From NCBI GenBank assembly GCA_965227295.1, contig OZ245742.1, positions 2,848,001 to 2,912,000 of the forward strand: a stretch of DNA of 64,000 nt, read 5' to 3'. The translations under genes were made by a program, and so were the position numbers. Below the pieces are notes generated by a model that was not told the origin of the DNA, ran no database searches, and saw only the letters and a program-made list of their open reading frames with translations. Shown here in pieces: positions 1-64,000 of the stretch; the stretch's first letter is position 1; each line of letters starts with the position of its first letter. The stretch comes from Leptonemataceae bacterium (lineage in GTDB: Bacteria; Spirochaetota; Leptospiria; Leptospirales; Leptonemataceae).

Positions 1-1
1 C

Positions 2-1297
2 GACACCCGCTTCTCGCCAGAGGTCTTCGATGACCGATTCATCGATTTGATTGCTCAAGAACTCGAAAATCGAGCGGGCGGCTCGCACTTCCGTGGTTTC
101 AAATAGTTCATTTACGCCTGTTACAATAAATGGAATGCCTTCACGACGAAGTGTTTCGACCACAGTGGTTGCCTTGCTCCACTTTCGAAAAAGCAGGCAG
201 AAATCGCTGTAATCCAACCCGCGGACGAATCCTTTTTCCTTGAGAGCTGTTCCGCGCAATTTGCGGATTGTGCGGACGATGAATTCATTTTCGGCCTCTT
301 CGTTCTCAAAGGAATTGTAAAGAATGTCTCCCTTCTCGTAGGTTTGTGCTTCCGTATCACGCATTTCTTTGGGCAAGCGTTCCTGGTTGTTGCGGATAGC
401 TCGCATGGCGACATCGATAATGCCTGCGGAACTGCGAAAGTTTTCCTCCAGTTTAATCGAACGGACTCCATCGTACCGATTGGCAAAGTCAATGATGTTG
501 CGGATCTGGCTTCCGCGCCACTGGTAAATTGTTTGGTCGTCGTCTCCCACCACGCAAAGGTTCAGCCCTTTCGCAGCATCATACAAAGCCCGAATCAGTC
601 GTTCCTGAATGGGATTTACATCCTGGTATTCGTCAACGATCAGATAACGTAGATCGGAGCAAACTCGCCCGGCGAACTCGGGATCGGTTTGCAATCGGCG
701 CACCGTTTCGGTGAGAACCATCGTGAAATCAAAGTACGCGGACTCTTGCAGTGTCTTTTCGTACTGTTCTCTGGCCTCCGTCAAGTTAGCCGGAAGCTCC
801 ACGTCCGATCGCAGCTCTGATTCGCGCAAAATCGACATGGCTGTTATGAAGTAATCGGTATCCTTATAACGTTCTAAATTTAGTTCGCGCATCCCGATTT
901 CTTTGTATTTCCGATCAACGAAAAGTTTGAGTTTCACATCATCCAGAATCGAATATTTTTGAAATTCATACGCATGGTCCTGCAACATGCGCAGGCACCA
1001 GGCATGGATCGTTCCAATAAAAAGCTCGGCCATTCCCTGGATGCCGTTCTGGATACGCTGACGGGTAATTCGCAGAACGCGATTTTTTAGTTCCGCGGCG
1101 GCTTTCTCTGTGAAGGTGAAAGCGAGAATCGAGGAGGGGGTGACGCCGTTCTTTTGGAGGATGCGAACAATTCGCTCGGATATGACCTGCGTTTTTCCCG
1201 AACCGGCGCATGCGATGATTTGCAAATTATGATCTGTCGTTTCGATCGCTTCTTGTTGCCGGGTCGTATAGGAAATTCGGTTCAGGTTCTCGCTCAT
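2..1297 (-). CDS. UvrD/REP (SF1) ATP-dependent helicase, 3' part runs off the window start
   Basis: Manual translation from ATG at 1297 gives MSENLNRISYTTRQQEAI...IIACAGSGKT (Walker A), FTFTEKAA, GTIHAW, LIVDEYQD (Walker B), VGDDDQTIYQWRG, LEENFRS. It is absent from the ORF track because no stop falls in the window. The region is visibly AT-richer than the rest. Confidence 0.93.
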   Translation of the reverse strand, partial: MSENLNRISYTTRQQEAIETTDHNLQIIACAGSGKTQVISERIVRILQKNGVTPSSILAFTFTEKAAAELKNRVLRITRQRIQNGIQGMAELFIGTIHAWCLRMLQDHAYEFQKYSILDDVKLKLFVDRKYKEIGMRELNLERYKDTDYFITAMSILRESELRSDVELPANLTEAREQYEKTLQESAYFDFTMVLTETVRRLQTDPEFAGRVCSDLRYLIVDEYQDVNPIQERLIRALYDAAKGLNLCVVGDDDQTIYQWRGSQIRNIIDFANRYDGVRSIKLEENFRSSAGIIDVAMRAIRNNQERLPKEMRDTEAQTYEKGDILYNSFENEEAENEFIVRTIRKLRGTALKEKGFVRGLDYSDFCLLFRKWSKATTVVETLRREGIPFIVTGVNELFETTEVRAARSIFEFLSNQIDESVIEDLWREAGV

Positions 1298-1492
1298 ATT
1301 ACCCAATACTGAAATCCATTCAGGCTCGCAATTGTCATTCGAAACGGCGCACCTGAAAGGAGGCTAATCGAAGGGGCATGCTGGGCCGATTCAATATATT
1401 GTTGCCAGTATTGATGTGCTATGTGATACAGAGCTAATCGCCCCCCTCCCAAATTCCGCCACCACGGTGGCGAAATTCAGTGACATCTCTTC

Positions 1493-1616
1493 GCGTTAGG
1501 GACACGCAGGGTGGCGCGCAGCGCCAGTCTCGCGTCTTCGCGAGACCGCAGCGAAGCGGAGCCCGGAGTGGCCCGGCGGCCCGGCTGCTTCCGACGCAGC
1601 CGGGCCGCAACGCCCA
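1493..1616 (+). ncRNA. Structured intergenic element resembling Flavo-1 RNA / REP-like spirochete repeat
   Basis: Starts GCGTTAGGGA and ends ACGCCC. Perfect stems are TGGCGC-GCA-GCGCCA, GTCTCGCG-TCTT-CGCGAGAC (1527-1546) and the 13-bp GCGGCCCGGCTGC-TTCCGAC-GCAGCCGGGCCGC (1576-1608). The family match is from recall, not a search. Confidence 0.5.
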
Positions 1617-1802
1617 ACTTCCCGGCACATTACGTCACCCACCATCCTAACGAAATTCTAACACGCCGCCACTGACACCATGTCAGCAAAACGCTTGCAA
1701 AATGAACCGGCATTCCGTAACATAGCCAAAATCAACTACGAACGAAGTCACCGACGCAAGCCTTCAAATATACAGAGCCGGCGGAGACTTCAGGAGAGAA
1801 TC

Positions 1803-3092
1803 ATGCGAAATCTCAAAACCGCCCGGGGCGTGCAGACGCTCCTCGCAACGGCAATCATCGCCGCGTCGACGGCGGCGCCCCTCAGCGCGCAAAGCATCGG
1901 CGAATTATTCCGGAAGCCCGGCGTCATGGGCGACTCCCTGAGCCAGGGATTCTACGGCGCCAGCGTCGAAAAGAAGACGCAAGATTGGGCGTATCCGGTC
2001 ATCGTCTCAAAACAGGCGAACGCTAACGTTACCTACAACGTACTTAAGGGCCCGTACGTCAACCTCGAGGACTTCCTCAACGGCGACTGCGGCGTCTTCT
2101 GCCTGGGATCGTCGATCCTCGGCGGCAACGAATCCACCGTGGGCACGCCCACGCACGCCGGCATCACCGGTGCCGATTACACGAACGCGCTCTACACCAG
2201 CGGCACGTGCGAAGACATCACCGCGACGAAGTGGGAGAAGGACTGGTACTGGAAGAAGTGGTACTGGTATACGTATCGCTGGGTGCAGGTGCAGGATTGC
2301 CAGGATCCGGATTCGTACCACGAGCACGGTCTGCGGAACTCCGGCACGCAGATGCAAATCATGGAAAAGGTCCAGCCGTCGTTCATCTTCGGCAGTGTCG
2401 GCGCGAACCACGTGCTCTGCACGGCCCTGGCCACGAACCTCGACTGTCTCGACATGAACCGCTGGAAGCGCGACTCGGCCGAGGCCTTCCGTCGTATGCG
2501 GAACATCTCCAGCGTGCGCGGCGGTGTGGTCTTCACCGTGCCGAACGTTACGGCCATCTACTACGTGGAGCCCTACACCGATCCCAACGGTCGTTCGAAC
2601 TACAGCGGCCTCAAGGCCTTCTACAACACCAGCGTGGGCAGCCCGTCCGAGGTGCTCGACGCGAACGAGGTCGGCCAGATCACGAGTTTCCTGACCACGA
2701 TCAACAACGATCTTAAGAGCTACGCCGCTTCCAACAACTACGCCATCGTCGATGCTAAGGTAATCTTCGACGACATTAAAGAAAACGGTCGCCGCATTGC
2801 GCACAGCAGCGGTTGGTCCCCGGGCAACGCCGGCGCCAACTGGCCGCTTCCCGGCAAGCCGGGCATCTTCGGCCTCGACGGCGTGCATCCGAACCGCTAC
2901 GGCCACGCGGTCCTCGCCAACGAGCTCATCGCCGCCATCAACGGCGAGTACGGCGTGTCGATCCCGAAAGTGGACGAGTACGCGGCCTGGTACTACGATT
3001 CGCTGAACCGCAATCCCATCGACCTGAAGGGTTACCTCAGCGACAACATCTTCGGCCAGATTATCAGCTTCATCATTAACATCTTCGTGTAA
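1803..3092 (+). CDS. Secreted SGNH/GDSL-family hydrolase (lipase/esterase)
   Basis: RBS AGGAG before ATG 1803, signal peptide (..PLSA|QS), block I GDSLSQG, block III GAN, block V DGVHP. Confidence 0.8.
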
Positions 3093-3118
3093 GATGTTAA
3101 TGTTCTTCACGAACCAAA

Positions 3119-3154
3119 GCCGCGCTCCGGGAAACCGGGCGCGGCCTTTCTTTT
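3119..3154. terminator. Rho-independent terminator between convergent genes
   Basis: GCCGCGCTCCGG-GAAA-CCGGGCGCGGC hairpin followed by CTTTCTTTT. Confidence 0.8.
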
Positions 3155-3169
3155 GCTGGAGTTCCGCGT

Positions 3170-5494
3170 TTATTGCAGCACGAATTCGCGCGAATAACCG
3201 GTGAACTTCTCGTAGCCCGTCCAGAAGAAGTACCAGCGCTTCGCGAGTCCGTTGTAACGAATGCGGTAGGTCCCCGGTTGCTGGTTGCGCACGAGCCAGG
3301 TGGCCGTGGCGAACGACTGATCCGACAGACTGCTGGAACCGCCGTTGCGTTCCCAGTCGAAGGCCGTGTAGGGATCGCCGTCCGTGGCGATGGTCTGCCA
3401 GTCGGAGCCGACTTTCTTCTGTACTTCAAGGAAGGTGTAGCTGTCCGGATCGTAGTACTGCGACAGCGAGCCGTCCATCTTCTTCACGAGCACCGTGCGT
3501 GGATGCGCGGCCTGGAAGCGCACGCTCACCGTGTCGTGGTCTTTCGAGTAGCTCGCCGCGGCGTCCTGCACGGCGTTGCCGAAGTTGCCGCCGTCCGTTA
3601 CGACTCCGTTGCTGGAAACCCAGGTTTCGATCAACTGCATCGTGGAAAGATCGGGCGGATTGGGTCCGGGATCGGCCGGTGTGTTTGCGGCCAGGTGGCC
3701 GGCCAGGCGATCCAGTTCCTGGGCTACGGCCGCCTCGGCGAACGGGCCGTAGATCGTAAAAGCGCCTTCGAAATGCTGCGCGGCGTACTCTTCGCGCGTC
3801 GTAAGGTACTGTCCGTAAGAGTTAGCCATGCCGGCGAGCACGAGATTCGCAACACCGGCGTTTGCAAGATTCGCGCTCACCGCGTCTTTGAGTCGGCGGC
3901 CGGTCATTGTCGTTACCTCGAACGGTGTGCCGAGAACACCGATGTCGCCGATGCGAATGATCTGCAACGGAATGACCACCGGTACGAACGGTGTGTTCGG
4001 ATTCGGAAACCAGAAATCATCCACCTCACCGACGGGCAACAGGGCGAACTTCTCTTTGTGACACTGGTCGTACTGATTCGTCTGTAACACGGCCGCGGCC
4101 AGCGGCCAGAGCGGTCCGAGGAACGCGGCAATGCCGTCGCCGTCGAGATCGTTGAAGTCGTACTTCGTTTGTACCCACTGTCCGTTTTCGTAGCTGTAGG
4201 TGTTCTTGATTTCACCCTCGGCCGCGAATTCCACGGGCGCGCCTTCTTCGTCGCCGGCCAGGAAACCCGCGCCGACCACGCCGACGCACGAGGCGGCCGT
4301 GGCGCTGTTGATCTCGTTATCCCAGGGCATGTAGTTCGTGCTGATGTAGCTGTTCGCCACGTCCACGTCGTTGAAGTTCACGTGACTGTGACGCACGTCC
4401 AGCGCGACCGGCACGCTCGTGTTCGCGGCGTTGTAGAGTTGCAGCGCCGCAACGGCCTGGCGTTCTCCGGCCACGATGGGATTTTCCTGGGCGTCGAGGC
4501 TTGCGTCGAGATCACTCGGCCGCAGGAACGGGAGCGTAATGTCCGTGGGATTCGGAATGTTCGGGCTTACATCGCCCATGGCGCCCTGAGCGAACGCGGC
4601 GACGAAGTTCCCGCCTTTCATTTTTTCGATCTTGTACGACGCGTAACCTTTGTTGTCGCCGTGAATGCGACGGTTCGCGATGTCCAGCGACGTTCCGTGT
4701 ACGGCGAACCAGTTGATGAGGCCGATCTCGGTACCGTCGAGCGCGTCGAAGCGCAGGAGCGTCATCTCCGCGTCGACGTTGTCCGAAAAACTGCCGGCGT
4801 CCGAGTTCTGGTCGTAGGCGATGGACGAACGATTGTAGGCGGCGTTGCTGACCGTGCCGGAAGCGTATTGAATGCTCGCGGCCTGGCGATTGTTGTAAGC
4901 ATCGATGATGGACTGCGTGATGCCGCGGACCACTACCTCGTAGTGCAGTTCGTCGAAGCCGGTGACGCCGTTGAACAGATTAAAGAGTGTATACCACGAG
5001 ATGTTCGACGTGGCCGCGTGGGTATGCGTGGCCGTGAGCATCACGTTTTCCGTATCGAACAATGAACCGTAGCCGAGGGTTGCCAGGCGTTTCACCACGC
5101 CGACCTTCACGCTCTGATACATGTGCAGTTGATCGGCGCTGACCAGGGCCACCATGCCCGTGCCCGGTTGTTCAATCACGAACGCGCGGCTGTACAGGCG
5201 CATGGCCAGGCCGGACATTTCGTCACCAGGGCTGTTGTAACCGGTGCTGGACTGAACGAACGGACCGGTGATGTCCGATTTTGCCGCGCCGACGTTGTAG
5301 GTAGACGGGCTTGTGGAAAGGCTGCGGCCCTGCAGGACCTGGCCTTGAATGATTTCCTGCGCAGCATCGACCGCGCCGGCATCGCCGCGCAGGGCGTTCT
5401 CTGTCGCGCCTTCACAGGCATTGAAGACGAGCAGGGCGCCGGCCGCAACGTAAACGCCGCGCCTTCGCAGGGATTGAAAAAACTGAGCTAACAT
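3170..5494 (-). CDS. Neutral/alkaline non-lysosomal ceramidase, probable lipoprotein
   Basis: Motifs RLYSRAF, ATHTHA (Zn), WFAVHGTS, GDNKGYA, GDVSPN, YLTTREEY..QHFEG, and a C-terminal Ig-like domain (GTYRIRY). Lipobox-like LVFNAC. Confidence 0.92.
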   Translation of the reverse strand: MLAQFFQSLRRRGVYVAAGALLVFNACEGATENALRGDAGAVDAAQEIIQGQVLQGRSLSTSPSTYNVGAAKSDITGPFVQSSTGYNSPGDEMSGLAMRLYSRAFVIEQPGTGMVALVSADQLHMYQSVKVGVVKRLATLGYGSLFDTENVMLTATHTHAATSNISWYTLFNLFNGVTGFDELHYEVVVRGITQSIIDAYNNRQAASIQYASGTVSNAAYNRSSIAYDQNSDAGSFSDNVDAEMTLLRFDALDGTEIGLINWFAVHGTSLDIANRRIHGDNKGYASYKIEKMKGGNFVAAFAQGAMGDVSPNIPNPTDITLPFLRPSDLDASLDAQENPIVAGERQAVAALQLYNAANTSVPVALDVRHSHVNFNDVDVANSYISTNYMPWDNEINSATAASCVGVVGAGFLAGDEEGAPVEFAAEGEIKNTYSYENGQWVQTKYDFNDLDGDGIAAFLGPLWPLAAAVLQTNQYDQCHKEKFALLPVGEVDDFWFPNPNTPFVPVVIPLQIIRIGDIGVLGTPFEVTTMTGRRLKDAVSANLANAGVANLVLAGMANSYGQYLTTREEYAAQHFEGAFTIYGPFAEAAVAQELDRLAGHLAANTPADPGPNPPDLSTMQLIETWVSSNGVVTDGGNFGNAVQDAAASYSKDHDTVSVRFQAAHPRTVLVKKMDGSLSQYYDPDSYTFLEVQKKVGSDWQTIATDGDPYTAFDWERNGGSSSLSDQSFATATWLVRNQQPGTYRIRYNGLAKRWYFFWTGYEKFTGYSREFVLQ

Positions 5495-5551
5495 GAGCTT
5501 TCTCCTGGGATTCGTAAAATTTCTCTGAACGTAAGTTTATATATGTAAACA

Positions 5552-6244
5552 TTAGTTGCCGGAGTCTTCGAGCAGCGGCTCGCGGGGCTCCAGGTGTTCC
5601 GGCAGGTAGCTGCGCAGGTAGGCCACGGCGGCCCGCCCGGCCTCGCGAATGAGATCGTTGGTGATCTCTCCGTGCTCGCGAAAGGACAGCCGGAAGACGG
5701 AATCGATGATGGCGAAGGCGATGGCCACGGACTGTTCGCGCTGCGGCCACACGGGAACGTGGAAGCGTTCTTCCAGGCGCTCCAGAACGATGCGGGCGAT
5801 CTTCGCATCCACGGACTTGCCGACGTCCCGGGTTTCGGTGACGCCGCCGTTCATGCCGTAGATCAAACGCATGAGGGCCGGGTCTTCCCGGGTAATCTGC
5901 GCGCCCACGCTGATGAGGCAGCGCAGATAATCCTGCCAGGTGCGAAAACGTCGCGCGTCCACCTCGGCCAGGGCGTCCGCGAGGACCTCGGCATGAAAGA
6001 GCCGCAGACCCAGAAAGAGCGCCCCTATATTAGGAAAGAAATGATACGCCGAAGCCCGGGGGATACCGGCCCGCTCGCAGGCCAGGGCAAACGTCACTTC
6101 TTCCGGCGGCAATTCCCGCAGCAATTCCCGGGTGGCGCTGAGCAGCTCCGTACGGCGGCTCCGGCCCTGCTGGGAGGTGAATTTGAACTTTTTCTGGCTC
6201 AAATCCGGCGAAAGCGAGGCGTCCATGATCCGTTCGTCGTTCAT
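5552..6244 (-). CDS. TetR/AcrR family transcriptional regulator
   Basis: N-terminal HTH (VTFALACERAGIPRASAYHFFPN). Divergent from the kinase operon. Confidence 0.92.
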   Translation of the reverse strand: MNDERIMDASLSPDLSQKKFKFTSQQGRSRRTELLSATRELLRELPPEEVTFALACERAGIPRASAYHFFPNIGALFLGLRLFHAEVLADALAEVDARRFRTWQDYLRCLISVGAQITREDPALMRLIYGMNGGVTETRDVGKSVDAKIARIVLERLEERFHVPVWPQREQSVAIAFAIIDSVFRLSFREHGEITNDLIREAGRAAVAYLRSYLPEHLEPREPLLEDSGN

Positions 6245-6249
6245 ATGAT

Positions 6250-6364
6250 CGACTTTTGTCGGGTTACGAGAAATATTTCAACCAGAAAACGGATAGAAGT
6301 CGGTTTTTTAATCGACAAAAGTTGATTTATGTGCAGAATCTGATCTGCGAGTCGACAAAAGTCG
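6250..6364. promoter_or_regulatory. Three palindromic operator-like sites CGAC-AAAA/TTTT-GTCG in a divergent promoter
   Basis: CGACTTTTGTCG at 6250-6261, CGACAAAAGTTG at 6313-6324, CGACAAAAGTCG at 6353-6364. Confidence 0.7.
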
Positions 6365-6387
6365 GGTCTCGCGATGCGGAGAAGGAT

Positions 6388-8655
6388 ATGGGCGGCACAC
6401 AGACAGCAAAGGCCATTCTGGCCGTGGATCTCGGGACCTCGGGCTGTAAGGCGGCCCTGGTGGATCGTTCCGGCGCGGTCCTCGGCTGGGCCTACGAACC
6501 CGTGGAACTGCACATTCTGCCGGAGCACGGTGCCGAGCAGAATCCGGAGGACTGGTGGCGGGCTCTCGTAACTTCTACTCGTCGCCTGTTAGCAGAAACC
6601 GGGACGTCGCCGACGGATGTCGCCGCGGTCGCCTGTTCGACCCAGGGCGAGTGCACCGTACCGGTGGACGCCGAAGGCAACGCGCTCATGAACGCCGTCC
6701 TCTGGATGGACATGCGCGGCGAAGATGCCGTTCGTCGTCGCGCGGGCGGGGCGATTCGCGTGGCCGGCTACGGCGCCACGAAGCTGTTGCGCTGGATTCG
6801 ACTTACCGGCGGGGCACCGGCGTTGTCCGGCAAGGACCCGGCGGGCCACATGCTGTTTATTAAAGAAGCGTTCCCCGACATCTACCGGCGTACCTACAAG
6901 TTTCTCAACGCCCTCGACTACATGAACCTGCGCCTTACCGGTCGGTTCACCGCCACACCGGACTCCATCCTCACCTCCTGGGTTACCGACAACCGCAAGC
7001 CCGATCGCATTGCCTATCATCCGTCCCTGCTCAAGCAGAGCGGCATCGATCCGGACAAATTCCCGGAACTCGTCCGCTGTACGGATGTCCTGGGCCCGCT
7101 GCAACCGGCGGCGGCGCAGGAACTCGGCCTCTCCCCGCAGACCGTCGTCGTCGCCGGCGCCATCGACACCACGGCCGCGGCCGTGGGCAGCGGGGCCGTG
7201 GGGGATTACGAACCGCACCTTTACATCGGGACGTCGTCCTGGATTGCCGCCCACGTTCCGTTCAAGAAGACCGACGTCGCCTCCGGTATCGCCTCGGTAC
7301 CCTGCGCGCTCTCGGATCGGTACCTGTTGATCGCCACGCAAACTTCCGCCGGTGGTAACTTAACGTACCTTAAAGAACGCATTCTGTATCATCAGGACGA
7401 ACTTCTACAGGATGAAAACGTTCCCGATGTCTACAAAATCCTGGATCGCATTGCCGAACGTACCCCGGCGGGCAGTCGCGGTTTGCTCTACACCCCGTGG
7501 TTGTACGGTGAACGCTGTCCGGTGGATGAGGGCACGCTGCGCGCGGGCCTGTTCAATCTATCCCTGGAGCATTCCCGGGAGGATGTGATTCGCGCCTTCC
7601 TCGAAGGTGTGGCCCTGAACACGCGCTGGATGTTGAAACCCGTGGAGCGTTTCCTCGGCCGTCCGGTGCGTTCCATCAACATTGCCGGCGGCGGCGGCGT
7701 TTCCCGGGTGTGGTGCCGCATCTTCGCCGACGTCCTCGGCGTTACCATCCGCCAGCTCAAAGAGCCCGTGCAGGCCAATGCCGTGGGCGCGGCCTGGATC
7801 GCCCGGGTGGGCCTCGGAGAAATGAGCTTCGCCGACGTCGCCGGTCGCACGGACATTCGCGAAGAGTTCGTACCGGATGCGGACAACGCTCCCGTATACA
7901 ATCAGGCCTTTCAAAACTTTCAGGAGATTCACCGCCGCCTCGGCCCACTGTATCGAAAGATCAACGCGCCGGAACGCACCAAAACTATGAAACACGCAAA
8001 CAATCCTTCAATTGATATTAGCAAGTTCGACGCCGTGCGCCGCGAAGTCGTGGCGGCGTGTCTGCGCCTGGCCGACATGGGATACCTGGCCGGCATCGGC
8101 GGGAACATGGCCGTGCGCGCCGGGCAGGGCTGCTTCGCCGTGACGCCGTCCGCCGCGGACTACTACAACCTGACGCCCGAGGACATCTGCATCCTGCGCC
8201 TGGACAACCTGGAAAAAATCGCCGGGGACATGCAGCCCTCCGTGGAGAGCGGCCTGCATGCGGCGCTGCTGAACCGCCGCCCGGACCTGAATGCCAGCAT
8301 CCATACGCACCAGCCCGTGGCGAGCGGGGTGGCTTTGCTCGCGGTGCCGCTGCCGGTCGAAGACCCCGAGGCCCGCCAGGCCCTGGGCGATACGATCGTG
8401 CTCACGCCGTACGCCCCGTCCGGCACGACCTGGCTTGCGAAGTCCTTCGCGAAAGTTCTGCGCGACGACGTGAACGGCTATCTGCTTCGCAACCACGGCG
8501 TGGTCTGCGGCGGGCCGGATCTGGAGCAGGCCATCCGCAACGTGGGCTACATCGAGTCCGAGTCCGCCCGATTCTTGCGTGAAGAAATCATCCGGGCCCG
8601 GGGCGCGGACGCCGCCGATAACGCGACGCGCCGGGCCCTGGAAGCCGTTTCGTAA
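6388..8655 (+). CDS. FGGY-family carbohydrate kinase fused in frame to a class II (FucA-like) aldolase
   Basis: Kinase motifs AVDLGTSGCKA, LYIGTSSW, PWLYGERCP. Aldolase part from ATG 7987 has GIGGNMAVR, PSVESGLH, HTHQ, LLRNHG. RBS GGAGAAGG precedes ATG 6388. Confidence 0.88.
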   Translation: MGGTQTAKAILAVDLGTSGCKAALVDRSGAVLGWAYEPVELHILPEHGAEQNPEDWWRALVTSTRRLLAETGTSPTDVAAVACSTQGECTVPVDAEGNALMNAVLWMDMRGEDAVRRRAGGAIRVAGYGATKLLRWIRLTGGAPALSGKDPAGHMLFIKEAFPDIYRRTYKFLNALDYMNLRLTGRFTATPDSILTSWVTDNRKPDRIAYHPSLLKQSGIDPDKFPELVRCTDVLGPLQPAAAQELGLSPQTVVVAGAIDTTAAAVGSGAVGDYEPHLYIGTSSWIAAHVPFKKTDVASGIASVPCALSDRYLLIATQTSAGGNLTYLKERILYHQDELLQDENVPDVYKILDRIAERTPAGSRGLLYTPWLYGERCPVDEGTLRAGLFNLSLEHSREDVIRAFLEGVALNTRWMLKPVERFLGRPVRSINIAGGGGVSRVWCRIFADVLGVTIRQLKEPVQANAVGAAWIARVGLGEMSFADVAGRTDIREEFVPDADNAPVYNQAFQNFQEIHRRLGPLYRKINAPERTKTMKHANNPSIDISKFDAVRREVVAACLRLADMGYLAGIGGNMAVRAGQGCFAVTPSAADYYNLTPEDICILRLDNLEKIAGDMQPSVESGLHAALLNRRPDLNASIHTHQPVASGVALLAVPLPVEDPEARQALGDTIVLTPYAPSGTTWLAKSFAKVLRDDVNGYLLRNHGVVCGGPDLEQAIRNVGYIESESARFLREEIIRARGADAADNATRRALEAVS

Positions 8656-8692
8656 TTACAACATCAAACTAACTTAGACTGAGGAAAATCTA

Positions 8693-10177
8693 ATGACCAC
8701 CGCAACCATGGAAACCACGGCGCCGTCCGCGCCGGAAAAAACGCAACAGTACGCCATTTCGGAGTGGCACAACACCGAGGAGATCCTGGCCCGACTCAAG
8801 GAACTGACGAAGGCCCCGCTGCGGCCCATTCGCCGCGACAAAATGAACGAGGTCCTCGAGTACTTCGAAAAAAACTGCCGGCGTTCGAAGGCCATCGCCG
8901 AAGAAGCGGAGCGCTACATTCCCGGCGGCGTACAACACAACCTGGCGTTTAACTATCCCTTTCCCCTGGCCATGGACCGCGCCGAGGGCGCACACCTGCG
9001 CGACGTCGACGGCAACGAGTACATCGACTTCCTGCAGGCCGGCGGGCCCACGCTGCTCGGTTCGAACTATCAACCGGTGCGCAAAAAAATCATAAAACTT
9101 CTAAATGAATGCGGGCCGGTCACCGGTCTCCTGCACGAGTACGAACACAAGCTTGCGGAAATCGTAAGCCGGCACATGCCCGGTGTGGAAATGTTTCGCA
9201 TGCTCGGTTCCGGCACCGAGTCCGTCATGGCCGCCATTCGTCTGGCCCGGGCGTACACCGGAAAGAAGCAGGTCATCAAAATCGGCGGCGGTTATCACGG
9301 CTGGTCCGATCAAATGGTCTACGGCATGCGCATTCCCGGAACCGGACGGCGCGAAGCCGCGGGCATTCCGCGCGGGGCGACGGCGCATACGCAAGAATGT
9401 TTTCCCAACGACATCGGCGCGCTCAAGCGCAAGCTCTGGTTGAATCGTTTGCGCGGCGGCACCGCGGCGGTGATCGTGGAACCGCTGGGTCCGGAGAGCG
9501 GCACGCGTCCGGTCTACTTCGACTACAACCGCCAGTTGCGCGAGGTCTGCGATCAGTTCGGCGCGTTGTTGATCTTCGACGAAGTCGTCACCGGCTTTCG
9601 CCTGGGCCTCGGCGGGGCCCAGGGTTACTTCGGAGTGAATCCTGATTTGACCGTCTTCGGCAAGTGCCTCACCGGCGGTTATCCCATGGCGGGCGGCGTC
9701 GGCGGTCGGCGCGAAGTGATGATGCTCTTCGCCGGCGGTATCAGCTCCATGGGCAAGCGCGCCTTCGTCGGCGGTACCCTTTCCGCGAACCCGCTGTCCT
9801 GCGCGGCCGGTTACTATTCGATCCAGGAAATGGAGCGCACCAACGCCGCGGTGAAAGCCGGCCGCGCCGGGGATCGCCTGTGTCGCGGACTGCAGGAAAT
9901 CGTCGAGCGCCTGAAGCTGCCCTACGTCGTTTATAACCAGGGCTCCATCGTGCACCTCGAAACTTCCGGTGTGTTGCTGTTAAGCATGCGCAATCCCATT
10001 AAGGTGCTGCGCGAAGCCAAAGAGCGCAAACACATGATGGAAGAGATGGGCGCGGCTTACTCGGCGCACGGCATGATCACCCTGGCGGGCAGTCGGATCT
10101 ATACCAGCATGGCCGACACGGACGACATCATCGACGAGGCGTTGAATCGTTTCGAAAGCGTTCTGCAAATGGTCTGA
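8693..10177 (+). CDS. Class III PLP aminotransferase (glutamate-1-semialdehyde aminomutase-like)
   Basis: IPGGV, DVDGNEYIDF, SGTESVMAAIR, YHG, FDEVVTGFR, FGKCLTGGYP (PLP lysine), GTLSANPLS. Confidence 0.9.
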   Translation: MTTATMETTAPSAPEKTQQYAISEWHNTEEILARLKELTKAPLRPIRRDKMNEVLEYFEKNCRRSKAIAEEAERYIPGGVQHNLAFNYPFPLAMDRAEGAHLRDVDGNEYIDFLQAGGPTLLGSNYQPVRKKIIKLLNECGPVTGLLHEYEHKLAEIVSRHMPGVEMFRMLGSGTESVMAAIRLARAYTGKKQVIKIGGGYHGWSDQMVYGMRIPGTGRREAAGIPRGATAHTQECFPNDIGALKRKLWLNRLRGGTAAVIVEPLGPESGTRPVYFDYNRQLREVCDQFGALLIFDEVVTGFRLGLGGAQGYFGVNPDLTVFGKCLTGGYPMAGGVGGRREVMMLFAGGISSMGKRAFVGGTLSANPLSCAAGYYSIQEMERTNAAVKAGRAGDRLCRGLQEIVERLKLPYVVYNQGSIVHLETSGVLLLSMRNPIKVLREAKERKHMMEEMGAAYSAHGMITLAGSRIYTSMADTDDIIDEALNRFESVLQMV

Positions 10178-10205
10178 ACAAAGTACGCAACAAAGGGCAA
10201 ACGTT

Positions 10206-10898
10206 ATGAACTCCACCAACACACTCGCAACCGTCGGCGCCCCGGCCGGACTCTCGCATCCGGAGGTGCGCGCAGGCCTGTTGTCTTCGCTTCGCCGTCT
10301 GCACGATAAGGGGCTGTGCGGCCCCGCCGAAATGAGTCTGTCCCTGCGCATCCCCGGCACCGAGGACATGGCGCTGTTGGTTACGGCCCCGGGAGACGGG
10401 CAGGCGCAGGCCGAGGACATTCGCATCCTTTCCCGGGCGACGCAGTACGACGACGAACAGGCGGACATCCATGCGACGATCTATCGCATGCGTCCCGATG
10501 TCGGTGCCGTGGTCCGCAACCGCCCGCGTTGGGGCAGCGTGCTGCACGATGTAAAACAACCCATGCCGGCGATCTTCGACGAACAGGCCCGGCAGATGGG
10601 CGCTTCGGTGGAACGCCTCGACGGCCGGCTGCAACGTTTGCGTCGCGGCGCGAACGTCTTTCTGTACGGCGGCGACGTGTTGTGCCTGGGCATGACTCGC
10701 GACCGCAGCGTCTTCACCTGCGAGCTGCTGGAGAAGTGCGCCGAGGCTTACGTCCTGGCCACGGCCACGGGGCGCCGCTTGCGGCGCATCCCCTGGTTCG
10801 TTCGACTCATTGCCGGGCGGCGTCTCTTAAAAGACGAGCGCAAGTCCGCGGCGGCTTACGCCCGGGGCGAGGTGCCCACGGGATTTACGGCTTACTGA
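10206..10898 (+). CDS. Class II aldolase/adducin-like protein with degenerate metal site
   Basis: SLSLRIPG, IHATIYRMRPDVGAVV, IFDEQARQMG. The HxH and NHG motifs are replaced by RNR and YGG. Confidence 0.75.
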   Translation: MNSTNTLATVGAPAGLSHPEVRAGLLSSLRRLHDKGLCGPAEMSLSLRIPGTEDMALLVTAPGDGQAQAEDIRILSRATQYDDEQADIHATIYRMRPDVGAVVRNRPRWGSVLHDVKQPMPAIFDEQARQMGASVERLDGRLQRLRRGANVFLYGGDVLCLGMTRDRSVFTCELLEKCAEAYVLATATGRRLRRIPWFVRLIAGRRLLKDERKSAAAYARGEVPTGFTAY

Positions 10899-10924
10899 AA
10901 ACGCGCAACGCAACGGAGACGATC

Positions 10925-12121
10925 ATGCAAACTACTAACTATCGCTGGGTGGTACTTACGGTCTTTACGCTCTCGGCCGGCATTTCACAGATGCTCTGGC
11001 TGAACTTCGCGCCCCTGCTGTCGATGATCCAGGAACGCTACGGCGTCAGTGAACTGGAGGCGTCGCTGTTGATCCTGGTCTTCCCGGCGATCTATGTCGT
11101 GTTGTCGCTCCATTCCGGAGCCATGATCGATCGGCGCGGTTATCGTTTCACCGTGGGGCTCGGCGGAATCATCATGGCGGTGTTTTCGTGCGTCCGCATT
11201 TACGATGCGAGCTTTACGGCGCTGCTGATCGGCCAGACCGGTATCGCCGTGGCCCAGCCCTACGTCGTCAACGGAATCTCCAAACTCGTGGCGGATTGGT
11301 ACGAAGAAGAACACCACGGCCTCGCCACCGGCATCGGAACCATCGGCATGTTTTTGGGCATGGCCGTGGCACTCGCGCTGACACCGGCCCTGGTATCGGC
11401 GGTGGGACTGCAACGAACCATGATCATCTTCGCCCTGATGTCCGGCTTCTCGGCCGGGGCCTTCCTGCTGCTCGCGCGCGAGAACCCCGCGCAAAACGAG
11501 TCGGCGGGTACTTTCGGCGAGGGCGCCTTCGCCCCCTTGTTTCAAAACGGCAACCTGATTCTTTTGTTCGTCCTCTCACTGCTCGCCCTGGGATTTTTTA
11601 ACGGCCTCACTACCTGGCTCGAACCGATCCTCGCCGTGCACGCGAATCTCGACGCGGAGCAGGCCGGCCTCGCCGGCGGCATGTTGATCATCGGCGGCAT
11701 CGTCGGTTCGGCGGTGCTACCGGCGCTGTCGGACGCGTTTCGCCGGCGCAAGCCGTTCCTGTTGATCTCGGCCACGGCCAGCATCATACTGACCCTGCCG
11801 CTCTGCACTACCACTAACTTTACCTGGCTGCTTGTTTACGCCGGTCTCATGGGATTCTTTTTTCTGCCCGGATACGCCCTCTTGTTCGCCATGACCGAAG
11901 AACATGCCGGTGCCGCCCATGCCGGCAGCGCCGCGGGCGTGTTGATGCTCGCCGGGAACGGCGGCGGGGTCGTGGTGGTGCTCTTAATGGAGGCGGTGCG
12001 CGGCGGTGACAGTTCCTGGATCAACGCCATTTATTTGATGATGGCATTGATGGCGGCCGCGGTGCTGCTCGCGCTCAAGCTCGGCGAGTCCCTCGGTCGC
12101 GGTCCGGCTCACGACGCCTGA
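10925..12121 (+). CDS. MFS transporter
   Basis: About 12 hydrophobic helices, motif A-like GAMIDRRGYR and ALSDAFRRRK, RBS GGAG. Confidence 0.9.
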   Translation: MQTTNYRWVVLTVFTLSAGISQMLWLNFAPLLSMIQERYGVSELEASLLILVFPAIYVVLSLHSGAMIDRRGYRFTVGLGGIIMAVFSCVRIYDASFTALLIGQTGIAVAQPYVVNGISKLVADWYEEEHHGLATGIGTIGMFLGMAVALALTPALVSAVGLQRTMIIFALMSGFSAGAFLLLARENPAQNESAGTFGEGAFAPLFQNGNLILLFVLSLLALGFFNGLTTWLEPILAVHANLDAEQAGLAGGMLIIGGIVGSAVLPALSDAFRRRKPFLLISATASIILTLPLCTTTNFTWLLVYAGLMGFFFLPGYALLFAMTEEHAGAAHAGSAAGVLMLAGNGGGVVVVLLMEAVRGGDSSWINAIYLMMALMAAAVLLALKLGESLGRGPAHDA

Positions 12122-12141
12122 CCCGTCTCACGGAACGTGCG

Positions 12142-13224
12142 TCACGGTGCCCGGCGTTTTCGCCACTGACCGGGGGACATGCCGGTGCGGGACTTGAACA
12201 ACGCCTGGAACGCGGACATGGAACGAAAGCCGCAGGCCAGGGCGACGTCGAGCACACTCTCTTGCGGATGCTCGACTAACCTCTGCTCCGCGGCGATTAA
12301 GCGGTACTCGTTGACGAAGGCGTTGAAGTTCCGACCGAACTCGCCGTTGATGAATTCCGACAACTGCGCCTGGTTCAGGCCCATGTAATCGGCCAGGTCG
12401 CCCAGGTTCAGATCCTCGTTGAGATAGACCCGTTCCACGACCATGAGGCGTTCCAGTTCGGCGCGCAGCGGCGCCGGATCGCGTTCGCCCAGGCGCGAGC
12501 GGCGCTTCCGGTTCTCGCGGATGCTCGCGGCAAACCGTTCCGTGATGTGCGGCCGGCCCGCACGCAAGACGAGCAGCAAACCCTGGAAAATCGAATGCGA
12601 CCAGAGAAAAAGCCAGGGCTTCCAGTAGATGTCCAGGTTCCGAAAAATCTCGAGAACGACGGCCGTGAGAATGATCAGAGTCCCCGCCGATAAAAACAGC
12701 TTTTGCCGTGACGATAGCCGCGGGCGGCCCGGGTAAATGTACCGCACGAAGATCCACACCAGGTAGACACCGGCAACGATGACACCGAGGGTATTGAGGC
12801 CGCGCAGAATCAGCACCGCGTTCATGCTCGCATCCATTTCGACGAAGCGCAGTCGAGTCTCCGGTTCTACCACGGCCAGGTACAACCAGGTCGTCGCCGC
12901 CAGCAGCCCGGGCAACAGGTGGCGCAACTCGCGACGGAACTCGATGGTTTTCTCCGGCTGCAGGAGTTCGCGGCAATAGAGATACAGCAGCGGTCCGCTC
13001 CAGAACACGAACGGGATCGTTGCGAACTTAACGTACGGAAACATCGGCATGAGTCCGGCCTTCACGAGAGAACCTTCCAGATGCCAGCACGCCGCGCACA
13101 AGGAGTAGGCCGCGAAGTAGCGGGCCCTCGGCTCGCGCAAATTCAACAAACTTGCCGCCGCATGCATCAGGGCCAGCGGCACGCCGGAGAGCAGGACGAT
13201 CTGATGACTGTCGAGGGCGATCAT
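12142..13224 (-). CDS. AraC-family regulator with multi-TM N-terminus
   Basis: Hydrophobic N-terminal half. C-terminal LNLGDLADYMGLNQAQLSEFIN...FNAFVNEYR...VALACGFRSMSAF. Confidence 0.9.
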   Translation of the reverse strand: MIALDSHQIVLLSGVPLALMHAAASLLNLREPRARYFAAYSLCAACWHLEGSLVKAGLMPMFPYVKFATIPFVFWSGPLLYLYCRELLQPEKTIEFRRELRHLLPGLLAATTWLYLAVVEPETRLRFVEMDASMNAVLILRGLNTLGVIVAGVYLVWIFVRYIYPGRPRLSSRQKLFLSAGTLIILTAVVLEIFRNLDIYWKPWLFLWSHSIFQGLLLVLRAGRPHITERFAASIRENRKRRSRLGERDPAPLRAELERLMVVERVYLNEDLNLGDLADYMGLNQAQLSEFINGEFGRNFNAFVNEYRLIAAEQRLVEHPQESVLDVALACGFRSMSAFQALFKSRTGMSPGQWRKRRAP

Positions 13225-13294
13225 GACGAACGCGCCAGCCTTACGGTTCCTGGATCATGATCAAGGATTTTCAGGTACTGCCTGGATCATGATC
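13219..13294. promoter_or_regulatory. Tandem repeats with palindromic core GATCATGATC (AraC-site candidate)
   Basis: CCTGGATCATGATC at 13249-13262 and 13281-13294 (32-bp spacing), plus a partial GATCATGAC at 13219-13227. Confidence 0.6.
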
Positions 13295-13352
13295 GAAGGT
13301 GCGCCGCGCCCGGAGTTCGGTTAGGATCTTCGCATCTGCACAGGAGATGACT

Positions 13353-14225
13353 ATGAAGATCTTACAATTTTTTCACAGGTACGCACAGCTCTGGTTTCTC
13401 GCAGCGATGATCGGCTACGGCCTCGCCGCGATACAGGCGGGCTGGAACCTGAAGATTGCCGCTCCGGTCGGCGCCGTGCTCGCGGTGCTCGTGCTTTCGA
13501 TGTTGGAGCGTCTGGCTCCGGCGCGGCGCGGTGAAAACGACAACGCCGGAGAAACGGCGCGGCATTTCTTTTTCTTCGGCCTCGGCGCCGTGATGGATAA
13601 CCTCGGACGCGCCTTGGCCGTATTCACCGCGGTGAGTCTCGCCGGCGGCGAACGATTTCTGGACCTTCCGTTGTGGCTGGAATTGATTGCGGCCGTCTAC
13701 ATCGCCGAGTTCTTCGCATACTGGTTCCATCGGCTGAGCCATCGCGAGGGCTGGCTCTGGTCCGTACACAGCATCCATCATTTGCCGGAGAAGGTGAATC
13801 TTACGAACAACTTTCTCATGCATCCGCTAAACATATTTTTTCTGAAAGTTATGCGGGCGACGCCGCTGCTGCTGCTCGGTTTTTCCCAGGAGGCCGTCTT
13901 CCTGCACGGCCTGTTCTCCCTGGCGGTCGCGTTTTCGGTGCACGCGAACACCGGCGGACGTCTCGGTGTCTGGAATTACGTGATCGGCACGGCGGAGCTG
14001 CATCGCATGCATCACAGCGTCGATCCGGACGAAGCCGGCAATCACGGCACTGTCGTTCCGTTGTGGGATCAGATCTTCGGTACGTTTCGCTACAATGCGC
14101 ACGGCGAGCCGGCACAGATCGGCGTGGTGCGGGAAGAGCGGGGCCGGTATCCCGTCACGATCGCCGGCATGCTTGTGTATCCGTTGCGCTGGTCTTCGTT
14201 GATTGCGGGGTGGCGCCTCCGCTGA
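13353..14225 (+). CDS. Sterol desaturase / fatty acid hydroxylase family protein
   Basis: Histidine boxes HRLSH, HSIHH, HAN, HRMHH; WDQIFGT; RBS AGGAG. Confidence 0.9.
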   Translation: MKILQFFHRYAQLWFLAAMIGYGLAAIQAGWNLKIAAPVGAVLAVLVLSMLERLAPARRGENDNAGETARHFFFFGLGAVMDNLGRALAVFTAVSLAGGERFLDLPLWLELIAAVYIAEFFAYWFHRLSHREGWLWSVHSIHHLPEKVNLTNNFLMHPLNIFFLKVMRATPLLLLGFSQEAVFLHGLFSLAVAFSVHANTGGRLGVWNYVIGTAELHRMHHSVDPDEAGNHGTVVPLWDQIFGTFRYNAHGEPAQIGVVREERGRYPVTIAGMLVYPLRWSSLIAGWRLR

Positions 14226-14232
14226 CGGAACC

Positions 14233-17200
14233 TCAAAACGCCGGCCCCGGTTGCGCCGTGCTGCGATTCGTGAAACTTCCGTCGCCGAGTTGGCCGAAGT
14301 CGTTCTTGCCCCAGCAGAACAGATCACCGTCGCTCACCGCGCAAACCTGGCCGCCGCCCAGGCCGAAACCGCTGATGTTTGCGAGCGGCACGAGGGAAGC
14401 GTCGAGAACCGTAGACGGAATCTCACGAAACGTTACGGCGTTCACGCCTATCTGTCCCGATTGATTGTTGCCCCAGCAACGGCCGGTACCGTCGTTCAAA
14501 ACCGCGCAGTTGTTGCGGGCGTTCGTGTAGAGTCCGCTTACGTTCGCGCCGAGCCCCGTCGGTTGCGTTGGCGTAATGGCAAAAAACGCCACGCTCGCGT
14601 CGCCGATCTCGTAGTTGCTGTTCGAACCCCAGCAATACACGGCGTCGCCGACCAGGGCGCAACTGTGCAGCGTTCCCGCCGTCACGTTCGTGGCGCCCGT
14701 GAGTCCGGGAACGGGGCCCGTGGGTACGGTGCGCGGAGTCGTGGTGCCGTCGCCGAGTTGCGCCGCCAGGTTGTTGCCCCAGCAATAAACCTCGCCGCCG
14801 TCGACCGCGCAGACGTGGACCGTGCCCGCGCCGATGTCGCTGACGCTGTTCGAAAGGCCGACCACGGGCAACGGAGTCGTCACGGCTTCCAGCGGCGAGC
14901 CGACGCCCAGCCCGCCGGCGGAGTTGTCGCCCCAGCAATGGGCCGTGCCGCTAACAATGGCGCAGCTAAAGTTACCACCCGGAGAAACCTGGCTGACCCC
15001 GCTCGTGAGCCCGCTCACCTGCACCGGCGTGTTGCGGTCCGTCGTGGTGCCGTCGCCGAGCTGGCCGTTGTTGTTCTGGCCCCAGCAACGCAGCGAGCCG
15101 TCGTTCAGAATCGCGCAGGCGTGATTCTGTCCGGCCTCGACCCGGACGACGTTCGCCGTGAGCCCGCTGACCTGCACGGGCACGGCCGAGTTTGTATTCG
15201 TGCCGTTGCCGAGTTGACCGAAGTTGTTCTGGCCCCAGCACTTCGCGGCCCCGTCCACGACGGCACACGAAAAATTCGTGCCGAGTTTTACCGGGAGATC
15301 GGCCGGTGCGGTGGTCGGCGGGCCGGCGGGATTGCCGCACAGTTGCACGGTGCCGGTGTTCGTCACGCTGCGCGTCCAGCCGCCGGGAATGCTTTCGACG
15401 CTCGTCTGCCGTCCGTTCGCGTCGTACTCGATGATGAGCGTGTTGTTGATGGTGCGTTTCTTCGGCAGCGTCGCGCCGCCGTCGTACTCGTACACGATGG
15501 GAATCGTAATCGGTCCCGTTGTAAACGTTACCGATTCCGGAAAACCGTTCGCGTCGTAATCGCCGTAAGTGATCACGTTCGGATTGCCGTTCTGATCCAT
15601 GGCGACGAGACGATTCTGCGTATCCACGGCGAAGGTGTTGTTGATGTTCACATCGGGATTCGGCGGATTGCTGATGGTAAAACTCGCCGCGTCACCGCGG
15701 AACCAGGCGAAGCTGCCGTAGCCGGCGCACTCGCCGCTGAACGTATCGCAGACCAGGTTCGGCAACGGCCCATCGAAGAGCGAGGCCTGCGCCGCGTCGA
15801 TGTTCGGATATGCATACGTTTCGGTGATGACGCCGGACGGCGTGTTCGTAACGCACTCAATGCTGAGCGGCCCTGTGGCCGTGCACGAACTGAACGGCAC
15901 GCCGTCGAGGGCGATGTTTTGCGGAAAGTCCACGCACACCGTCGTCGCCGAAGTCGTGTTCACCGTCGCGATAAACGGCGTAAGATGACTCGTGCGCGCA
16001 ATGATCATACCGTTCTCGGTGTCCGCCGAGGTTTCTTCCACGGGCAGCCAGTTGTCGCCGGGCGCGTTGTAATAAAAGACCGTGAACTCTTCCGGCAGGC
16101 CGGCGTCGATCAGCGCGTCGCGATCGTACGGAAAACGAATTTCGGCGAGATCGCCCGGGAACGTAATCGAACCGCCGGCCACGGGATCGATGTCGTAAAC
16201 GGCGCTCACGGGAATATAGGTTTCGTTGATGCGCGCGGGCACCGGGCGCAGGGACTCGTTCACGGTAAAGTCCGCGGGATGAAAGCCGGGCGGCGGCACG
16301 AACGCGGGTTCTGCCGAGAATCGCGTCACCGCCGAGGCGACCACGGCGTTCACGTCCGGGAAGTTGTACCAGTCTTTGCGATCGGCACCGGCGGACATGT
16401 ACCAATCGTCGAAGAATTCGTAGGCGGTGTGAATGTTCGTGCGTTCGTACATCCAGCGCCAGTCCACGGGCACGAGCAACGCCCAGGGAAAACCGTCGGC
16501 GTCCAGGTAGAGGTCGTTGTCGTTGCCGTCAAAGAAACGGCCGGCGAAGTGGACGTCGCGGTTCGTGTTCTTCACGTGCAGAAACAAATCGTACGGCGCG
16601 GCCCCCAGGTCGTCCTTCGAAACCGGCGCGGCCGGGTTCACTTCCAGTTCGAACAAATCGCCCGCAACAAAGTCCTGACCGCGATGGGCGTTGGATTGTG
16701 AGATGGTCCGGTCGCTGCGTTCCGTAAGTGCAATTGCGTGGAAGTTAGCCGGGCTGCCCGCGGTCGTCGCGAGCAGGTTGCCTTCCGGGTCGAAGCGGCG
16801 CACGGAGTAGTCCGCGTTTTCCAGCGGCAGATTCAGTTTCAGCACGTGATTGTAGCCGGCGGCCTTCGCCACGTGGCGGTACGAACCGAGGATGCGCACG
16901 ACTTCCCCCGCGGCGTTCAGGTGTTCTTCCTGGTTGAATTGCAATACGTAGTCGTTGAAGTCGGCGTCGCCCTGGTTCGGATACAAATCCTCGAAGGCGA
17001 CGGTGAAGCGTCCGCCGTCCGCCGGGAAGCGCAGCAGCGTCGCGCGCGCGGGATCGTCCGGGAAATGATCGGCGTCGTCGGTTATGCCGTCGCCGTCGCG
17101 GTCCGCGAGCGTCGGCGTGGTGTTGCGCGCGCGCCGCACGGCCGTGGTGTTCATCACGATCGTGCGATCCACGGTGCTCAGATCGGCGACCTCCAGCGGC

Positions 17201-17655
17201 GCCGTGTACAGACGACCGCCGTACGTAAAGTCCAGGCGTAGACTGCGGATCGTCGTTGCGATGGTGCAGTTGCCGCTGATGCGACCGTCCGCGCCGCTCA
17301 TCGCCTGGAAGACGACCTCTCGCGCGCGGCCGTCGCGCACGGCGCGAAACTGGACCAGGCTGCCGGCCAGCGGTGCATCTTCCGAATCCGCCAGGCGCAG
17401 GCGCAGGTCCAGGACGGCGACGGTATCGAAGGCGAAGTCCGCCTCGGACGCAACGTCGCGCACGATCATGGAGTAATCCGTCGCGGTGCCGGCGGGAAGA
17501 TCCGGGCTGCCCGGGGCCGCCGTGTCGCTCAGGATCGCGGGCGGCAGCCAGGCCGTAAAGTCGTCACTGCTCTTCGGCGAGCAGGTCGTGTTTAAGATAC
17601 ATACACTAATGATTGTCGCGAGTATATTAAGTGGATAGTTAGCGCGCGTTCGCAT
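14233..17655 (-). CDS. Large lipoprotein with LruC/DUF4842 domain and C-terminal RCC1-like repeats
   Basis: Lipobox-like LNTTC, AFEDLYPNQGDADFNDYV, FPWALLVP, and about 7 CWGxNxxGQLG repeats. Confidence 0.82.
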   Translation of the reverse strand: MRTRANYPLNILATIISVCILNTTCSPKSSDDFTAWLPPAILSDTAAPGSPDLPAGTATDYSMIVRDVASEADFAFDTVAVLDLRLRLADSEDAPLAGSLVQFRAVRDGRAREVVFQAMSGADGRISGNCTIATTIRSLRLDFTYGGRLYTAPLEVADLSTVDRTIVMNTTAVRRARNTTPTLADRDGDGITDDADHFPDDPARATLLRFPADGGRFTVAFEDLYPNQGDADFNDYVLQFNQEEHLNAAGEVVRILGSYRHVAKAAGYNHVLKLNLPLENADYSVRRFDPEGNLLATTAGSPANFHAIALTERSDRTISQSNAHRGQDFVAGDLFELEVNPAAPVSKDDLGAAPYDLFLHVKNTNRDVHFAGRFFDGNDNDLYLDADGFPWALLVPVDWRWMYERTNIHTAYEFFDDWYMSAGADRKDWYNFPDVNAVVASAVTRFSAEPAFVPPPGFHPADFTVNESLRPVPARINETYIPVSAVYDIDPVAGGSITFPGDLAEIRFPYDRDALIDAGLPEEFTVFYYNAPGDNWLPVEETSADTENGMIIARTSHLTPFIATVNTTSATTVCVDFPQNIALDGVPFSSCTATGPLSIECVTNTPSGVITETYAYPNIDAAQASLFDGPLPNLVCDTFSGECAGYGSFAWFRGDAASFTISNPPNPDVNINNTFAVDTQNRLVAMDQNGNPNVITYGDYDANGFPESVTFTTGPITIPIVYEYDGGATLPKKRTINNTLIIEYDANGRQTSVESIPGGWTRSVTNTGTVQLCGNPAGPPTTAPADLPVKLGTNFSCAVVDGAAKCWGQNNFGQLGNGTNTNSAVPVQVSGLTANVVRVEAGQNHACAILNDGSLRCWGQNNNGQLGDGTTTDRNTPVQVSGLTSGVSQVSPGGNFSCAIVSGTAHCWGDNSAGGLGVGSPLEAVTTPLPVVGLSNSVSDIGAGTVHVCAVDGGEVYCWGNNLAAQLGDGTTTPRTVPTGPVPGLTGATNVTAGTLHSCALVGDAVYCWGSNSNYEIGDASVAFFAITPTQPTGLGANVSGLYTNARNNCAVLNDGTGRCWGNNQSGQIGVNAVTFREIPSTVLDASLVPLANISGFGLGGGQVCAVSDGDLFCWGKNDFGQLGDGSFTNRSTAQPGPAF

Positions 17656-17738
17656 GATGCCGGCCTCCGGGGGAAGTCATACATCATGCAATGGAACGAT
17701 CTGTCAACGGATTCCCCGCATCACAACGGATGTTCGCA

Positions 17739-18312
17739 TCATTTCAATCCGATTTGCAATTCCACGATTGCGTCTTCCGGATCCTGTGCGTCCGGCCCGT
17801 ACAGTTCCAGGTCGCCGGCGTAACTTCGATGCGCCTTCAGTTCCGCGTCGTTCCACACGGACTGCCAGGCTTCGATGACGACGGTCTGCACCGGGCCGCG
17901 CCGGCTCATCAAACGTGCGTAGTTGCCGGCGGGCACCAGGCGGCCGGTCATGCCTTCGGGTATGTCGTCGAGGTTCGTTGTCAGCGCGCCGATGACGATG
18001 CGATACGGCCCGCCTGCGTCACTTTCCAGGTCCGTATAGAGGACGGCGATGCCGGACTGCGCGCGATTCGGAATGCGTTCGCCGACGCCCCGGGGTCAAA
18101 CCGAACTGTTTCTGAAAGGCTCGCGCGAACGATTCCGGCGATTCGTACTGAAATTCCAGGGCTACGTCGATCACCTTTGCATTGTCGAGCAAGAGAGCGC
18201 GGCCCGCCTCGGCCAGGCGTCGCTGCCGCAGATAAGCAGCCACGGAGCAACCGGTGATGTAGCTGAACACGCGCTGGAAGTGCCACTGCGAAGGCCCGCC
18301 GTCCACCGCCAC
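17739..18312 (-). pseudogene. AraC/Rob-type regulator with GyrI-like effector domain; 5'-truncated, internally deleted and frameshifted
   Basis: The AraC HTH (WHFQRVF..YLRQRRL..YESPESFARAFQKQFGLTPG) switches frame near 18090 into a GyrI-like domain (GVGERIPN..LYTDLESD..YRIVIG..IPEGMTGRLVPAGNYA..WQSVW..DLELY). Confidence 0.75.
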
Positions 18313-18359
18313 GCGCTGCGCTTGCTGGACAAAACAAGTGCTCCGTTTACGGTCGCCCC

Positions 18360-19232
18360 ATGCCGAAACACGAAATCTCCGTCTCGCCGCCCCGGGCCGC
18401 CGATCTGGATACCCAGCGCCACGTCACCTCACGCACGTACGAATCCTATTGCTGGGAAGGTCGCTACGCCCTGCTTGCCGGGCAGGGCTACGGGAACGAG
18501 CGCTTAATCGAAGAAAAAATTCTGTTACGGCCCGTGGGCACGTCCATGCGCTTCTTTCGCGAGCAGATGCCCGGCGCCGCGCTGAAGGTGCGCACGGAGC
18601 TGATTCCGGGGGACGGAGCGGACCTGGCCTTCGTGCAGGAGGTCGTCGAGGCCGACAGCGGGGCGACCGCCTGCCGCATCGTCACGCACGTCCGTGGTGA
18701 GGTCGACGGCGCCGCGCAGCGTCTCGCGCTCGCGCCCACTTCGGCAACCGGGGAGGACGACGCCTGGACGGCGGATCCGTTAACCGCTCCTCCGAAGAAG
18801 TTTGCCGGTGACAATCAACGCGTCAGCGCGCCGGCGATCATGCTCTACAGTGAACGCACGCCGTTTTTCGATCATCCCCCCGCGGCGTTGTGGCGCATCG
18901 CCGAGGAAGGGCGCTGGCACTTCAGTTATGCCGTCGGCCTGGATCAAAAGAAGATCTACGAGACCGACACGGTAACGTTCTTCACGTCGGCGAACTTCGA
19001 GTTTTACCGCATACCCCGCGGCGGGGAGGAGATGATCATCCACACCTGGATCGAGAGCATCGAGAAAATTCGCTGTTTCATGCGCCAGGATATCGAGACG
19101 AAACAGGGCGAGCTGTTGTTTTCCGTGCGCGAGGAACAGTTGATCGTGAGCCTGAGCCGCCGCCGGCCGCGCAAGGCCCCGCCGGAGTTTGTGGGAATGA
19201 TCGCGGATTATATGGAAACAGCGCCGGCTTGA
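18360..19232 (+). CDS. Double hot-dog acyl-CoA/acyl-ACP thioesterase
   Basis: RAADLDTQRHV..YESYCWEGR and a second repeat YSERTPF..AEEGRW. Confidence 0.75.
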   Translation: MPKHEISVSPPRAADLDTQRHVTSRTYESYCWEGRYALLAGQGYGNERLIEEKILLRPVGTSMRFFREQMPGAALKVRTELIPGDGADLAFVQEVVEADSGATACRIVTHVRGEVDGAAQRLALAPTSATGEDDAWTADPLTAPPKKFAGDNQRVSAPAIMLYSERTPFFDHPPAALWRIAEEGRWHFSYAVGLDQKKIYETDTVTFFTSANFEFYRIPRGGEEMIIHTWIESIEKIRCFMRQDIETKQGELLFSVREEQLIVSLSRRRPRKAPPEFVGMIADYMETAPA

Positions 19233-19284
19233 GGGCGCACGATTATGATTGCATCGCAGGACGCGTCGATCAGAATAACGACCC

Positions 19285-20904
19285 ATGATGTATCCGCGCC
19301 TTCCCGGTGAAGCGGCCTGTTTTTTGTTGCTGCTGACCGTATTCGTTTTCAGTTTCTGCGGTCCGCCGAAACCGACGGACGTGCCCGATCGCATCGGCGA
19401 GGAGGAACTCGAAGCCGTGCCGCCCTACAGTGAAGTCGAACCGCTGCTGTCCGCCGAAGAATGGCAGGTTCGCTCGAATGCCGTCCTCGACGTGAGTCGC
19501 GGCAAGTATCGAGAAGCGATCCCGCGGCTCATGGCCATGCTCGGCCCCGACGAACATCCGGCCGTGCGCAATACCGCCGCCCTGGCGCTCGCCGACTTCG
19601 AGCACGCCCCGGCCGGCCCGAAGATCGAAGCGCTGCTGTCCCGCACCGCCGTCGATGGCGGGAATCCGCAGTTTCTCATGGACGCCCTGGTGCGCCTGGG
19701 CGATCCGCGCTTCGCCGGGGCGATCGTGCCGTTCCTGGATTCGGAGCGCAGCGGCCTGCGACTCAAGGCCCAGGACAGCCTCAAACAACTGAACGCCACG
19801 GCCCAGGGCTCGCGCATCTTAAAGATGGCTCAGGAGAACTTAAGATCCGGCGGCGATCCGGAGAAAGCGAAGATCTACGCCATGGCCCTGGGAAACCTTA
19901 AGGTACGCTCCGGCGAAGCTTATCTTCTGGAACTGGCGCGGCGCTCGGAGCCGGGGCCGACCCTGGCCGCGGCCTACCTGGCCCTGGGCCGCGTCGAGAG
20001 TCGGCGCGCGGTGCCCACGCTCATCAACGCGCTGTCGGCGGATTTCGACAAGGGACGGGAGAACGCCGTGGCCGCGCTGATTCAGATCGGCGACGCGGGT
20101 GCGCTCGAACGATTGTACGATCTGCTCGGCCACGAAAACGCCGCCACGCGGTTTGCGGCGGCGGAGGTCATCGTCGGGATTCCGCACCGGCGGAGCGGGC
20201 CGGCGGTGCTCGCGATTCTCGCAGAGGGGTCGCCGCGGGCCACGGCACCGGCGGCGTACGTCCTCGGACGATTGAAGTACGAGCCGGCACGTAAAATCAT
20301 ATCAGTAAAACTTAAGGATCCGAAGCATGCGGATCGTGAGGCCCTGGCCCGGGCCTTGGGCTGGTTGGGGGCCCCGGAGGAACATCCCGAGACCACGGCC
20401 CTCTTGATCGACGTCCTGGGCGAAAACGGCGGGGAAGGCCGGTACGGGGCGGCCTGGTCCCTGGGCATTCTCGGAGTTCCCGAGGCTCTCGAACCGTTAC
20501 GTCGCGCGGCGCGGAGTGACGATCGCAAGCTGGCGTTGCTCGCCGTCGAAGCCCTGGGCGGGCTCCGCACACCGGCGGCCCTGCCGGATCTGGAACGCGC
20601 GGTCAAAGGCAACGCCGCCGTACGTTACGCGGCACTGGACAGCATCGCTTCGATCCCCGGCGACGAGGCGCGTCTCATCCTCGAAGGTTTCGCCACCGGC
20701 ACCGATCCGGACATCCAGCTCGTGGCCGTGCGTGCCCTGGGCACGCGCCGGGAGGAGCAATCGGTACCGCTGCTCGTTAACATCGTACAGGATGCATCTA
20801 CGGAAACGGCCCGGGCCGCGATGTTAAGCCTGCGCTCGATTACGGGGCAGGATTTTGAATCGCGGAGTCAGTGGGTTCATTGGTTCGAAGTTCAGAATCG
20901 CTAG
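19285..20904 (+). CDS. HEAT-repeat lipoprotein
   Basis: Lipobox-like FSFC and many PBS-HEAT repeats (VRNTAALALA, RYGAAWSLG, AVRALG). Confidence 0.85.
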   Translation: MMYPRLPGEAACFLLLLTVFVFSFCGPPKPTDVPDRIGEEELEAVPPYSEVEPLLSAEEWQVRSNAVLDVSRGKYREAIPRLMAMLGPDEHPAVRNTAALALADFEHAPAGPKIEALLSRTAVDGGNPQFLMDALVRLGDPRFAGAIVPFLDSERSGLRLKAQDSLKQLNATAQGSRILKMAQENLRSGGDPEKAKIYAMALGNLKVRSGEAYLLELARRSEPGPTLAAAYLALGRVESRRAVPTLINALSADFDKGRENAVAALIQIGDAGALERLYDLLGHENAATRFAAAEVIVGIPHRRSGPAVLAILAEGSPRATAPAAYVLGRLKYEPARKIISVKLKDPKHADREALARALGWLGAPEEHPETTALLIDVLGENGGEGRYGAAWSLGILGVPEALEPLRRAARSDDRKLALLAVEALGGLRTPAALPDLERAVKGNAAVRYAALDSIASIPGDEARLILEGFATGTDPDIQLVAVRALGTRREEQSVPLLVNIVQDASTETARAAMLSLRSITGQDFESRSQWVHWFEVQNR

Positions 20905-21409
20905 TTTCCGGGACGCCGGGCGACGATGTGCCTGACGCACCCGGCGCGACTGGCGCGGGTGTCGGCGTGAACTTCGGCGTCATGTTCCAGGCCAAAAAGA
21001 GCAGGATCGCCATCGTCATCGCCATGACCAGGCGATCGCTGACGTAGGCCTTCACGAAGGACTCGGGCATACGCAGTTCGTAGAGCTTGCGTTTGATGTA
21101 CTCGTAGCCGGCGGTGAACCAGGCCAACAGCAAAAAGGCCGAGGCCATGAACGGGATCGCCTCCCGGCCGACGAAGAACGGCAGGCGAAACGAAACGAGA
21201 ATCACCGGCAACAGGATGATGCCGATCACCGAGAACTGGATCATCCGGATGCGCATGAAGCCCTGGTTCAGGCGCTGCTTCGCGCCGTCGTCGAGGGCCA
21301 TAAGTTCGCTGTGAATGCGCCGGCGCACGCTGATCACACTGAAGACCAGGAGGGCCAGTACGGCGAAGCGGATGTACGGGGAGTTTGAGAGATAGATGAG
21401 ATATTCCAT
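20840..21409 (-). CDS. Hypothetical membrane protein
   Basis: Four hydrophobic segments and coding-like codon usage. The 3' end overlaps the convergent HEAT gene. Confidence 0.65.
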   Translation of the reverse strand: MEYLIYLSNSPYIRFAVLALLVFSVISVRRRIHSELMALDDGAKQRLNQGFMRIRMIQFSVIGIILLPVILVSFRLPFFVGREAIPFMASAFLLLAWFTAGYEYIKRKLYELRMPESFVKAYVSDRLVMAMTMAILLFLAWNMTPKFTPTPAPVAPGASGTSSPGVPETSDSELRTNEPTDSAIQNPAP

Positions 21410-21421
21410 GACGTTGTTGTT

Positions 21422-23113
21422 TTAAGTTTCCTGCGTTGATGTTTCCGTATCGCCCGACACCGCGCCGCCTTCCGCGGTTTCCTCCGCGTTGCCGATGCGA
21501 GCGGTAAGGCGTTTGCTGGCATCGCTCAGGGCGTCGGCGGTGCGGCGTAGTTGTTCGGAGGACTGCACGTATTTTTCCGAGGACGCGTTGATGGAGTCGA
21601 TGGCGTTCAGGATTTCCCGGGCGCCGTTGAGTTGCTCAGTGGTGGCGTCCCGCATGTCCCGGGCCATGCTCTGAATGCGCGACGTCTGTGAGAGGACCTT
21701 CTTGCTGGCCTCGGTTTGCCGCGAGACCATGCGGTCCGAGCGGGCAATGAGTTCGGCAATGTCTTTGATGCCGGTAATGATCGATTGAATGGCCGCTAAG
21801 GTACTACTGGTAGAAGCTACGCCGTTCTCGGTGACCTCCTGGGTCTCGCGGATCATGCGTTCGATTTCCCGGGCGTTGCGGGACGAGAGCTCGGCCAGTT
21901 TGCCCACCTCGTCCGCGACCACGGAGAAACCGCGGCCTTCTTCGCCGGCCCGGGCAGCCTCGATGGCGGCATTGAGGGCGAGCAGGTTCGTTTTTTCGGC
22001 GATGTCGTTGATGATCGTGACGCTGTCGGCCACGCGATTGGAACTCTCCTGAATACTCTCGATGAGTCGGACCGCCCCGCTGAGTTCCTGTTCGCCGCGC
22101 TCCGCCAGTTCGATCGTCGAGCCCGCGCGCATGGTGGCGTCTTTGCTCACCTGCGCGATGTCCTCGACGAGACCATCCAGTTCGCGCATGGACGCCTCGT
22201 TCTGATCGCACAGCTCATCCTGAACTTTCGCCTTGTCCGCGATGCTGCGAGTCGAGGCGGACATTTGTTCCATGGTGGCCGACGTTTCTTCGATTGCCGC
22301 CATCTGGTCCCGGCCGAGATCTTCGTTCGCCACGGTGACGTCGCCGAGTTCGTCGACCATGTCGTCCAGGTCGCCGGCGATGCGTTTCGTTTCGTGCATG
22401 AGCGTGCTCAAATCTCCCAGGCGGCTTTCGGCGTCGTCCTCGGAGGATTGGGCTTTCAGCAAAAGTTCGCGAATGTAAGCCGCGGCCGCCGCGAGTACGA
22501 TGGACGTTACGATCACAAAGAAGATGGAGATGATGGAGTCGCTGATGCTGATCGTCCGCGGATCGGCATTGGCCGAGCCCGACACGAATTCCAGGGGCAG
22601 GGCGGTCATGAGGGTCGAAAAAATGATCAGTTGAACGATGACGCTCACACCGCCGGTGATCAGGCAGAAGAGCGGCTGAAATCGGAGGGTGCTTCCGGCC
22701 AGGATCAGAAAATAGATGGCGTAAAGGTTGCGGCCGCGGAGCGGGCTGACCCACTGATCTTCCGGTGCGTAGATGTAACTGATGTTCACGAGCAGGAAGC
22801 CGGAGAATTCGAGGATCAGCGCGACGTACTTCCAGTACGGATGGTAACGGCGAATGCGCAGCAGGATGGTGGAGACCACGAGAGTAATCACGAAGGCGCC
22901 GATGCCGCCGATGAAATAAACGAGATTGGTCTGATTGATGAGACCGTCGCTGTATGCGATGGCGGTGGCCGCGGCGAAAATGGCGATGAGAAAGATGCGC
23001 AGGTAATTGTAGGTTTTCTCGCCGCGTATCTCTAATTGATAGCGGGCGAGATGGATGCGGGTCATCTTTGCGGCGGCCTCGAAGGAGGCGGTCTGATAGC
23101 TCGTACCGGGCAT
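21422..23113 (-). CDS. Methyl-accepting chemotaxis protein, multi-TM N-terminus
   Basis: [38 protein letters not shown] signalling hairpin. The start is uncertain (23113 or 23065). Confidence 0.92.
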
Positions 23114-23203
23114 TGCGACACGTGCGTACTTTCGCGGCAATCCGGCAAGCAGAACTGCCGGCTGCTTTCTTGACTCCGGCGGGAATCTTGATTTTCTGGT
23201 TCT

Positions 23204-24307
23204 ATGCTCCTGTCTAATCCCCCGGCACTACTCGTCCTCGAAAACGGAACGTACTTTCGCGGTTCCTCCTTCGGTTATGAAGGCAAATCCTTCGGCGAAG
23301 TCTGTTTTAACACGTCCATGACCGGCTATCAGGAGATCTTAACGGATCCGTCCTACAAACGCCAGATCGTCACCATGACCTACCCCATGCAGGGCAACTA
23401 CGGCGTAAACGAAGAGGAGAATGAGAGCCGCGGCGTTCAGGTGAGCGGCTTCGTTGTTAAGGAGTACGTCCCGGAGCCCAGCAACTGGAACGCAACGAAG
23501 AGCCTCGGCGACTTCCTGAAAGAATATGAGGTGCCGGGCATTCAGGGCCTCGACACGCGGCGCCTGGTGCTGATGCTGCGTAATGAGGGAGCCATGCGGG
23601 GCGGTATTTTTGTCGGTCAGGAGTACAGTGAGGCCCTGGTCGAAGAAGTGCGGTCACAGCCTGCAATGCTCGGGCTGGATCTGGCATCCGAGGTCACCAC
23701 GGCCGAGCCATACGACTTCGGCGATTCCGCCGGGAAGAAATACTCGGTGGCGGTGCTGGACTTCGGCGTGAAAACGAACATCCTGCGCCTCCTGGAAAAA
23801 AACGGCTTTGCCGTTAAGGTGTTCCCGGCGAAAACTAAGTACGAAGAACTTCAGAGCGGCAATTTTGACGCTTACTTTCTTTCCAATGGCCCCGGGGATC
23901 CCGAACCGTTGGAGTATGCCGTGGAAACGACGCGCGCTCTCATCGGCGAAGGCAAGCCGATCTTCGGGATTTGTCTGGGGCACCAGATCATCGGCCTTGC
24001 CACCGGACGGGAATCGTTCAAGCTAAAGTTCGGCCATCGCGGCGGCAACCAGCCCGTTAAGAATCACAAGACCGGTCGTGTGGAGATCACGTCCCAGAAC
24101 CACGGCTTCTGTATTTCGGACAGCAAGTCCGGCGAAGTCAACGTGACTCACATCAATCTGAACGATCAGACTATTGAAGGCTTCCGTGACGACAAGCGGC
24201 CGATCATGTGCGTCCAGTATCACCCCGAAGCGGCGCCCGGCCCGCACGATGCGGCGTACCTCTTTAAAGATTTCTACGAACTCGTAGAGTCACACTACGC
24301 GAAGTAG
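23204..24307 (+). CDS. carA: Carbamoyl-phosphate synthase small subunit
   Basis: [41 protein letters not shown]. Confidence 0.97.
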
Positions 24308-24365
24308 AAGCGCCAACCGGCGGCTTACCACGTCGTCGGCGGGCGGACTTAAGATTGACTGCACC

Positions 24366-24962
24366 TCAGGGTGGTCGTGTGAGGCTGCCCTGTAGTTGTT
24401 TTCGGTCCTGTATATATGCCCATCTCAGGTTGCCCGGCAATGCCTTCCATTGACATGGTTGCAATTTGAGTCTGCGTTCGTAGCGATTCTGAAATACATA
24501 TATGCGTTCTGTATATTGTATGTAAGAAGGGTAGTTCGCATCATATGCCTCCAGCGAACTTGTCGGAACTCCGACAAATCGTTCCGCACCCCCTGCGGCT
24601 TCCAATCGAAGCAACCAGGTAAAGAGAAAGCAACGAGATACACCGAGAAAGGCCGCGATCTGGCCGAGTTCGATCCAGATTTCATTTTCGATACGGAACG
24701 CAACTCGAACAGGTTGAAGGCCGGGTGACTGATAGCGGCGCTTTACGGATCCGAACTGCGGGATGCCGTAACTCAAACAAGTCGCCCTGTATTTGCGCAC
24801 CAGAACCCGGATGTATTTGGACATGCTGTAGTTCTTTTCTTCCAGAATCCGCAGCAGATCCCTGTGAAGTTCTGCCGGAACAAGGACCGTACACGGAGAG
24901 TTCGGCCTGCCTTTAGTGGCACGCGCGAAAGTAAGATTGCTCTGAAAGCGAAGTGGATTCAT
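24366..24962 (-). CDS. DUF1564-family protein (Leptospira-type, ribbon-helix-helix-like)
   Basis: YQxPG..FRI..W.EL..AA.LGVSRCFLF..LLRLE pattern. AT-richer than its neighbours. RBS GAGAGG before ATG 24962. Confidence 0.75.
   Translation of the reverse strand: MNPLRFQSNLTFARATKGRPNSPCTVLVPAELHRDLLRILEEKNYSMSKYIRVLVRKYRATCLSYGIPQFGSVKRRYQSPGLQPVRVAFRIENEIWIELGQIAAFLGVSRCFLFTWLLRLEAAGGAERFVGVPTSSLEAYDANYPSYIQYTERIYVFQNRYERRLKLQPCQWKALPGNLRWAYIQDRKQLQGSLTRPP
24561..24576. repeat. 16-bp palindromic repeat copy TGTCGGAACTCCGACA, inside the DUF1564 gene
   Basis: Perfect 7-bp arms around AC, extended by a T/A flank. Confidence 0.85.
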
Positions 24963-25040
24963 GAACGGGCCTCTCTGTTGAGAGGTATTCCCGGATGCGA
25001 ATCGTGCCGCACAAAATGCTCGCGGATCCAAAAAATAGCG

Positions 25041-25056
25041 TGTAGGAACTCCGACT
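25041..25056. repeat. 16-bp palindromic repeat copy TGTAGGAACTCCGACT, between the NUDIX stop and DUF1564
   Basis: Matches the consensus TGTMGGA(AC/GT)TCYKACA at 15/16. Confidence 0.8.
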
Positions 25057-25457
25057 CAGAGTTCCTGAGGCAACCCCTCAATCATCCTGACTAATTCGGC
25101 GTTCTTGATTTTTCGCGCCGCTTTCTCAAGAGAAAACCAGCGCCGTTTGCGTTCATCTTTTTCGAGCCAATCATCGAAAACCTCGGTGACGCGCAGCAGA
25201 AAGACGTCGACTTGCCGATCGTGGCCGTACTTCGAATAGCGGTACGAACCCACGCAGCGATCCAGCAGCTCTCCGCGCACGCCGGCTTCCTCGTCTGCTT
25301 CGCGGGCCGCACTTTCGGCCGGCGAGAGGTACGGTTCGACATGACCTTTCGGAACGATCCAGCGACCGTCGGTTCGAGAAGTAATTAACAAAATCTGAAG
25401 TCCGCCGTCTTTCTCGCGAAACGGAATAACGGCGGACTGTCGGATTGGTTCATGCAT
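25056..25457 (-). CDS. NUDIX hydrolase (DIPP/Ap6A-like)
   Basis: Nudix box PKGHVEPYLSPAESAAREADEEAG; LLITSR. Confidence 0.92.
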   Translation of the reverse strand: MHEPIRQSAVIPFREKDGGLQILLITSRTDGRWIVPKGHVEPYLSPAESAAREADEEAGVRGELLDRCVGSYRYSKYGHDRQVDVFLLRVTEVFDDWLEKDERKRRWFSLEKAARKIKNAELVRMIEGLPQEL

Positions 25458-25458
25458 G

Positions 25459-27414
25459 TTACTCTGCGAGGATCGTGAATGATACGCGCCGGTTTTGCCG
25501 CCGGCCTTCGGCAGTGTCGTTCGTGGCGACAGGTTTATCCGGACCGAAGCCGCGAACCTTCAGCCGCCCCGCTTTCACCCCGCGTTGCACCAGGTAATCA
25601 CGCACCGACGACGCCCGGTCCTCGCTCAGTTTGATGTTGCGTGCCCGATTGCCCGTACTATCAGTATGGCCCTGGATTTCAATACGGAGCCCGGGCGTTT
25701 TCTTCAGCAACTCCGCGAACTGGTTCAATTCCGCGGCGGAGTCCGCGGTCAACTCCGCACTGCCCGTACGAAAGTTGATGTTGTTGATGATGATTTCCGC
25801 CCCGCTCCGGCGGGCCTCCTCAATCGAAGTCAGCGGGATCGTTACGCTCTCTTCGGAGTAAGCCCCGTCATTGCCGGCGGTGAGTGACCGCGAGTTTGAA
25901 AGATAGCCGTCTTTGGTTGCATAATAAACGTAACTGCGTCCACGGGGCAGGGCGATGAAAAACTCGCCGGTGTCCCAGCGGCTGGACAGTCGACCAAGCA
26001 GTTCACCACTCTCACGATCCCGCCACTCAATGTTCGCGGCCAGAGGCTCGCCGCTCTGAGCATCCACGACCTTGCCGCGTACGGCGGTCACCGAACTCTC
26101 CGGCTGCGCTCGCTTCGGTAACGGCACCACACGGTAGATATCGTCGCCGCCCAGATTGTCATCGTGTTTCCCGGAGAACCAGCCGTGATCAGCGGCCGCG
26201 GTGAGTCGAAAGCCCCAGTCGGTACCGGCGCCGTTCACGACCTTGCCGACGTTTCGCGGCGGGGACCAGCGTTGCCATGAATCATCCAGCCGCACGGTCT
26301 TGTAGATATCCATGTCACCGAAGCCGGCGTCGTAGCCGTTCGAACTAAAGTACAACGTACGTCCGTCACTGTGCAGAAACGGAGCACGCTCGGAGCCCGG
26401 AGTATTCACGAACGCCCCGAGGTTCACCGGACGACTAAACCCGCCGTCCTCCTGTACGAAGCTGATATACAGATCCGTGTTCCCCCACCAATCGGCGCCG
26501 TAAAAACGGTTCTTCGGCACCACCCCGTAAGGACTACCCGGCCGATCACTGGAAAATATTAAGGCGCGCCCATCGGAAGTTAAGAACGCATCGGATTCGA
26601 AATAGGGCGTGTTGATGGGAGCCGGCAGGGGCTGCAGCCGCGACCAGCCGGACGGGGTGGAAACCGTACGGAAAATATCGCCGTTCCCCTTGCTGCCGCG
26701 AAAGTTACCGAAGACAAACAACGCCGAACCGTCCGGAGCGATGGCGTCCGGTCCTTCGTTGTCCGGCGTATTCAGATCGTCCAGAGCCGACGTACGCCAG
26801 CGCCGGCCGTCGTTCGCCTGCCCCCCGTCCGCTTTCACCGACACCCAGATATCTTCGCCGGAGTTGCGTCCGGCCCGGTTGTTCGCCGTAAAGTACAACC
26901 GATCTCCGCTGGGTTCAGGAATGGGCAGGTACTCGGCTGTGGAACTGTTTAATGAATCGCCGGGATTCAGAATTTGCACATCGCCTTCCGGCTCCTCCAG
27001 CATGGAGATGATCTCATCGATGGCCGCCCCGCGTTCGGGAAAATCCCCGCGGTTCTCCCGCCAGATCTGCGCCGCCCGGCTGTAGTCGCCGTCTTCCATG
27101 GCGAAGCCCGCGAGCCTCTGCACGATGAGCCAGCGTGCGTAGGGTTGCGCTTCTTCGCTCGCCAGGAACTCGGCCATGGAGCGGCGATTGTTCGTGCTGT
27201 TTCCCGTGGCGTAGAACGTACGGAGCCAGCCGGCATCCAGGCCCTGGCGCCAGGCAAAGGCCGCGCTGCGTCTTCGGGCCTCGGCTTCCAGGTTGCGGCT
27301 GTTTGTCGAATCTTGAGAGCGGAGCGCGTGTTCCGGCGCCACGAAGCATAAGGCGCAGGCAGACAACATTAAGAGGGCGATGAACGGGCGACGGCGACGA
27401 CTATGAATCGGCAT
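25459..27414 (-). CDS. OmpA-family protein with PD40/WD40-like propeller
   Basis: PD40 repeats (LIFSSDRPG, LYFSSNG, DIY). OmpA C-terminus IQGHTDS..NIKLSEDRA..NRRV. Confidence 0.9.
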   Translation of the reverse strand: MPIHSRRRRPFIALLMLSACALCFVAPEHALRSQDSTNSRNLEAEARRRSAAFAWRQGLDAGWLRTFYATGNSTNNRRSMAEFLASEEAQPYARWLIVQRLAGFAMEDGDYSRAAQIWRENRGDFPERGAAIDEIISMLEEPEGDVQILNPGDSLNSSTAEYLPIPEPSGDRLYFTANNRAGRNSGEDIWVSVKADGGQANDGRRWRTSALDDLNTPDNEGPDAIAPDGSALFVFGNFRGSKGNGDIFRTVSTPSGWSRLQPLPAPINTPYFESDAFLTSDGRALIFSSDRPGSPYGVVPKNRFYGADWWGNTDLYISFVQEDGGFSRPVNLGAFVNTPGSERAPFLHSDGRTLYFSSNGYDAGFGDMDIYKTVRLDDSWQRWSPPRNVGKVVNGAGTDWGFRLTAAADHGWFSGKHDDNLGGDDIYRVVPLPKRAQPESSVTAVRGKVVDAQSGEPLAANIEWRDRESGELLGRLSSRWDTGEFFIALPRGRSYVYYATKDGYLSNSRSLTAGNDGAYSEESVTIPLTSIEEARRSGAEIIINNINFRTGSAELTADSAAELNQFAELLKKTPGLRIEIQGHTDSTGNRARNIKLSEDRASSVRDYLVQRGVKAGRLKVRGFGPDKPVATNDTAEGRRQNRRVSFTILAE

Positions 27415-27457
27415 GAATCGAAACAATTTCACGAAACGGGATCGCGCAACTACTTCT

Positions 27458-27907
27458 CTAACATTCCAGGGCTTTGAGGAGCCGCGGCGGAGGCGCCACG
27501 GCCTGCCCGGCGGCGTAGTCGTAGAACACGATGCCCGTTTTCGCCCGGGCCACCGGTCGTTCGGAGCCGTCGGCGGACAGCGCAATGACCCGGTAGAATA
27601 GTTCACAGCCCTTGCTGAAGAGTTCGCCCGGCGCCAGCGCAAAGCGCAGCACGTCGCCGAAGTGCGCTTCGGATTCGTACACGACCGCGAGATCTGCCAT
27701 GATCATACCCACGCGGCCGTCCCCATCGAGGTTTAATTCGGCAAGACCGTGAGAGGCGAAGAAGCGGGCGCGCACTTCGTGGAGCAAAGTGACGAGGGAA
27801 TCGTGGCCGAGGTGGCCGCCGAAATTCACATCACCGATACGCACGGGGAATTCCGTGGTGTAGATGAACCGGCCGGGATCCGGCAGGTTGATTTCTACGC
27901 GCGCCAT
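27458..27907 (-). CDS. Hot-dog thioesterase family protein
   Basis: PVRIGDVNFGGHLGHD..LHEVR..YESEAHFGD. Confidence 0.85.
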   Translation of the reverse strand: MARVEINLPDPGRFIYTTEFPVRIGDVNFGGHLGHDSLVTLLHEVRARFFASHGLAELNLDGDGRVGMIMADLAVVYESEAHFGDVLRFALAPGELFSKGCELFYRVIALSADGSERPVARAKTGIVFYDYAAGQAVAPPPRLLKALEC

Positions 27908-27924
27908 CGGTTCGAACGGGCGGA

Positions 27925-28023
27925 TCAGTCCTCGGGGGAGAGGAACCGCAGAACGGCGACGATGGCGCCGAAGCCGAGGGTGAAGGCCATCAGGGCCAGA
28001 AACGAAATCATGCCTGCACTCAT
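27925..28023 (-). CDS. Candidate 32-aa single-pass membrane microprotein
   Basis: MSAGMISFLALMAFTLGFGAIVAVLRFLSPED*. GC3-rich codons; ends 17 nt upstream of the thioesterase start. Confidence 0.45.
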   Translation of the reverse strand: MSAGMISFLALMAFTLGFGAIVAVLRFLSPED

Positions 28024-28280
28024 ACCAGCAGCAGGTTCCGAAGCCCGGTGCCGCGCAAGTAGAATTTCCGGTGAAATCGCGCTGACGCGAGTGGTCCCGG
28101 TACCGCCCCGGGTCGGCGCCGGCCGCGCAGTGGAGGCCCAAAGTCGACCCGAAGCCGCGGAGGTGTGCCGTGGTAACGCAAAACAATCAACTAAATATGT
28201 AGTTTTACATACGAAAGGGTATGTCGATGATGCGCCGACATTTAACCTGTTAATTTATTTAACCAGGAGGCTAAAAAATA

Positions 28281-28550
28281 ATGGTCGGCATGCAGAATGC
28301 CGGTGTAGTTTGCAGTATTATGAAGGATGCACGCCGTTACGTGGTGTTAGCGTGGCAATCCAACAAAATCTGTCCGGTACGATTTCGGCTCGGCCTGCCG
28401 TATTTCGACGCCGAGAAGCCCACGCGCTTTCGTTCGCAAAACAAAGCCCGGAACGCCATCGCCGAAGCCCGGCGCTTGCGTCAGGAACGCGGGCTGGAGT
28501 TTGCCCCGCATCTGAAAATGCACTTCAAGATCGTCGAACGCTCCGCCTGA
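28281..28550 (+). CDS. Hypothetical basic protein
   Basis: Strong RBS AGGAGG and an AT-rich upstream region; no recognisable family. Confidence 0.6.
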   Translation: MVGMQNAGVVCSIMKDARRYVVLAWQSNKICPVRFRLGLPYFDAEKPTRFRSQNKARNAIAEARRLRQERGLEFAPHLKMHFKIVERSA

Positions 28551-28595
28551 TTCCGTGCCGCCTGTCACCGGTCGGTGACAAACCCGCCGCATCGT

Positions 28596-28868
28596 TTAAC
28601 CGTAGCGCAGCAACACAATCCCCAACAACAACGACAGACCGAGGGCCGGCCAGGGCGCGCCGTCGAATGCCGTGAGCCAGAACATGTGCACGAAGGCTGC
28701 CACCAGTAACGCCACAAAGAACCGGTCCCCCGGCGTACTTTCCAGCGGCAGCAGCCCGCGACGCGGGAGCGAAGGCGAACGCCACTGCCACACGGTCATC
28801 ATGGCAAGCATGAACACGATGCAACCGAAGAACAGCGCCGTGGGTACTGTAAACGCAATCCAGTTCAT
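28596..28868 (-). CDS. DUF2160 small membrane protein (GlpU-like, glycerol ABC system)
   Basis: WIAFTVPTALFF..MTVWQ..P..RRGLLPLESTPGDRFF pattern, directly downstream of a permease. Confidence 0.8.
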   Translation of the reverse strand: MNWIAFTVPTALFFGCIVFMLAMMTVWQWRSPSLPRRGLLPLESTPGDRFFVALLVAAFVHMFWLTAFDGAPWPALGLSLLLGIVLLRYG

Positions 28869-28892
28869 AATACCTGCGAAGCGTGCGGTTGC

Positions 28893-29693
28893 TTACACCC
28901 GCCCCAGGGCGAAGCCCTTTGCAATGTAGTTTCGCACGAACCAGATGACGATCGCGCCGGGAATGATCGTCAACACACCGGCCGCCGCGAGTACGCCCCA
29001 GTCCATGCCGGCCGCGCTGACCGTGCGCGTCATCGTCGCCACGATGGGTTTGGCCTCGACGGAGGTTAAGGTACGCGCGAGCAGGAGTTCCACCCACGAA
29101 AACATAAAACAAAAGAACATGGCCACGCCGACACCACTGCCGATCAACGGCAGGAGGATTTTCCCGAAGAAGCGGGGAAACGAGTAACCGTCGATGTACG
29201 CGGTCTCGTCGATCTCTCGCGGGATGCCGGAGATGAAACCTTCCAGGATCCACACGGCCAGCGGAACGTTGAACAACATGTGCGCCAGAGCCACGCCGAT
29301 GTGCGTGTCGAAGAGGCCGACGCTCGAATACAATTGAAAGAAGGGCAGTAGAAAAACGGCGGGCGGTGCCATGCGATTCGAAAGCAGCCAGAAGAAGAGG
29401 TGCCGGTCGCCCAGGAAACGATAGCGTGAGAAGGCGTACGCCGCCGGCAACGCCACGGCCACCGAGAGGATCGTATTCAGCAGGACGTAGGCGAGGCTGT
29501 TCAGGTAACTCCCGTACCAGGATGCGTCCGTAAAAATCAAAATGTAGTTCGCGAGCGTCGGTTCGTGGGGATACAGAGTAAAGTCGCCGGTAATCTCCGC
29601 GTTCGTTTTGAGCGACATGGTGATCAGCCAGTAGATCGGCACGATCAGCACGATGAAGTATGCCGTGAGAAGCGAGGCGCGGAGCTTCGACAT
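28893..29693 (-). CDS. Carbohydrate (glycerol-type) ABC permease 2
   Basis: PIYWLITMSLKT, EAA motif IPREIDETAYIDG, MDWGVLAAAG, RNYIAKGFALGRV. Confidence 0.9.
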   Translation of the reverse strand: MSKLRASLLTAYFIVLIVPIYWLITMSLKTNAEITGDFTLYPHEPTLANYILIFTDASWYGSYLNSLAYVLLNTILSVAVALPAAYAFSRYRFLGDRHLFFWLLSNRMAPPAVFLLPFFQLYSSVGLFDTHIGVALAHMLFNVPLAVWILEGFISGIPREIDETAYIDGYSFPRFFGKILLPLIGSGVGVAMFFCFMFSWVELLLARTLTSVEAKPIVATMTRTVSAAGMDWGVLAAAGVLTIIPGAIVIWFVRNYIAKGFALGRV

Positions 29694-29783
29694 GCCGCCC
29701 ATTCCGATCGACGGCCGCGGAATCGCAAGAACAAACGAATCCGCGGCACATCGGTCGGCTTAAATCGCGCCGCGCCGACCGCT

Positions 29784-31208
29784 TCAATCCACGGGCAAAC
29801 CGCCGGGCACGCTCGCCGGGATTTCTCCCGTAAGATCCAGCATGGCCGGGTCGGTCAGGCTCTGCAAGAAGGCCACGAGCTGCGCCTGCTCGTTCGCGTT
29901 CAAACCGAGGTTCGGCCGCACGAGGCGATCCCGCGCGTTGATGCGATCCTGAATGCGTCCGGCGTCCGTGTCCACCGTCGCGATGTAGTCATCGCGGCCG
30001 AGCTGCGCGGCGTCGTAGTTACGAATCCCGGCGTCAGTGTCGTTGTAATGCGCTACGACGGCGGCGAGGCTCGTGTAGGCGCCCGCGTGGGTATAGGGCG
30101 CCGTGAGTTCGATGTTGCGCAGCGGCGGTGTGCGAAACTCGTAGCGATCGCCGTTGTTGCCGGTCTCGTGAAAGCGACCCATGTCGTCGCCGCCGGATTT
30201 ACCCGGCCCCAATTGCGGCGCGGCGATGCCGTGAAAGTCGAAGTCGCTCAGCAGCGGACCTTCGTGGCAGTCTCCGCAACCGCCACGGCCGAAGAAGAGC
30301 AGGCCGCCGGCCTTCTGGTCGTTCGTCATGGCGAAGGTGTTGCCGGCGAGGAACTGATCAAACAACGTCGTGGTCGAAGTATAAGTATCCACCTCGAACG
30401 CGGCGATGGCCCGCGCGGCGTGACCGAAGTTGAAGTCGTCGTAATCCGTAACTTCCGGAAAGGCGGAGTGAAACAACGAGCGATACTCCGCAATGCCGCC
30501 GACGCTGCCGTTGGACGTTCCCACCAGCCGCGCCATGATCGCCGCCCACGCAGCCTCGTTGTCGGCGGCGTCGCGGATGTCGTTGCCGGGCTGACCGCGC
30601 ATCTCATCATCCGACGTAACCGGAAACATCGCCTGGGCTGCCAGCACCGATGTCAACTGCGCGGTGATGTCGCTGCGCGCAGGACTCGCCCCGTTCAACG
30701 CGGCCTCCGGTGTTGTTAACACGCCGCCGCTTAAACTTACGCGACCGTCCCAGAACGCGCGGTTGAATTCGCTGGCGCCCAGGTTGAAAAGCGCCGGTGC
30801 GTTGCGCGCGATCATTGCGGCGGAACCGCTCAGTTCCCGGGCCGCCCCGGTACCGGAACCGCCGGCCCCGATGGATGTCGGTAGATCGTCGCCGGTGGAC
30901 GCCGAGGGATGGTGGCACGTCGCGCACGAGATGTTTTGATCCCCGGACAGGATCTTATCAAAGAACAACGCCTTGCCGAGAGCGATCATCTCCGCGCTTT
31001 CGTTTTGCTGGATCGTCGGTGTCGATACGTTCGCATCGGCGGCCGCTGCCAGGAGTCGTGCGTCCAGCGGGTTCGTCACCGCACCCAGCAGCGCATTCAG
31101 AACGGCCGGGTTCAGATCATCGCCGTCGTCATTGCCGGAGCAACCTCCAGTCAGAGTTACCACAAACAGTGCGGCGACGAGAGACACAATTCTGCGTTTC
31201 GTTTGCAT
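29784..31208 (-). CDS. Di-heme cytochrome c peroxidase / MauG family lipoprotein
   Basis: CATCH and CGDCH heme motifs, LFFDKILS, RNAP, FWDGR, FRTPPLRNI..TAPY.HAG. Confidence 0.92.
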   Translation of the reverse strand: MQTKRRIVSLVAALFVVTLTGGCSGNDDGDDLNPAVLNALLGAVTNPLDARLLAAAADANVSTPTIQQNESAEMIALGKALFFDKILSGDQNISCATCHHPSASTGDDLPTSIGAGGSGTGAARELSGSAAMIARNAPALFNLGASEFNRAFWDGRVSLSGGVLTTPEAALNGASPARSDITAQLTSVLAAQAMFPVTSDDEMRGQPGNDIRDAADNEAAWAAIMARLVGTSNGSVGGIAEYRSLFHSAFPEVTDYDDFNFGHAARAIAAFEVDTYTSTTTLFDQFLAGNTFAMTNDQKAGGLLFFGRGGCGDCHEGPLLSDFDFHGIAAPQLGPGKSGGDDMGRFHETGNNGDRYEFRTPPLRNIELTAPYTHAGAYTSLAAVVAHYNDTDAGIRNYDAAQLGRDDYIATVDTDAGRIQDRINARDRLVRPNLGLNANEQAQLVAFLQSLTDPAMLDLTGEIPASVPGGLPVD

Positions 31209-31491
31209 GGGATATACGACCGACGGGGCTGCCGTTATGTGCGCTCATCGAGGACCATGCCGCGCGGCTCGGTCTCATTTTCCAGGAAACGGAATCCTGG
31301 TTCGGAAAGAGTTTTACGGAAATCCAACCCTTCGCGCTGCAAGTTTTCGTCCCCGGCGGCCCGCGGCCTGAAGCTTTTCAGTTGCTCTAATTTCTTCGTA
31401 CGGTAAGCTATGGCGCTTTGACAATGAATGTCAGCGGAGAACATTACTGAGAGTGGAATGTTCCGCACACAAATCCAGGAGAAACAATCCC

Positions 31492-31920
31492 ATGCGTATG
31501 AAAACCAACGGATCGATCTACGTCGCCGTTCTCGCCGCGGCCCTGCTGGCCTTCGGCAGCCTTGCGGCTCAGGACGCACCGAAATCCGAGCCGGCGTGCA
31601 AGCAGTGCCGGACGGACTTCAAGTCCTGCCGTGACAAAGCAAAGGCCGATCACCCGGGCAAAGACGGAGCCGAAGCTCGCCGGGAAGCCATTAAGGCCTG
31701 CCAGGAAACGAAGATGGCGTGCATTGCGCCGTGCAAAGAATGCAAGCAAATGTGCCGCGCCGACAAAAAAGAGCGCAAAGAACAGTGCCGCACGGACTTC
31801 AATCCGAAAGAGTGCCCCCAGGGCGACAAGGACTGCAAAAACATTCTGAAGCAAGAGCGCAAGAACTGCGTCGACGGAGTGAAAGCAACGGACTGTAACA
31901 ATCAGTGTCGCGTGCAATAA
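31492..31920 (+). CDS. Secreted cysteine-rich helical protein
   Basis: RBS AGGAG, signal peptide, 14 Cys, duplicated QCRTDF segment. Confidence 0.75.
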   Translation: MRMKTNGSIYVAVLAAALLAFGSLAAQDAPKSEPACKQCRTDFKSCRDKAKADHPGKDGAEARREAIKACQETKMACIAPCKECKQMCRADKKERKEQCRTDFNPKECPQGDKDCKNILKQERKNCVDGVKATDCNNQCRVQ

Positions 31921-31942
31921 GGCGCGGCCGCATCACTCACAC

Positions 31943-31974
31943 AAAACCGCCGGTGTTATGCCGGCGGTTTTTTA
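31943..31974. terminator. Bidirectional intrinsic terminator
   Basis: AAAACCGCCGG-TGTTATG-CCGGCGGTTTTTT between convergent genes. Confidence 0.88.
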
Positions 31975-31983
31975 TTGTACCGC

Positions 31984-34962
31984 TTACGGCCCGGTCCGCA
32001 CGCAGCGTGTGAAGTAGAGGTTCGTCTTCGCGCCCTCGATAATGGCATAGGCGCGACCTGTTCCGAAGTTGAAGACCTGAGCGTTGTTTACGCTGCCGAT
32101 GTAGGTCGTGGACGACCAGTAAAAGCCGCTCGGTCCACCGGCGTTCGCGGGGAACTCGGTCACGTTGATCAGAGTCGGCGGTCCGTTGGTCCACTCTACG
32201 ATCGACAGCAGCTCGCGAAAGTTCGGCAGGCGCCAGTCGGTGTGGCCGCCGTAGCTCAGGTTCTCGCAGACCTGCAGGGCCGCGGCCCAGTTCATGTCGT
32301 GGGTGGCCGCGACCGGCAACGTACAGGTACCACCGCCGGCATCGAGAACCGTTCCCGCGCCGTTGACACTGCACTTCGTCCACTTCAGATTCGAGGTGGA
32401 GTCGTACACCATGTAGTCGGTCGTGACGTTGCTGGTGGTGTAGTTCGGTGCCGGATACGCCGGGCCCGAAACGCACCGTGCCGTGCGGCTCGCGGAACCG
32501 ACGGGATCGTCCTGGATGCGCGGGTAGTTGCCGGCAATGTTGAACTGTTCGCCGCCCACCAGGCCGGAGGCGTCGGCGGTCCAATAGAACGTTCCGCCGG
32601 CCGTGCCGATAAAGAGGTTGGCCCCCGTATCCACGGCCGGGTTGGACAGGTTCAGGTTGTAGTGCATGAGTAACTCACGCGTGGTCGGCAGGCGCCAGGT
32701 CAGGCCGGCCGTGCCCAGGGCTGCGCACGAGGTCGAGGCGGTGGTCGGATCAACGGTTCCGATACTACCCACGCCGTTTTCAAAAATGAGACCGGTCGTA
32801 CTTTCCGTGACCGTGGTGTTGCCGTTCGTCGGCGTCAGCGTAAACGCTGCCGGCGTGTCCGTATAGTGTGCGTCCTGTCCGAAGGGATACGTAGCATCGC
32901 CCGGGACGTAGGCGCCGGCAGAACACGTGGCATCTGCGTTCCAGGTGCCCGGCGGCGATTCATAGAAGCAGGTGGTCTGTCCGGTATCCGGCAGCATCGA
33001 CGTGACCACGCCGTTCACGACCAGCGCCTTGTTCGCGCCCAGCGATCCAGCCGCGCCGGGCGATGCGAGCAGAACCGTGGCATCGTTACCTGCGGCATCC
33101 TGAATCATTGCCGGCGCTGTCACTACCAGTGCGTTCGACGCCTGGTAGTCGAGGTCCGCCGACGAATGGCCCACGGCGACGGTATAATCGAACTCGGCGG
33201 TATCGCCGCCGGTGGTCGTGGTATAGTTTACGGTGGCGTCGGTGGCCCCGGTTTCCAGGGTGATCGTTACCGAACCGCCGCCGACGGTTACGGTGATGGG
33301 TTCGCTGAACTGCACCTGTACGGTAATGGTTCCGCCGGCGCCGTATGTCGCGTCCGCCGTACTGGATGTTACGTTCGAAACGGTCGGCGGCACGCCGTCG
33401 ATGACGATGGCTTTGTTGTTGCCGAGGGACCCGGCCGCGGCCGGCGCGGGCAGCGTGAGCACGGCGTTGTTTGCGGAGCCGTCCTGAATCGTGCCGCCGT
33501 TGGCCACCAGGGCGGCGGTGCTGATGTAATCCAGGTCCGCGGCGACGTGCGGGTTCGCGACGGTAAACGTGAAGTTCATGGTGTCACCGCCGGTCACCGT
33601 GGTGAACGAGGCGTTCACGTCGGTGCCGCCGGTCTCCAGTGTAATGTACGGAGTTCCGCCGCCGGTGTTGACCGTGATGTTCTCGGTGAATTGTACCTGC
33701 ACGTTGATGACACTGCCGATGCCGTATGTCGCGTCCGCCGTCGTCGACGTTACGTTCGCGACAGTCGGTGCCGTGAAGTCGCCGGTGGTGTAGCCCGGGC
33801 TCTGGTTGAACGCCGCGCCGAGCGCGTTGCCGGCCGCATCCTGCGCCGCCGTCGTCACATTGATGCGGTACTCAATGAGATCGAGATGATTGCCCGCCGG
33901 CGTGAACGTATACGTGATGCTGTCGCTGGTGCTGACCGTGAAGCCCTTGCACGTTGCGAAACCCGGCCCGACCTGCACCTGAATTGACCCGACGCACGCG
34001 CCGTCCGAAGTCGCGCCGCCGATGGTGCCGTTGGTCATGGGTTCGCTGAATGTAACGCTGACCGTCTGGTTCAGCGCGATGCCGGAGGCGCTGCTGACGG
34101 GGCTGACGCTTACGACCGTGGGGCCGACCGTATCGTTGGAAGTCGCCGTGGTCTGCGCACCCGGGCCGGCGCCCGGCGCGAAGTTACCGGCGGTATCGTA
34201 GGCGAAGATGGTATAGCAGTACTGTTGACCATGGGTGAGACCGGTGTCCGTGAAGCTCGTACCGCCGCTGTTGTACACGACCGTGGCCGCGCCGTCGTTC
34301 GGATCGGTGGTGCACACGGCGCCGAGGACGCGCAGGACCCTGACACCGGCGAAGTCGGAGTCCGTGGGGTTCGTCCAGTTGACGTCGATGTCGCCGTTGG
34401 CCTGGGGCGCGGAGCCGGCCACGGTGACGTCCGCGGGCGCAGTGGTGTCCGCCGGGGCCGCAGTCGTAAACTCAAGGACCGTTTGCGCTCCCAGCGGCTG
34501 ACCGTCGATGCTGCTTACCGCGGCGGTGATGCGCAGCCGGTATGTTGTGTTTGACGCGAGATCCGCCAGGGGTTGAAACAGCAGGCGGGGATTCCGTGAA
34601 AGGTCCACCGACATGCCGACGCAGGACGCGAAATTGTCCGGGCTGAGCTGGATGCTTCCGCTGCAATCCCCGTCGCTGTCCTGGACGGTGACGGTGTTCG
34701 GGTCGACCTGGCGATTGAACTCCATCTCGACGTTGGAGTTGACCGCCACGTCGCTGGTGGAACTTGCCGGTGTTACGACCAGAATGGCGAACGTAACGTC
34801 GCCGAGGAAGGAAGATAGGAGCCAGAAAGCGGGCGAGCCCGGATCCGTAATGTCCGATGAGTTGCGCTTAAAGTAGAGACACTGTGTTGCAACGAGGAAA
34901 AGCAGTACCAGTCCCGCTAACATACGGGGAATTTTCCGTTGGGCTGTCTTGCGGATACTCAT
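31984..34962 (-). CDS. Surface protein with Ig-like/FN3 domains and two C-terminal DUF1566 (Lcl-type) domains
   Basis: Ig-like repeats (PTVxNVTSxTADATYG twice), LPDTGQTTC, WRLPTTRELL, WRLPNFRELL..YWSSTT..RCVR. Confidence 0.85.
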   Translation of the reverse strand: MSIRKTAQRKIPRMLAGLVLLFLVATQCLYFKRNSSDITDPGSPAFWLLSSFLGDVTFAILVVTPASSTSDVAVNSNVEMEFNRQVDPNTVTVQDSDGDCSGSIQLSPDNFASCVGMSVDLSRNPRLLFQPLADLASNTTYRLRITAAVSSIDGQPLGAQTVLEFTTAAPADTTAPADVTVAGSAPQANGDIDVNWTNPTDSDFAGVRVLRVLGAVCTTDPNDGAATVVYNSGGTSFTDTGLTHGQQYCYTIFAYDTAGNFAPGAGPGAQTTATSNDTVGPTVVSVSPVSSASGIALNQTVSVTFSEPMTNGTIGGATSDGACVGSIQVQVGPGFATCKGFTVSTSDSITYTFTPAGNHLDLIEYRINVTTAAQDAAGNALGAAFNQSPGYTTGDFTAPTVANVTSTTADATYGIGSVINVQVQFTENITVNTGGGTPYITLETGGTDVNASFTTVTGGDTMNFTFTVANPHVAADLDYISTAALVANGGTIQDGSANNAVLTLPAPAAAGSLGNNKAIVIDGVPPTVSNVTSSTADATYGAGGTITVQVQFSEPITVTVGGGSVTITLETGATDATVNYTTTTGGDTAEFDYTVAVGHSSADLDYQASNALVVTAPAMIQDAAGNDATVLLASPGAAGSLGANKALVVNGVVTSMLPDTGQTTCFYESPPGTWNADATCSAGAYVPGDATYPFGQDAHYTDTPAAFTLTPTNGNTTVTESTTGLIFENGVGSIGTVDPTTASTSCAALGTAGLTWRLPTTRELLMHYNLNLSNPAVDTGANLFIGTAGGTFYWTADASGLVGGEQFNIAGNYPRIQDDPVGSASRTARCVSGPAYPAPNYTTSNVTTDYMVYDSTSNLKWTKCSVNGAGTVLDAGGGTCTLPVAATHDMNWAAALQVCENLSYGGHTDWRLPNFRELLSIVEWTNGPPTLINVTEFPANAGGPSGFYWSSTTYIGSVNNAQVFNFGTGRAYAIIEGAKTNLYFTRCVRTGP

Positions 34963-35173
34963 GCCGATGGACTGTGAAACAGTTGGATATAGTATTGGAC
35001 GGCACTGCTACGGTACGGGCCATTACTTTTTGATGATCTTCGCCGTGCCCCCGGTTTTTCAGCGAAAAACACGAGAACTTTGATGTACGGGCGTATGATC
35101 CTGACGTTTTGCTTATGAATATTTGTGTTTTTGTAGGGTATTGTGCCCTATGCGGTAACTGGAAAGTTTGCAC

Positions 35174-36268
35174 ATGACAATGCACCTGAGAAAGGCCGGG
35201 CGGGTCGTCGACGGCGAGATGCATCTCGCCGATCTGGATCTCAGCCTCGAAGACGGCGGCTTTTACGTCGTGCTCGGGCAAACCCTGGCCGGCAAGACCT
35301 CGTTGTTGCGCGTTCTTGCGGGCCTGGACGCCGTCCACAGCGGCGAGTTCTTCGAAAGCAACGGATTAAGTTCCGAGAAAATAAACTTAGCAAACGTGGA
35401 TGTGCGGCGACGCAACGTGGCGTTCGTGTACCAGGCCTTTGTGAACTATCCGTCGCTCTCGGTCTTTGAAAACATTGCGTCACCGTTGCGCGTGGCCGGC
35501 GTTCCGGCGGAGGAACTCCAGGATCGCGTGCGCGCCGCGGCCCGGCTGCTCCATATCGAAGAGCTCCTGGATCGCCTGCCGGGCGAACTGAGCGGGGGCC
35601 AGCAGCAGCGTGTGGCCATCGCCCGGGCCCTGGTGAAACGGGCGCGCTTAACTTTACTCGATGAGCCCTTTGCGAACCTGGACTACAAGCTTCGGGAACG
35701 CCTGCGTCGGGAACTACGGACGATCTTTGCGCAGTCCTCGGCGCAGGGCGGTCGGCAGGAACAGGGCATTGCCGTGTACGCCACGTCGGACCCGGCGGAG
35801 GCGTTGATGTTTGGTGAACACGCCGGCTTGATTGTTCTCGACGCCGGGCGTATCGTCGCGCAGGGACCGGCGCTGGAGATCTACGAACGTCCGCCGAACC
35901 TGCGAGCCGCGGTCTTGCTCAGTGATCCGCCCATGAATCTGTTGCCGGTGCCGCAGGAATGGCGGGCGATTTTTTCCGGTGTCCACCAGTTTGGTGTCCG
36001 GGCGCACAAAATCCAACTGCGGCGCGGGCACGCGGTCGGGAGCAACGAAAATGAGTTGCGGCTACAGGGCACGGTGGACCTGGGCGAGGTGGGCGGTTCC
36101 GAAACTTTCGTGCATGTGAAGTTAACGGACGTCGCCTTTCCGGATGCCGGCTTGATCGTCCGCCTGGACGGGCCGGTGCATTTCGCCCTCGATGAGGCGG
36201 TGACGTGCGTTCTGAACCCTCGGTACCTTTTTCGTTTTCGGGAGGACGGGACGGCCTATGGACGATGA
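35174..36268 (+). CDS. ABC transporter ATP-binding protein (GlpS-like)
   Basis: Atypical Walker A GQTLAGKT, LSGGQQQR, LDEPFANLDYKLRE, H-loop YATSDP. Confidence 0.88.
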   Translation: MTMHLRKAGRVVDGEMHLADLDLSLEDGGFYVVLGQTLAGKTSLLRVLAGLDAVHSGEFFESNGLSSEKINLANVDVRRRNVAFVYQAFVNYPSLSVFENIASPLRVAGVPAEELQDRVRAAARLLHIEELLDRLPGELSGGQQQRVAIARALVKRARLTLLDEPFANLDYKLRERLRRELRTIFAQSSAQGGRQEQGIAVYATSDPAEALMFGEHAGLIVLDAGRIVAQGPALEIYERPPNLRAAVLLSDPPMNLLPVPQEWRAIFSGVHQFGVRAHKIQLRRGHAVGSNENELRLQGTVDLGEVGGSETFVHVKLTDVAFPDAGLIVRLDGPVHFALDEAVTCVLNPRYLFRFREDGTAYGR

Positions 36269-36515
36269 TTTTTCGAACAGCGGCTGGACGGAGAAGGGCC
36301 GCACGAACGTCTTCGACTGCGGCTGGTTCCGGGTGGATCGCCAGGACCGCGTGTCGCAGAGCAGCGGGGTGGAACACGATTTTTATTTGATCAAGACGGC
36401 GGACCGGGTGAACGTCATTCCCGTTCGCAGCGACGGTTGCGCTTTGATTCGCAACGGGGAAATCAACAACGCCATTGCCATCGCCGTCCTGCATCTCTGG
36501 CTGGCCGATCGCTGA
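36258..36515 (+). pseudogene. ADP-ribose pyrophosphatase-type NUDIX remnant with an in-frame deletion of the catalytic core
   Basis: The N-terminus (VFDCGWFRVD..HDFYLIKTADRVNVIPVRSDG) joins directly to the C-terminal helices (LIRNGEINNAIAIAVL). No Nudix box is present. Confidence 0.65.
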
Positions 36516-37508
36516 TTATGCCGTAACCACCCGGTTTTTGCCGCTCGCCTTGGCCGCATAGAGCGCGCGGTCCGCGTGGAGAAAAAGCTCCCCGGGGTCC
36601 GTGGCATGTTTGGGATACGCAGCAATGCCCGCGCTGATCGTAACATGGCCGTGGGCGAAAACGTGGGCGCCCATGCGTTCGACGACGCGCCGGGCCACCA
36701 GGGCGGCCTTTTCGGCGCCGGTCTCGGGCAGGATGGCGATGAACTCCTCGCCGCCGTACCGGCACGCCGTATCCTCGTCGCGCATGCTTTCTTTTAGAAT
36801 CTTCCCAACGTAACTTAAGATCTCGTCCCCGGCGGCGTGGCCGTGACGATCGTTGTACTGTTTGAAGTCGTCCACGTCGAACAAGACCAGGGCGAACTCG
36901 TGATTGTGACGATTCGCGCGATTGACCTCCCGGGCCAGGCTGCGGTCGAAGTAGCGCCGGTTGTAGAGCCCCGTGAGTTCGTCGGTGAGCGAGGAGCGCA
37001 TGACCTCGTCGAAGAGCGAGATCTCGATGACCTTGGGCGAACGCAGGATGCGGTTGCGGTCGATGAAGTAGTCCAGCATGGCCGTGCGGAAACTCACGCG
37101 CCGTTCGAGGCTGCTGCTCATCATCTCGCGGTGTTTTAGAATATTCTCCCAGTGTTCGAGGGCCTCTTCGGCGCTGAAGTCGTAGTGCACGAGAACGCGA
37201 AAGAGATCCGAGTAAAAATCCTCGCCGGAGCTGCGGCGCAGCGCTTCCAGTTCCTGGAGGATGGCCGTTTCGTTGTTCGTGTCCTCGGAGAGGATCGTCT
37301 TGATGCGTTCTTCCAGGGGGATGTCGCCGGTCTTCAGCTCGTCGATTTCCCGATAGAGGCGTTTCATCTCCTCGCGCGACAGGTCCTGGACGCGTTCGTG
37401 GGCCTCCAGCATGCGGTCGGCTTCGAGCAATTCCTCGCGGCTGTAGAGGGTCAGCTTCTCGTACGCGTCGATGATCCGCTGTAGTCGATCGATTTCGGCC
37501 CTGGACAT
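36516..37508 (-). CDS. Diguanylate cyclase
   Basis: TDELTGLYNRR, DVDDFKQYND.HGH..GD, RYGGEEF, ADRALYAAK. Confidence 0.93.
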   Translation of the reverse strand: MSRAEIDRLQRIIDAYEKLTLYSREELLEADRMLEAHERVQDLSREEMKRLYREIDELKTGDIPLEERIKTILSEDTNNETAILQELEALRRSSGEDFYSDLFRVLVHYDFSAEEALEHWENILKHREMMSSSLERRVSFRTAMLDYFIDRNRILRSPKVIEISLFDEVMRSSLTDELTGLYNRRYFDRSLAREVNRANRHNHEFALVLFDVDDFKQYNDRHGHAAGDEILSYVGKILKESMRDEDTACRYGGEEFIAILPETGAEKAALVARRVVERMGAHVFAHGHVTISAGIAAYPKHATDPGELFLHADRALYAAKASGKNRVVTA

Positions 37509-37611
37509 GGGTGAATTCTACGGAAGCCGCAGATGCACGCAAGCGTTTCCCGTTGCAAAAATGAAGGGGAGCGGTACGAATGTACGAATTCTTCTCGAAG
37601 CCTTGTTTGTT

Positions 37612-38685
37612 ATGGCCACCATCGAGTTCCACAACGTTGAGCATGAATACGTTCCCGGCACGTCGGCGCTCCGGTTGCCGGAACTCGTCTTTGAAGACGG
37701 CGGGGCCTATGCGCTGCTCGGGCCGTCCGGCTGCGGCAAGTCCACGACGTTGAATCTCGTCTCGGGTCTCCTGCGACCCACCCGTGGCAGCATAACATTC
37801 GACGGCAGCGACGTGCGGGAACTCGATCCCCGGGAACGGAACGTCGCGCAGATGTTTCAGTTCCCGGTGGTCTACGATACCATGACCGTCTACGATAACC
37901 TGGCCTTCCCGCTGCGCAATCGGCGGGTGCCTCGCGCGGAGATCGAACGCACGGTGCGGGAAACGGCGGAGCTGCTGGAACTGGAACGGCTGTTGTCCGA
38001 ACGCGCCGCCTCGTTAGGTGCGGACGGCAAACAGTTAGTATCTCTGGGGCGCGGCCTGGTGCGCCGGGACACGGCGGCGATGCTGCTCGACGAACCGCTT
38101 ACCGTCATCGATCCGGAGCGCCGTTGGGTCCTGCGACGTACCCTGAAACGCGCGGTCGAGCGCTATCGCATCACGATGATCTACGTCACCCACGATCAAA
38201 TGGAAGCGTTGACTTTCGCCGACGAGATCTTTGTCATGAACGCGGGCGAGGTCTTGCAGCGCGGCGATGCGGGCTCGTTGTTCGAGCGGCCGGCGCACGA
38301 GTTTGTCGGACGCTTCATCGGCAGTCCGGGCATGAACTTCTTTCCCTGCACGCTGGAAGGCGCAACGGCAGTCCTGGCCGGGGGATTGCGCCTTCCCCTC
38401 CGTAACCCCAACGTTCCCGGTGACGGCGAGTGGACCGTGGGCATTCGCCCGGAGTTCCTGGAGATCGTCCTCGATGCGGGGGACGCGCGGCCCCATCTTC
38501 CGGCGACTGTTGTCGATGTCGAACATCACGGCGCCTATCGTTTGTTGCATACGGAACTGGGACCGCAGAAACTGGAATGTATCGTGCGCTGGAACGACAC
38601 GGCGGCGGATGTTCCGCCATCCGGGACGGAGATCCGGGTCCGGTTCCCGGAGGAACGATTGAGCTTCTTCCCGGTGAGTGTTTAA
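37612..38685 (+). CDS. ABC transporter ATP-binding protein (GlpT-like)
   Basis: GPSGCGKST, FQFPVVYDTMTV, degenerate signature LGADGKQ, DEPLTVIDP, YVTHDQ. Confidence 0.9.
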   Translation: MATIEFHNVEHEYVPGTSALRLPELVFEDGGAYALLGPSGCGKSTTLNLVSGLLRPTRGSITFDGSDVRELDPRERNVAQMFQFPVVYDTMTVYDNLAFPLRNRRVPRAEIERTVRETAELLELERLLSERAASLGADGKQLVSLGRGLVRRDTAAMLLDEPLTVIDPERRWVLRRTLKRAVERYRITMIYVTHDQMEALTFADEIFVMNAGEVLQRGDAGSLFERPAHEFVGRFIGSPGMNFFPCTLEGATAVLAGGLRLPLRNPNVPGDGEWTVGIRPEFLEIVLDAGDARPHLPATVVDVEHHGAYRLLHTELGPQKLECIVRWNDTAADVPPSGTEIRVRFPEERLSFFPVSV

Positions 38686-38731
38686 GATTGTTTCTGGACG
38701 AACTTAGCGCGGCCTGAGACAACGACGGCGT

Positions 38732-39571
38732 ATGCTGGGAGCCATTGCAGGAGACATCATCGGCAGCATCTACGAGGCGAAGGACCGGGCCATCAAGAGC
38801 ACGGACTTCCCGTTGTTTTCAGCGGAGTCGCGCTTTACGGACGACACGGTGCTTACGATCGCCGCCGCCGAGTGCCAGTTGAAGTTCGGGCGTGAGGGCA
38901 TTGACTTCGGCGACAGCTCCGCTCTCAAAGAGGCCGCCCGACTCTACGCGCACACCATGCAGATCTACGGCCGGCGCTTTCCGAACGCCGGTTACGGCGC
39001 GAACTTTCGCCGCTGGATCTTTGCCGATGTTCCGCAGCCCTACGGCAGCTTCGGCAACGGAGCGGCCATGCGTGTGAGTCCCATCGCCTTCGCCGGAGTG
39101 GCGCGCAAACAATCCCTCGACGATACCCTGGCCGACGCCCGGCTGAGCGCGGCGATCACCCACGATCATGAAGACGGCCACCGCGGCGCGCGGGCCGTGG
39201 CGGCAGTCATTCATCTGGCGCGGAACGGCAAAGACAAAGACGCCATCCGCGCGGCGGTCAGTGAGCGCTTTGAGTACGATCTTACGCGGACGACCGAGGA
39301 AATCCGTAAGGATTATTCATTCGATGTTAGTGCCCAGGGGAGCGTGCCCGAGGCGATGCTCTGTTTTCTGGAAAGCAGCGACTTCGAAACCGCCGTCCGC
39401 CTCGCGGTCTCCCTGGGCGGCGATGCCGACACCCAGGCCTGCATGGCCGGAGCCATGGCCCAGGCGTTCTACGGCCCCGTGCCGGATGCCATCGCCCACG
39501 AAGTGCACGAACGATTGCCGCCGGAGTTTCGCGGCGTACTGGAACGTTTCGAAGAGATGTTCGGGGAATAG
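38732..39571 (+). CDS. ADP-ribosylglycohydrolase family protein
   Basis: GAIAGDIIG, FTDDT, SFGNGAAMR, SLGGDADT. Confidence 0.93.
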   Translation: MLGAIAGDIIGSIYEAKDRAIKSTDFPLFSAESRFTDDTVLTIAAAECQLKFGREGIDFGDSSALKEAARLYAHTMQIYGRRFPNAGYGANFRRWIFADVPQPYGSFGNGAAMRVSPIAFAGVARKQSLDDTLADARLSAAITHDHEDGHRGARAVAAVIHLARNGKDKDAIRAAVSERFEYDLTRTTEEIRKDYSFDVSAQGSVPEAMLCFLESSDFETAVRLAVSLGGDADTQACMAGAMAQAFYGPVPDAIAHEVHERLPPEFRGVLERFEEMFGE

Positions 39572-39638
39572 GCCGTCGCAACCCGCGCACCCTGTGATTT
39601 TTCTTGCGCGCCGCCGGCCCGCGCGCATACATGCGTCC

Positions 39639-40520
39639 GTGCGTAAGACCGAGGACAACCGCGCCTGGTTTCTGGTATTACCGGTATTGATCGTGGTCGC
39701 CTTCAGCGCCGTCGTGCCGCTGATCACCGTGGTGAACTACAGCGTGCAGGACATACTGGGACCGGACCAGCGCTTGTTCACCGGCTTCCAGTGGTATCGC
39801 GAGGTGCTGCGGAATCCGGAGGTGCACGCCGCCTTCGGCCGACAGCTAATGTTCAGTGGATGCGTGTTAGCGATCGAGATCCCCCTGGGCATCGGCGTGG
39901 CGTTGCTCCTGCCCCGGAGCGGGCGCGCCGTGGGGCCGTGCCTGGTGCTGTTGGCCCTGCCGCTTTTGATCCCCTACAACGTCGTCGGTACCATCTTTCA
40001 AATTCTCTGCCGCACGGACATCGGCCTGCTCGGCGCCGCTCTGGCCGGCCTGGGCTTCGACTACAACTACAGCAGCGATCCCTTCGACGCCTGGTGGACC
40101 GTGGTAATGCTGGACGTCTGGCACTGGACGCCGCTGGTCGCGTTGTTGTGCTACGCGGCCCTGCGCTCGATCCCCGCAGCCTACTACCAGGCCGCGTCCA
40201 TCGACGGCGCGAGCGGCCCGGCCACGTTCCGGTACATTCAGTTACCGAAAATGAAAGGCGTGCTCATCATCGCGATCCTGCTACGGTTCATGGATTCGTT
40301 CATGATCTACACCGAACCCTTCGTGCTGACCGGCGGCGGGCCGGGCAACGCGACCACCTTTCTTTCGCAGATGCTCGCGCGCATGGCCGTGGGGCAGTTC
40401 GATCTCGGTCGCTCGGCGGCCTTTTCCCTGGTGTACTTCGTCATGATCCTTACCGTCAGCTATGTCTTTTATACGATGATGACCGCGAAGCCGGGCGGGC
40501 GTCCGGATTCCGGCCGCTGA
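39639..40520 (+). CDS. Carbohydrate (glycerol-type) ABC permease 1
   Basis: GTG start; NRAWFLVLPV..VNYSVQD, DVWHWTPLV, YYQAASIDGAS, LTGGGPG. Confidence 0.9.
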   Translation: MRKTEDNRAWFLVLPVLIVVAFSAVVPLITVVNYSVQDILGPDQRLFTGFQWYREVLRNPEVHAAFGRQLMFSGCVLAIEIPLGIGVALLLPRSGRAVGPCLVLLALPLLIPYNVVGTIFQILCRTDIGLLGAALAGLGFDYNYSSDPFDAWWTVVMLDVWHWTPLVALLCYAALRSIPAAYYQAASIDGASGPATFRYIQLPKMKGVLIIAILLRFMDSFMIYTEPFVLTGGGPGNATTFLSQMLARMAVGQFDLGRSAAFSLVYFVMILTVSYVFYTMMTAKPGGRPDSGR

Positions 40521-40574
40521 ACGCGACTAATTTCTGATTGCCAGATTCTACTTGCTGGAACATAGTCCGCGAGA

Positions 40575-42179
40575 ATGAATGCCGGCCCGAGAACCGTGAA
40601 TCAAGAAGAAGCCGGCGACCTGGAGATCCGCGGTGAGCAGACGGCCATCAGCATGAGGATCTTCCTGGCGGTCGTCTTCGGCATCGGCACCCTCGCGGCG
40701 TATTCCACGGGAGCGATCTCCGGCCGCCTGGTCGTCTACTACATTGTGGGCTGCGCAGGCTTCGTCGTCCTGGCCGGCGTGTCCGCCCTCCTGTTGCGCC
40801 TGAATCTGTATCGGCGGAGCTGGAAGTACTGGCTCGCCGCTGCGGAGTACCTGTGTTTCGGCATCGTCCTGGCCGGCTACATATTCACCCCCGGCGCCGA
40901 TCCGTACTTTACCGTTCGCAACGTTCCCGTGAACACGGTATACTTCGTCATTCTTACCGGCGCTGTCTTGCGTTTCTCTCCGCGCCTGGCCATCGTCAGT
41001 TCCATCTACGCGATCGTCCTCCTGGCACTGGTACATCTCGGACTTGTTCTTGTACATCAGAGCGCACTCAAGCTCAACGCCGCCGGCGCGGAGAAAGTTG
41101 TCGGTGTGGATGCGTGGGCCGTAATCAGTATCTTTCTGGCCGGGACCGGCCTGGCCCTCGCGGCGGCGGCCGGACGCGTGCGCAGTCTGGTGATTCAGGC
41201 GCGCGGTCACGAAACCGACGCTCGCCGAAACTTAAGCAGCATTCAGGATCTCCTGGAGGGTATCCGCACCACGGCTCGTGAACTCAGCGCGTCGGTGCAG
41301 GACATTGACCGGGCGGTGGCGGAGAACGAAGACATGTCCCGGGATCAGATGGCATCCGTTGAGGAAACCGGTGCCACCATGGAACAGATGTCGGCGTCCA
41401 CGCGATCCGTGGTGGACCGGGCTCAGGCCCAGGAGGAGCTCTGCGAAAAGAACGCCGCGAGCATGCAGGGATTGAACGATCTGGTCCAGAAGATCCTCGA
41501 CGTTTCGAACAACGCTTCCATGCGCAGCCGCGATACCCTCGAAGACGCTCGCCGCGGCGAACAAGAACTCGGCCGCGTCGGTGAGATCATCGAATCCATT
41601 CACGAAAGCTCCGAAAAGGTGGCGGACATCGTCACCGTGATCAACGGCATCTCCGATAAAACCAATCTGCTCGCGCTCAACGCCGCCATCGAAGCGGCCC
41701 GGGCCGGCGAGGAAGGCCGCGGTTTTTCAGTGGTCGCCGACGAGGTGGGCAAGCTCGCGGAGTTGTCCTCGCGCAACGCAAAAGAAATCGAGAAGCTCAT
41801 ACACGAAACCAGGCAGACGACCGCGGGCGGCGTCGAAAGCATCGGCGCGACAGTGCGCACGTTGCAGGGAATCATCGACGGCATCAAAGACATCGTGGAG
41901 ATGATTCGTCACGCCAACGGACTGGTGCAGGAACAGAGCGGGGTGAGTTCGGAAGTGGCGCAGCAAACGCAACGCATCCAGAGCATGGCCCGGGAGGTCC
42001 GGGACGCCGTGGAAGAACAAATGAACGGCGCACGGGAAATCCTCGGTGCGGTGGACGCCCTGAACAAGACCTCGGAGAGTTTCGTGCAAACCTCGGAAAA
42101 GCTGCGCCGGGCCGGCCAGTCCTTAACAGAGAGCAGTACAAAGTTAAGCGATCGCGCCGAGGCTTTCGCGGATTACTGA
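40575..42179 (+). CDS. Methyl-accepting chemotaxis protein, paralog of 21422-23113
   Basis: [33 protein letters not shown], with shared LEIRGE and LRFxP N-terminal motifs. Confidence 0.92.
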   Translation: MNAGPRTVNQEEAGDLEIRGEQTAISMRIFLAVVFGIGTLAAYSTGAISGRLVVYYIVGCAGFVVLAGVSALLLRLNLYRRSWKYWLAAAEYLCFGIVLAGYIFTPGADPYFTVRNVPVNTVYFVILTGAVLRFSPRLAIVSSIYAIVLLALVHLGLVLVHQSALKLNAAGAEKVVGVDAWAVISIFLAGTGLALAAAAGRVRSLVIQARGHETDARRNLSSIQDLLEGIRTTARELSASVQDIDRAVAENEDMSRDQMASVEETGATMEQMSASTRSVVDRAQAQEELCEKNAASMQGLNDLVQKILDVSNNASMRSRDTLEDARRGEQELGRVGEIIESIHESSEKVADIVTVINGISDKTNLLALNAAIEAARAGEEGRGFSVVADEVGKLAELSSRNAKEIEKLIHETRQTTAGGVESIGATVRTLQGIIDGIKDIVEMIRHANGLVQEQSGVSSEVAQQTQRIQSMAREVRDAVEEQMNGAREILGAVDALNKTSESFVQTSEKLRRAGQSLTESSTKLSDRAEAFADY

Positions 42180-42188
42180 GGTTCGCGC

Positions 42189-42419
42189 TTACTTGCGGAC
42201 GGACGCTTCCAGTTTCGACTGGATGTCCCGGGCGCGGCTTACTCCCTGGTCGAGGAGGCCGCGCAGGTGAACGGCTCCCTCGCTCTGATCGGCGGCGCCT
42301 TTGGCCACAAGATCGGCGTAGCCTTTTTCAATGTTCTCCGCCAGTTCGCCGAGCCGGCGTTCCAGGGAACGATAGATCCCCAGACCGACGTTCAGGGCAT
42401 TGTTTGCGCGCTCTGCCAT
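42189..42419 (-). CDS. Small phasin-like coiled-coil protein
   Basis: MAERANNALNVGLGIY..YADLVAKGAADQSE..LRGLLD; RBS GAGGAG. Confidence 0.65.
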   Translation of the reverse strand: MAERANNALNVGLGIYRSLERRLGELAENIEKGYADLVAKGAADQSEGAVHLRGLLDQGVSRARDIQSKLEASVRK

Positions 42420-42590
42420 GCTGTTGCTCCTCTTCGCAAAACGGCACGGCTCCGCGCCTGGTGCGATGCGCCATTTTGTGGTGCGCCGTGCAATCGCGCA
42501 AGCGGAAATTCGAACAGGGATGCCGGAATCGAGTCCTGAACCGAAAAAATCCTGGTGGCAAAGCCGCGGGGCCTGTCGCAGAACGGAGCC

Positions 42591-44321
42591 ATGATCCACC
42601 GTACCTGTGCCGCGTTCTTGTTGTTCACCCTTATCAATTTTTGCGGCGATAAGCCGGACCCGAACGTCGATTATACGGCGAAGTGGCTCGAAGAGTTTTC
42701 GCCGAGTACGCTGAGCCGGGACGAGCAGCTCGCTGAAATCCGCTGGTTCCAGGAGCAGGCGAAACCCTTCGCCGAGAAGGGCCTCACCATCAAGGTCGTC
42801 TCGGAAACCATCGATACCCACGCCTACGAATCGAAGGTGCTCGCGAAGGCCTTCTACGAACTCACCGGCGTGCGTGTCGTGCACGACCTCATTCAAGAAG
42901 GCGACGTCATCGAAAAGCTGCAAACCCAGATGCAGAGCGGGCGATCCATCTACGACATGTACGTCAACGATACCGACCTCATCGGCACGCACTATCGGTA
43001 CGGCCACGTGGTGCCGCTTTCGGACTTCATGAGCGGCGAGGGCAAAGACGTGACGCTGCCCACGCTGGATCTCGACGATTTTATCGGCAAAGACTTCGGC
43101 ACCGGGCCGGACGGGAAACTCTACCAGTTGCCGGATCAACAATTTGCGAATCTCTACTGGTTTCGCTACGACTGGTTCAGCCGGGACGATCTCAAGCGGC
43201 AATTCAAAGAAAAGTACGGCTACGAACTGGGCGTGCCGGTCAACTGGAGTGCCTACGAAGACATCGCTAACTTTTTCACGAATGATGTTAAAGAAATCGA
43301 CGGGGAGCGTGTCTATGGTCACATGGATTACGGAAAAAAAGATCCGTCTCTGGGATGGCGTTTTACGGACGCCTGGCTGAGCATGGCCGGCGTCGGTTCG
43401 AAGGGCCTGCCCAACGGCCGTCCCGTGGACGAGTGGGGCATCCGCATTGACGACGCGGCGTGTTCGCCGGTGGGCGCCTCGGTGGCTCGCGGCGGCGCGA
43501 CCAACAGTCCCGCCGCAGTATATGCATTGCGCAAGTATATCGAGTGGTTGCAAAAGTACGCGCCGCCGGAGGCCCCGGGCATGACATTCTCGGAGGCCGG
43601 CCCGGTTCCCGGCCAGGGTAACGTCGCGCAACAGATATTCTGGTACACCGCGTTTACCGCGGCGCTTACGAAAGAGGGCCTGCCCGTGGTGAACGAGGAC
43701 GGCACGCCGAAGTGGCGCATGGCCCCGTCGCCCCACGGCCCGTACTGGGAACAGGGCATGAAACTCGGCTATCAGGACGCCGGCGGCTGGACCATGCTCA
43801 AGAGCACGCCCCTGGAGCGTCGCCGGGCCGCGTGGCTCTACGCCCAGTTTACGGTGTCGAAGACCGTCTCGCTTAAGAAATTCTTAGCAGGACTTACGCC
43901 GATCCGCAAGAGCGATCTTATGAGCGAGGCCGTCAGCGAACGCGCCGCGCGCTACGGCGGTCTCGTGGAGTTCTATCGCAGTCCCGCCCGCGTGAGCTGG
44001 ACGCCCACGGGCATCAACGTTCCGGACTATCCGCGTCTCGCGCAACTGTGGTGGAAGAACATTTCGCAGGCGGTTACCGGGGACGCCGCACCCCAGGCTG
44101 CCATGGATCGACTGGCCGAAGAGATGGACGATGTGATGGGACGCCTGGAGAACATCGGCATGGAGCGTTGCGCGCCGAAATTGAACGAGGCCGTGGATCC
44201 GGAGACCTGGCTCAAGCGCCCCGGTTCACCGAAGCAGAAACTCGCGAACGAAAAGCCGCGCGGCCAAACCATCGCTTACGAGAAGTTACTGAACGCCTGG
44301 AAACAGGGCCGCGTGCGGTGA
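42591..44321 (+). CDS. ABC substrate-binding lipoprotein (GlpV-like)
   Basis: Lipobox LINFC; FSPSTLSR..EIRWF, VVSETIDTH.YES, QLPDQQFANLYWFR, HMDYGKKDPSLGWRFTDAW. Confidence 0.9.
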   Translation: MIHRTCAAFLLFTLINFCGDKPDPNVDYTAKWLEEFSPSTLSRDEQLAEIRWFQEQAKPFAEKGLTIKVVSETIDTHAYESKVLAKAFYELTGVRVVHDLIQEGDVIEKLQTQMQSGRSIYDMYVNDTDLIGTHYRYGHVVPLSDFMSGEGKDVTLPTLDLDDFIGKDFGTGPDGKLYQLPDQQFANLYWFRYDWFSRDDLKRQFKEKYGYELGVPVNWSAYEDIANFFTNDVKEIDGERVYGHMDYGKKDPSLGWRFTDAWLSMAGVGSKGLPNGRPVDEWGIRIDDAACSPVGASVARGGATNSPAAVYALRKYIEWLQKYAPPEAPGMTFSEAGPVPGQGNVAQQIFWYTAFTAALTKEGLPVVNEDGTPKWRMAPSPHGPYWEQGMKLGYQDAGGWTMLKSTPLERRRAAWLYAQFTVSKTVSLKKFLAGLTPIRKSDLMSEAVSERAARYGGLVEFYRSPARVSWTPTGINVPDYPRLAQLWWKNISQAVTGDAAPQAAMDRLAEEMDDVMGRLENIGMERCAPKLNEAVDPETWLKRPGSPKQKLANEKPRGQTIAYEKLLNAWKQGRVR

Positions 44322-44349
44322 GAATGTCGCGGTCAAAGCGAGTAGGCCC

Positions 44350-45132
44350 TTAATTCTCACACAAATGAATCCCGGTAAACGCCACGTTGTTGAGAAAAAA
44401 CGTCGGCGGGACACCGAACATTTCTTTGAACGTACGGCTGAGGTGGGCGGCGTCCGAGAAGCCCGCGGAGTGTGCTCCCTCGGTAACACTGACCCCGTCC
44501 TGGATCATCATGGCGACGCGGCGGAGTTTCAGCCACAGCAGATAGCGACGCAACGGCAGGCCCATGTGTTGCTTGAACAGATGCATGAGCCGGTTGTCCG
44601 AGACGCCGACGGCCGCCGCGAGTTCGTAGATGGAAACGTCGCTCAGATCCTCGGTGGCCTTGATCAGCTCCAGCACTTTCGGAATGCGTTCGTCCCACTC
44701 GCGCTTCGGCGCGGAGAGATCCGCGCAGTGCAGGAGCACTTCGTTGAGCAGGGCGTAGGCGTCCCGGCAGCTCGCCCGGCCTTCCATGACGGCGTTCAGG
44801 GCGCCCTGCAACGGGGCGAAGTCGTTGGGATCCAGGGCGCGGATCTGCTCACGGTAATTCGCGTCGTCGCTGAAGAAGCGGAACTCTTCGCCGTCGGGAT
44901 CCACCATGAAAACCAGCAGCGGGGTGTCGCCGGCCAGGAGCTCGTGTTCCGTATTCGGAGCGATCATGGCGGCGCCGTACTCCTCTTCACCGTCCGCGGT
45001 GCGCAGACGAAACGAGCCGCCGGGGGAAATTAAGATTTCAGCCGCAAAGTGTTTGTGAAGTTCGGTTTGCATTCCACCGCAGGCGTAGAGGATGCGTCCT
45101 TCTTCGTATAGGTAGATTTGTTCGCCGGCCAT
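44350..45132 (-). CDS. AraC-family regulator
   Basis: Cupin-like N-terminus; RLMHLFKQHMGLPLRRYLLW..AGFSDAAHLSRTFK. Confidence 0.92.
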   Translation of the reverse strand: MAGEQIYLYEEGRILYACGGMQTELHKHFAAEILISPGGSFRLRTADGEEEYGAAMIAPNTEHELLAGDTPLLVFMVDPDGEEFRFFSDDANYREQIRALDPNDFAPLQGALNAVMEGRASCRDAYALLNEVLLHCADLSAPKREWDERIPKVLELIKATEDLSDVSIYELAAAVGVSDNRLMHLFKQHMGLPLRRYLLWLKLRRVAMMIQDGVSVTEGAHSAGFSDAAHLSRTFKEMFGVPPTFFLNNVAFTGIHLCEN

Positions 45133-45149
45133 CCGGATGCACTCCGCAC

Positions 45150-45473
45150 TCAGTTCTCGATGATGAAGAGGTCGTCCAGGAAGCCCGCTTCCAGTATGCC
45201 TCGAATGCGGCGACCCGGGTGGGACAGGACGAAATCGGCTCCTATTTCGCGGACTTTCTTTTGAAGATTGGCGAGCAGGGCGATGCCCGAGGAGTCGAGA
45301 TTGCTGAGATCGGTCATGTCCACGCGGAAGACCTCCACGCCGTCCGTGCTTTCGTCGAGGAAGCTGAAGACGGCTCGCTTCAGCCGCGTTACGGAGTTCA
45401 TGTCGAGTTCTCCGATTAGACGCAGAAGGACGCCCCCGGCATCGACGTGACTGATCTCATGATCGAGAGACAC
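45150..45473 (-). CDS. STAS anti-sigma-factor antagonist
   Basis: LIGELD..DMTDLSNLDSSGIALL. Confidence 0.85.
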   Translation of the reverse strand: MSLDHEISHVDAGGVLLRLIGELDMNSVTRLKRAVFSFLDESTDGVEVFRVDMTDLSNLDSSGIALLANLQKKVREIGADFVLSHPGRRIRGILEAGFLDDLFIIEN

Positions 45474-45487
45474 GAGCCAGAATCACC

Positions 45488-46558
45488 GTGAATTCTCGAT
45501 CACGCAAGCCAAATCCTTTGCAAAAACAGGTTGGATCTACCGTGCCGCGCCGGAGGCTGGCCGCAGTCGTGGAACCGAATTTCTACATTGATCACGTCCC
45601 GGTGTTCGGCGATGTTTCGCTGTCGCCCATGGCCGGTTTCTCGGACAGCCCTTACCGGCGTCTGTGTCGCCGGCGCGGGGCGGCCTTCGCCTTCACCGAA
45701 TTTGTCAGCGCGGAGTACCTCTGCCGGGGTTCGCAACGCTCCATCGATCTGTTTCGTTTTGAAGACGAGGAGCGGCCCGTAATTTTCCAAATCTTCGGCC
45801 ACGATCCGCGTACACTGCTGTATGCGGCCCAGGCGGCCGAAGAACTCGGCCCCGACGTGATCGACATCAACATGGGTTGTTCCGTAAAGGCCGTGGCCCA
45901 TAGGGGCTCCGGTGCCGGCATGCTCCGCGATCCCCGACGCACCGCTCACATCTTCCGCCTGTTGCGGCGCCATCTGCACGTTCCGCTCACGGCGAAGATT
46001 CGTCTGGGCTGGGATGATACGTCGCGCAATTCCGTGGAACTCGCGCAGGTGCTTTTTGAAAGCGGCGCCGCCATGATCTCGGTGCACGGGCGCACGAAGC
46101 AACAGGGCTATCAGGGGCAGGCGGATTGGGAGGCCATCGGCGAAACCGCGGCGGCCGTTCCGATTCCCGTGCTGGGCAACGGGGATGTGCGCTCGCTTTC
46201 CGAAGCCCGGGCGCGCCGACGGCAGTACGGAACGGCCGGCGTGCTGATCGGCCGGGCGGCCATTGGCAATCCCTGGGTATTCTCTTCAGAATTTGACGGC
46301 CGCACGCCGGCGGCCCCGGTGACTCTCGACGGCATGCTGGAACACCTCGCACACAGCCTGGAATTCCAGCACGGCAAAGAACCGCCGGAGCGCAGCCTGC
46401 GTCTCTTCCGCAAACACGCCGCGCGCTACCTGGGGCTGCATCCCGAACTCGCCGGCGTGAAAACACGTCTACTAACCGTCGAGGACGTGGACGACTTCCG
46501 GCGGATAAGCCTTGACTGCCTGGAAAAACACGAAAAACTCGCGAGTTTGACGGTATAA
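45488..46558 (+). CDS. dusB: tRNA-dihydrouridine synthase (DusB-like)
   Basis: LSPMAGFSD, DINMGC, KIRLGWD, VHGRT, NGDV, IGRAAIGNPW. The start is uncertain. Confidence 0.88.
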   Translation: MNSRSRKPNPLQKQVGSTVPRRRLAAVVEPNFYIDHVPVFGDVSLSPMAGFSDSPYRRLCRRRGAAFAFTEFVSAEYLCRGSQRSIDLFRFEDEERPVIFQIFGHDPRTLLYAAQAAEELGPDVIDINMGCSVKAVAHRGSGAGMLRDPRRTAHIFRLLRRHLHVPLTAKIRLGWDDTSRNSVELAQVLFESGAAMISVHGRTKQQGYQGQADWEAIGETAAAVPIPVLGNGDVRSLSEARARRRQYGTAGVLIGRAAIGNPWVFSSEFDGRTPAAPVTLDGMLEHLAHSLEFQHGKEPPERSLRLFRKHAARYLGLHPELAGVKTRLLTVEDVDDFRRISLDCLEKHEKLASLTV

Positions 46559-46601
46559 CATGCATTTCTTGTTTCTCTCACGTTTCCCCATTTTTCGAAC
46601 G

Positions 46602-47642
46602 ATGCGCGCAAGCGTTCTCACGATGTTGCTGGCGCTCGCCGTTGCCTGCGGTTCGAGCGGCGAAGTCCGCGAAGGCGGATCGTCCGCGGACACAGCGAAC
46701 GGCGCGGGTCAGAGCGGCACGGATGCCGGCGCGGCCGGCACCACGGCTGCCGCCGCCGACTACGGCGAGGCCGTCAACCGCGTGCGTTACGTTGTCGGCG
46801 AGGTCGCCATCACTGAGGTGGACATCCAGAAGATGGCGGAAATCCTCCGGCAGACCCGCGAGGGCGGTCCCAATCCGGAGCGCAAGGCCGTCGACGTCCT
46901 GGTCGAACGGGCCATCGTAAACATGGAAGCCGAGCGCGAGTCCATCATCGTCAGCGCCGAGCGCATGGAAAACGAAATCCGTCGCCGGCAGTTGGCCAGC
47001 GGGGCGGAGACCCTCGAAGACTTTCGCAAGAACGTCGAGCGTCAGACCGGTGCATCCTTTGAAGCCTGGGTGGATCAACTGCGCTTCGAAATCATCAAAC
47101 GCCAGCTGATTCAAATCAAACTGACCGTGGAGCAGCCGGGCGAAGACGAAGTCGAAAAGTTCTACCGGCAACATCGTTCGCAGGTGGGCATCGAAGTGCG
47201 TTACCGCGAAATGATCTTCGTCCCCCGTTCCGGCAGCATCGAAGAAGAGGCCCGTGTTTCCCGCCTGGCGCAGCAGGCCCACGATCGCGTACGATCCAAC
47301 CCTTCTTCTTTCGGCGACATCGCGCGCTCCATACCCGAGAACGTCTCTCCGTTGCGCGGCCTCGGCGGTTTGCAGGATTACATTCCCATCCAGTCCGTGG
47401 CCGAGCGCGATGTCACCCTCGCCGGCGTGTTATTCAACGCATCTCCGGGCATGACGCCGCGTCCTTTTCGCATCAGCGGGAACCGTTACATGGTTGTGCG
47501 CGTGGAAGGCAAACGCCCGGTGCCCCTGTCCCGGGTGCGCGATCAAATTCGCCAGCGCCTGTACTTCGATAAAGAGAACGAAGCCTTCGAGAAATGGATG
47601 GCGAAGCGGCGCAAAGAAATCGCCATCGTCACGCCGGAATAA
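46602..47642 (+). CDS. SurA-like peptidyl-prolyl isomerase lipoprotein (Leptospira type)
   Basis: Lipobox AVAC, VNRVRYVVGEVAITE SurA N-domain, parvulin-like C-terminal part; immediately upstream of spiro-SPASM. Confidence 0.8.
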   Translation: MRASVLTMLLALAVACGSSGEVREGGSSADTANGAGQSGTDAGAAGTTAAAADYGEAVNRVRYVVGEVAITEVDIQKMAEILRQTREGGPNPERKAVDVLVERAIVNMEAERESIIVSAERMENEIRRRQLASGAETLEDFRKNVERQTGASFEAWVDQLRFEIIKRQLIQIKLTVEQPGEDEVEKFYRQHRSQVGIEVRYREMIFVPRSGSIEEEARVSRLAQQAHDRVRSNPSSFGDIARSIPENVSPLRGLGGLQDYIPIQSVAERDVTLAGVLFNASPGMTPRPFRISGNRYMVVRVEGKRPVPLSRVRDQIRQRLYFDKENEAFEKWMAKRRKEIAIVTPE

Positions 47643-47644
47643 CG

Positions 47645-49129
47645 GTGTCCACATCCATCGAGACAAAGATCATTGCCGCCCTGGTGTTTCGCGAGGCCGG
47701 GAGTCCGGAACCGCCGCAGCATCTTCTCGGCGAAGCGCGGCGTCGCCTGCAGGCGCTCTATCCGGACGTTCCCGTGCACGTCGCACATCAGGGACGGCTC
47801 ATCGATGCGCTGCGCTCGGCGCTTGCGGCCGCGGAAACAACGTCTTCGCAAAATGAGCAGGATAGTGTCGCCGTTTTCTACGACTGGTATCCGCTGCTCG
47901 ATGCCGAACTCAGCCGGGAAGCCGCCGACGAACACGGCCGTTACCTGGCTCACTTTACGTACGGCGAAAACATTCCCCGCGGCCTCATCCCCGATTTCGC
48001 TTCGGCGGAGTTCATCGCCTCGTTGCCGGACGAAGTGCCCGACGACCTGCGAACGTTCGTCTTTCGCAAGATCGATCAGTACGACGTCGAACTCTTTTAC
48101 CGCACGCCGGATCTGCGACAGTATCGCCTGGACGTTTCGTGCAGCAGCCCGCGTTCGCAGCAACTTGCCGCGAGCATTCTGAAACGTGCACCGGAGTTGA
48201 ACTTTGCCGGCCTCGCGGAATTCCTGCGCCGGGAACCGGAGGTGTTGCGCCCGTATCCCTCGTACTTCGAAATCGAAGCATGTGCGGTCTCCGGGGTGCG
48301 GCCCGGGTATTTGCCGCAACCGTTGCAACCACGTGATGCCGTGTTGGACGACGCCCTCATTCAGAAGCTGCGCGAGGATATTCAGAGCAACGGATTGTCC
48401 GGTGACGTCACCGTATCTTTTGCCGGTCCGGGCGACGTCCTCTGGCATCCGCGCTGGCCGGAACTGATCGAGCACTTTACGAAACTCGACGCCGTGCGGC
48501 GGGTCTTCGTCGAAACCTACGGAGTGCTGAGCGATGAGAACGCGCTGTCCGTCGTGGAGCAACTCGCGAAGCTGGAGCAGGCTCACAAAGTTGCGATGAT
48601 CGTACGTTTGTCCACTCTGCGCGGCGATCGTTACGCGGAACTCTACGGCAGCAATCGCCTGGCCGACGTCGAAAGGTTTCTTGCGGCGTTGCAGTCGGCT
48701 CTGTCCGGCGGCCCGGCGACGTTTTCGGCGTACGTGGAAATGCTGCGCCTCAAAGACAGTGACGATGAGGTCGGCGCATTCATGGATCGCTTCGAGGCGG
48801 ACGGATCGCGGGTGCAGCCGCTGCTGGGAAAATACAACAACTACGCCGGGCGCCTACCGGAGCGCCGCGCGGCGGACCTCACGCCCCTGGGGCGGGATTT
48901 CTGCTGGCATCTGGCGCGGGATCTGTACGTAACCGCAGAAGGCCGGGTGCCTCTCTGCAAACAAGACGTGTTTGCCGAACGCGAGACGGCCCTGGATCTC
49001 CGCGAGTACGACGTCGCCGGCATCCTTGCAAAAACGGCCGAACATCACGCGGCTTCGATTCGCGGCGAACATGAACGGATCCCCATGCCGTGCCTGCAAT
49101 GCGATGAATGGTACACGTTCAACGGCTAA
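47645..49129 (+). CDS. Spiro-SPASM protein
   Basis: YLAHFTYGENIPRG, DLRQYRLD, degenerate radical-SAM core, SPASM cysteines CWHLARD..LCKQD..CLQCDEWY. Confidence 0.85.
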   Translation: MSTSIETKIIAALVFREAGSPEPPQHLLGEARRRLQALYPDVPVHVAHQGRLIDALRSALAAAETTSSQNEQDSVAVFYDWYPLLDAELSREAADEHGRYLAHFTYGENIPRGLIPDFASAEFIASLPDEVPDDLRTFVFRKIDQYDVELFYRTPDLRQYRLDVSCSSPRSQQLAASILKRAPELNFAGLAEFLRREPEVLRPYPSYFEIEACAVSGVRPGYLPQPLQPRDAVLDDALIQKLREDIQSNGLSGDVTVSFAGPGDVLWHPRWPELIEHFTKLDAVRRVFVETYGVLSDENALSVVEQLAKLEQAHKVAMIVRLSTLRGDRYAELYGSNRLADVERFLAALQSALSGGPATFSAYVEMLRLKDSDDEVGAFMDRFEADGSRVQPLLGKYNNYAGRLPERRAADLTPLGRDFCWHLARDLYVTAEGRVPLCKQDVFAERETALDLREYDVAGILAKTAEHHAASIRGEHERIPMPCLQCDEWYTFNG

Positions 49130-49153
49130 TGCTCAGCCACGGAAAGTTAGCGC

Positions 49154-50083
49154 TCACATTAAAAACAAGGACCGTTCTTCCGGCGTGGGCAACCGGCAGC
49201 TTTCTTTTTTTCCGAACCAACGATAGCGATTCGCGGCGATGAGATCATACAGACCGTTGCGCCAGGAGCGCGGCAGGAGCAATGCAATCCGGGCGGACTT
49301 CCAGAGTCCGCCGAGACGCAGACCGATGGCGAGTACGGCGTCGGAGCGTTCGTGCAGACCGTGTTCGTCCAGATACAGCATGGTATTCATATCTTCCACG
49401 AGATCCGCGGCGAGTGTACGTTGCGCGAACTCGCCCTGGATCGGAGCATAACGAAAGATGCGGCCTCGATCCTCGACAATGATCCAGTCCACGGCCGTGT
49501 TGCAGAGGCCGCAGAAACCGTCGAAGAAAACCACCGGTGCCTGCCCGGGATGTGTCGCAGGGCGTCCGGGCCCCGGCCATCGGAACGCGAACAGGAACAA
49601 CAGCACCGCCGCCGGAATCAGCGAGGCCAGATAGGCGGCGGCGAAGAAACACAGGATGATGAGTGCAGCCGTTCCGGCCCAGGCGAGCGCGATGAGCCAT
49701 CGCTCGTGCCGCAGGGACCAGGCCGGGTTCGTCTGCCCGGCGAGGCGCCAGGGTTCGCCGCCGGGAGCCAGGACAATCAGGATCAACGGAAACGTACTGA
49801 GCCCGGCGGCCGCGGTTTCCGGCCAGGCGTTCAGGGCGCCGCCGCCTTGCAATGTAGGAGTTCCTACAAAGAGCATCGCGGCAATGACGGCCAGGCTGCT
49901 CAGCCGTCGGACGACTCCAACCATTACGAGTGCCCCTGCAAGTGCGCCCCCGCCGGCGGCCAGCAGGGCGCCGGGATCCGGTGCCGGGACACACATCGCG
50001 GCTCCCCAGGCCACGGCGAACAGGCCGGCCAAAATCCGATACATCGCGAATTGGTGCGGGCTGAGCTGCATTCGAGGCGACAT
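49154..50083 (-). CDS. Membrane protein with C-terminal DCC1/DUF393 thiol-disulfide domain
   Basis: Multi-TM N-terminus; VFFDGFCGLCN..YDLIAANRYRWFG..C. Confidence 0.85.
   Translation of the reverse strand: MSPRMQLSPHQFAMYRILAGLFAVAWGAAMCVPAPDPGALLAAGGGALAGALVMVGVVRRLSSLAVIAAMLFVGTPTLQGGGALNAWPETAAAGLSTFPLILIVLAPGGEPWRLAGQTNPAWSLRHERWLIALAWAGTAALIILCFFAAAYLASLIPAAVLLFLFAFRWPGPGRPATHPGQAPVVFFDGFCGLCNTAVDWIIVEDRGRIFRYAPIQGEFAQRTLAADLVEDMNTMLYLDEHGLHERSDAVLAIGLRLGGLWKSARIALLLPRSWRNGLYDLIAANRYRWFGKKESCRLPTPEERSLFLM
49853..49868. repeat. 16-bp palindromic repeat copy TGTAGGAGTTCCTACA, in CDS
   Basis: Perfect arms; encodes FVGTPT on the minus strand. Confidence 0.85.
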
Positions 50084-50084
50084 T

Positions 50085-50100
50085 TGTAGGAACTCCTACA
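50085..50100. repeat. 16-bp palindromic repeat copy TGTAGGAACTCCTACA, abutting the DUF393 start codon
   Basis: Perfect arms with T/A extension. Confidence 0.85.
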
Positions 50101-50185
50101 ATCAAGGAGCCAGAAGGGGCCACGCGCGGCTGTAAAAATCCCGTGCAGGGCTCGATTTTCCCGCCCGAATGACGATAAAACACGT

Positions 50186-50977
50186 ATGAGCACGGAGCGT
50201 ACTTCCCCTCGCGTCGGCGTATTTATCCAGGCGCGCAGCAATTCCAGCCGTCTGCCGGGAAAGATCTATGCCGGCCTGCCGAACGAGCAGAGCGAATCCG
50301 TACTCGAGCACATCTACCGCCGGTTGTCCACGATGAGCCGGGCCGCCATTGTCGTCCTCGTTCCGGACAGTGACGCCTTTCTGCAACAATGGTGTCGGTC
50401 GCGAGGCATGACTGTCTTTGCCGGTCCGGAGGATGATGTGCGCGAGCGTTATCGTCGCGCAGCGACGCACTTCGGCGTGGATGTGATTGTCCGGGCGACC
50501 GGCGACAATCCCTGCGTGGATCCGGAAATCGCCGTGGATACGGTGCGCGAGCTCATGCATCGGAACGTGGACCTGCTTTCCTTCGGCAATCTGCCGCTCG
50601 GTGTCGCCGTTGAAGCGATGACCGTGGACGCGCTCATGTCCGATCGTGCCCATACCGACGGGACCGTACCGCCCATTCATCGGGAACACGTGAGCCTGCA
50701 CATCAAACATCATCCTGAACAATACAGCATTGAACACCCTGAACATCCTGTAATCGAACAGGTGCTCGGAGTCGCGTCGCCGGGTGCCGAGCACCTGCCC
50801 CGTCTCACGGTGGACACGCCGGAAGACCTCACTGTCGTCCGGCAGCTCTATCGTGAACTGGGCGGGCGCTTTCGGCTGCGGCAGATCCTGCATCTCTTTC
50901 GCGCACGCCCGGAAATGTTTGTCGGCAACCGGCGCATCGTTCAGCGCAGCTTCGCGCCGGTACGCTCGGTGTCTTGA
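50186..50977 (+). CDS. SpsF-like cytidylyltransferase
   Basis: IQARSNSSRLPGK, GPEDDVRERY, VRATGDNP, REHVS, RLTVDTPED. Confidence 0.88.
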   Translation: MSTERTSPRVGVFIQARSNSSRLPGKIYAGLPNEQSESVLEHIYRRLSTMSRAAIVVLVPDSDAFLQQWCRSRGMTVFAGPEDDVRERYRRAATHFGVDVIVRATGDNPCVDPEIAVDTVRELMHRNVDLLSFGNLPLGVAVEAMTVDALMSDRAHTDGTVPPIHREHVSLHIKHHPEQYSIEHPEHPVIEQVLGVASPGAEHLPRLTVDTPEDLTVVRQLYRELGGRFRLRQILHLFRARPEMFVGNRRIVQRSFAPVRSVS

Positions 50978-51870
50978 AGATCGCGATCATCACCGGCGCC
51001 GGCAGGATCGGCGGCATCCAGTACGGCAGCGGTCACTTCGAACGCATGTCGGAACTCCGACGGCGACTGGAGCGACGCGGGGATTCCGCGGAGATCGTTC
51101 CACCGGGTGCGGCCCCGATCCCGGCCGATCTCTACGTCGTCGACGCGCGGGACCTGGATCCGGGGCCCTTCCGCGCCACCGGCCGTCCCGTCCTGGCCCT
51201 CGACAATCGCCACGAATCTCGCCCGCATCACGATCCGCATGCCGACGGAGTCATCTTCTACGATACGATCCCGCATCCCGACGCCGATCTCAGGGCAACT
51301 CTGCGCCGTGCTCTGATCGGGGAAGATGTCATCGAATGTCGGAGTTCCTACAAGGGCGGACCGGGCCCCCGGGACGATCCGGGCCGGGGGCGACCGCGGA
51401 TCTTTGCATACAGCGGCGCATTCCCCGATGTAGCGGGTCTGGACGATTTCCTGGCAGCCGCGGCGCGGCGCGGCCAGGTGGTCAAGCGCTGCGGCACGGC
51501 ACCGCCGACGGCCTCGCTACAGGCGGCCGGTGGTCATCACATCGGGCGCGAATCTCGCGCCGAATTCCTGGCCGATCTTATCTCCGCGGACTGCGTCATC
51601 ACTTACTTCGGAATGACGCTTCTCGAAGCCTGGTATCTGGAAACCGTGCCCGTACTCTACGAAACCACGAGCCCGGTGCACGAAGAACTCGGAGACTACC
51701 TTGCCGGCGCCGCGGGGATACAGCGCCTGCGGTGGAGCGACACATCTCCGGTCGAAAACGAACACCGGCTGGAGCGCCTGGCTGCCGACGATTGGCCGTT
51801 GCCTCCCGGTGGACCAGGCGGCAACGGCTATGACCTTTTAATAGAAGAAATCGACCGACTGAGCCTTTGA
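50974..51870 (+). CDS. SpsG/PseG-like GT-B fold protein
   Basis: TTG start overlapping the upstream stop; YGSGHFERM, ITYFGMTLLEA. Confidence 0.7.
   Translation: MKIAIITGAGRIGGIQYGSGHFERMSELRRRLERRGDSAEIVPPGAAPIPADLYVVDARDLDPGPFRATGRPVLALDNRHESRPHHDPHADGVIFYDTIPHPDADLRATLRRALIGEDVIECRSSYKGGPGPRDDPGRGRPRIFAYSGAFPDVAGLDDFLAAAARRGQVVKRCGTAPPTASLQAAGGHHIGRESRAEFLADLISADCVITYFGMTLLEAWYLETVPVLYETTSPVHEELGDYLAGAAGIQRLRWSDTSPVENEHRLERLAADDWPLPPGGPGGNGYDLLIEEIDRLSL
51047..51062. repeat. 16-bp palindromic repeat copy TGTCGGAACTCCGACG, in CDS
   Basis: 15/16 match to the consensus; encodes MSELR. Confidence 0.7.
51337..51352. repeat. 16-bp palindromic repeat copy TGTCGGAGTTCCTACA, in CDS
   Basis: Encodes CRSSY. 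Confidence 0.8.
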
Positions 51871-52506
51871 TCAACGATTGGGTTGCGGCGTCAGGCGCAG
51901 ATACGGTTTCACCGCACGGTAGCCTTTCGGAAACTTCTTGTCCGCCTCTTCGTTGGAAACAGCCGGCACGATCACGCAGTCCTCGCCGTCCTTCCAGTTT
52001 GCCGGCGTGGCCACCTGATGGTTCGCCGTCAGTTGCAGCGAATCGATGACACGCAGCAGCTCGTCGAAGTTCCTGCCGGTGGACGCCGGATAGGTGAGCG
52101 TGAGTTTGACCTTCTTGTCCGGCCCGATCACGAAGACCGAACGCACTGTCAGGCTGTCCGAGGCGTTCGGGTGAATCATGTCGTACAGCTCCGAAACCTT
52201 GCGATTCTCGTCGGCGATCATCGGAAAGTTCACCGTCGTGCTCTGGGTTTCGTTGATATCGTTGATCCAGCCCTTGTGATCGTCCAGGCCGTCCACCGAC
52301 AGGCCGATCACCTTCACGTTGCGTTTGTCAAACTCGCTCTTCATTTTTGCCACGTAGCCAAGTTCCGTGGTGCACACCGGCGTGTAATCCGCCGGATGCG
52401 AAAACAAAACGCCCCATTGGTCGCCGAGCCACTCGTGAAATTTGAGCTTGCCCTCGGTTGTGTCGGCCTCGAAGTCCGGGGCCGTATCGCCTAATCTGAG
52501 TCCCAT
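51871..52506 (-). CDS. 1-Cys peroxiredoxin (Prx6)
   Basis: FSHPADYTPVCTTE, YPASTGRNFDE, ATPANW; RBS GGAGG. Confidence 0.95.
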   Translation of the reverse strand: MGLRLGDTAPDFEADTTEGKLKFHEWLGDQWGVLFSHPADYTPVCTTELGYVAKMKSEFDKRNVKVIGLSVDGLDDHKGWINDINETQSTTVNFPMIADENRKVSELYDMIHPNASDSLTVRSVFVIGPDKKVKLTLTYPASTGRNFDELLRVIDSLQLTANHQVATPANWKDGEDCVIVPAVSNEEADKKFPKGYRAVKPYLRLTPQPNR

Positions 52507-52682
52507 AATAATTCCTCCTCCGCCGTTTGTCGGCGGCAATTCCTACTGTTTTAGTAGGAAAAAAGGATTTCGCTCCGTCCGCGGCAAGTGAAAATTTTTC
52601 CGGGGAATTTTTGTCGCGGCTTGTCCAGGATAGCGAATCCTCGGCCAGAATAGATATTCACTCCTGAAGTGAGGAAGAGCTC

Positions 52683-53684
52683 ATGTTGAAACGCATCGTC
52701 GGCATTTTTCTGGCCGTTCTGGTTCTGCTCGTGCTGTTGGCCGGGTTCGGCGTCGCCTGGTATTTCACATCCCAGGCCCTGTATCCTGCATGGCAGGGCA
52801 AAGATCTGGATACCTGCCCGGAGCATCGCATTGCCGGATGGGGAGAGGCCTGCGGCAATCTGAGAAATCAGGGCCGGTTGAAGTTCCAGGAAGTCACCTT
52901 TCCGACGTCCCGTGGCTACAGCGTACCCGCCTGGAAATTGTCGTCCGTGGAGAACCGCCGCGTACTTCCGGCCAGTCCCGGTGCCGGGGCGTATCGCTGT
53001 GCTCGCGCCGGTCGTTGCGCCGCCTTTTTTGTCCACGGCGGAGGAGCCGATCGCCGCGAAGGCTACCGATTTGCCCCGTACTTCCTCGGCCGCGGATTCG
53101 ATTTCTACATGCCCGACCTGGTTTGCCACGGGGAGGCCGCCTGCATGCGCCGGGGGCTGAGCTTCGGCGTCCGCGAGCACCTGGACGTGCTTTCGGTCTA
53201 TGATGCCCTGAGCGCCGGTGATCGTTACGACACCATCGTTGTCATGGGCACGTCGGTCGGCGGCATTTCGGTCCTGATGGCTCTGCCGGAGATGGACGAG
53301 GTCTCCGCAGTCGTGGTTGAGAACCCCATGTACAGTGTGCGGCGTTTTGTGCGCGAAACCTCCCGGGCCCCGGCCTTCTTTCCGCTCTGGTATCGGGATT
53401 TCCTGTACTTCATGCTGTCCTTGCGCGGTGGATTCGACGCGAGCGAAGGCGCCGCGGCCGGATTGCAGCGGGCCGGCGAGTCGGGAGAGGACGTCCCGGT
53501 CTTTCTCATGCACGGAACCGCGGACGATCTGATCCCCATCGACCACACCCGGGAGATGTACGAGGAGTACAGCGGTCCCAAAGAGCTACGTATCGTCGAA
53601 GGCGCTGAACACGCGCGCCTCTGGAACGCCGACCCGGGCGAGTATGAGCGTCGTCTGGACCTTTTCTTTCGAAAGCACCTCTGA
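52683..53684 (+). CDS. Alpha/beta hydrolase with N-terminal anchor
   Basis: FVHGGG, GTSVGG nucleophile elbow, MHGTADD, GAEH. Confidence 0.88.
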   Translation: MLKRIVGIFLAVLVLLVLLAGFGVAWYFTSQALYPAWQGKDLDTCPEHRIAGWGEACGNLRNQGRLKFQEVTFPTSRGYSVPAWKLSSVENRRVLPASPGAGAYRCARAGRCAAFFVHGGGADRREGYRFAPYFLGRGFDFYMPDLVCHGEAACMRRGLSFGVREHLDVLSVYDALSAGDRYDTIVVMGTSVGGISVLMALPEMDEVSAVVVENPMYSVRRFVRETSRAPAFFPLWYRDFLYFMLSLRGGFDASEGAAAGLQRAGESGEDVPVFLMHGTADDLIPIDHTREMYEEYSGPKELRIVEGAEHARLWNADPGEYERRLDLFFRKHL

Positions 53685-53735
53685 GCCGCGGTTGCCGGCC
53701 GGGCCGGCCCACTTTTTTAGTGGACCGGCCTGTTC

Positions 53736-53756
53736 TAAGGTGACATAATCCGGTTC
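53736..53756 (+). promoter_or_regulatory. 21-bp motif shared with 57443-57463
   Basis: TAAGGTGACATAATCCGGTTC versus the reverse complement of 57443-57463, TAATGCGACATAATCCGGCTC (18/21). Confidence 0.45.
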
Positions 53757-53980
53757 ATTTTTCGCGGGTTCTGACCGATGCATCCTGAGAGGAGGCGAGA
53801 CCGGATACAATAGTTCCTTGACGCTGGTGCGCCGCGTAAAAAACTGACGAAAGGCTTTGTGCGGCGCACAAAGGTCGCCTGGAAAACCGGGCTGAGCGTC
53901 GCTATACTGAGAAACATAGATACAGATACGAACGAAAACCTCATGCGAAGCCTCGGAGTTCGGAAAAGGGGGGAAACAAG

Positions 53981-54661
53981 ATGACCTACAACATTGAATC
54001 GAAAGTCAAACAAGACATGGACTGGAACAAACTGCGTAGCCTGCTCCTGAAAAAACGAGTCCTGATCCCGGCCCTGGCCGTGCTCCTCGTTTTTGCAGTA
54101 CGGATCGACCTGTCCGGCACCCCGGACCCGGCCGTTCAGCGGGAGCGCATTAGCGCCTACATTGACCACTTCGAACCGCGGGGTATGACCCCGGCGGAAC
54201 ACGATCGCCTGGTGGATGCCATCATGGAGGCCGGCGCAGAAATGGAAATCCCTTCCACGATGCGGATCGATGGACGCCGGATTGTCGGCTCGTATCTGAT
54301 CGCGGCCTACATTCGAGTGGAGTCCTCGTTCCAGCGGCGCGCCCGGTCCATTTCCGACGCTCGGGGTTACATGCAACTGAAGCCGGTCACAGCCCGGTGG
54401 ATCAACTCGGTCGGGCAGCGTCGTTATACCGCCGCTCAGGTGAATCTCTGGGACACGGAGGTAAACGTGGACCTGGGTGCCGAGTATATCAGCTACCTCA
54501 TGACCGAGATGGTGGATGCGCGTAAGGTGGCGCTGGCTTACAATGCCGGCCCGAACAGCGTCCGCCGGGGCATCTACATCGAGGATTACTGGGAAAAGAT
54601 CCTCCACACCTATCGCCAGCTTCGCACCGGTGAGTTTACGGAAGAGGGCGTTCGGCTCTAA
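53981..54661 (+). CDS. Lytic transglycosylase (SLT domain)
   Basis: IRVESSF, ARGYMQL, NVDLGAEY, LAYNAGP. Confidence 0.9.
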   Translation: MTYNIESKVKQDMDWNKLRSLLLKKRVLIPALAVLLVFAVRIDLSGTPDPAVQRERISAYIDHFEPRGMTPAEHDRLVDAIMEAGAEMEIPSTMRIDGRRIVGSYLIAAYIRVESSFQRRARSISDARGYMQLKPVTARWINSVGQRRYTAAQVNLWDTEVNVDLGAEYISYLMTEMVDARKVALAYNAGPNSVRRGIYIEDYWEKILHTYRQLRTGEFTEEGVRL

Positions 54662-55287
54662 TCCTCTCGCTCGAACCTGGCCTGCTCCAGATATACGTAG
54701 CCGCCGCGCTTGGGAGACTCCCAGCCGCGGCGGCGCAGTTCCCGCCCCAGCAACCACAGAAAAAAACCATGCGAGTACAGCGCCACCTGGCGCTGCGGAA
54801 CGTCGGTGACCTTGCGCTCCAGATAGTCTGCCGCCGCGCGGACGCGGTGTAGCGACTCCCGCCTGCTTTCGGCCGCGGGCTGCCAGCCGGTAAACCAGCC
54901 CCAGCGCACGATCAGCAATAACAGCCAGGTCGGCAGGTGCAGACCTTCATTGCGAAAGCGGCCCAGAGGGATCTCCCGGAACATGGCATTGATTTCGATG
55001 TCTGTGACGCTCAGGCCGGTATAGAGGACGGCCGTGTCCAGGGCGCGAGGAAGATCGGAAGAGATGGGATGCGCGGTTTCCGGAGGGATCGGTCCGGGGA
55101 GACGCTCGCGGTTCCACGTCGGTTCCAGGCCGGCGTCGTCGTAGGCGTCGAGCAGGCGATTCATCTCACCGGCGCGGAGCCAACGACGCGGTTCACCGCT
55201 GTAGCGCAGAGTCGGTCGACCGTGACGCACCAGGATGATGCCGGCGCGGGTGTTTGACGGAGATGATGCGTATGCCGGAGGGCTCAG
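54658..55287 (-). CDS. Histidine phosphatase family protein
   Basis: IILVRHG, SSDLPRALDTA, FREIP, YSHGF. The start is uncertain; a CTG at 55287 is proposed. Confidence 0.8.
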   Translation of the reverse strand: MSPPAYASSPSNTRAGIILVRHGRPTLRYSGEPRRWLRAGEMNRLLDAYDDAGLEPTWNRERLPGPIPPETAHPISSDLPRALDTAVLYTGLSVTDIEINAMFREIPLGRFRNEGLHLPTWLLLLIVRWGWFTGWQPAAESRRESLHRVRAAADYLERKVTDVPQRQVALYSHGFFLWLLGRELRRRGWESPKRGGYVYLEQARFERED

Positions 55288-55502
55288 TCGCCGCGCTCCA
55301 GTTTTCCGAGCAGGCGCTCCAGGTCTCCCAGGTTCGCATCGTCCGGAGCCTGAGGGGCCGGCATGTCGCTCAGATCGTACTGTTCCAGTTTCTTGTTGAG
55401 CAGTTCGAGGTGCTGCTGTAGTCGCCGTCGGGTGTTGAACCAGATGTTCACCCGGTGTTTCTCGATGAGATCGAGTTCTGAGTACTTCTTACGGGCGGGC
55501 AT
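55284..55502 (-). CDS. Hypothetical 72-aa coiled-coil protein
   Basis: MPARKKYSELDLIEKHRVNIWFNTRRRLQQ...; ATG immediately after the upstream stop. Confidence 0.65.
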   Translation of the reverse strand: MPARKKYSELDLIEKHRVNIWFNTRRRLQQHLELLNKKLEQYDLSDMPAPQAPDDANLGDLERLLGKLERGD

Positions 55503-55503
55503 G

Positions 55504-56139
55504 TCAGTTCTCTTCGAATTCGATGCGCTTGACGACGTCCTTGTGGCAGACGACGCGATGGCCGTTGGAAGGCCCCTCGATACCGGTGTACCACTTGCCG
55601 TCTTTATCCTGGAAGTCCATCCAGTAGCTGAATAATTGCACGGTTCCGTTGGGATTTTCAACGACGAATTGCGAGAGAAACGGAAAAAGCTCTCCGTCCC
55701 GGATGAGGCTGCGTCCGCCGTGCAACTCCACCACGCTGCGATCCGCATCGAAGCGATAGATCCAGCCGCTTTCCCGCTGCTTGACCATGGATCCCTTCCA
55801 GCGCTTGAGTTCGATGGAGCGAATTTCCCGGGGGCGCACGTCCTTGCGGTAGCGCACGCCGTCCACCTGGTGGAAGATTGAAATCACTTCCGGTACGCGT
55901 ACGGTGATATCGCCACCCACACGCCGTCCGTCACAGAGTTCCACTTTTACGGAGAAGCGGCGTTCTTCCAACTGCGGCCCTTTTTGTTCGCCGCTCTCCC
56001 CTTCCCGGGCGGTCGGCCCGGCGGTCTTCTCGACAGGCTCCGAACTAGTCGTCGACCCCTGGGAGTGCAGGTTACCCCGGGCGGGCAGCAGTACCAGCAG
56101 GGCAGCGATTAGAACGGGGCTGTACGCTGCTAATTTCAT
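55504..56139 (-). CDS. Hypothetical secreted protein
   Basis: Signal peptide, coding-like codon usage, operon position. Confidence 0.75.
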   Translation of the reverse strand: MKLAAYSPVLIAALLVLLPARGNLHSQGSTTSSEPVEKTAGPTAREGESGEQKGPQLEERRFSVKVELCDGRRVGGDITVRVPEVISIFHQVDGVRYRKDVRPREIRSIELKRWKGSMVKQRESGWIYRFDADRSVVELHGGRSLIRDGELFPFLSQFVVENPNGTVQLFSYWMDFQDKDGKWYTGIEGPSNGHRVVCHKDVVKRIEFEEN

Positions 56140-56170
56140 CTTGCTAATCTTCAGTCAATCGAACTCAGTC

Positions 56171-57349
56171 CTAGATCAGGCCGCGGAGCGACATGGCGAT
56201 GCGTTCGACGTTATTTGCCGTGAGCGCGGGATAGATCGGAATCGCCACGGCTTTCTGGTAGATGCGTTCGGCGTTCGGGAATTCCAGGCGGGCCCGGCCC
56301 AGAAGATGGTGCAGGGGCGGGTCCACCGCGCGGCCGACACCGATCTGGAGCGAAGCGAAGTAGCGCAGGACCTCTTCGTTGCTCTTGTTGATGATAACCG
56401 GAAAGCGCAGATACGCGTCCGTGCCCGTGTTCTTAAAGTAGGTCTCGTGTTTCGTGGTCCGCAGGGTCTCTAAGTACTTCTGCGCGATCTTTTTGCGGCG
56501 GGCGAGGGTCACTCCCAGGCGCGAGAGTTGATCGAGGCCCATGGCGGCCTGAAAATCTTCCAGGCCGTAGTCGAAGGCGATGGAGCCGGCGGTACGTTTG
56601 CCGCCGTAGCGGTAGTTATGCAGGGTCTTGTAGACCTTCGGGTCCTGGGTGACGATCACGGCACCGTTGCCCGTCGTCAAAAGATCGTACTCGGAGAGAC
56701 CGCAGACGCCGACGTGGCCGCCCTTGCCGAAGTACTCGCCTTCTTGATCGGAACCCACCAGACCGGTGAAGTCTTCGATGATCTTAACGCCGCGTTCCTG
56801 AAGTGTCTCCGGAACGATCGGCGAAACGCTGCCGAAGGTATGATCGTACACATAAAAGATTTTGCGGCCTTCCTCGGTGACGGGTGCTGCTTCTTCCGCG
56901 TCGGGCTCTCCGGAAGAAGCCGGTTCTACCGGCACGGCCGGGCTGTCCTCGATCAGGGCGTCGATCTTTTCCAGGAGAGTCTCCGGGTCCGGATGGAACG
57001 AACCGCGGCCGACGTCGATGACCACCGGCTCCGCGCCGACGTAACGCACGGCATCGATGGCCTGCACGGGGGAGAGCGCGCTCATGACCACGACATCGCC
57101 GGGCTGCATGCCGAGAGTGAGGTACGAAAGATGATAGGCCGCTGCCAGCGAGTTGACTGCCAGCACGTGTTTGTAAGCAAACGCATGCGCGAAGCTGCGC
57201 TCGAAGCGGCGCGTGATATCGCCCTGGCCGAGGCGATCCTGGATCAAGCAGTCCAGGACCGATTCCAGTTCCTGTTTGGACAGGGTCGGGCGGTGAGCCT
57301 CGATGGGTTTCGGTTTCTTTTCGTTTAGATACAGACTAACCGATGACAC
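56171..57349 (-). CDS. DegT/DnrJ/EryC1/StrS aminotransferase-like protein
   Basis: FERSFA..AVNSLAAAYHL, GAEPVVIDV, IIEDF, AAMGLDQL..RKKIA..Y, IPIYPAL. The PLP lysine appears to be missing. Confidence 0.82.
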   Translation of the reverse strand: MSSVSLYLNEKKPKPIEAHRPTLSKQELESVLDCLIQDRLGQGDITRRFERSFAHAFAYKHVLAVNSLAAAYHLSYLTLGMQPGDVVVMSALSPVQAIDAVRYVGAEPVVIDVGRGSFHPDPETLLEKIDALIEDSPAVPVEPASSGEPDAEEAAPVTEEGRKIFYVYDHTFGSVSPIVPETLQERGVKIIEDFTGLVGSDQEGEYFGKGGHVGVCGLSEYDLLTTGNGAVIVTQDPKVYKTLHNYRYGGKRTAGSIAFDYGLEDFQAAMGLDQLSRLGVTLARRKKIAQKYLETLRTTKHETYFKNTGTDAYLRFPVIINKSNEEVLRYFASLQIGVGRAVDPPLHHLLGRARLEFPNAERIYQKAVAIPIYPALTANNVERIAMSLRGLI

Positions 57350-57426
57350 AGATCACCTCAAGAGTACAGATTGGCGCATGTTCATAACGCGGGGACAAGT
57401 CTACGGGGCCGGGACTCGATGAAAAC

Positions 57427-57496
57427 TATTTAATGTGCCATCGAGCCGGATTATGTCGCATTAAATACCGCGAGAATTGGACACACTTATGTCACA
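57427..57496. promoter_or_regulatory. Inverted and direct repeats upstream of the DegT-like operon
   Basis: TATTTAATGTGCCAT-N11-ATGTCGCATTAAATA (13/15); TTATGTCRCAT at 57451 and 57486. Confidence 0.5.
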
Positions 57497-57583
57497 TGGC
57501 ATCCGCGATTTGTACCCCCGTCAATCGAAATTGTGGAAAATTTGTGCACGGTGCTTTGCCCGGCGGCGAGGGGAGTTCGTGCA

Positions 57584-58957
57584 CTAGCGAAAATCGCGGC
57601 TGACCGTGGCCTGGTACACCAGCGCCGGTCCGGCCGCAGCACGGAGCCGGACGTTCCAGCCGCGATCGGCGAGATCGCCGGGCAGATAGAGGACGGTGCC
57701 GCGAGCGATCCGTCCCCCGTGTTCCCGACTCCCGTCCGTGGCGCGGACGATTTCCAGGTCGTAGCCGCCCGGGCTCAGGCCGAGCAGGATGGACGGGCGA
57801 TCGCTGTGGTCGAGCTCCAGCGGCGGGGCAATGCCGTCAATGCTCGCGCTCCGCAGGGCGAACCGGTGGACTTCGAATTCACGGACCGGAACTTTGTAGG
57901 AACTCTTACACGAGGTGTCTCTGGCGGCCGGGGAGGCCTTCGGCTCATGGACCTCGGGCGGGCCGTAGCGATAGTGCAGCATGTCCACGAGTGTGTCGAC
58001 ATCCATGAACTTCGGGGTGAGGCCGGCGCGGACCACGTTGTCCGAGGCTGCCATGCATTCGAGGATGCGCCCGCCCAGGTACGCGTGGGGTTCGTTGGGA
58101 CCCAGGAAGAGGGCCTGGTCCGGTTTTAGTTCCAGGTAGTTCAGGAAGTAGGCCGAAAACAGGCCGCGGTCGCTTTCGCCGTAGATTTCGGCGAGCTGCA
58201 GAAAGAGCGCGTCGGCCGGATCCAGGTTGGTGGCCGGATCTCCGTCTTCGCCCCAGGCGGTGAGTCGAAGCTTCTGGGCGCGCACGGCCTCGGTGATTTC
58301 CCCCGGACTGGAACGCATGAGACGGCCGTAGGCGTCCTTGATCCAGGCGCGCTGCTGTACCTCATTCCCCGCCGGTTCCGGAAGTGGGGAGGAATCTTCG
58401 CCTTCGCTACAGGGCTCGTACAGAAAGCCCGCGTCCGAACACAGGGCGGCCAGTTCGGGGATACGCTGGAGATAGCCGGCGATTTCCTGAGGGCTGCGAA
58501 AGCCGATCAGAGCGGTCATGCCGGCCAGACAGACGGCCAGTTCCGGCTTGTGATTGGCGTCGGGATAGTGCTCTGGATCCCGGGCGTGGAGCTGCGGCGC
58601 GAGTTCCAGGTCCGGATGAGCCTGGATGGATAGCGGTTCCGCGGCGTCCAGAATCTTGAATAAGAACGGAAGCTGCCGATGACCGGCCTGCGCCAGGTCC
58701 GGCCCCAGGAAGTGCCGCGGGTCTTCGGCGATGGCCTTGTCCAGGCTCCGTCCGTCAAAGGTTGCGCCCGGCGCACGCAGGACGGACGGCGCCTTCGGAT
58801 GCGCACCCATCCAGAGCTCGGCGGCGGGCCGGTCGTCGGCGGGAGTCGTGCCGCGCAATTCGTGGATGAATGCGGCCTTCCCGCGGGAGCCCCATGCATA
58901 GTCCATGACGCTGCAGTCCAGTTCGTAGAATACGGGATGTTCGCTCGGCTCTGGCAC
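57584..58957 (-). CDS. manA: Mannose-6-phosphate isomerase, type I
   Basis: YAWGS, AELWMGAHP, LPFLFKIL, LSIQAHP, YPDANHKPE, HAYLGG..ECMAASDNVVRAGLTPK. Confidence 0.95.
   Translation of the reverse strand: MPEPSEHPVFYELDCSVMDYAWGSRGKAAFIHELRGTTPADDRPAAELWMGAHPKAPSVLRAPGATFDGRSLDKAIAEDPRHFLGPDLAQAGHRQLPFLFKILDAAEPLSIQAHPDLELAPQLHARDPEHYPDANHKPELAVCLAGMTALIGFRSPQEIAGYLQRIPELAALCSDAGFLYEPCSEGEDSSPLPEPAGNEVQQRAWIKDAYGRLMRSSPGEITEAVRAQKLRLTAWGEDGDPATNLDPADALFLQLAEIYGESDRGLFSAYFLNYLELKPDQALFLGPNEPHAYLGGRILECMAASDNVVRAGLTPKFMDVDTLVDMLHYRYGPPEVHEPKASPAARDTSCKSSYKVPVREFEVHRFALRSASIDGIAPPLELDHSDRPSILLGLSPGGYDLEIVRATDGSREHGGRIARGTVLYLPGDLADRGWNVRLRAAAGPALVYQATVSRDFR
57895..57910. repeat. 16-bp palindromic repeat copy TGTAGGAACTCTTACA, in manA
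   Basis: Encodes CKSSY on the minus strand. Confidence 0.8.
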
Positions 58958-58961
58958 TTGC

Positions 58962-59216
58962 TTAGATTCGTTCCGTGTCGCTCACGTCCGGTCGTGGTTG
59001 CTCAATGGCCGGCGGCTCCGTGGCCGGCGGTGCATCCCGGATGATGCTGCGAAACGTAAACAACCCGGGCGCAAACAGCCGCAGGGCGAACAGAAAGAGT
59101 GCCACGTAAAGGACAAGTCTCAGGATCGACTCCCGGTTCAACGGCAGTCCCGATCCCGGTATCAATGCGCCCAGGTCTTCGCGGACCAGGTCGGCGAGAC
59201 GGCGTAGTACGGGCAT
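58962..59216 (-). CDS. Hypothetical small membrane protein
   Basis: One TM segment; operon position upstream of manA. Confidence 0.5.
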   Translation of the reverse strand: MPVLRRLADLVREDLGALIPGSGLPLNRESILRLVLYVALFLFALRLFAPGLFTFRSIIRDAPPATEPPAIEQPRPDVSDTERI

Positions 59217-59258
59217 GAGGCAGTCTTTCCCACACCATACTTTGCGAAAACAAAAATC

Positions 59259-59753
59259 TTACTCCGTCGCGGCCCGATGTAGTTGATGGGTGGAGTAGTG
59301 GTGCGGTTCGTAGATGCGCAGAAAGAGCGTATCGTCCCGTTGCCAGAGCTTGCATCGGTAGGCGGCACTGGCGGAGGGGACGATGATTCGGCCGAGCACG
59401 TACTCGCCGCCTTCGGCGCGCAGCCCGCTGATCATTTTCATTCCCAGGAGCGGTTGGTTCGCGGCGGGAGCGGGACAGCCCGTGCACCTGGCCGACATGG
59501 AATCGTTTGTACCGGGCAGGGCGATGATACGCGCGCCCAGGAAGGTCCGGGCGCCGGCCGGGCCATTGTCGGCGACCTGGTTGTGAAATTCGAGAACGAC
59601 GTCGCCGGGAAAGAGGCGATCATCGGCGGGGAGGACGTAGCGCCCTTCCGGCGGAGATGAGGGAGCCGCATCTGCGTGGGCTGCCACGAAGGCCGTTGCC
59701 GCGACAAGCAGCAGGACAATGATTCGCTGCTTTGAAGAACTTATCGCGTCCAC
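59259..59753 (-). CDS. DUF2147-like secreted protein (divergent)
   Basis: Signal peptide; ARCTGCP..NQPLLGMKMI..GRII.P..AYRCKL. Confidence 0.7.
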   Translation of the reverse strand: MDAISSSKQRIIVLLLVAATAFVAAHADAAPSSPPEGRYVLPADDRLFPGDVVLEFHNQVADNGPAGARTFLGARIIALPGTNDSMSARCTGCPAPAANQPLLGMKMISGLRAEGGEYVLGRIIVPSASAAYRCKLWQRDDTLFLRIYEPHHYSTHQLHRAATE

Positions 59754-60202
59754 TCCTGAACTTCTCCCATGGCGGGAATACTCAGGAAGCTGAAGACACG
59801 CAGCTTCTTGCCGTCGTCGGCGAGTTCGATGTAGCAGTTGTAGGTCTTACCTTCGTCGGCCCGGTAGATCTTACCACCGCTCCACTTCTCACCGTCGAAG
59901 CGGAGACCGTGGATGATTTCCAGTTCGGTGAGTTTGACGCCGCGTTCCCGGGGATTGGGATTGTTCACGTCGGTGCGGGCCGTGCCGTCGGCGTTGTTCG
60001 GTTCCGCCATCCAACTGATGCGACCGCAGTACTTATCGCCGCACTGGACGAAGGTGACCTTGCTTTTTCCGTCGGGGCGCGTCCATTCGTGCAGGATGGC
60101 GTCGGCGCCCGGTTGGGCGAGCAGAGCCCCGGTGGTGAGCAGGGCGAAGAGAGCGGCGCACAGAACCGTGCGCCGCCGTAAGTTGTTAAGTTTTCTTTGC
60201 AT
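59741..60202 (-). CDS. DUF2147 secreted protein
   Basis: YCGRISW..DVNNPNP..WSGGKIY..GKTYNC. Confidence 0.85.
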   Translation of the reverse strand: MQRKLNNLRRRTVLCAALFALLTTGALLAQPGADAILHEWTRPDGKSKVTFVQCGDKYCGRISWMAEPNNADGTARTDVNNPNPRERGVKLTELEIIHGLRFDGEKWSGGKIYRADEGKTYNCYIELADDGKKLRVFSFLSIPAMGEVQEWTR

Positions 60203-60206
60203 GATG

Positions 60207-60695
60207 TTAGCGAGTCCAGTGGACGGTCTTGCCGAGGTACGAGACGCCGACATAACCGCGGACCTTTAGTTTTTTCGGGTTTTCCAGCTCCATGTAGCAG
60301 CTGTAGGTCTTGCCGTCCTTTGGATTGTAGATATTACCGCCGGACCACTTGTCGCCGTCCCAGGTGAAGCCCCACACCAGAAACATGCCCTGGATCGGAC
60401 GGTCACGCTTGGAGGCGTCGGGATTGTTGCGGTCGTGTTTGGGCTGACCCGCTTCGGCATCACCGGCAGGATAGTTCGGCTCTTTGAGCCAGGTGATTTT
60501 TCCGCAGAGCTTGTCCTTGGAGCCGTCGCCGTCGGTATCTTTGCCGCAGCGAAACAGGGTGACGCGAGAATCGCCGTCCTGGGTCGTCCAGGTTCCGGCG
60601 TAGTCGTCGGCCGAGGCTGCATGCAGGATGCCGGCGAAGGCGATGCCCGCAATGAGCGCGGCCAGCGCGAGCATTCGGTTGCGTACGTAGTTCAT
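60207..60695 (-). CDS. DUF2147 secreted protein
   Basis: LCGKITW..DRNNPD..WSGGNIYNPKDGKTYSC..LKVRGYVG..WTR. Confidence 0.9.
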   Translation of the reverse strand: MNYVRNRMLALAALIAGIAFAGILHAASADDYAGTWTTQDGDSRVTLFRCGKDTDGDGSKDKLCGKITWLKEPNYPAGDAEAGQPKHDRNNPDASKRDRPIQGMFLVWGFTWDGDKWSGGNIYNPKDGKTYSCYMELENPKKLKVRGYVGVSYLGKTVHWTR

Positions 60696-60809
60696 AGTTT
60701 CCCCCTTGAGGTGTGCATTTTTTTATGATGCAAGTCTTAGATACGATGCCGCGCAAGAATTGTTTGAATTTTTTCGGGAAAATCTCTCGACGGGGTTTGC
60801 TTTTGTGCG

Positions 60810-62147
60810 GTGCAAATTGGTGTGCGCGGTGATTCTTTGGATGTAAGGCGTGCCGGAGATGTTCTGCTCGCGCCGGGATTGGTGGGCCGGGATGACTGGT
60901 CGGAGCTCGGGCCGTTTGCTCTCGCCATTTCCGGCGGCCGGGATTCCATGCTGTTGCTGCACGCCTTCGTGGATCTCCGGGAACGCGGCCTGTTCGGTCG
61001 TGATTTCGTGGTCTTTCATCTGGACCATCGTTTGCGCGAAGACTCGGGCGCGGACCTGGATTTCGTCGCCGCTGAATCCCATCGTCTTGACGTTTCCTTC
61101 TATTGTACGTCGCGCGATGTGCGTGTGTTCGCGCGACGTTCTCGTATCGGCTCTCTGGAAGCGGCCGGCAGAACTCTGCGGTATCGTTCGCTGCGCCGGC
61201 TGTGTGAGCGGCGGTTCGGCGGAACGGGCATCGTGGTCACGGCCCATCATGCGGATGATTACCTGGAAAGTGTGCTCGTACACTGGATTCGCGGCGGAGG
61301 GCGTGCCGCCCTGGGGACGTTGCCCGTGATGGATCGCGGTCCGGAAGGGCTGACGCTGCTCCGACCGCTGCTCGCGCTTTCGCGCGCGGATGTTTCGGAG
61401 ATTGTGGCGCGGTTGGGCATTGCGTTTCGCGACGATCCTTCGAACGAGTCACCGGAGTTTTTGCGGAATCGTCTGCGGTCCGGCGTGATTCCGGCGCTGC
61501 GCCAGGAGGGCCTCGATGCCGTAAAGCTCTGGCGGAACTTTCACGATGCGCCCGGCGGGTCGGCCGGATTTGTAGGAACTCCTACAAAAGGGGGCGGCGC
61601 CGGCCCGGTGGAGGTTCTCTGTCTGGACCGCCGCCTTCTTGTAGGAACTCTTACGGAGCTGAAGGCCGTGCTGGACGTTGCGCTGCGACGCCTGGGATTG
61701 CCGCCGTCGGAGCGGGCGTTGCTCGCCGAACTCCGTTCCCAGCAGGCTCACGATGCCGCGGCGTTCCGGCAGGTTTTCGAATCTAAGTCGCTGCGGATCT
61801 GGTCGGATCGCCGCGGGCCGGTGTGGTTGTTTCGCCAGGACGCCGACGTGTTCCGCGCGCCGCGCTTCGAACGGGCCGGGAAAATCCTGCGCATCCACTG
61901 GAACGGCCGAACCCGGGAGTACGCTGCGACGGCGGGGCAGCGCCCGGGCGGTTTTGAGCCGGGTATGCGCGCGCCGCTGCCGGGAGGCGGGCACTTGCTC
62001 GTGAAAAAGATTTTTCAAGATGCCGGTGTGCCGGGCCCGCTGCGCCCGCTCATTCCCCTGCTCATCGACGAGGATTCGGGCCTGGTCTCGTGCATTTGCC
62101 TGTCGTTCTGGGAACACGGCAAGGATCGGCATTTCTTTTCTCCGTGA
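60810..62147 (+). CDS. tilS: tRNA(Ile)-lysidine synthase
   Basis: PP-loop AISGGRDS, HLDHRLR, EAAGRTLRY, TAHHADD, RPLL, DPSN..RNRLR. Confidence 0.92.
   Translation: MQIGVRGDSLDVRRAGDVLLAPGLVGRDDWSELGPFALAISGGRDSMLLLHAFVDLRERGLFGRDFVVFHLDHRLREDSGADLDFVAAESHRLDVSFYCTSRDVRVFARRSRIGSLEAAGRTLRYRSLRRLCERRFGGTGIVVTAHHADDYLESVLVHWIRGGGRAALGTLPVMDRGPEGLTLLRPLLALSRADVSEIVARLGIAFRDDPSNESPEFLRNRLRSGVIPALRQEGLDAVKLWRNFHDAPGGSAGFVGTPTKGGGAGPVEVLCLDRRLLVGTLTELKAVLDVALRRLGLPPSERALLAELRSQQAHDAAAFRQVFESKSLRIWSDRRGPVWLFRQDADVFRAPRFERAGKILRIHWNGRTREYAATAGQRPGGFEPGMRAPLPGGGHLLVKKIFQDAGVPGPLRPLIPLLIDEDSGLVSCICLSFWEHGKDRHFFSP
61571..61586. repeat. 16-bp palindromic repeat copy TGTAGGAACTCCTACA, in tilS
   Basis: Extends to the 20-bp TTTGTAGGAACTCCTACAAA; encodes FVGTPT in a Gly-rich linker. 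Confidence 0.85.
61640..61655. repeat. 16-bp palindromic repeat copy TGTAGGAACTCTTACG, in tilS
   Basis: 69 bp downstream of the previous copy; encodes LVGTLT. Confidence 0.75.
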
Positions 62148-62208
62148 AGATGTTGACAGTGGTTTCTCGCAAGATGTAAGTATTTGCTCCTGCGCTTTGA
62201 GGTCGTCT

Positions 62209-62994
62209 GTGGGTTTCAAGAAGTACTGCGAGTCGCCGAATCCTGAGGAGTTCCAGGGCAAGTCCCTGGAATACCGCATGCTGCGCGGATTGCCGCACGC
62301 CTTCCTGGACTGGCTGCGCGGTTATACGCGACTCGAGGCCGAGGGATTGGATAACATTCCGAAGACCGGACCGGCCCTCATTGTGCCGAATCACAGCGGC
62401 GTGCTGGGCTGGGATTCCTTCGCGGTGCAGAACGAGATCATTAAGTTTCGCAAGCGCATTCCGCGGACCATGTCGCATAACTTCTGGCACGAGAACGAGT
62501 TTTTTTCGTATCTCTCGGATCGCATGGGGTTCATCCCCCAGGACTTCAAGCGGGCCATTCGTGTCTTAAGAAACAATAATCTGCTGTTAATCTTTCCCGA
62601 GGCGGAGCACGGGAACTTCAAGCCCAGCACGCAGATGTATCAGCTCGTGGACTTCAATCCCGGCTTCGTGTCCCTGGCCATCATGGCGAGGGCGCCCATC
62701 ATTCCGGCCTGCGTCATCGGTGCGGAAGAAGCGCATTTGAATCTTGGGACAATTGATTGGGCCGAGAAGTACATCGGCGCGAAACTGCCGCTGCCGGTGA
62801 ATCTCATTCCCCTGCCGGTACAATGGAAGCTGATTTTTTTGGAACCCGTGCGGCTGGATAAATACGGGCGTAAGGACGCAAAGAACATTCGCTTTCTGGA
62901 AGAGGTGGCCCAGAACATTCGGCTCCAGGTGCAGCAACGCATCAACAAGGAACTGGTGAAGCGGGGCATGTTTCATTTTATTCTGGACGGTTGA
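62209..62994 (+). CDS. Lysophospholipid acyltransferase (PlsC-like)
   Basis: NHSGVLGWD (HX5D), IFPEA, PIIP. GTG start with a GAGGT RBS; TTGACA at 62153. Confidence 0.88.
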   Translation: MGFKKYCESPNPEEFQGKSLEYRMLRGLPHAFLDWLRGYTRLEAEGLDNIPKTGPALIVPNHSGVLGWDSFAVQNEIIKFRKRIPRTMSHNFWHENEFFSYLSDRMGFIPQDFKRAIRVLRNNNLLLIFPEAEHGNFKPSTQMYQLVDFNPGFVSLAIMARAPIIPACVIGAEEAHLNLGTIDWAEKYIGAKLPLPVNLIPLPVQWKLIFLEPVRLDKYGRKDAKNIRFLEEVAQNIRLQVQQRINKELVKRGMFHFILDG

Positions 62995-63012
62995 TGTTTA
63001 CGGCGGTTTGCA

Positions 63013-63495
63013 ATGGTAACGAAAGACGAAGACCTCAGAGAATTCCTGCTACAGCGGACCCAGCGCATGCTGGATGCCATCGTGGAAGATGTGATGACCC
63101 GGGATGTCCTCTCGGTGGACGTGAACGATCTCTCGGCGAAGGCGGCGCGGCTGATCCTGGAGAACGGCGTGCTGGGCGTGCTGGTTATGAAAGACGGCCG
63201 GGCGTTCAACATGGTTACGGCCGCCGATTTGCTGCGCCTCTCGTACGAAGAGGTCTTCGACGAGAACCGCGACTTTCTGCGGCTTACCGTCGGCAAGCTA
63301 GTGGAGGAAAAGGAATTCGTTTCTGTTCCCTCGGGCACGCGCCTGCGCGAATTGCTGACCGTCATGGTGGATCGCCACGTGCGCTCGGTTCCCATCATCG
63401 ACGGCGGTATGGTGCGCGGCATTGTTTCCATGACGGATCTGATCGCCTGGTACCGGAACACCCACGACGAAGTCCGTACCGGTAAGCTGTCTTGA
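63013..63495 (+). CDS. CBS-domain pair protein
   Basis: VEDVMTRDVLSV..GIVSMTDL. Confidence 0.88.
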   Translation: MVTKDEDLREFLLQRTQRMLDAIVEDVMTRDVLSVDVNDLSAKAARLILENGVLGVLVMKDGRAFNMVTAADLLRLSYEEVFDENRDFLRLTVGKLVEEKEFVSVPSGTRLRELLTVMVDRHVRSVPIIDGGMVRGIVSMTDLIAWYRNTHDEVRTGKLS

Positions 63496-63526
63496 TTTTC
63501 GCAAGCGCCGCGCCTTTCTTGCTCTG

Positions 63527-63847
63527 ATGGCCATCGATTTCTCCGAATTCGGCAGCGGCCCGATGGTGGACCCGCTGACGCTGAAGCGCGAAAAAGAACG
63601 CGCCCGGGAGTTGCGCAAGTCCACCTGGTGGAAGCGTAAGATTTCATCGGGGGAATGTTACTACTGCGGGCGTAAGTTTGAGCAAAAAGATCTTACGATG
63701 GATCATAAGATCCCGCTGTCCCGCGGTGGCCGTTCTTCGAAGGACAACCTGGTGCCGGCGTGCAAAGAGTGCAACAACGCGAAGAAGAACCTGCTGCCGG
63801 CTGAGTGGACGGAGTATCTGGAAAGGTTGCGGGGCAAGCAGGACTGA
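63527..63847 (+). CDS. Small HNH endonuclease-family protein
   Basis: CYYC..DHKIPLSRGG..NLVPACKECN. Confidence 0.9.
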   Translation: MAIDFSEFGSGPMVDPLTLKREKERARELRKSTWWKRKISSGECYYCGRKFEQKDLTMDHKIPLSRGGRSSKDNLVPACKECNNAKKNLLPAEWTEYLERLRGKQD

Positions 63848-64000
63848 TGAACACCGAGGGCGAGGGGCCGAGGTTGCGATGATAGCGCCTGGACGCGTGC
63901 GGGTTTCGATCACCCTCATCTTCTACTCGATACCTCGGTCCCCGGTGTTAAGTCACCTTCTTACAAATTCACATCGTATGACAGCGCCAGATACCACAGT

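Follow-up and report, generated by a model that had tools for sequence, protein, structure and literature searches.

A kinase, aldolase and aminotransferase cassette beside a neutral ceramidase: a candidate lyase-independent route for catabolism of 4-hydroxy sphingoid bases

Introduction

One known route for the breakdown of sphingoid bases is that of sphingosine-1-phosphate (S1P) lyase, which occurs in eukaryotes and some bacteria. It uses a long-chain-base kinase and a PLP-dependent lyase that cleaves between C2 and C3, yielding phosphoethanolamine. In fumonisin degraders, the class III aminotransferase FumI (6hbs) transaminates a sphingoid-like base at C2; we know of no kinase or aldolase partner of this enzyme. 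Nor, to our knowledge, does any FGGY kinase or FucA-type aldolase act on a lipid.

In P. aeruginosa, the published half-site of the regulator SphR is TGNCCSNNRNNSNCC (PMC3900636). According to PMC5150637, SphR ligands are sphingosine, dihydrosphingosine and phytosphingosine, and SphC and SphD are a pair with an ALO-type oxidase and an Ala_racemase_N domain. PMC11893366 places SphC in the periplasm and describes sphBC as protecting from sphingosine toxicity.

Here we analyze a 64-kb stretch of DNA from a Leptospirales-like spirochaete (the window, meaning the whole stretch) in which a ceramidase gene lies opposite genes for a kinase-aldolase fusion, an aminotransferase and a transporter. We put at roughly 0.5 the probability that these genes serve lyase-independent catabolism of 4-hydroxy (phytosphingosine-type) sphingoid bases to DHAP and a fatty aldehyde, a pathway whose chemistry we infer from gene context alone. 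If this is true, the sphingolipid backbone is broken down by a route that has not yet been described.

Gene layout

Every gene named in the preliminary description of this DNA was found in its place, with families called using Pfam or NCBIfam models (Table 1); 12 plus 41 window ORFs were scanned for families. The ceramidase gene is co-oriented behind tetR, as had been described, with 57 bp between the two genes, and is probably co-transcribed with it. The kinase-aldolase, aminotransferase, aldolase-like and MFS genes indeed form an operon divergent from this pair. One detail had to be corrected: the kinase start had been placed at a TTG at 6256, and position 6388 is the likely start. The best reading of this layout is two divergent operons under TetR, one comprising tetR and the ceramidase gene and the other the kinase::aldolase, aminotransferase, AldL and MFS genes.

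Table 1. Features of the window, with the models or matches on which each call is based
Feature	Position	Strand	Basis or remark
GDSL/SGNH-like secreted protein	1803-3092	+	Pfam Lipase_GDSL (weak); Atlas look-alikes
Neutral ceramidase	3170-5494	-	PF04734, PF17048
TetR-family repressor	5552-6244	-	TetR_N + TetR_C_22 (Pfam)
Three operator-like palindromes, TCRAC-N4-GTYGR	6249-6262, 6312-6325, 6352-6365		Divergent promoter region
FGGY kinase::class II aldolase, in-frame fusion	6388-8655 (ORF from 6256)	+	FGGY_N, FGGY_C, Aldolase_II
Kinase part of fusion	~6388-7980	+	
Aldolase part of fusion	~8020-8655	+	
Class III aminotransferase, GSA-aminomutase-like	8693-10177	+	Aminotran_3
AldL, aldolase-like	10206-10898	+	Weak Aldolase_II match
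MFS transporter	10925-12121	+	MFS_1
AraC-type regulator	12142-13224	-	HTH_18; divergent from hydroxylase
Membrane His-box hydroxylase	13299-14225	+	FA_hydroxylase (PF04116)
Acyltransferase-type gene	62020-62991		Within window

Related loci and the divergent promoter

Relatives of the kinase, aminotransferase and aldolase cassette number at least 578 among species genomes, and the best 80 loci (L numbers) were taken for neighbourhood analysis. Record titles indicate peat, fen and soil metagenomes as the source of many carriers. In a kinase tree of these loci plus the window (81 rows), clade A (20 rows, window included) and clade B (61 rows) separate with 100% local support. Pfam was run on 129 of the 325 flank representatives and on 66 clade-A proteins, and phmmer with chosen queries on the remainder.

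Three further Spirochaetota genomes among the 80 loci (L001, L003, L004) share the order Cer-TetR<>Kin-Ald-AT-AldL-MFS. The palindrome TCRAC-N4-GTYGR has three distinct sites in the 64-kb window, every one of them inside the 140-bp TetR-kinase spacer that the ceramidase side and the kinase side face in common; by chance, a mean of 2.19 sites is expected for the whole window. Because the gene order recurs and all palindrome matches are confined to this spacer, we do not attribute the arrangement to chance. Homologous spacers carry two palindromes in L001 and one in L039. TetR homologues occupy the same position in five of the 80 loci (L001, L003, L004, L011 and L039), and in Acidobacteriota, regulators of TetR_C_22 type adjoin the cassette at L051, L063 and L074.

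The conserved cassette

An aminotransferase gene accompanies the kinase in 72 of these best 80 of at least 578 relatives, and an aldolase gene in 61, with 57 of these from the neighbourhood count and the other 4 encoded in an ORF shared with another gene. Kinase and aldolase are separate ORFs throughout the 80 loci; the fusion of all three domains, FGGY_N (127.9 bits), FGGY_C (81.2 bits) and Aldolase_II (131.6 bits; Pfam), is found among the 120 matches listed in the window's own protein only. Other fusions join aldolase to aminotransferase, in L039 and in L064/L078. We conclude that kinase, aldolase and aminotransferase work as a unit, a conserved cassette in which fusions arose independently.

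The nearest NCBIfam models of the kinase are xylulokinase and gluconokinase. That it might be a plain xylulokinase had been named as a reading that would count against the proposal, and the data speak against this: it scores 247 bits with the XylB model (cut-off 380) and generally has an aminotransferase alongside. The best model for the aldolase is ribulose-1-phosphate aldolase (101 bits), with fuculose-phosphate aldolase also near (NCBIfam), and the Glu, HxH and His columns are intact in all 62 aldolase rows. The ketose derived from phytosphingosine is a D-erythro 3,4-diol, a stereochemistry that an aldolase of ribulose-1-phosphate type would fit, as judged from sequence. The aminotransferase matches Aminotran_3 (174.9 bits; Pfam) and scores under the cut-offs of HemL models; its closest solved relatives are GSAM (233 bits) and D-phenylglycine aminotransferase (180 bits), with the aminopentol aminotransferase 6hbs at 97 bits. 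No sugar isomerase or sugar-binding regulator was found to be conserved with the cassette in the Pfam-scanned flanks. Within the scanned window ORFs, there is no PLP lyase or decarboxylase family, in agreement with the earlier remark that S1P lyase is absent, and there are no genes for aldehyde dehydrogenase, acyl-CoA ligase or beta-oxidation.

AldL, an aldolase relative lacking metal ligands

The protein previously called aldolase-like matches Aldolase_II weakly (25.2 bits, cut-off 22.2; Pfam), and its metal ligands have been lost: the HxH pair is missing in 19 of 19 AldL rows. Its predicted model (pLDDT 81.5) has a FucA-type fold (TM ~0.65). The motifs FDEQ, E..EKCA and IP are invariant, and in clade A AldL is found together with the aldolase. 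A modelled complex of AldL with the aldolase scored 0.89, against 0.01 for the best control, a pass that may reflect likeness to a homotetramer, because class II aldolases have been solved as homotetramers. Among solved complexes, 116 of 157 reach that mark, and among mismatched pairs, 2 of 215. Three runs had at least 94% of contacts in common, with partner pLDDT of at least 85, and the modelled contacts involve the invariant FDE and E..EK residues of AldL and the His97 and His159 region of the aldolase. AldL is thus predicted, from modelling, to be a partner subunit of the aldolase, paired at the active site.

Sphingolipid-type neighbours

The ceramidase matches PF04734 (383.6 bits) and PF17048 (94.9 bits) in Pfam, the solved P. 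aeruginosa neutral ceramidase 2zws (289 bits) and the NCBIfam equivalog (283, under the cut-off of 1200). Its N-terminus ends ...VFNAC, and the protein is probably a lipoprotein.

It had been suggested that co-occurrence of the cassette with ceramidases across genomes would bear on the proposal, and the outcome is mixed. The ceramidase link itself is rare: a ceramidase lies beside the cassette in 3 of 80 loci (L001, L003 and L004; with the window, 4 of 81 rows, all in clade A), exclusively in Spirochaetota. However, a sphingolipid-type neighbour of some kind occurs in 10 of 20 clade-A rows, with three hydrolase types in three phyla. Besides the ceramidases, these are endoglycoceramidase-like GH5 proteins of Burkholderiales (L010, L048, L057) and PI-PLC_C1 proteins of Acidobacteriota (L043, L063; 445 bits), which may act simply on phosphatidylinositol. 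The L010 enzyme, immediately adjoining the cassette and co-oriented with it, has the endoglycoceramidases 6jyz (315 bits) and 2osw (88 bits) as its best solved relatives. For L010 and L057, the sole NCBIfam match is endoglycoceramidase I, under its cut-off, and the L048 assignment is by phmmer only. The tenth row is L066, in which an ALO-type oxidase and an Ala_racemase_N protein lie by the cassette; no Tat signal is visible in the sequence of this oxidase. Of the 61 rows of clade B, 59 showed neither ceramidase nor endoglycoceramidase-like GH5 nor PI-PLC_C1 in the Pfam and phmmer searches, and 2 have such a neighbour, e.g., L035, where an endoglycoceramidase-like GH5 (2osw, 139 bits) lies inside the operon, directly 3' of the aminotransferase gene.

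The SGNH lipase that had been noted at the flank is present as a gene, with a signal-peptide-like N-terminus and GDSL lipase clusters as ESM Atlas look-alikes (score 0.96), but its Pfam match is weak (Lipase_GDSL 20.1 bits, gathering score 23.6) and the 80 loci yielded no homologue. It is doubtful whether this protein belongs to the system.

The flanking His-box hydroxylase is likewise present, and belongs to the FA_hydroxylase family (PF04116, 95.3 bits; Pfam), with an OlsE-like match of 86 bits, under the cut-off of 475 (NCBIfam). Among the 80 loci and the window, a hydroxylase near the cassette occurs in the window, L001 and Duganella L015 only; in L015, it lies within an AraC-controlled uptake operon. 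The window's enzyme is a candidate C4-hydroxylase of sphingoid bases. The MFS protein (MFS_1, 157.2 bits) has the choline/ethanolamine transporters FLVCR1/2 as its closest solved relatives (58.9 bits), and transporters of the window's type occur in 44 of 80 loci. Other neighbours suited to hydrophobic substrates are FadL/TodX (L066), TonB-dependent receptors (4 loci), aldehyde dehydrogenases of MdlD-like type (L066 and L074) and the L015 hydroxylase.

AraC regulators and SphR half-sites

The window also encodes an AraC-type regulator that was absent from the preliminary description. Its HTH_18 domain (73.7 bits) spans residues 277-357, its N-terminal half is hydrophobic and membrane-like, and the AraC-hydroxylase pair recurs in L001.

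An AraC regulator adjoins the cassette in 8 of the 80 loci, Burkholderiales and Rhizobium copies among them, and in 6 of these 8 regulators the Arabinose_bd domain is Pfam-confirmed. The spacers flanking these genes (4483 bp) contain 8 exact matches to the SphR half-site, against 0.70 expected at the loci's own rate. These half-sites precede the MFS operon and the kinase operon, and 5 of the 8 loci have such an operator (L010, L015, L019, L022 and L066).

Proposed pathway and alternatives

In the pathway that we propose, a surface ceramidase would free the base from ceramide and the MFS transporter would take it up. The class III aminotransferase would turn the C2 amino group into a keto group, and the FGGY kinase would phosphorylate the resulting long-chain ketose at C1; the kinase may instead act ahead of the transaminase. 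The FucA-type aldolase would then cleave between C3 and C4, producing DHAP and a fatty aldehyde, with AldL pairing with the aldolase and shaping the aldehyde side of the active site. On sphinganine-type bases, the His-box hydroxylase would supply the 4-OH that aldol cleavage requires. This sphingoid-base reading, put forward at the outset, draws support from the lipid-type neighbours of clade A and the SphR half-sites, and is weakened by the rarity of the ceramidase link. Also against it are the paucity of lipid context in clade B, the small-molecule character of the nearest enzyme and transporter relatives, the presence of a hydroxylase near the cassette in three rows only, and the lack of downstream lipid genes in the scanned window ORFs.

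The main rival, since 59 of 61 clade-B loci are without lipid context, is a soluble amino-polyol, amino alcohol or amino-sugar alcohol, converted via a ketose and ketose-1-phosphate to DHAP and a short aldehyde; sphingolipid-type neighbours would then be coincidental or secondarily recruited. We regard it as rather unlikely, though worth serious weight. The cassette is self-contained, with an MFS gene in most loci, and its scanned flanks are heterogeneous. Its enzymes also resemble those for small molecules: the kinase is nearest sugar kinases, the aldolase nearest ribulose-1-phosphate and fuculose-phosphate models, the transaminase nearest GSAM types and the window's MFS nearest carriers of small polar amines. 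However, coincidence would have to account for three unrelated sphingolipid-type hydrolases in three phyla (10 of 20 clade-A rows, counting the L066 oxidase), directly adjacent in L010 and within the operon in L035, for SphR-type half-sites preceding the kinase operon, and for FadL, TonB receptors and MdlD-like aldehyde dehydrogenases nearby. Nor is a sugar isomerase or sugar-binding regulator conserved with the cassette in the flanks scanned, and we know of no abundant natural soluble 2-amino-1,3,4-triol.

Less probable again is that the same kind of chemistry acts on another hydrophobic 2-amino-polyol (e.g., fumonisin- or AAL-type aminopolyols, bacterial sphingoid or sulfonolipid bases, or amino-bacteriohopanepolyols), or that antimicrobial sphingoid bases are detoxified rather than used as nutrients. 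The aminopentol enzyme 6hbs is a detectable relative, but GSAM is far nearer, and neighbours of ceramidase and endoglycoceramidase-like type indicate ordinary ceramide-based lipids. For detoxification, there is the protective role of sphBC in P. aeruginosa (PMC11893366); the many carriers in peat, fen and soil metagenomes suit either variant. DHAP formation, however, implies carbon gain, with which a protective role is still compatible. We consider it highly improbable that the cassette runs in the synthetic direction, with the aldolase condensing DHAP and a fatty aldehyde and the transaminase introducing the amine, to make a base of sphingoid type independently of serine palmitoyltransferase. 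In its favour, class II aldolases catalyse reversible reactions, and the window does contain a hydroxylase and an acyltransferase-type gene. However, the kinase would be superfluous, the cassette is tied to degradative enzymes (ceramidase, endoglycoceramidase-like GH5), to uptake systems and to repressors or activators of substrate type, and its conserved neighbours include no N-acyltransferase or ceramide synthase.

Comparison with known systems

Like the S1P lyase route, the proposed sphingoid-base pathway would phosphorylate C1 and then break a C-C bond, with release of a fatty aldehyde and of a small fragment that carries the phosphate. It would differ in using a metal aldolase, in cleaving C3-C4 of a 2-keto intermediate, in releasing DHAP and in requiring a 4-OH. 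The pairing of FGGY kinase with class II aldolase is shared with FucK-FucA, RhaB-RhaD and ribulose-1-phosphate aldolase, and the window's aldolase keeps the metal and Glu columns, as in ketose-1-phosphate pathways. However, the ketose would come from a transaminase rather than from an isomerase as in the FucK-FucA and RhaB-RhaD pathways, from which AldL beside the aldolase in clade A also sets the cassette apart; kinase and aldolase score under every equivalog cut-off. FumI provides a precedent for C2 transamination, as a distant relative (97 bits, compared with 233 for GSAM).

The SphR regulon of P. aeruginosa (cerN neutral ceramidase, sphA porin, sphBCD) has in common with the proposed reading of the window that a ceramidase is co-regulated with genes for sphingoid-base removal. 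The AraC regulators at related loci resemble SphR by half-site, and L066 resembles SphC/SphD by domain pair; comparison of these regulators with SphR and of the L066 oxidase with SphC did not establish orthology. The regulator is TetR in the window and SphR in P. aeruginosa. Whereas P. aeruginosa uses a periplasmic oxidase, cytochrome c and a PLP aldolase to yield glycine and an aldehyde, the window would use a cytosolic transaminase, an FGGY kinase and a class II aldolase, with DHAP and an aldehyde as the proposed products.

Gene content of the cluster

Pfam and NCBIfam scans found the genes that the preliminary description had named, in a region of about 62% G+C. Both Pfam families of the ceramidase are well over cut-off (PF04734, 383.6 bits against 32.1; PF17048, 94.9 bits against 30.5), and the alignment with 2zws spans both halves. 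The protein reaches 283.3 bits against the NCBIfam equivalog NF041649, under its 1200-bit cut-off, and is therefore a divergent member of the family. Among the 53 window ORFs scanned, there is no PLP family of the sphingosine-1-phosphate-lyase type, as had been stated, and the scanned window ORFs likewise gave no aldehyde dehydrogenase or beta-oxidation gene. Leptospira-type families occur in the window (DUF1564, Lcl_C and LruC), and the closest relative among the best 80 loci is L001, a Leptospirales MAG whose kinase is 72% identical. The table also lists genes outside the cluster; a link of the two 4HBT_2 genes to acyl-chain handling is possible.

Genes of the cluster and further genes of the window
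Feature	Position	Strand	Basis or remark
Secreted GDSL-like protein	1803-3092	+	Pfam 20.1 bits, under cut-off; Atlas look-alikes are GDSL lipase clusters
Neutral ceramidase	3170-5494	-	PF04734 and PF17048; 289 bits against P. aeruginosa structure 2zws
TetR	5552-6244	-	Pfam/NCBIfam scans
Kinase-aldolase single ORF	6256-8655, likely start 6388	+	FGGY_N, FGGY_C, Aldolase_II
Class III aminotransferase	8693-10177	+	Pfam/NCBIfam scans
Aldolase-like paralogue (AldL)	10206-10898	+	Weak Aldolase_II match
MFS transporter	10925-12121	+	Pfam/NCBIfam scans
AraC regulator	12142-13224	-	N-terminal half hydrophobic
FA_hydroxylase	13299-14225	+	Pfam/NCBIfam scans
Predicted lipoprotein, 1140 residues	14233-17655	-	Adjoins hydroxylase; LruC domain (TIGR04456), DUF4842, DUF4114, C-terminal RCC1 repeats
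4HBT_2 thioesterase-like gene	18360-19229	+	<15 kb from cluster
4HBT_2 thioesterase-like gene	27461-28186	-	<15 kb from cluster
ABC sugar-type transporter set	35168-44318		Two ATPases, permeases, solute-binding protein; ADP-ribosylglycohydrolase, GGDEF protein and MCP interleaved
DUF2147 genes, tandem pair	59744-60695	-
HNH endonuclease ORF	63527-63844		Close to window end

Conservation of the cassette

We searched one genome per species using an alignment of 21 kinases as the query. At least 601 stretches matched, of which at least 578 were confirmed in species genomes, and we studied the best 80 of these. Genes were counted by searching all ORFs of the 80 loci with the window's proteins using phmmer; several loci are short contigs, so the counts are lower bounds. 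The aminotransferase is present in 72 of the 80 loci and the aldolase in 57. Domain tables add four loci whose aldolase shares an ORF, either with the aminotransferase (L039, L064 and L078) or with an MFS transporter (L014), which brings the aldolase to 61. Window-type MFS genes occur in 44 loci, AldL in 18, TetR in five and the ceramidase in three. Clustering the stop-to-stop ORFs by single linkage joined unrelated families via overlapping ORFs and served as a guide only.

A FastTree phylogeny of 81 kinases separates two clades with 100% local support. Clade A (20 rows) comprises the window, Spirochaetota, Acidobacteriota and Pseudomonadota. Clade B (61 rows) is mainly Chloroflexota, and includes Binatota, Hydrogenedentota, Nitrospirota, Cryosericota, Actinomycetota and others. 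Gene order also differs: clade A has kinase, aldolase, aminotransferase and AldL (Kin-Ald-AT-AldL), whereas clade B has Ald-AT-(MFS)-Kin and AldL is missing.

Identity of the three enzymes

The kinase exceeds the cut-offs of both FGGY_N (127.9 bits) and FGGY_C (81.2 bits). The preliminary description had named a plain xylulokinase as an outcome that would count against its proposal. The XylB score (TIGR01312) is 247 bits, under the trusted cut-off of 380.25, the gene's companion is an aminotransferase in 72 of the 80 loci, and the flank proteins scanned contain no match to the xylose isomerase family. Given this score, and because the kinase never accompanies xylose genes in the 80 loci, we reject this identity.

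The aldolase domain of the fusion matches Aldolase_II with 131.6 bits. All 62 catalytic aldolase rows retain the Glu, HxH and third-His columns; from the roles known in E. coli FucA, we take the Glu to be the base and the histidines to be zinc ligands. The domain is under every FucA equivalog cut-off (e.g., 91 against 264), and its top-scoring model is ribulose-1-phosphate aldolase, which fits the D-erythro diol that had been raised earlier. The aminotransferase is over the Aminotran_3 cut-off (174.9 bits). It scores 275.9 bits against HemL (TIGR00713), below the 527-bit equivalog cut-off, so we reject a HemL identity; in the loci it is never in a haem context and always accompanies the kinase. 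A FumI-like aminotransferase was likewise rejected, at only 97 bits.

Among the 120 matches listed for the kinase, only the window's protein combines kinase and aldolase domains; unfused homologues among them have 500-588 residues, are 55-71% identical and come from many phyla. A sequencing error may be the source of this fusion, and the DNA alignment at the junction is too divergent to reveal its origin. Fusions of the aldolase to a different partner, the aminotransferase, are found in another Leptospirales MAG (L039:11436-13790) and in two Actinomycetes MAGs (L064:916-3288 and L078:6732-9098). The window's fusion, together with aldolase-aminotransferase fusions in two unrelated lineages, argues that the three enzymes belong to one pathway.

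The aldolase-like paralogue

AldL retains the fold of its relatives: its model (pLDDT 81.5) matches FucA structures in Foldseek with TM scores of 0.61-0.67 and a probability of 1.00. The HxH pair is missing in all 19 AldL rows (one His is left in two of them), the Glu column has Glu in none of the 19, and the third-His column has His in four. The gene is not decaying: a comparison of 18 AldL sequences drawn from three phyla shows 33 invariant columns, including FDEQ, E..EKCA and IP.

The complex of the aldolase domain and AldL was modelled with a score of 0.89 (best control, 0.01), a mark that 116 of 157 solved complexes attain, as do two of 215 mismatched pairs. Class II aldolases have been solved as homotetramers, so this result may mirror that likeness. 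Separate runs had at least 94% of contacts in common, with partner pLDDT of at least 85. The modelled contacts join AldL residues 123-126 and 173-177 to aldolase residues 97-108 and 157-159, which surround the metal ligands. We infer that AldL, as a catalytically inactive partner, would complete the aldolase's active site on the aldehyde side.

Sphingolipid-type neighbours

The preliminary description had expected the cassette to be linked to ceramidases or lipid genes. Linkage to ceramidases did not hold up in general: a ceramidase (Cer) lies beside the cassette in only three of the 80 loci, L001, L003 and L004, all from Spirochaetota, which share the synteny Cer-TetR<>Kin-Ald-AT-AldL-MFS. 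Linkage to sphingolipid-type genes more broadly stood for clade A, where 10 of 20 rows have such a neighbour. The corresponding count for clade B is two of 61 rows, and lipid genes of other families could have been missed in this clade, since Pfam was run on 129 of 325 flank representatives plus 66 clade-A proteins, and the other 196 representatives were searched by phmmer alone, using 34 selected queries.

In Burkholderiales, a GH5 protein of 850-873 residues adjoins the cassette in L010, L057 and, by phmmer, L048. Among solved structures, endoglycoceramidases match the L010 protein best (6jyz, 315 bits; EGCase II 2osw, 88 bits), and the sole NCBIfam match of the L010 and L057 proteins is endoglycoceramidase I, far under its cut-off. 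L057 additionally has an alpha-galactosidase, and a TonB-dependent receptor occurs in four loci. In the Duganella locus L015, an FA_hydroxylase and an alpha/beta hydrolase share an operon with an MFS transporter, for which we found no solved structural relative, and a TonB receptor.

The cassette of two Acidobacteriota loci (L043 and L063) has genes for an MFS transporter, a PI-PLC_C1 enzyme (445 bits) and a TetR_C_22 regulator upstream. The PI-PLC_C1 enzymes are compatible with cutting inositol-phosphoceramide, and may act on phosphatidylinositol. Downstream of the cassette (L043:14452-18078, L063:11910-15440) are a NagX/HGSNAT-like transmembrane glucosamine N-acetyltransferase and a 790-residue protein with only a weak oligosaccharide-amylase match; these genes would be consistent with the processing of head groups on glycolipids that bear glucosamine. 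The two clade-B cases are L020, which has a PI-PLC_C1 enzyme and a patatin, and L035, where an endoglycoceramidase-like GH5 gene (2osw, 139 bits) begins at the end of the aminotransferase gene and is followed by MFS_2, GH1, MFS_2 and then the kinase.

Some flanking genes are described for their own sake. Three Spirochaetota loci (L003:3668-5991, L004:3133-5456 and L011:6208-8686), on the side upstream of the ceramidase and TetR, encode a protein resembling valine-pyruvate transaminase (NF006964, 506 bits) and a conserved 345-residue protein without a family match; the transaminase-like protein might supply or recycle the amino acceptor. An ORF in a Chloroflexota MAG (L012:5964-7229) has three LIM domains and a DA1-like domain, families typical of eukaryotes, and near the cassette of an Anaerolineaceae MAG (L032:14769-16229) TIR_2 is fused to an FGE-sulfatase domain.

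Regulatory sites

The palindrome TCRAC-N4-GTYGR has three distinct sites in the 64 kb, all at 6249-6365 between tetR and the kinase gene, and its chance mean for the whole window is 2.19. The homologous spacer has two sites in L001 and one in L039. Because the ceramidase gene lies 57 bp behind tetR, both operons face this one spacer.

The window lacks an AraC regulator with an Arabinose_bd domain. In its own AraC protein and that of L001 (L001:3035-4192), a hydrophobic, membrane-like N-terminus of 250 residues replaces the soluble ligand domain. Both genes are divergent from the FA_hydroxylase gene, and the proteins may be membrane-embedded lipid sensors.

An AraC regulator adjoins the cassette in eight loci from Burkholderiales and Rhizobium, with Arabinose_bd confirmed by Pfam in six. 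The AraC-type sphingosine sensor of P. aeruginosa, SphR, binds sphingosine, dihydrosphingosine and phytosphingosine, according to PMC5150637, and its operator has the form 15 bp + 7 bp + 15 bp; PMC3900636 gives the consensus as two copies of TGNCCSNNRNNSNCC, 6-8 bp apart. The exact half-site has eight matches in 4483 bp of AraC-flanking spacers, against an expectation of 0.70 derived from its frequency in the loci themselves (214 in 1.37 Mb, both strands), and since these flanking regions are homologous, the matches represent perhaps three independent lineages. L010, L015, L019, L022 and L066 share a conserved site, TGGCCGRAAAWGACC, ahead of the divergent MFS operon; in L010, L015, L019 and L066, variants of the SphR consensus with at most one mismatch precede the kinase gene. 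The full two-repeat 15-7-15 form, with one or two mismatches, is found only in the Duganella loci L015 and L019. The 120 matches listed for the Duganella AraC protein are 55-96% identical, come from Burkholderiales, Rhizobiales and one Pseudomonas sp., and include none labelled SphR.

A candidate route and its alternatives

In the route that we consider, the ceramidase would release the base from ceramide, the transaminase would convert the C2 amine into a ketone, the FGGY kinase would phosphorylate C1, either before or after transamination, and the aldolase would cut between C3 and C4 to give DHAP and a fatty aldehyde. Retro-aldol cleavage at C3-C4 requires a 4-hydroxyl group, so the natural substrate would be of the phytosphingosine type, or sphinganine once C4-hydroxylated. 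The FA_hydroxylase family includes eukaryotic sphinganine C4-hydroxylases, which makes the window's FA_hydroxylase and its counterparts in L001 and L015 candidates for this step.

We assign a probability of roughly 40% to a widespread lyase-independent route with a transaminase, an FGGY kinase, a heteromeric aldolase (catalytic subunit plus AldL) and a His-box C4-hydroxylase that feeds in sphinganine-type bases. A soluble amino-polyol is a serious rival as the substrate, chiefly for clade B. In this clade the cassette hardly ever lies in a lipid context, the window's MFS transporter is similar to choline/ethanolamine carriers of the FLVCR type (58.9 bits), and relatives of all the enzymes act on small molecules. 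Further points against a sphingoid base are the lack of an aldehyde dehydrogenase or beta-oxidation gene among the scanned window ORFs, the possible action of the PI-PLC_C1 enzymes on phosphatidylinositol, and the L066 oxidase with no Tat signal to be seen. Clade A may have arisen later as an adaptation, with the gain of AldL. Comparison across loci lifts the sphingoid-base interpretation of the preliminary description to about even odds for the clade that holds the window; the specific chemistry is a plausible proposal.

Implications and relation to known systems

The question of how bacteria clear sphingoid bases is still open, and in full-text literature outside subscription journals we found no description of a transaminase-kinase-aldolase route. 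We know of no lipid substrate for FGGY kinases or FucA-type aldolases so far; the route, if correct, would supply the first, extending two sugar-enzyme families to lipids. It would also explain the use of plant, fungal and animal sphingolipids by Leptospirales, soil Burkholderiales, Acidobacteriota and possibly Chloroflexota, and would bear on how sphingolipids from plants and fungi are turned over in soil and peat, as well as on the feeding of Leptospira-like bacteria on host or environmental lipids. The three or four enzymes involved would be defined and testable in vitro with commercial substrates, and cultured, harmless carriers of the cassette are Duganella sp. SG902, Rhizobium wuzhouense W44, Chitinimonas naiadis and Ornatilinea apprima P3M-1.

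The known system for comparison is the SphR regulon of P. aeruginosa, where the sphingosine metabolite produced by SphBC could not be identified, according to PMC11893366. In the R. wuzhouense locus (L066), which counts among the ten clade-A rows with a sphingolipid-type neighbour, an FAD oxidase of the ALO type accompanies an Ala_racemase_N protein; SphC and SphD are described with these two domain families in PMC5150637. The locus also encodes an MFS transporter, an MdlD-like aldehyde dehydrogenase, an AraC regulator and a porin of the FadL/TodX family. The 120 matches listed for this oxidase, all at least 58% identical, include no P. aeruginosa row, and those named are nearly all from Rhizobiales, with two from Gynuella. 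The L066 oxidase has no visible Tat signal, whereas SphC is periplasmic (PMC11893366). As a type, the cassette would be a ketose-1-phosphate aldolase pathway in which a transaminase supplies the ketose and the substrate is an amino-lipid.

Follow-up and report, generated by a model that had tools for sequence, protein, structure and literature searches.

Palindromic sites in the window

The window, a stretch of 64,000 nucleotides from a Leptonemataceae bacterium, carries nine copies of a short palindrome in or next to genes for a DUF1564 protein, a NUDIX protein, a DCC1-like/DUF393 protein, a type-I phosphomannose isomerase, TilS and a 298-aa product (Table 1). A search allowing up to three mismatches from TGTAGGAACTCCTACA returned 14 rows representing nine distinct sites, where shuffled sequences were expected to give 0.11, and these were the nine copies listed in the preliminary description. 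With the strict 7-2-7 consensus proposed there, six were found (0.00 expected); the copies at 25041 (ending in ACT), 51047 and 61640 (both ending in ACG) depart from it in the last base only. The pair spacings of 69, 232, 290 and 480 bp and the grouping of seven copies inside 11.8 kb were correct as first given. Seven of the nine lie in open reading frames, also in agreement with the earlier placement, the others being at the NUDIX stop codon and at the DCC1-like start. The 298-aa ORF, provisionally labelled 'SpsG-like', had no Pfam or NCBIfam match. On the mRNA strand, the 50085 site places AGGAG at the Shine-Dalgarno position.

Table 1. The DUF1564 gene and the nine motif copies in the window.
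Feature	Position	Strand	Sequence	Context
DUF1564 gene	24366..24962	-		198 aa from ATG at 24962; open frame extends to 25031
Site	24561..24576	+	TGTCGGAACTCCGACA	Inside minus-strand DUF1564 coding sequence, codons V-G-V-P-T
Site	25041..25056	+	TGTAGGAACTCCGACT	5' of DUF1564 start; 1-nt overlap with NUDIX stop codon
Perfect site	49853..49868	-	TGTAGGAACTCCTACA	Inside DCC1-like/DUF393 gene
Perfect site	50085..50100	+		Ends one base before DCC1-like gene ATG
Weaker site, 3 mismatches	51047..51062	+	TGTCGGAACTCCGACG	Inside 298-aa ORF
Site	51337..51352	-	TGTAGGAACTCCGACA (minus-strand reading)	Inside the 298-aa ORF that also holds the 51047 site
Site	57895..57910	+	TGTAGGAACTCTTACA	In minus-strand type-I phosphomannose isomerase gene
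Perfect site	61571..61586	+		tilS hypervariable linker, peptide FVGTPTK
Site	61640..61655	+	TGTAGGAACTCTTACG	tilS, 69 bp past the 61571 site, peptide LLVGTLTE

Abundance, form and origin of the motif

The genome under study (5.94 Mb, 59.8% G+C, 93.6% complete) represents an uncultured Leptospirales lineage of another family than L. interrogans, Leptospira itself being excluded. The abundance of the motif in this genome is not random. The core TGTAGGAACTC occurs 70 times (36 plus, 34 minus), compared with 1.9 copies expected from base composition and 0.85, 1.17 and 1.76 under Markov models of orders 1, 3 and 5. Within the 4,468 called genes 44 copies were found, whereas synonymous-codon shuffles (n=40) averaged 1.2 and never exceeded 5. 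Together with the occupation of several reading frames and the use of GGA GTT CCT ACA for the DUF1564 peptide GVPT (joint probability 4.3e-5 under the codon usage of this genome), this result supports a constraint acting on the DNA and not on the protein, as had been suggested for the window.

The full form of the motif is wwT-TGTAGGAACTC-YKACR-ww, approximately 20 bp. When the centre is set as AC, the left arm is near-invariant and the right arm looser, so that the motif is asymmetric and the symmetric palindrome described at first does not hold. All 16 positions are conserved, including the AC/GT centre and its neighbouring bases, and conservation continues into about three A/T-rich bases per side and no further, so that the unit is a short module, as opposed to a longer repeat. 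Amongst the approximately 85 sites (about one per 50-70 kb), 58 (~68%) are located in coding sequence, and the 27 outside it, in 14% of the genome, amount to an enrichment of about 2.2-fold. The 105 genes at or adjoining sites share no common functional theme, which would be odd for a classical regulon. Two adjoining sites carry one rare variant in common.

Comparison of tilS, leuS and ileS with their orthologues placed the sites in variable stretches of unchanged length, with the orthologues lacking the site. The absence of added length indicates that the sites in these three genes are products of substitution, and excludes there the insertions that the preliminary description had considered. 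In general, the sites of this genome probably arose in place, through substitutions of which many would be synonymous, in intergenic DNA and in tolerant parts of genes. Such in-place creation would lead to site turnover between species, and no positional conservation of sites was found at the orthologous loci of two same-genus genomes (G001 and G002).

The DUF1564 family and motif copies at its genes

The ORF listed first in Table 1 matches DUF1564 (PF07600) with an E value of 9.2e-20 and a score of 71.4 bits, the gathering cut-off being 25, and the genome has six DUF1564 genes. The AlphaFold2 model of the protein (pLDDT 93.4) has two beta-alpha-alpha units in one chain, as expected of a tandem ribbon-helix-helix protein. 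The first comprises strand 22-29 and helices 30-43 and 47-57, the second strand 84-91 and helices 93-106 and 110-122, and an extra C-terminal beta-hairpin and helix follow. With Foldseek probabilities of 0.80-0.99, chains E, F and G of the F-plasmid relaxosome, which we take to be TraY, were the best structural matches. VIA aligned the model with 9f0x_E at Z 8.9 (97 residues, 3.0 A), and structural comparison also returned a permuted single-chain Arc (Z 6.8) and AvtR (Z 6.6), then many ribbon-helix-helix repressors and antitoxins. From this model, the N-terminal 105 residues of these small DUF1564 proteins are predicted to bind DNA as a tandem ribbon-helix-helix unit within one chain.

In all six DUF1564 genes of the genome under study, the motif is spelled by rare codons at V[GR]VPT. 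A further site lies immediately 5' of two of these genes, with paralogue c carrying one at the same relative position as the 25041 site. GVPT is a majority residue pattern across the family, so part of the in-gene match could reflect protein conservation. In genome G040, which has 51 DUF1564 matches, the core GGAGTTCC/GCAGTTCC is found at the equivalent codons in 10/10 fetched loci and the variant TGTGGGAACTCCAC upstream at at least eight of these ten, the aligned loci being ~90% alike. Genome G036 has 24 DUF1564 genes, of which 13 exceed the control 90th percentile for an internal site and only seven for an upstream one. Palindromes of the 7-2-7 type, specific to individual paralogues, occupy the same codons in G036, and the last base of the Pro codon, a synonymous position, co-varies with the partner arm.

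In the genome under study, a post hoc test of proximity placed 21 of 76 sites within 50 kb of the six DUF1564 genes, where ~7.5 would be expected (P 0.0006 when gene positions were randomised and 0.013 when they were rotated). In G036, five of 23 sites were as near against 8.2 expected, i.e., no closer than chance.

Occurrence in Leptospirales

Amongst the 41 Leptospirales genomes surveyed, 20 were enriched in the motif (at least eight copies of the 11-mer; reversed-pattern control 0-9), and DUF1564 is encoded in all 20. This enrichment and its co-occurrence with DUF1564 are new observations, which extend the conservation of the motif across the order and bear out the lineage specificity claimed earlier. 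The 11 genomes lacking a DUF1564 match contain 0-3 copies, and include four genus g24 genomes of ~4 Mb and 99% completeness. Ten further genomes encode DUF1564 and have fewer than eight copies of the 11-mer; near the DUF1564 genes of G011, no substitute dispersed motif was found. Copy numbers of motif and gene are uncoupled (e.g., 68 sites and three genes in G026, 18 sites and 32 genes in G034), and an association amongst related genomes represents few independent events.

A similar motif, attributed to Leptospira in the preliminary description, is indeed present in L. interrogans, where TGT[AG]G[GT]A[AG][TC]T[CA]C[CT]ACA[AT][AT][TA][TAC] was reported upstream of transcription starts (Zhukova et al. 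2017, PMC5243855). The sections of that report dealing with the motif mention it in passing within an intergenic repeat and give it no function. They describe a distance to transcription starts that is not fixed, found none of the known binding sites to match, and regard a role as a binding site as improbable.

Genomes of the Leptospira-like kind have the motif on the flanks of a promoter-bearing repeat, as part of repeats of ~180 bp, and inside MITE-like repeats whose ends differ from it; there it behaves as a cargo module. It lies within MITE-type units in G036 and G029, and the left palindrome of the G036 repeat is upstream of the unit's own promoter. Additionally, the motif occurs in tandem arrays with periods of 17, 21, 47-50 and 67 bp, the array in G007 not adjoining partition genes.

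Interpretation of the motif

Our best reading is that the motif is a Leptospirales-only, asymmetric palindromic module of ~20 bp, putatively protein-binding, and the same element as in L. interrogans. We think that the link with DUF1564 is the key to it, and tentatively propose the motif as a candidate binding site of this family, its most likely reader, at chances we would put a little under even. One DUF1564 molecule may occupy each arm, in which case two molecules would cover the palindrome. A copy in every DUF1564 gene of the genome under study, with a further copy upstream of some, would be expected under self-regulation. By way of conjecture, the sites could act as transcriptional operators or roadblocks, paired sites would permit looping, and the whole might amount to a half-selfish 'binder plus site' system. 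The sites do pair up, with 15 neighbour gaps not exceeding 800 bp where 1.0 would be expected; a looping or recombination role, as suggested earlier, is possible.

We consider it unlikely, though less so than the readings below, that the motif represents a selfish repeat of REP or MITE type, with the palindrome as the recognition or processing module of a mobile repeat system copied by a trans-acting enzyme. In that case DUF1564 would be no more than an accessory factor, and the copies in the genome under study would have no host function. The ~180-bp and MITE-like repeats and the tandem arrays described above are in line with this, as are the 51 DUF1564 matches of G040, with ten aligned loci ~90% alike, the local clumping of sites, the rare variant common to two neighbours and the orthologues without conserved sites. 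Leptospirales are reported to be richer in conserved MITEs than any other order (PMC11602168), a PF07600 protein carries the UniProt label 'mobile element protein' (PMC12457778), and the motif starts with GTAG and finishes with CTAC, similar in this to GTAG-tagged REPs (PMC3733652). However, a PF01797 search for a Y1/RAYT transposase matched six of 14 control genomes and nothing in the genome under study, the GTAG is paired within the stem and so leaves no unpaired tag, and both the short conserved flanks and the mainly coding sites, created by substitution in tilS, leuS and ileS, argue against copied units.

A hairpin in RNA or single-stranded DNA (6-bp stem, 4-nt loop) that acts on translation, replication or the stability of mRNA, with no need for a reader of double-stranded DNA, is improbable. 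Of the 53 coding sites, 38 carry the conserved half on the antisense strand (p 0.002), frequent right-arm changes (C to T at 12, A to G at 14 and 16) retain G-U pairing on one strand only, the arm covariation of the G036 paralogues extends to the synonymous Pro position, and at some sites AGGAG lies 7-9 nt ahead of an ATG. The strand favoured by wobble is nevertheless the antisense one in most genes, and transitions are the commonest mutations anyway. An A-G mismatch interrupts the stem in 14 of 70 sites, neither a T-run nor an Rfam match was found, and the left palindrome of the G036 repeat precedes the promoter of its unit.

Little probability is likewise left to an operator of another transcription factor, such as a CRP/FNR-family regulator. 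The outline TGT-N10-ACA would suit one, and that of TGTA-N8-TACA presumably resembles NtcA/CRP-type sites; one site is at the 3' end of a Crp-family gene, others adjoin TetR, XRE and two sigma-54 activator genes, and the enrichment outside coding sequence points the same way. Against this, conservation of all 16 positions, centre included, is unlike CRP-type sites, most sites lie deep in housekeeping genes, none of these regulator genes bears the motif systematically as all six DUF1564 genes do, and the L. interrogans motif, in the sections cited above, has no set distance to transcription starts (PMC5243855).

The preliminary description had proposed a chromosome-organisation, looping or recombination signal. 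With the origin at ~1.18 Mb and the terminus, as inferred from skew, at ~4.09 Mb, the 85 sites show no replication-strand bias (46 to 39) and no arrangement or symmetry about either, and clump instead at 2.87-2.91, 3.10-3.23, 4.35-4.67 and 5.19-5.59 Mb. A Noc/SlmA/MatP/ParB kind of organisation or segregation signal, in which bound intragenic palindromes mark chromosome territory, would accord with so many mainly intragenic palindromes and with just two sites at 3.24-4.35 Mb, a post hoc choice of stretch that includes the terminus, but is improbable given the pattern just described, equally poor stretches elsewhere (e.g., nine sites at 1.35-2.75 Mb), positions that differ between same-genus genomes and the G007 array lying away from partition genes.

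Comparison with known systems

The L. interrogans motif and that of the genome under study have the same 16-bp palindrome and the same A/T-rich tail, whereas the copies described here stand alone, in a 60% G+C genome, and are about two-thirds intragenic; the sections of the L. interrogans study on the motif do not connect it with DUF1564 (PMC5243855). REP/BIME elements with their RAYT transposases (GTAG-tagged REPs; PMC3733652) are similarly short dispersed palindromes, often paired and lineage-specific, some REPs being intragenic, and the repeat lies within or on the flanks of the associated protein-coding gene. REPs are 20-40 bp long, compared with 16 bp here, and the present motif has GTAG/CTAC inside its arms and is mostly intragenic without insertion. 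The REP partner is an HUH enzyme, in contrast to the predicted ribbon-helix-helix binder that is the candidate here. Membership of the REP/RAYT class was rejected on the absence of PF01797, the 16-bp length, the paired tag (an unpaired GTAG or CGTC tag being required) and the 58/85 coding sites; that of the MITE class, for the genome under study only, on conservation ending ~3 bp out, as opposed to units of 50-500 bp with terminal inverted repeats and a conserved interior.

Correia elements of Neisseria are lineage-specific short repeats bearing promoters or protein sites, and DNA uptake sequences and the cyanobacterial HIP1 are lineage-specific and occur in coding sequence, in several frames, without indels. 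The present motif is longer and 10-30 times rarer than the latter two, and a DNA uptake sequence was rejected at roughly one site per 50-70 kb, about one per kb being required, along with a strand-specific, non-palindromic core and a competent host. A CRP/FNR-type operator, which calls for set promoter positions ahead of a coherent regulon and a degenerate centre, was discarded on the 105 genes without a theme, the conserved AC/GT centre and the intragenic majority.

Noc NBS, SlmA SBS, MatP matS and ParB parS also number in the tens, as palindromic, often intragenic sites with a dedicated protein. The motif differs from them in having no ori/ter pattern or positional conservation and a candidate binder of another fold, and assignment to these types was rejected on the strand ratio and on the G001 and G002 loci without a site.

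Ribbon-helix-helix operators (Arc, Mnt, MetJ, omega, CopG) and the tandem proteins TraY, VirC2 and AvtR offer a further comparison, the predicted DUF1564 fold resembling single-chain Arc, AvtR and the relaxosome chains. Short inverted half-sites 7-9 bp apart would suit adjacent ribbon-helix-helix units, and sites in or near DUF1564's own genes would be compatible with autoregulation. Such proteins have one or few operators, whereas ~85-230 sites per genome, mostly in unrelated genes, are found here, together with up to 51 DUF1564 paralogues per genome and a C-terminal beta-hairpin and helix additional to the TraY/VirC2/AvtR class.

Abundance of the palindrome and chance expectation

All nine copies of the dispersed 16-bp 7-2-7 palindrome listed in the preliminary description were recovered by scanning the window for the perfect palindrome TGTAGGAACTCCTACA with up to 3 mismatches (14 rows, representing 9 sites), for which shuffled sequences predict 0.11. 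The strict consensus given there fits six of these sites (0.00 expected), and the other three deviate from it at the last base only. The genome under study (G000) is one contig of 5,938,550 bp with 59.8% G+C, of which the window covers positions 2,848,001-2,912,000. Genome-wide, the 11-mer TGTAGGAACTC was found in 36 + 34 = 70 copies, against predictions of 1.9 from base composition and of 0.85, 1.17 and 1.76 from Markov models of orders 1, 3 and 5, respectively.

When synonymous codons were shuffled within each of the 4,468 called genes (40 shuffles), a mean of 1.2 and a maximum of 5 in-gene copies were obtained, compared with 44 observed. Additionally, the spelling of GVPT as GGA GTT CCT ACA has a probability of 4.3e-5 under G000 codon usage. 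The motif is thus not explained by codon or amino-acid composition, and the earlier suggestion that selection acts on the DNA, not on the protein, is borne out.

Anatomy of the motif

With the sites oriented by their non-palindromic centre (AC), the left arm plus centre, TGTAGGAACTC, is nearly invariant, in contrast to a more variable right arm (C/T, T/G, A, C, A/G). In the G000 sites approximately three A/T-rich bases flank each side and no conservation is seen further out, so that the unit is a module of ~20-22 bp and not the end of a longer repeat. The unconserved flanks also excluded IS or MITE ends in G000. An ECF-type promoter with a -35 element of the GGAAC kind was rejected as well, as there is no conserved -10 element and the downstream sequence is unconserved. 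The motif would be classed with the short palindromes that are dispersed through genomes as protein sites or repeats.

Sites in three genes made by substitution

Three site-bearing genes, tilS, leuS and ileS, were compared with their orthologues. Both tilS sites lie within a hypervariable linker and are absent from the orthologous loci of five relatives, including both same-genus genomes. The leuS site occupies a hypervariable loop that is shorter in G000 than in the relatives. The ileS site spells G-K-S-S-Y-K directly before KMSKS, where relatives have N-Q-T-S-Y-K or D-K-S-S-Y-K with different codons, and it was created by a few changes, most of which are synonymous or conservative. Insertion, which the preliminary description had proposed to test in manA and tilS orthologues, fails in tilS and in the other two genes: no length has been added, and the sites, all in variable stretches, are the product of substitutions. 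These comparisons indicate that sites were written in place where the protein tolerates change. Site positions were not conserved between the same-genus genomes examined, which are distant relatives (50-87% amino-acid identity by gene in the query regions).

Occurrence across Leptospirales

Leptospirales include the agents of leptospirosis, and their promoters and regulators are poorly understood, with many protein families of unknown function. A CarA comparison places the closest named records to G000 among uncultured Leptospirales MAGs (77% and 61% identity). In a survey of 41 genomes of the order, spanning 25 genera, copies of the 11-mer numbered 8 or more in 20 genomes, with a maximum of 229, compared with 0-9 for a reversed-pattern control. 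These motif-rich genomes include all ten of genus g22, which is Leptospira-typical in size and G+C.

The similar Leptospira motif mentioned in the preliminary description is indeed in print for L. interrogans. In the part of Zhukova et al. 2017 (PMC5243855) available to us, MEME analysis of the -80..+1 regions of transcription starts yielded TGT[AG]G[GT]A[AG][TC]T[CA]C[CT]ACA[AT][AT][TA][TAC], described as lacking a fixed position or a match to known sites and as lying mostly within an intergenic repeated element; the authors' conclusion was that it might not be a DNA-binding site. Searches for further literature found none on the motif, whose strings matched only unrelated primers, and none on the function of DUF1564 (PF07600), the family considered below.

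The motif within larger repeats of Leptospira-like genomes

Larger repeats of Leptospira-like genomes are built in part from the motif. The unit in genome G036 comprises the palindrome, 10-23 bp, a sigma-70-like promoter, a G+C-rich stretch of ~80 nt and a second, looser palindrome. In G029 the motif lies inside MITE-like units with different terminal repeats, and in other genomes it builds tandem arrays, some of them at contig ends (see table), which may correspond to variable-number tandem repeats used for Leptospira typing. In seven of the ten g22 genomes, 1-7 motif-like sites lie no more than a few hundred bp from the 3' end of the match to the DCC1-like (DUF393) gene, 47-50 bp apart where there are several. 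A partition locus at the G007 array was rejected, the neighbours being ppsA and an acyltransferase.

The ~180 bp G036 unit (loci L027-L054, e.g., L053:1501 and downstream) has a strong promoter of the TTGCAA-N17-TGATAGA type, which would transcribe the conserved G+C-rich stretch (..CCACCC..GGGTGG..) ahead of the second palindrome. The unit may represent a small RNA or leader that is present in many copies and lacks annotation; a known RNA family was rejected, as eight G036 loci gave no Rfam match. Its derivation from an internally deleted DUF1564 gene was unsupported, since blastn matched another repeat copy and not the genes.

This repeat-embedded form agrees with the description of Leptospirales, in the part of PMC11602168 available to us, as the order richest in conserved MITEs, and it is among the grounds for reading the motif as a REP/MITE-like selfish repeat. 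We consider that explanation unlikely, if the strongest of the alternatives: no RAYT was found in G000, which excluded RAYT involvement there. Carriage of the motif as cargo of several repeat families is as expected of a protein-binding site.

Coordinates of individual features in the window and in loci (L) fetched from other Leptospirales genomes (G)
Feature	Location	Strand	Description
DUF1564 (PF07600) ORF	window 24366-25031	-	profile match
Spiro-SPASM radical-SAM-type ORF	window 47594-49129	+	TIGR04321, E 1.6e-102
Tandem array	G007 L218:4461-4733		16 copies of 17 bp
Tandem array	G031 L239:1068-1364		7 copies of 47 bp
Tandem array	G040 L221:4287-4379		4 copies of 21 bp
Tandem array	G040 L222:4079-4400		5 copies of 67 bp

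Distribution of sites in G000

With a threshold of at most 2 mismatches to the 16-mer or an exact 11-mer, 85 sites were obtained in G000. A crude gene caller (codon log-odds model, longest-ORF starts, 85.7% coding) placed 53 in genes, 26 between genes and 6 at gene edges; five of the 'intergenic' sites fall inside DUF1564 genes that it overlooked, which corrects the split to 58 coding (68%), 21 intergenic and 6 edge sites and leaves non-coding DNA over-represented ~2.2-fold. Sites occur in regional clumps along the chromosome and are often paired, with 15 neighbour gaps of at most 800 bp compared with 1.0 expected. With regard to the chromosome-organisation signal first proposed, replication polarity, the strand-bias check envisaged for it, was rejected (46 sites to 39, with a skew-inferred origin at ~1.18 Mb and terminus at ~4.09 Mb), and we give this explanation little credence.

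A bias does exist with respect to transcription, the conserved half being on the antisense strand in 38 of 53 coding sites (p 0.002). It would favor a possible action of the motif as an RNA or single-stranded-DNA hairpin, which we regard as improbable. No functional theme was found among the 105 genes at or beside sites, which include IleRS, LeuRS, FtsK, TGT, TrpC, ThyA and TilS, the helicases Lhr, HrpB and SNF2, phosphomannose isomerase, hydrolases and regulators of various kinds. An operator of some other regulator, a reading to which the enrichment in non-coding DNA would be congenial and this miscellany would not, is equally doubtful.

Several further observations were made at or near sites. 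A single TPR gene contains two sites separated by 94 bp (contig C1:635217 and 635311) that share a rare right-arm variant, ..CTCCTGCG; this suggests that one was copied locally from the other and that the two did not originate independently. At window 50085-50100 and at G000 positions 4397390, 4509066, 5849994, 5336810 and 1824752, the mRNA strand reads ..AGGAGTTCCTACA with ATG 0-2 nt after it; here the motif could be the downstream gene's Shine-Dalgarno sequence, occludable when bound or folded. The spiro-SPASM ORF of the window, a member of a spirochaete-restricted family, adjoins the site cluster. A separate repeat of ~250-300 bp, with ~175-190 copies in G000 as estimated from marker words, among them AAGACGCCGTTCCGG and ACTCCGAGGACCGAG (e.g., C1:1283694, 2189002 and 2726452), has no copy in the window and no Rfam match. 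The motif is not associated with the other abundant repeats of G000 (11 sites within 2 kb, 12 expected).

Association of the motif with DUF1564 genes

The best-supported reading of these data, which we advance tentatively, is that the palindrome is the predicted cognate site of DUF1564 proteins; considerably more likely is the broader claim that it is a putative protein-binding module under DNA-level selection. The motif is found in all six G000 DUF1564 genes, each time at the V-[GR]-V-P-T codons within otherwise diverged paralogue DNA, and in two of them a second site lies close upstream of the start. DUF1564 is encoded in 20 of the 20 motif-rich genomes, and the 11 genomes lacking a DUF1564 match, among them four complete ~4 Mb genomes of genus g24, have 0-3 copies. 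An excess of [GT]GGAACTCC in g24 was discarded, as it shows no flanking pattern and is explained by G-T-P codon usage.

Ten genomes have DUF1564 and fewer than 8 copies of the 11-mer. One of these, G040, has 51 DUF1564 matches. Of 10 aligned loci (~90% alike), at least 8 are preceded by the variant TGTGGGAACTCCAC, some by several copies of it; the same core also lies within the DUF1564 coding sequence, and its 9-mer occurs in 253 copies compared with 11 for a control. In G036, paralogues bear differing 7-2-7 palindromes where they share homologous N-x-G-x-P-T-F-H codons, covariation with the partner arm extends to the third, synonymous base of the Pro codon, and beta-strand residues differ between the palindrome groups, which are subfamilies as well. 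Counting against the DUF1564 reading are the good upstream site for only 7 of 24 DUF1564 genes in G036, the lack of correlation between site copy number and DUF1564 gene number, the lineages (several) that have DUF1564 without the motif, and the partial conservation of GVPT as protein.

Outside the DUF1564 genes, 21 of 76 G000 sites lie within 50 kb of them compared with ~7.5 expected, in a post hoc test with P of 0.0006 for random gene positions and 0.013 for rotation; the same test was negative in G036 (5 of 23, 8.2 expected). A bolder proposal treats DUF1564 and its palindrome together as a selfish 'binder plus site' element of a new type, one that would spread as a site and not by insertion. 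Short-patch, templated conversion of near-matches in the vicinity would start from a master copy inside every DUF1564 gene, and the site would then be overwritten into intergenic DNA and tolerant gene parts with lengths unchanged. Such conversion would explain the clustering near DUF1564 genes, the rare-variant pairs, the rapid loss and gain of sites, and the derived forms seen in Leptospira, both MITE-like and tandem; we hold it to be a long shot all the same.

The six G000 DUF1564 genes have atypical, A/T-ending codon usage (five of the six were missed by the codon-based caller), and local G+C dips to 0.55 at window 24001-26000 from ~0.61, which suggests a separate gene history.

Significance and predicted mode of binding

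What is already in print, in the part of PMC5243855 available to us, is a passing and dismissive mention of the motif in L. interrogans. New here are the conservation of the motif throughout the order, over a range of 35-60% G+C, the mostly intragenic form that it takes by substitution in the G000 lineage, the statistical case for DNA-level selection, and a specific candidate reader with a confidently predicted DNA-binding fold. A motif dismissed in one paper thereby becomes an order-wide, strongly selected DNA signal with a concrete candidate reader, from a family of up to ~50 copies per genome without assigned function. If binding is true, one result would give this large orphan family a function and would explain several Leptospira repeat classes, possibly tandem-repeat loci too. 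It would also present the rare case of a 16-bp protein site kept inside dozens of housekeeping genes at the expense of codon and amino-acid choice.

Sequence searches with DUF1564 gave 171 relatives by HMMER among 1.8 billion representative proteins, 4 matches only by a word-based homologue search, none in genome contigs with a single protein as the query, and in the PDB a sole, non-significant match to MazE7 (E 0.17). An AlphaFold2 model (76-sequence alignment; pLDDT 93.4, pTM 0.86) has beta-alpha-alpha units at residues 22-63 and 84-122 and, C-terminal to these, one helix, a beta-hairpin and a further, long helix. The best Foldseek matches of the N-terminal part were ~110-residue F-plasmid relaxosome chains, which we take to be TraY (probability 0.80-0.99, E 0.02-0.2). 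An all-against-all structural search returned the same relaxosome chain (Z 8.9 over 97 residues), single-chain Arc (Z 6.8) and AvtR (Z 6.6), with lower matches to DndE and to many ribbon-helix-helix repressors and antitoxins, the latter aligning to either half. Altogether, the model and these matches suggest that DUF1564 is a DNA binder of the single-chain tandem ribbon-helix-helix type that has an additional C-terminal domain.

The candidate roles of such a protein are those of operator binding, roadblock or looping in a partly selfish 'binder plus site' system, which would fit the self-sites in DUF1564 genes, the site pairs, the promoter-bearing repeats of Leptospira and the absence of a regulon theme. 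One tandem ribbon-helix-helix unit would read one major groove, and the built-in asymmetry of the pseudo-dimer could account for the asymmetric motif. Two DUF1564 units on arms 7-9 bp apart would resemble MetJ or omega bound to adjacent repeats.
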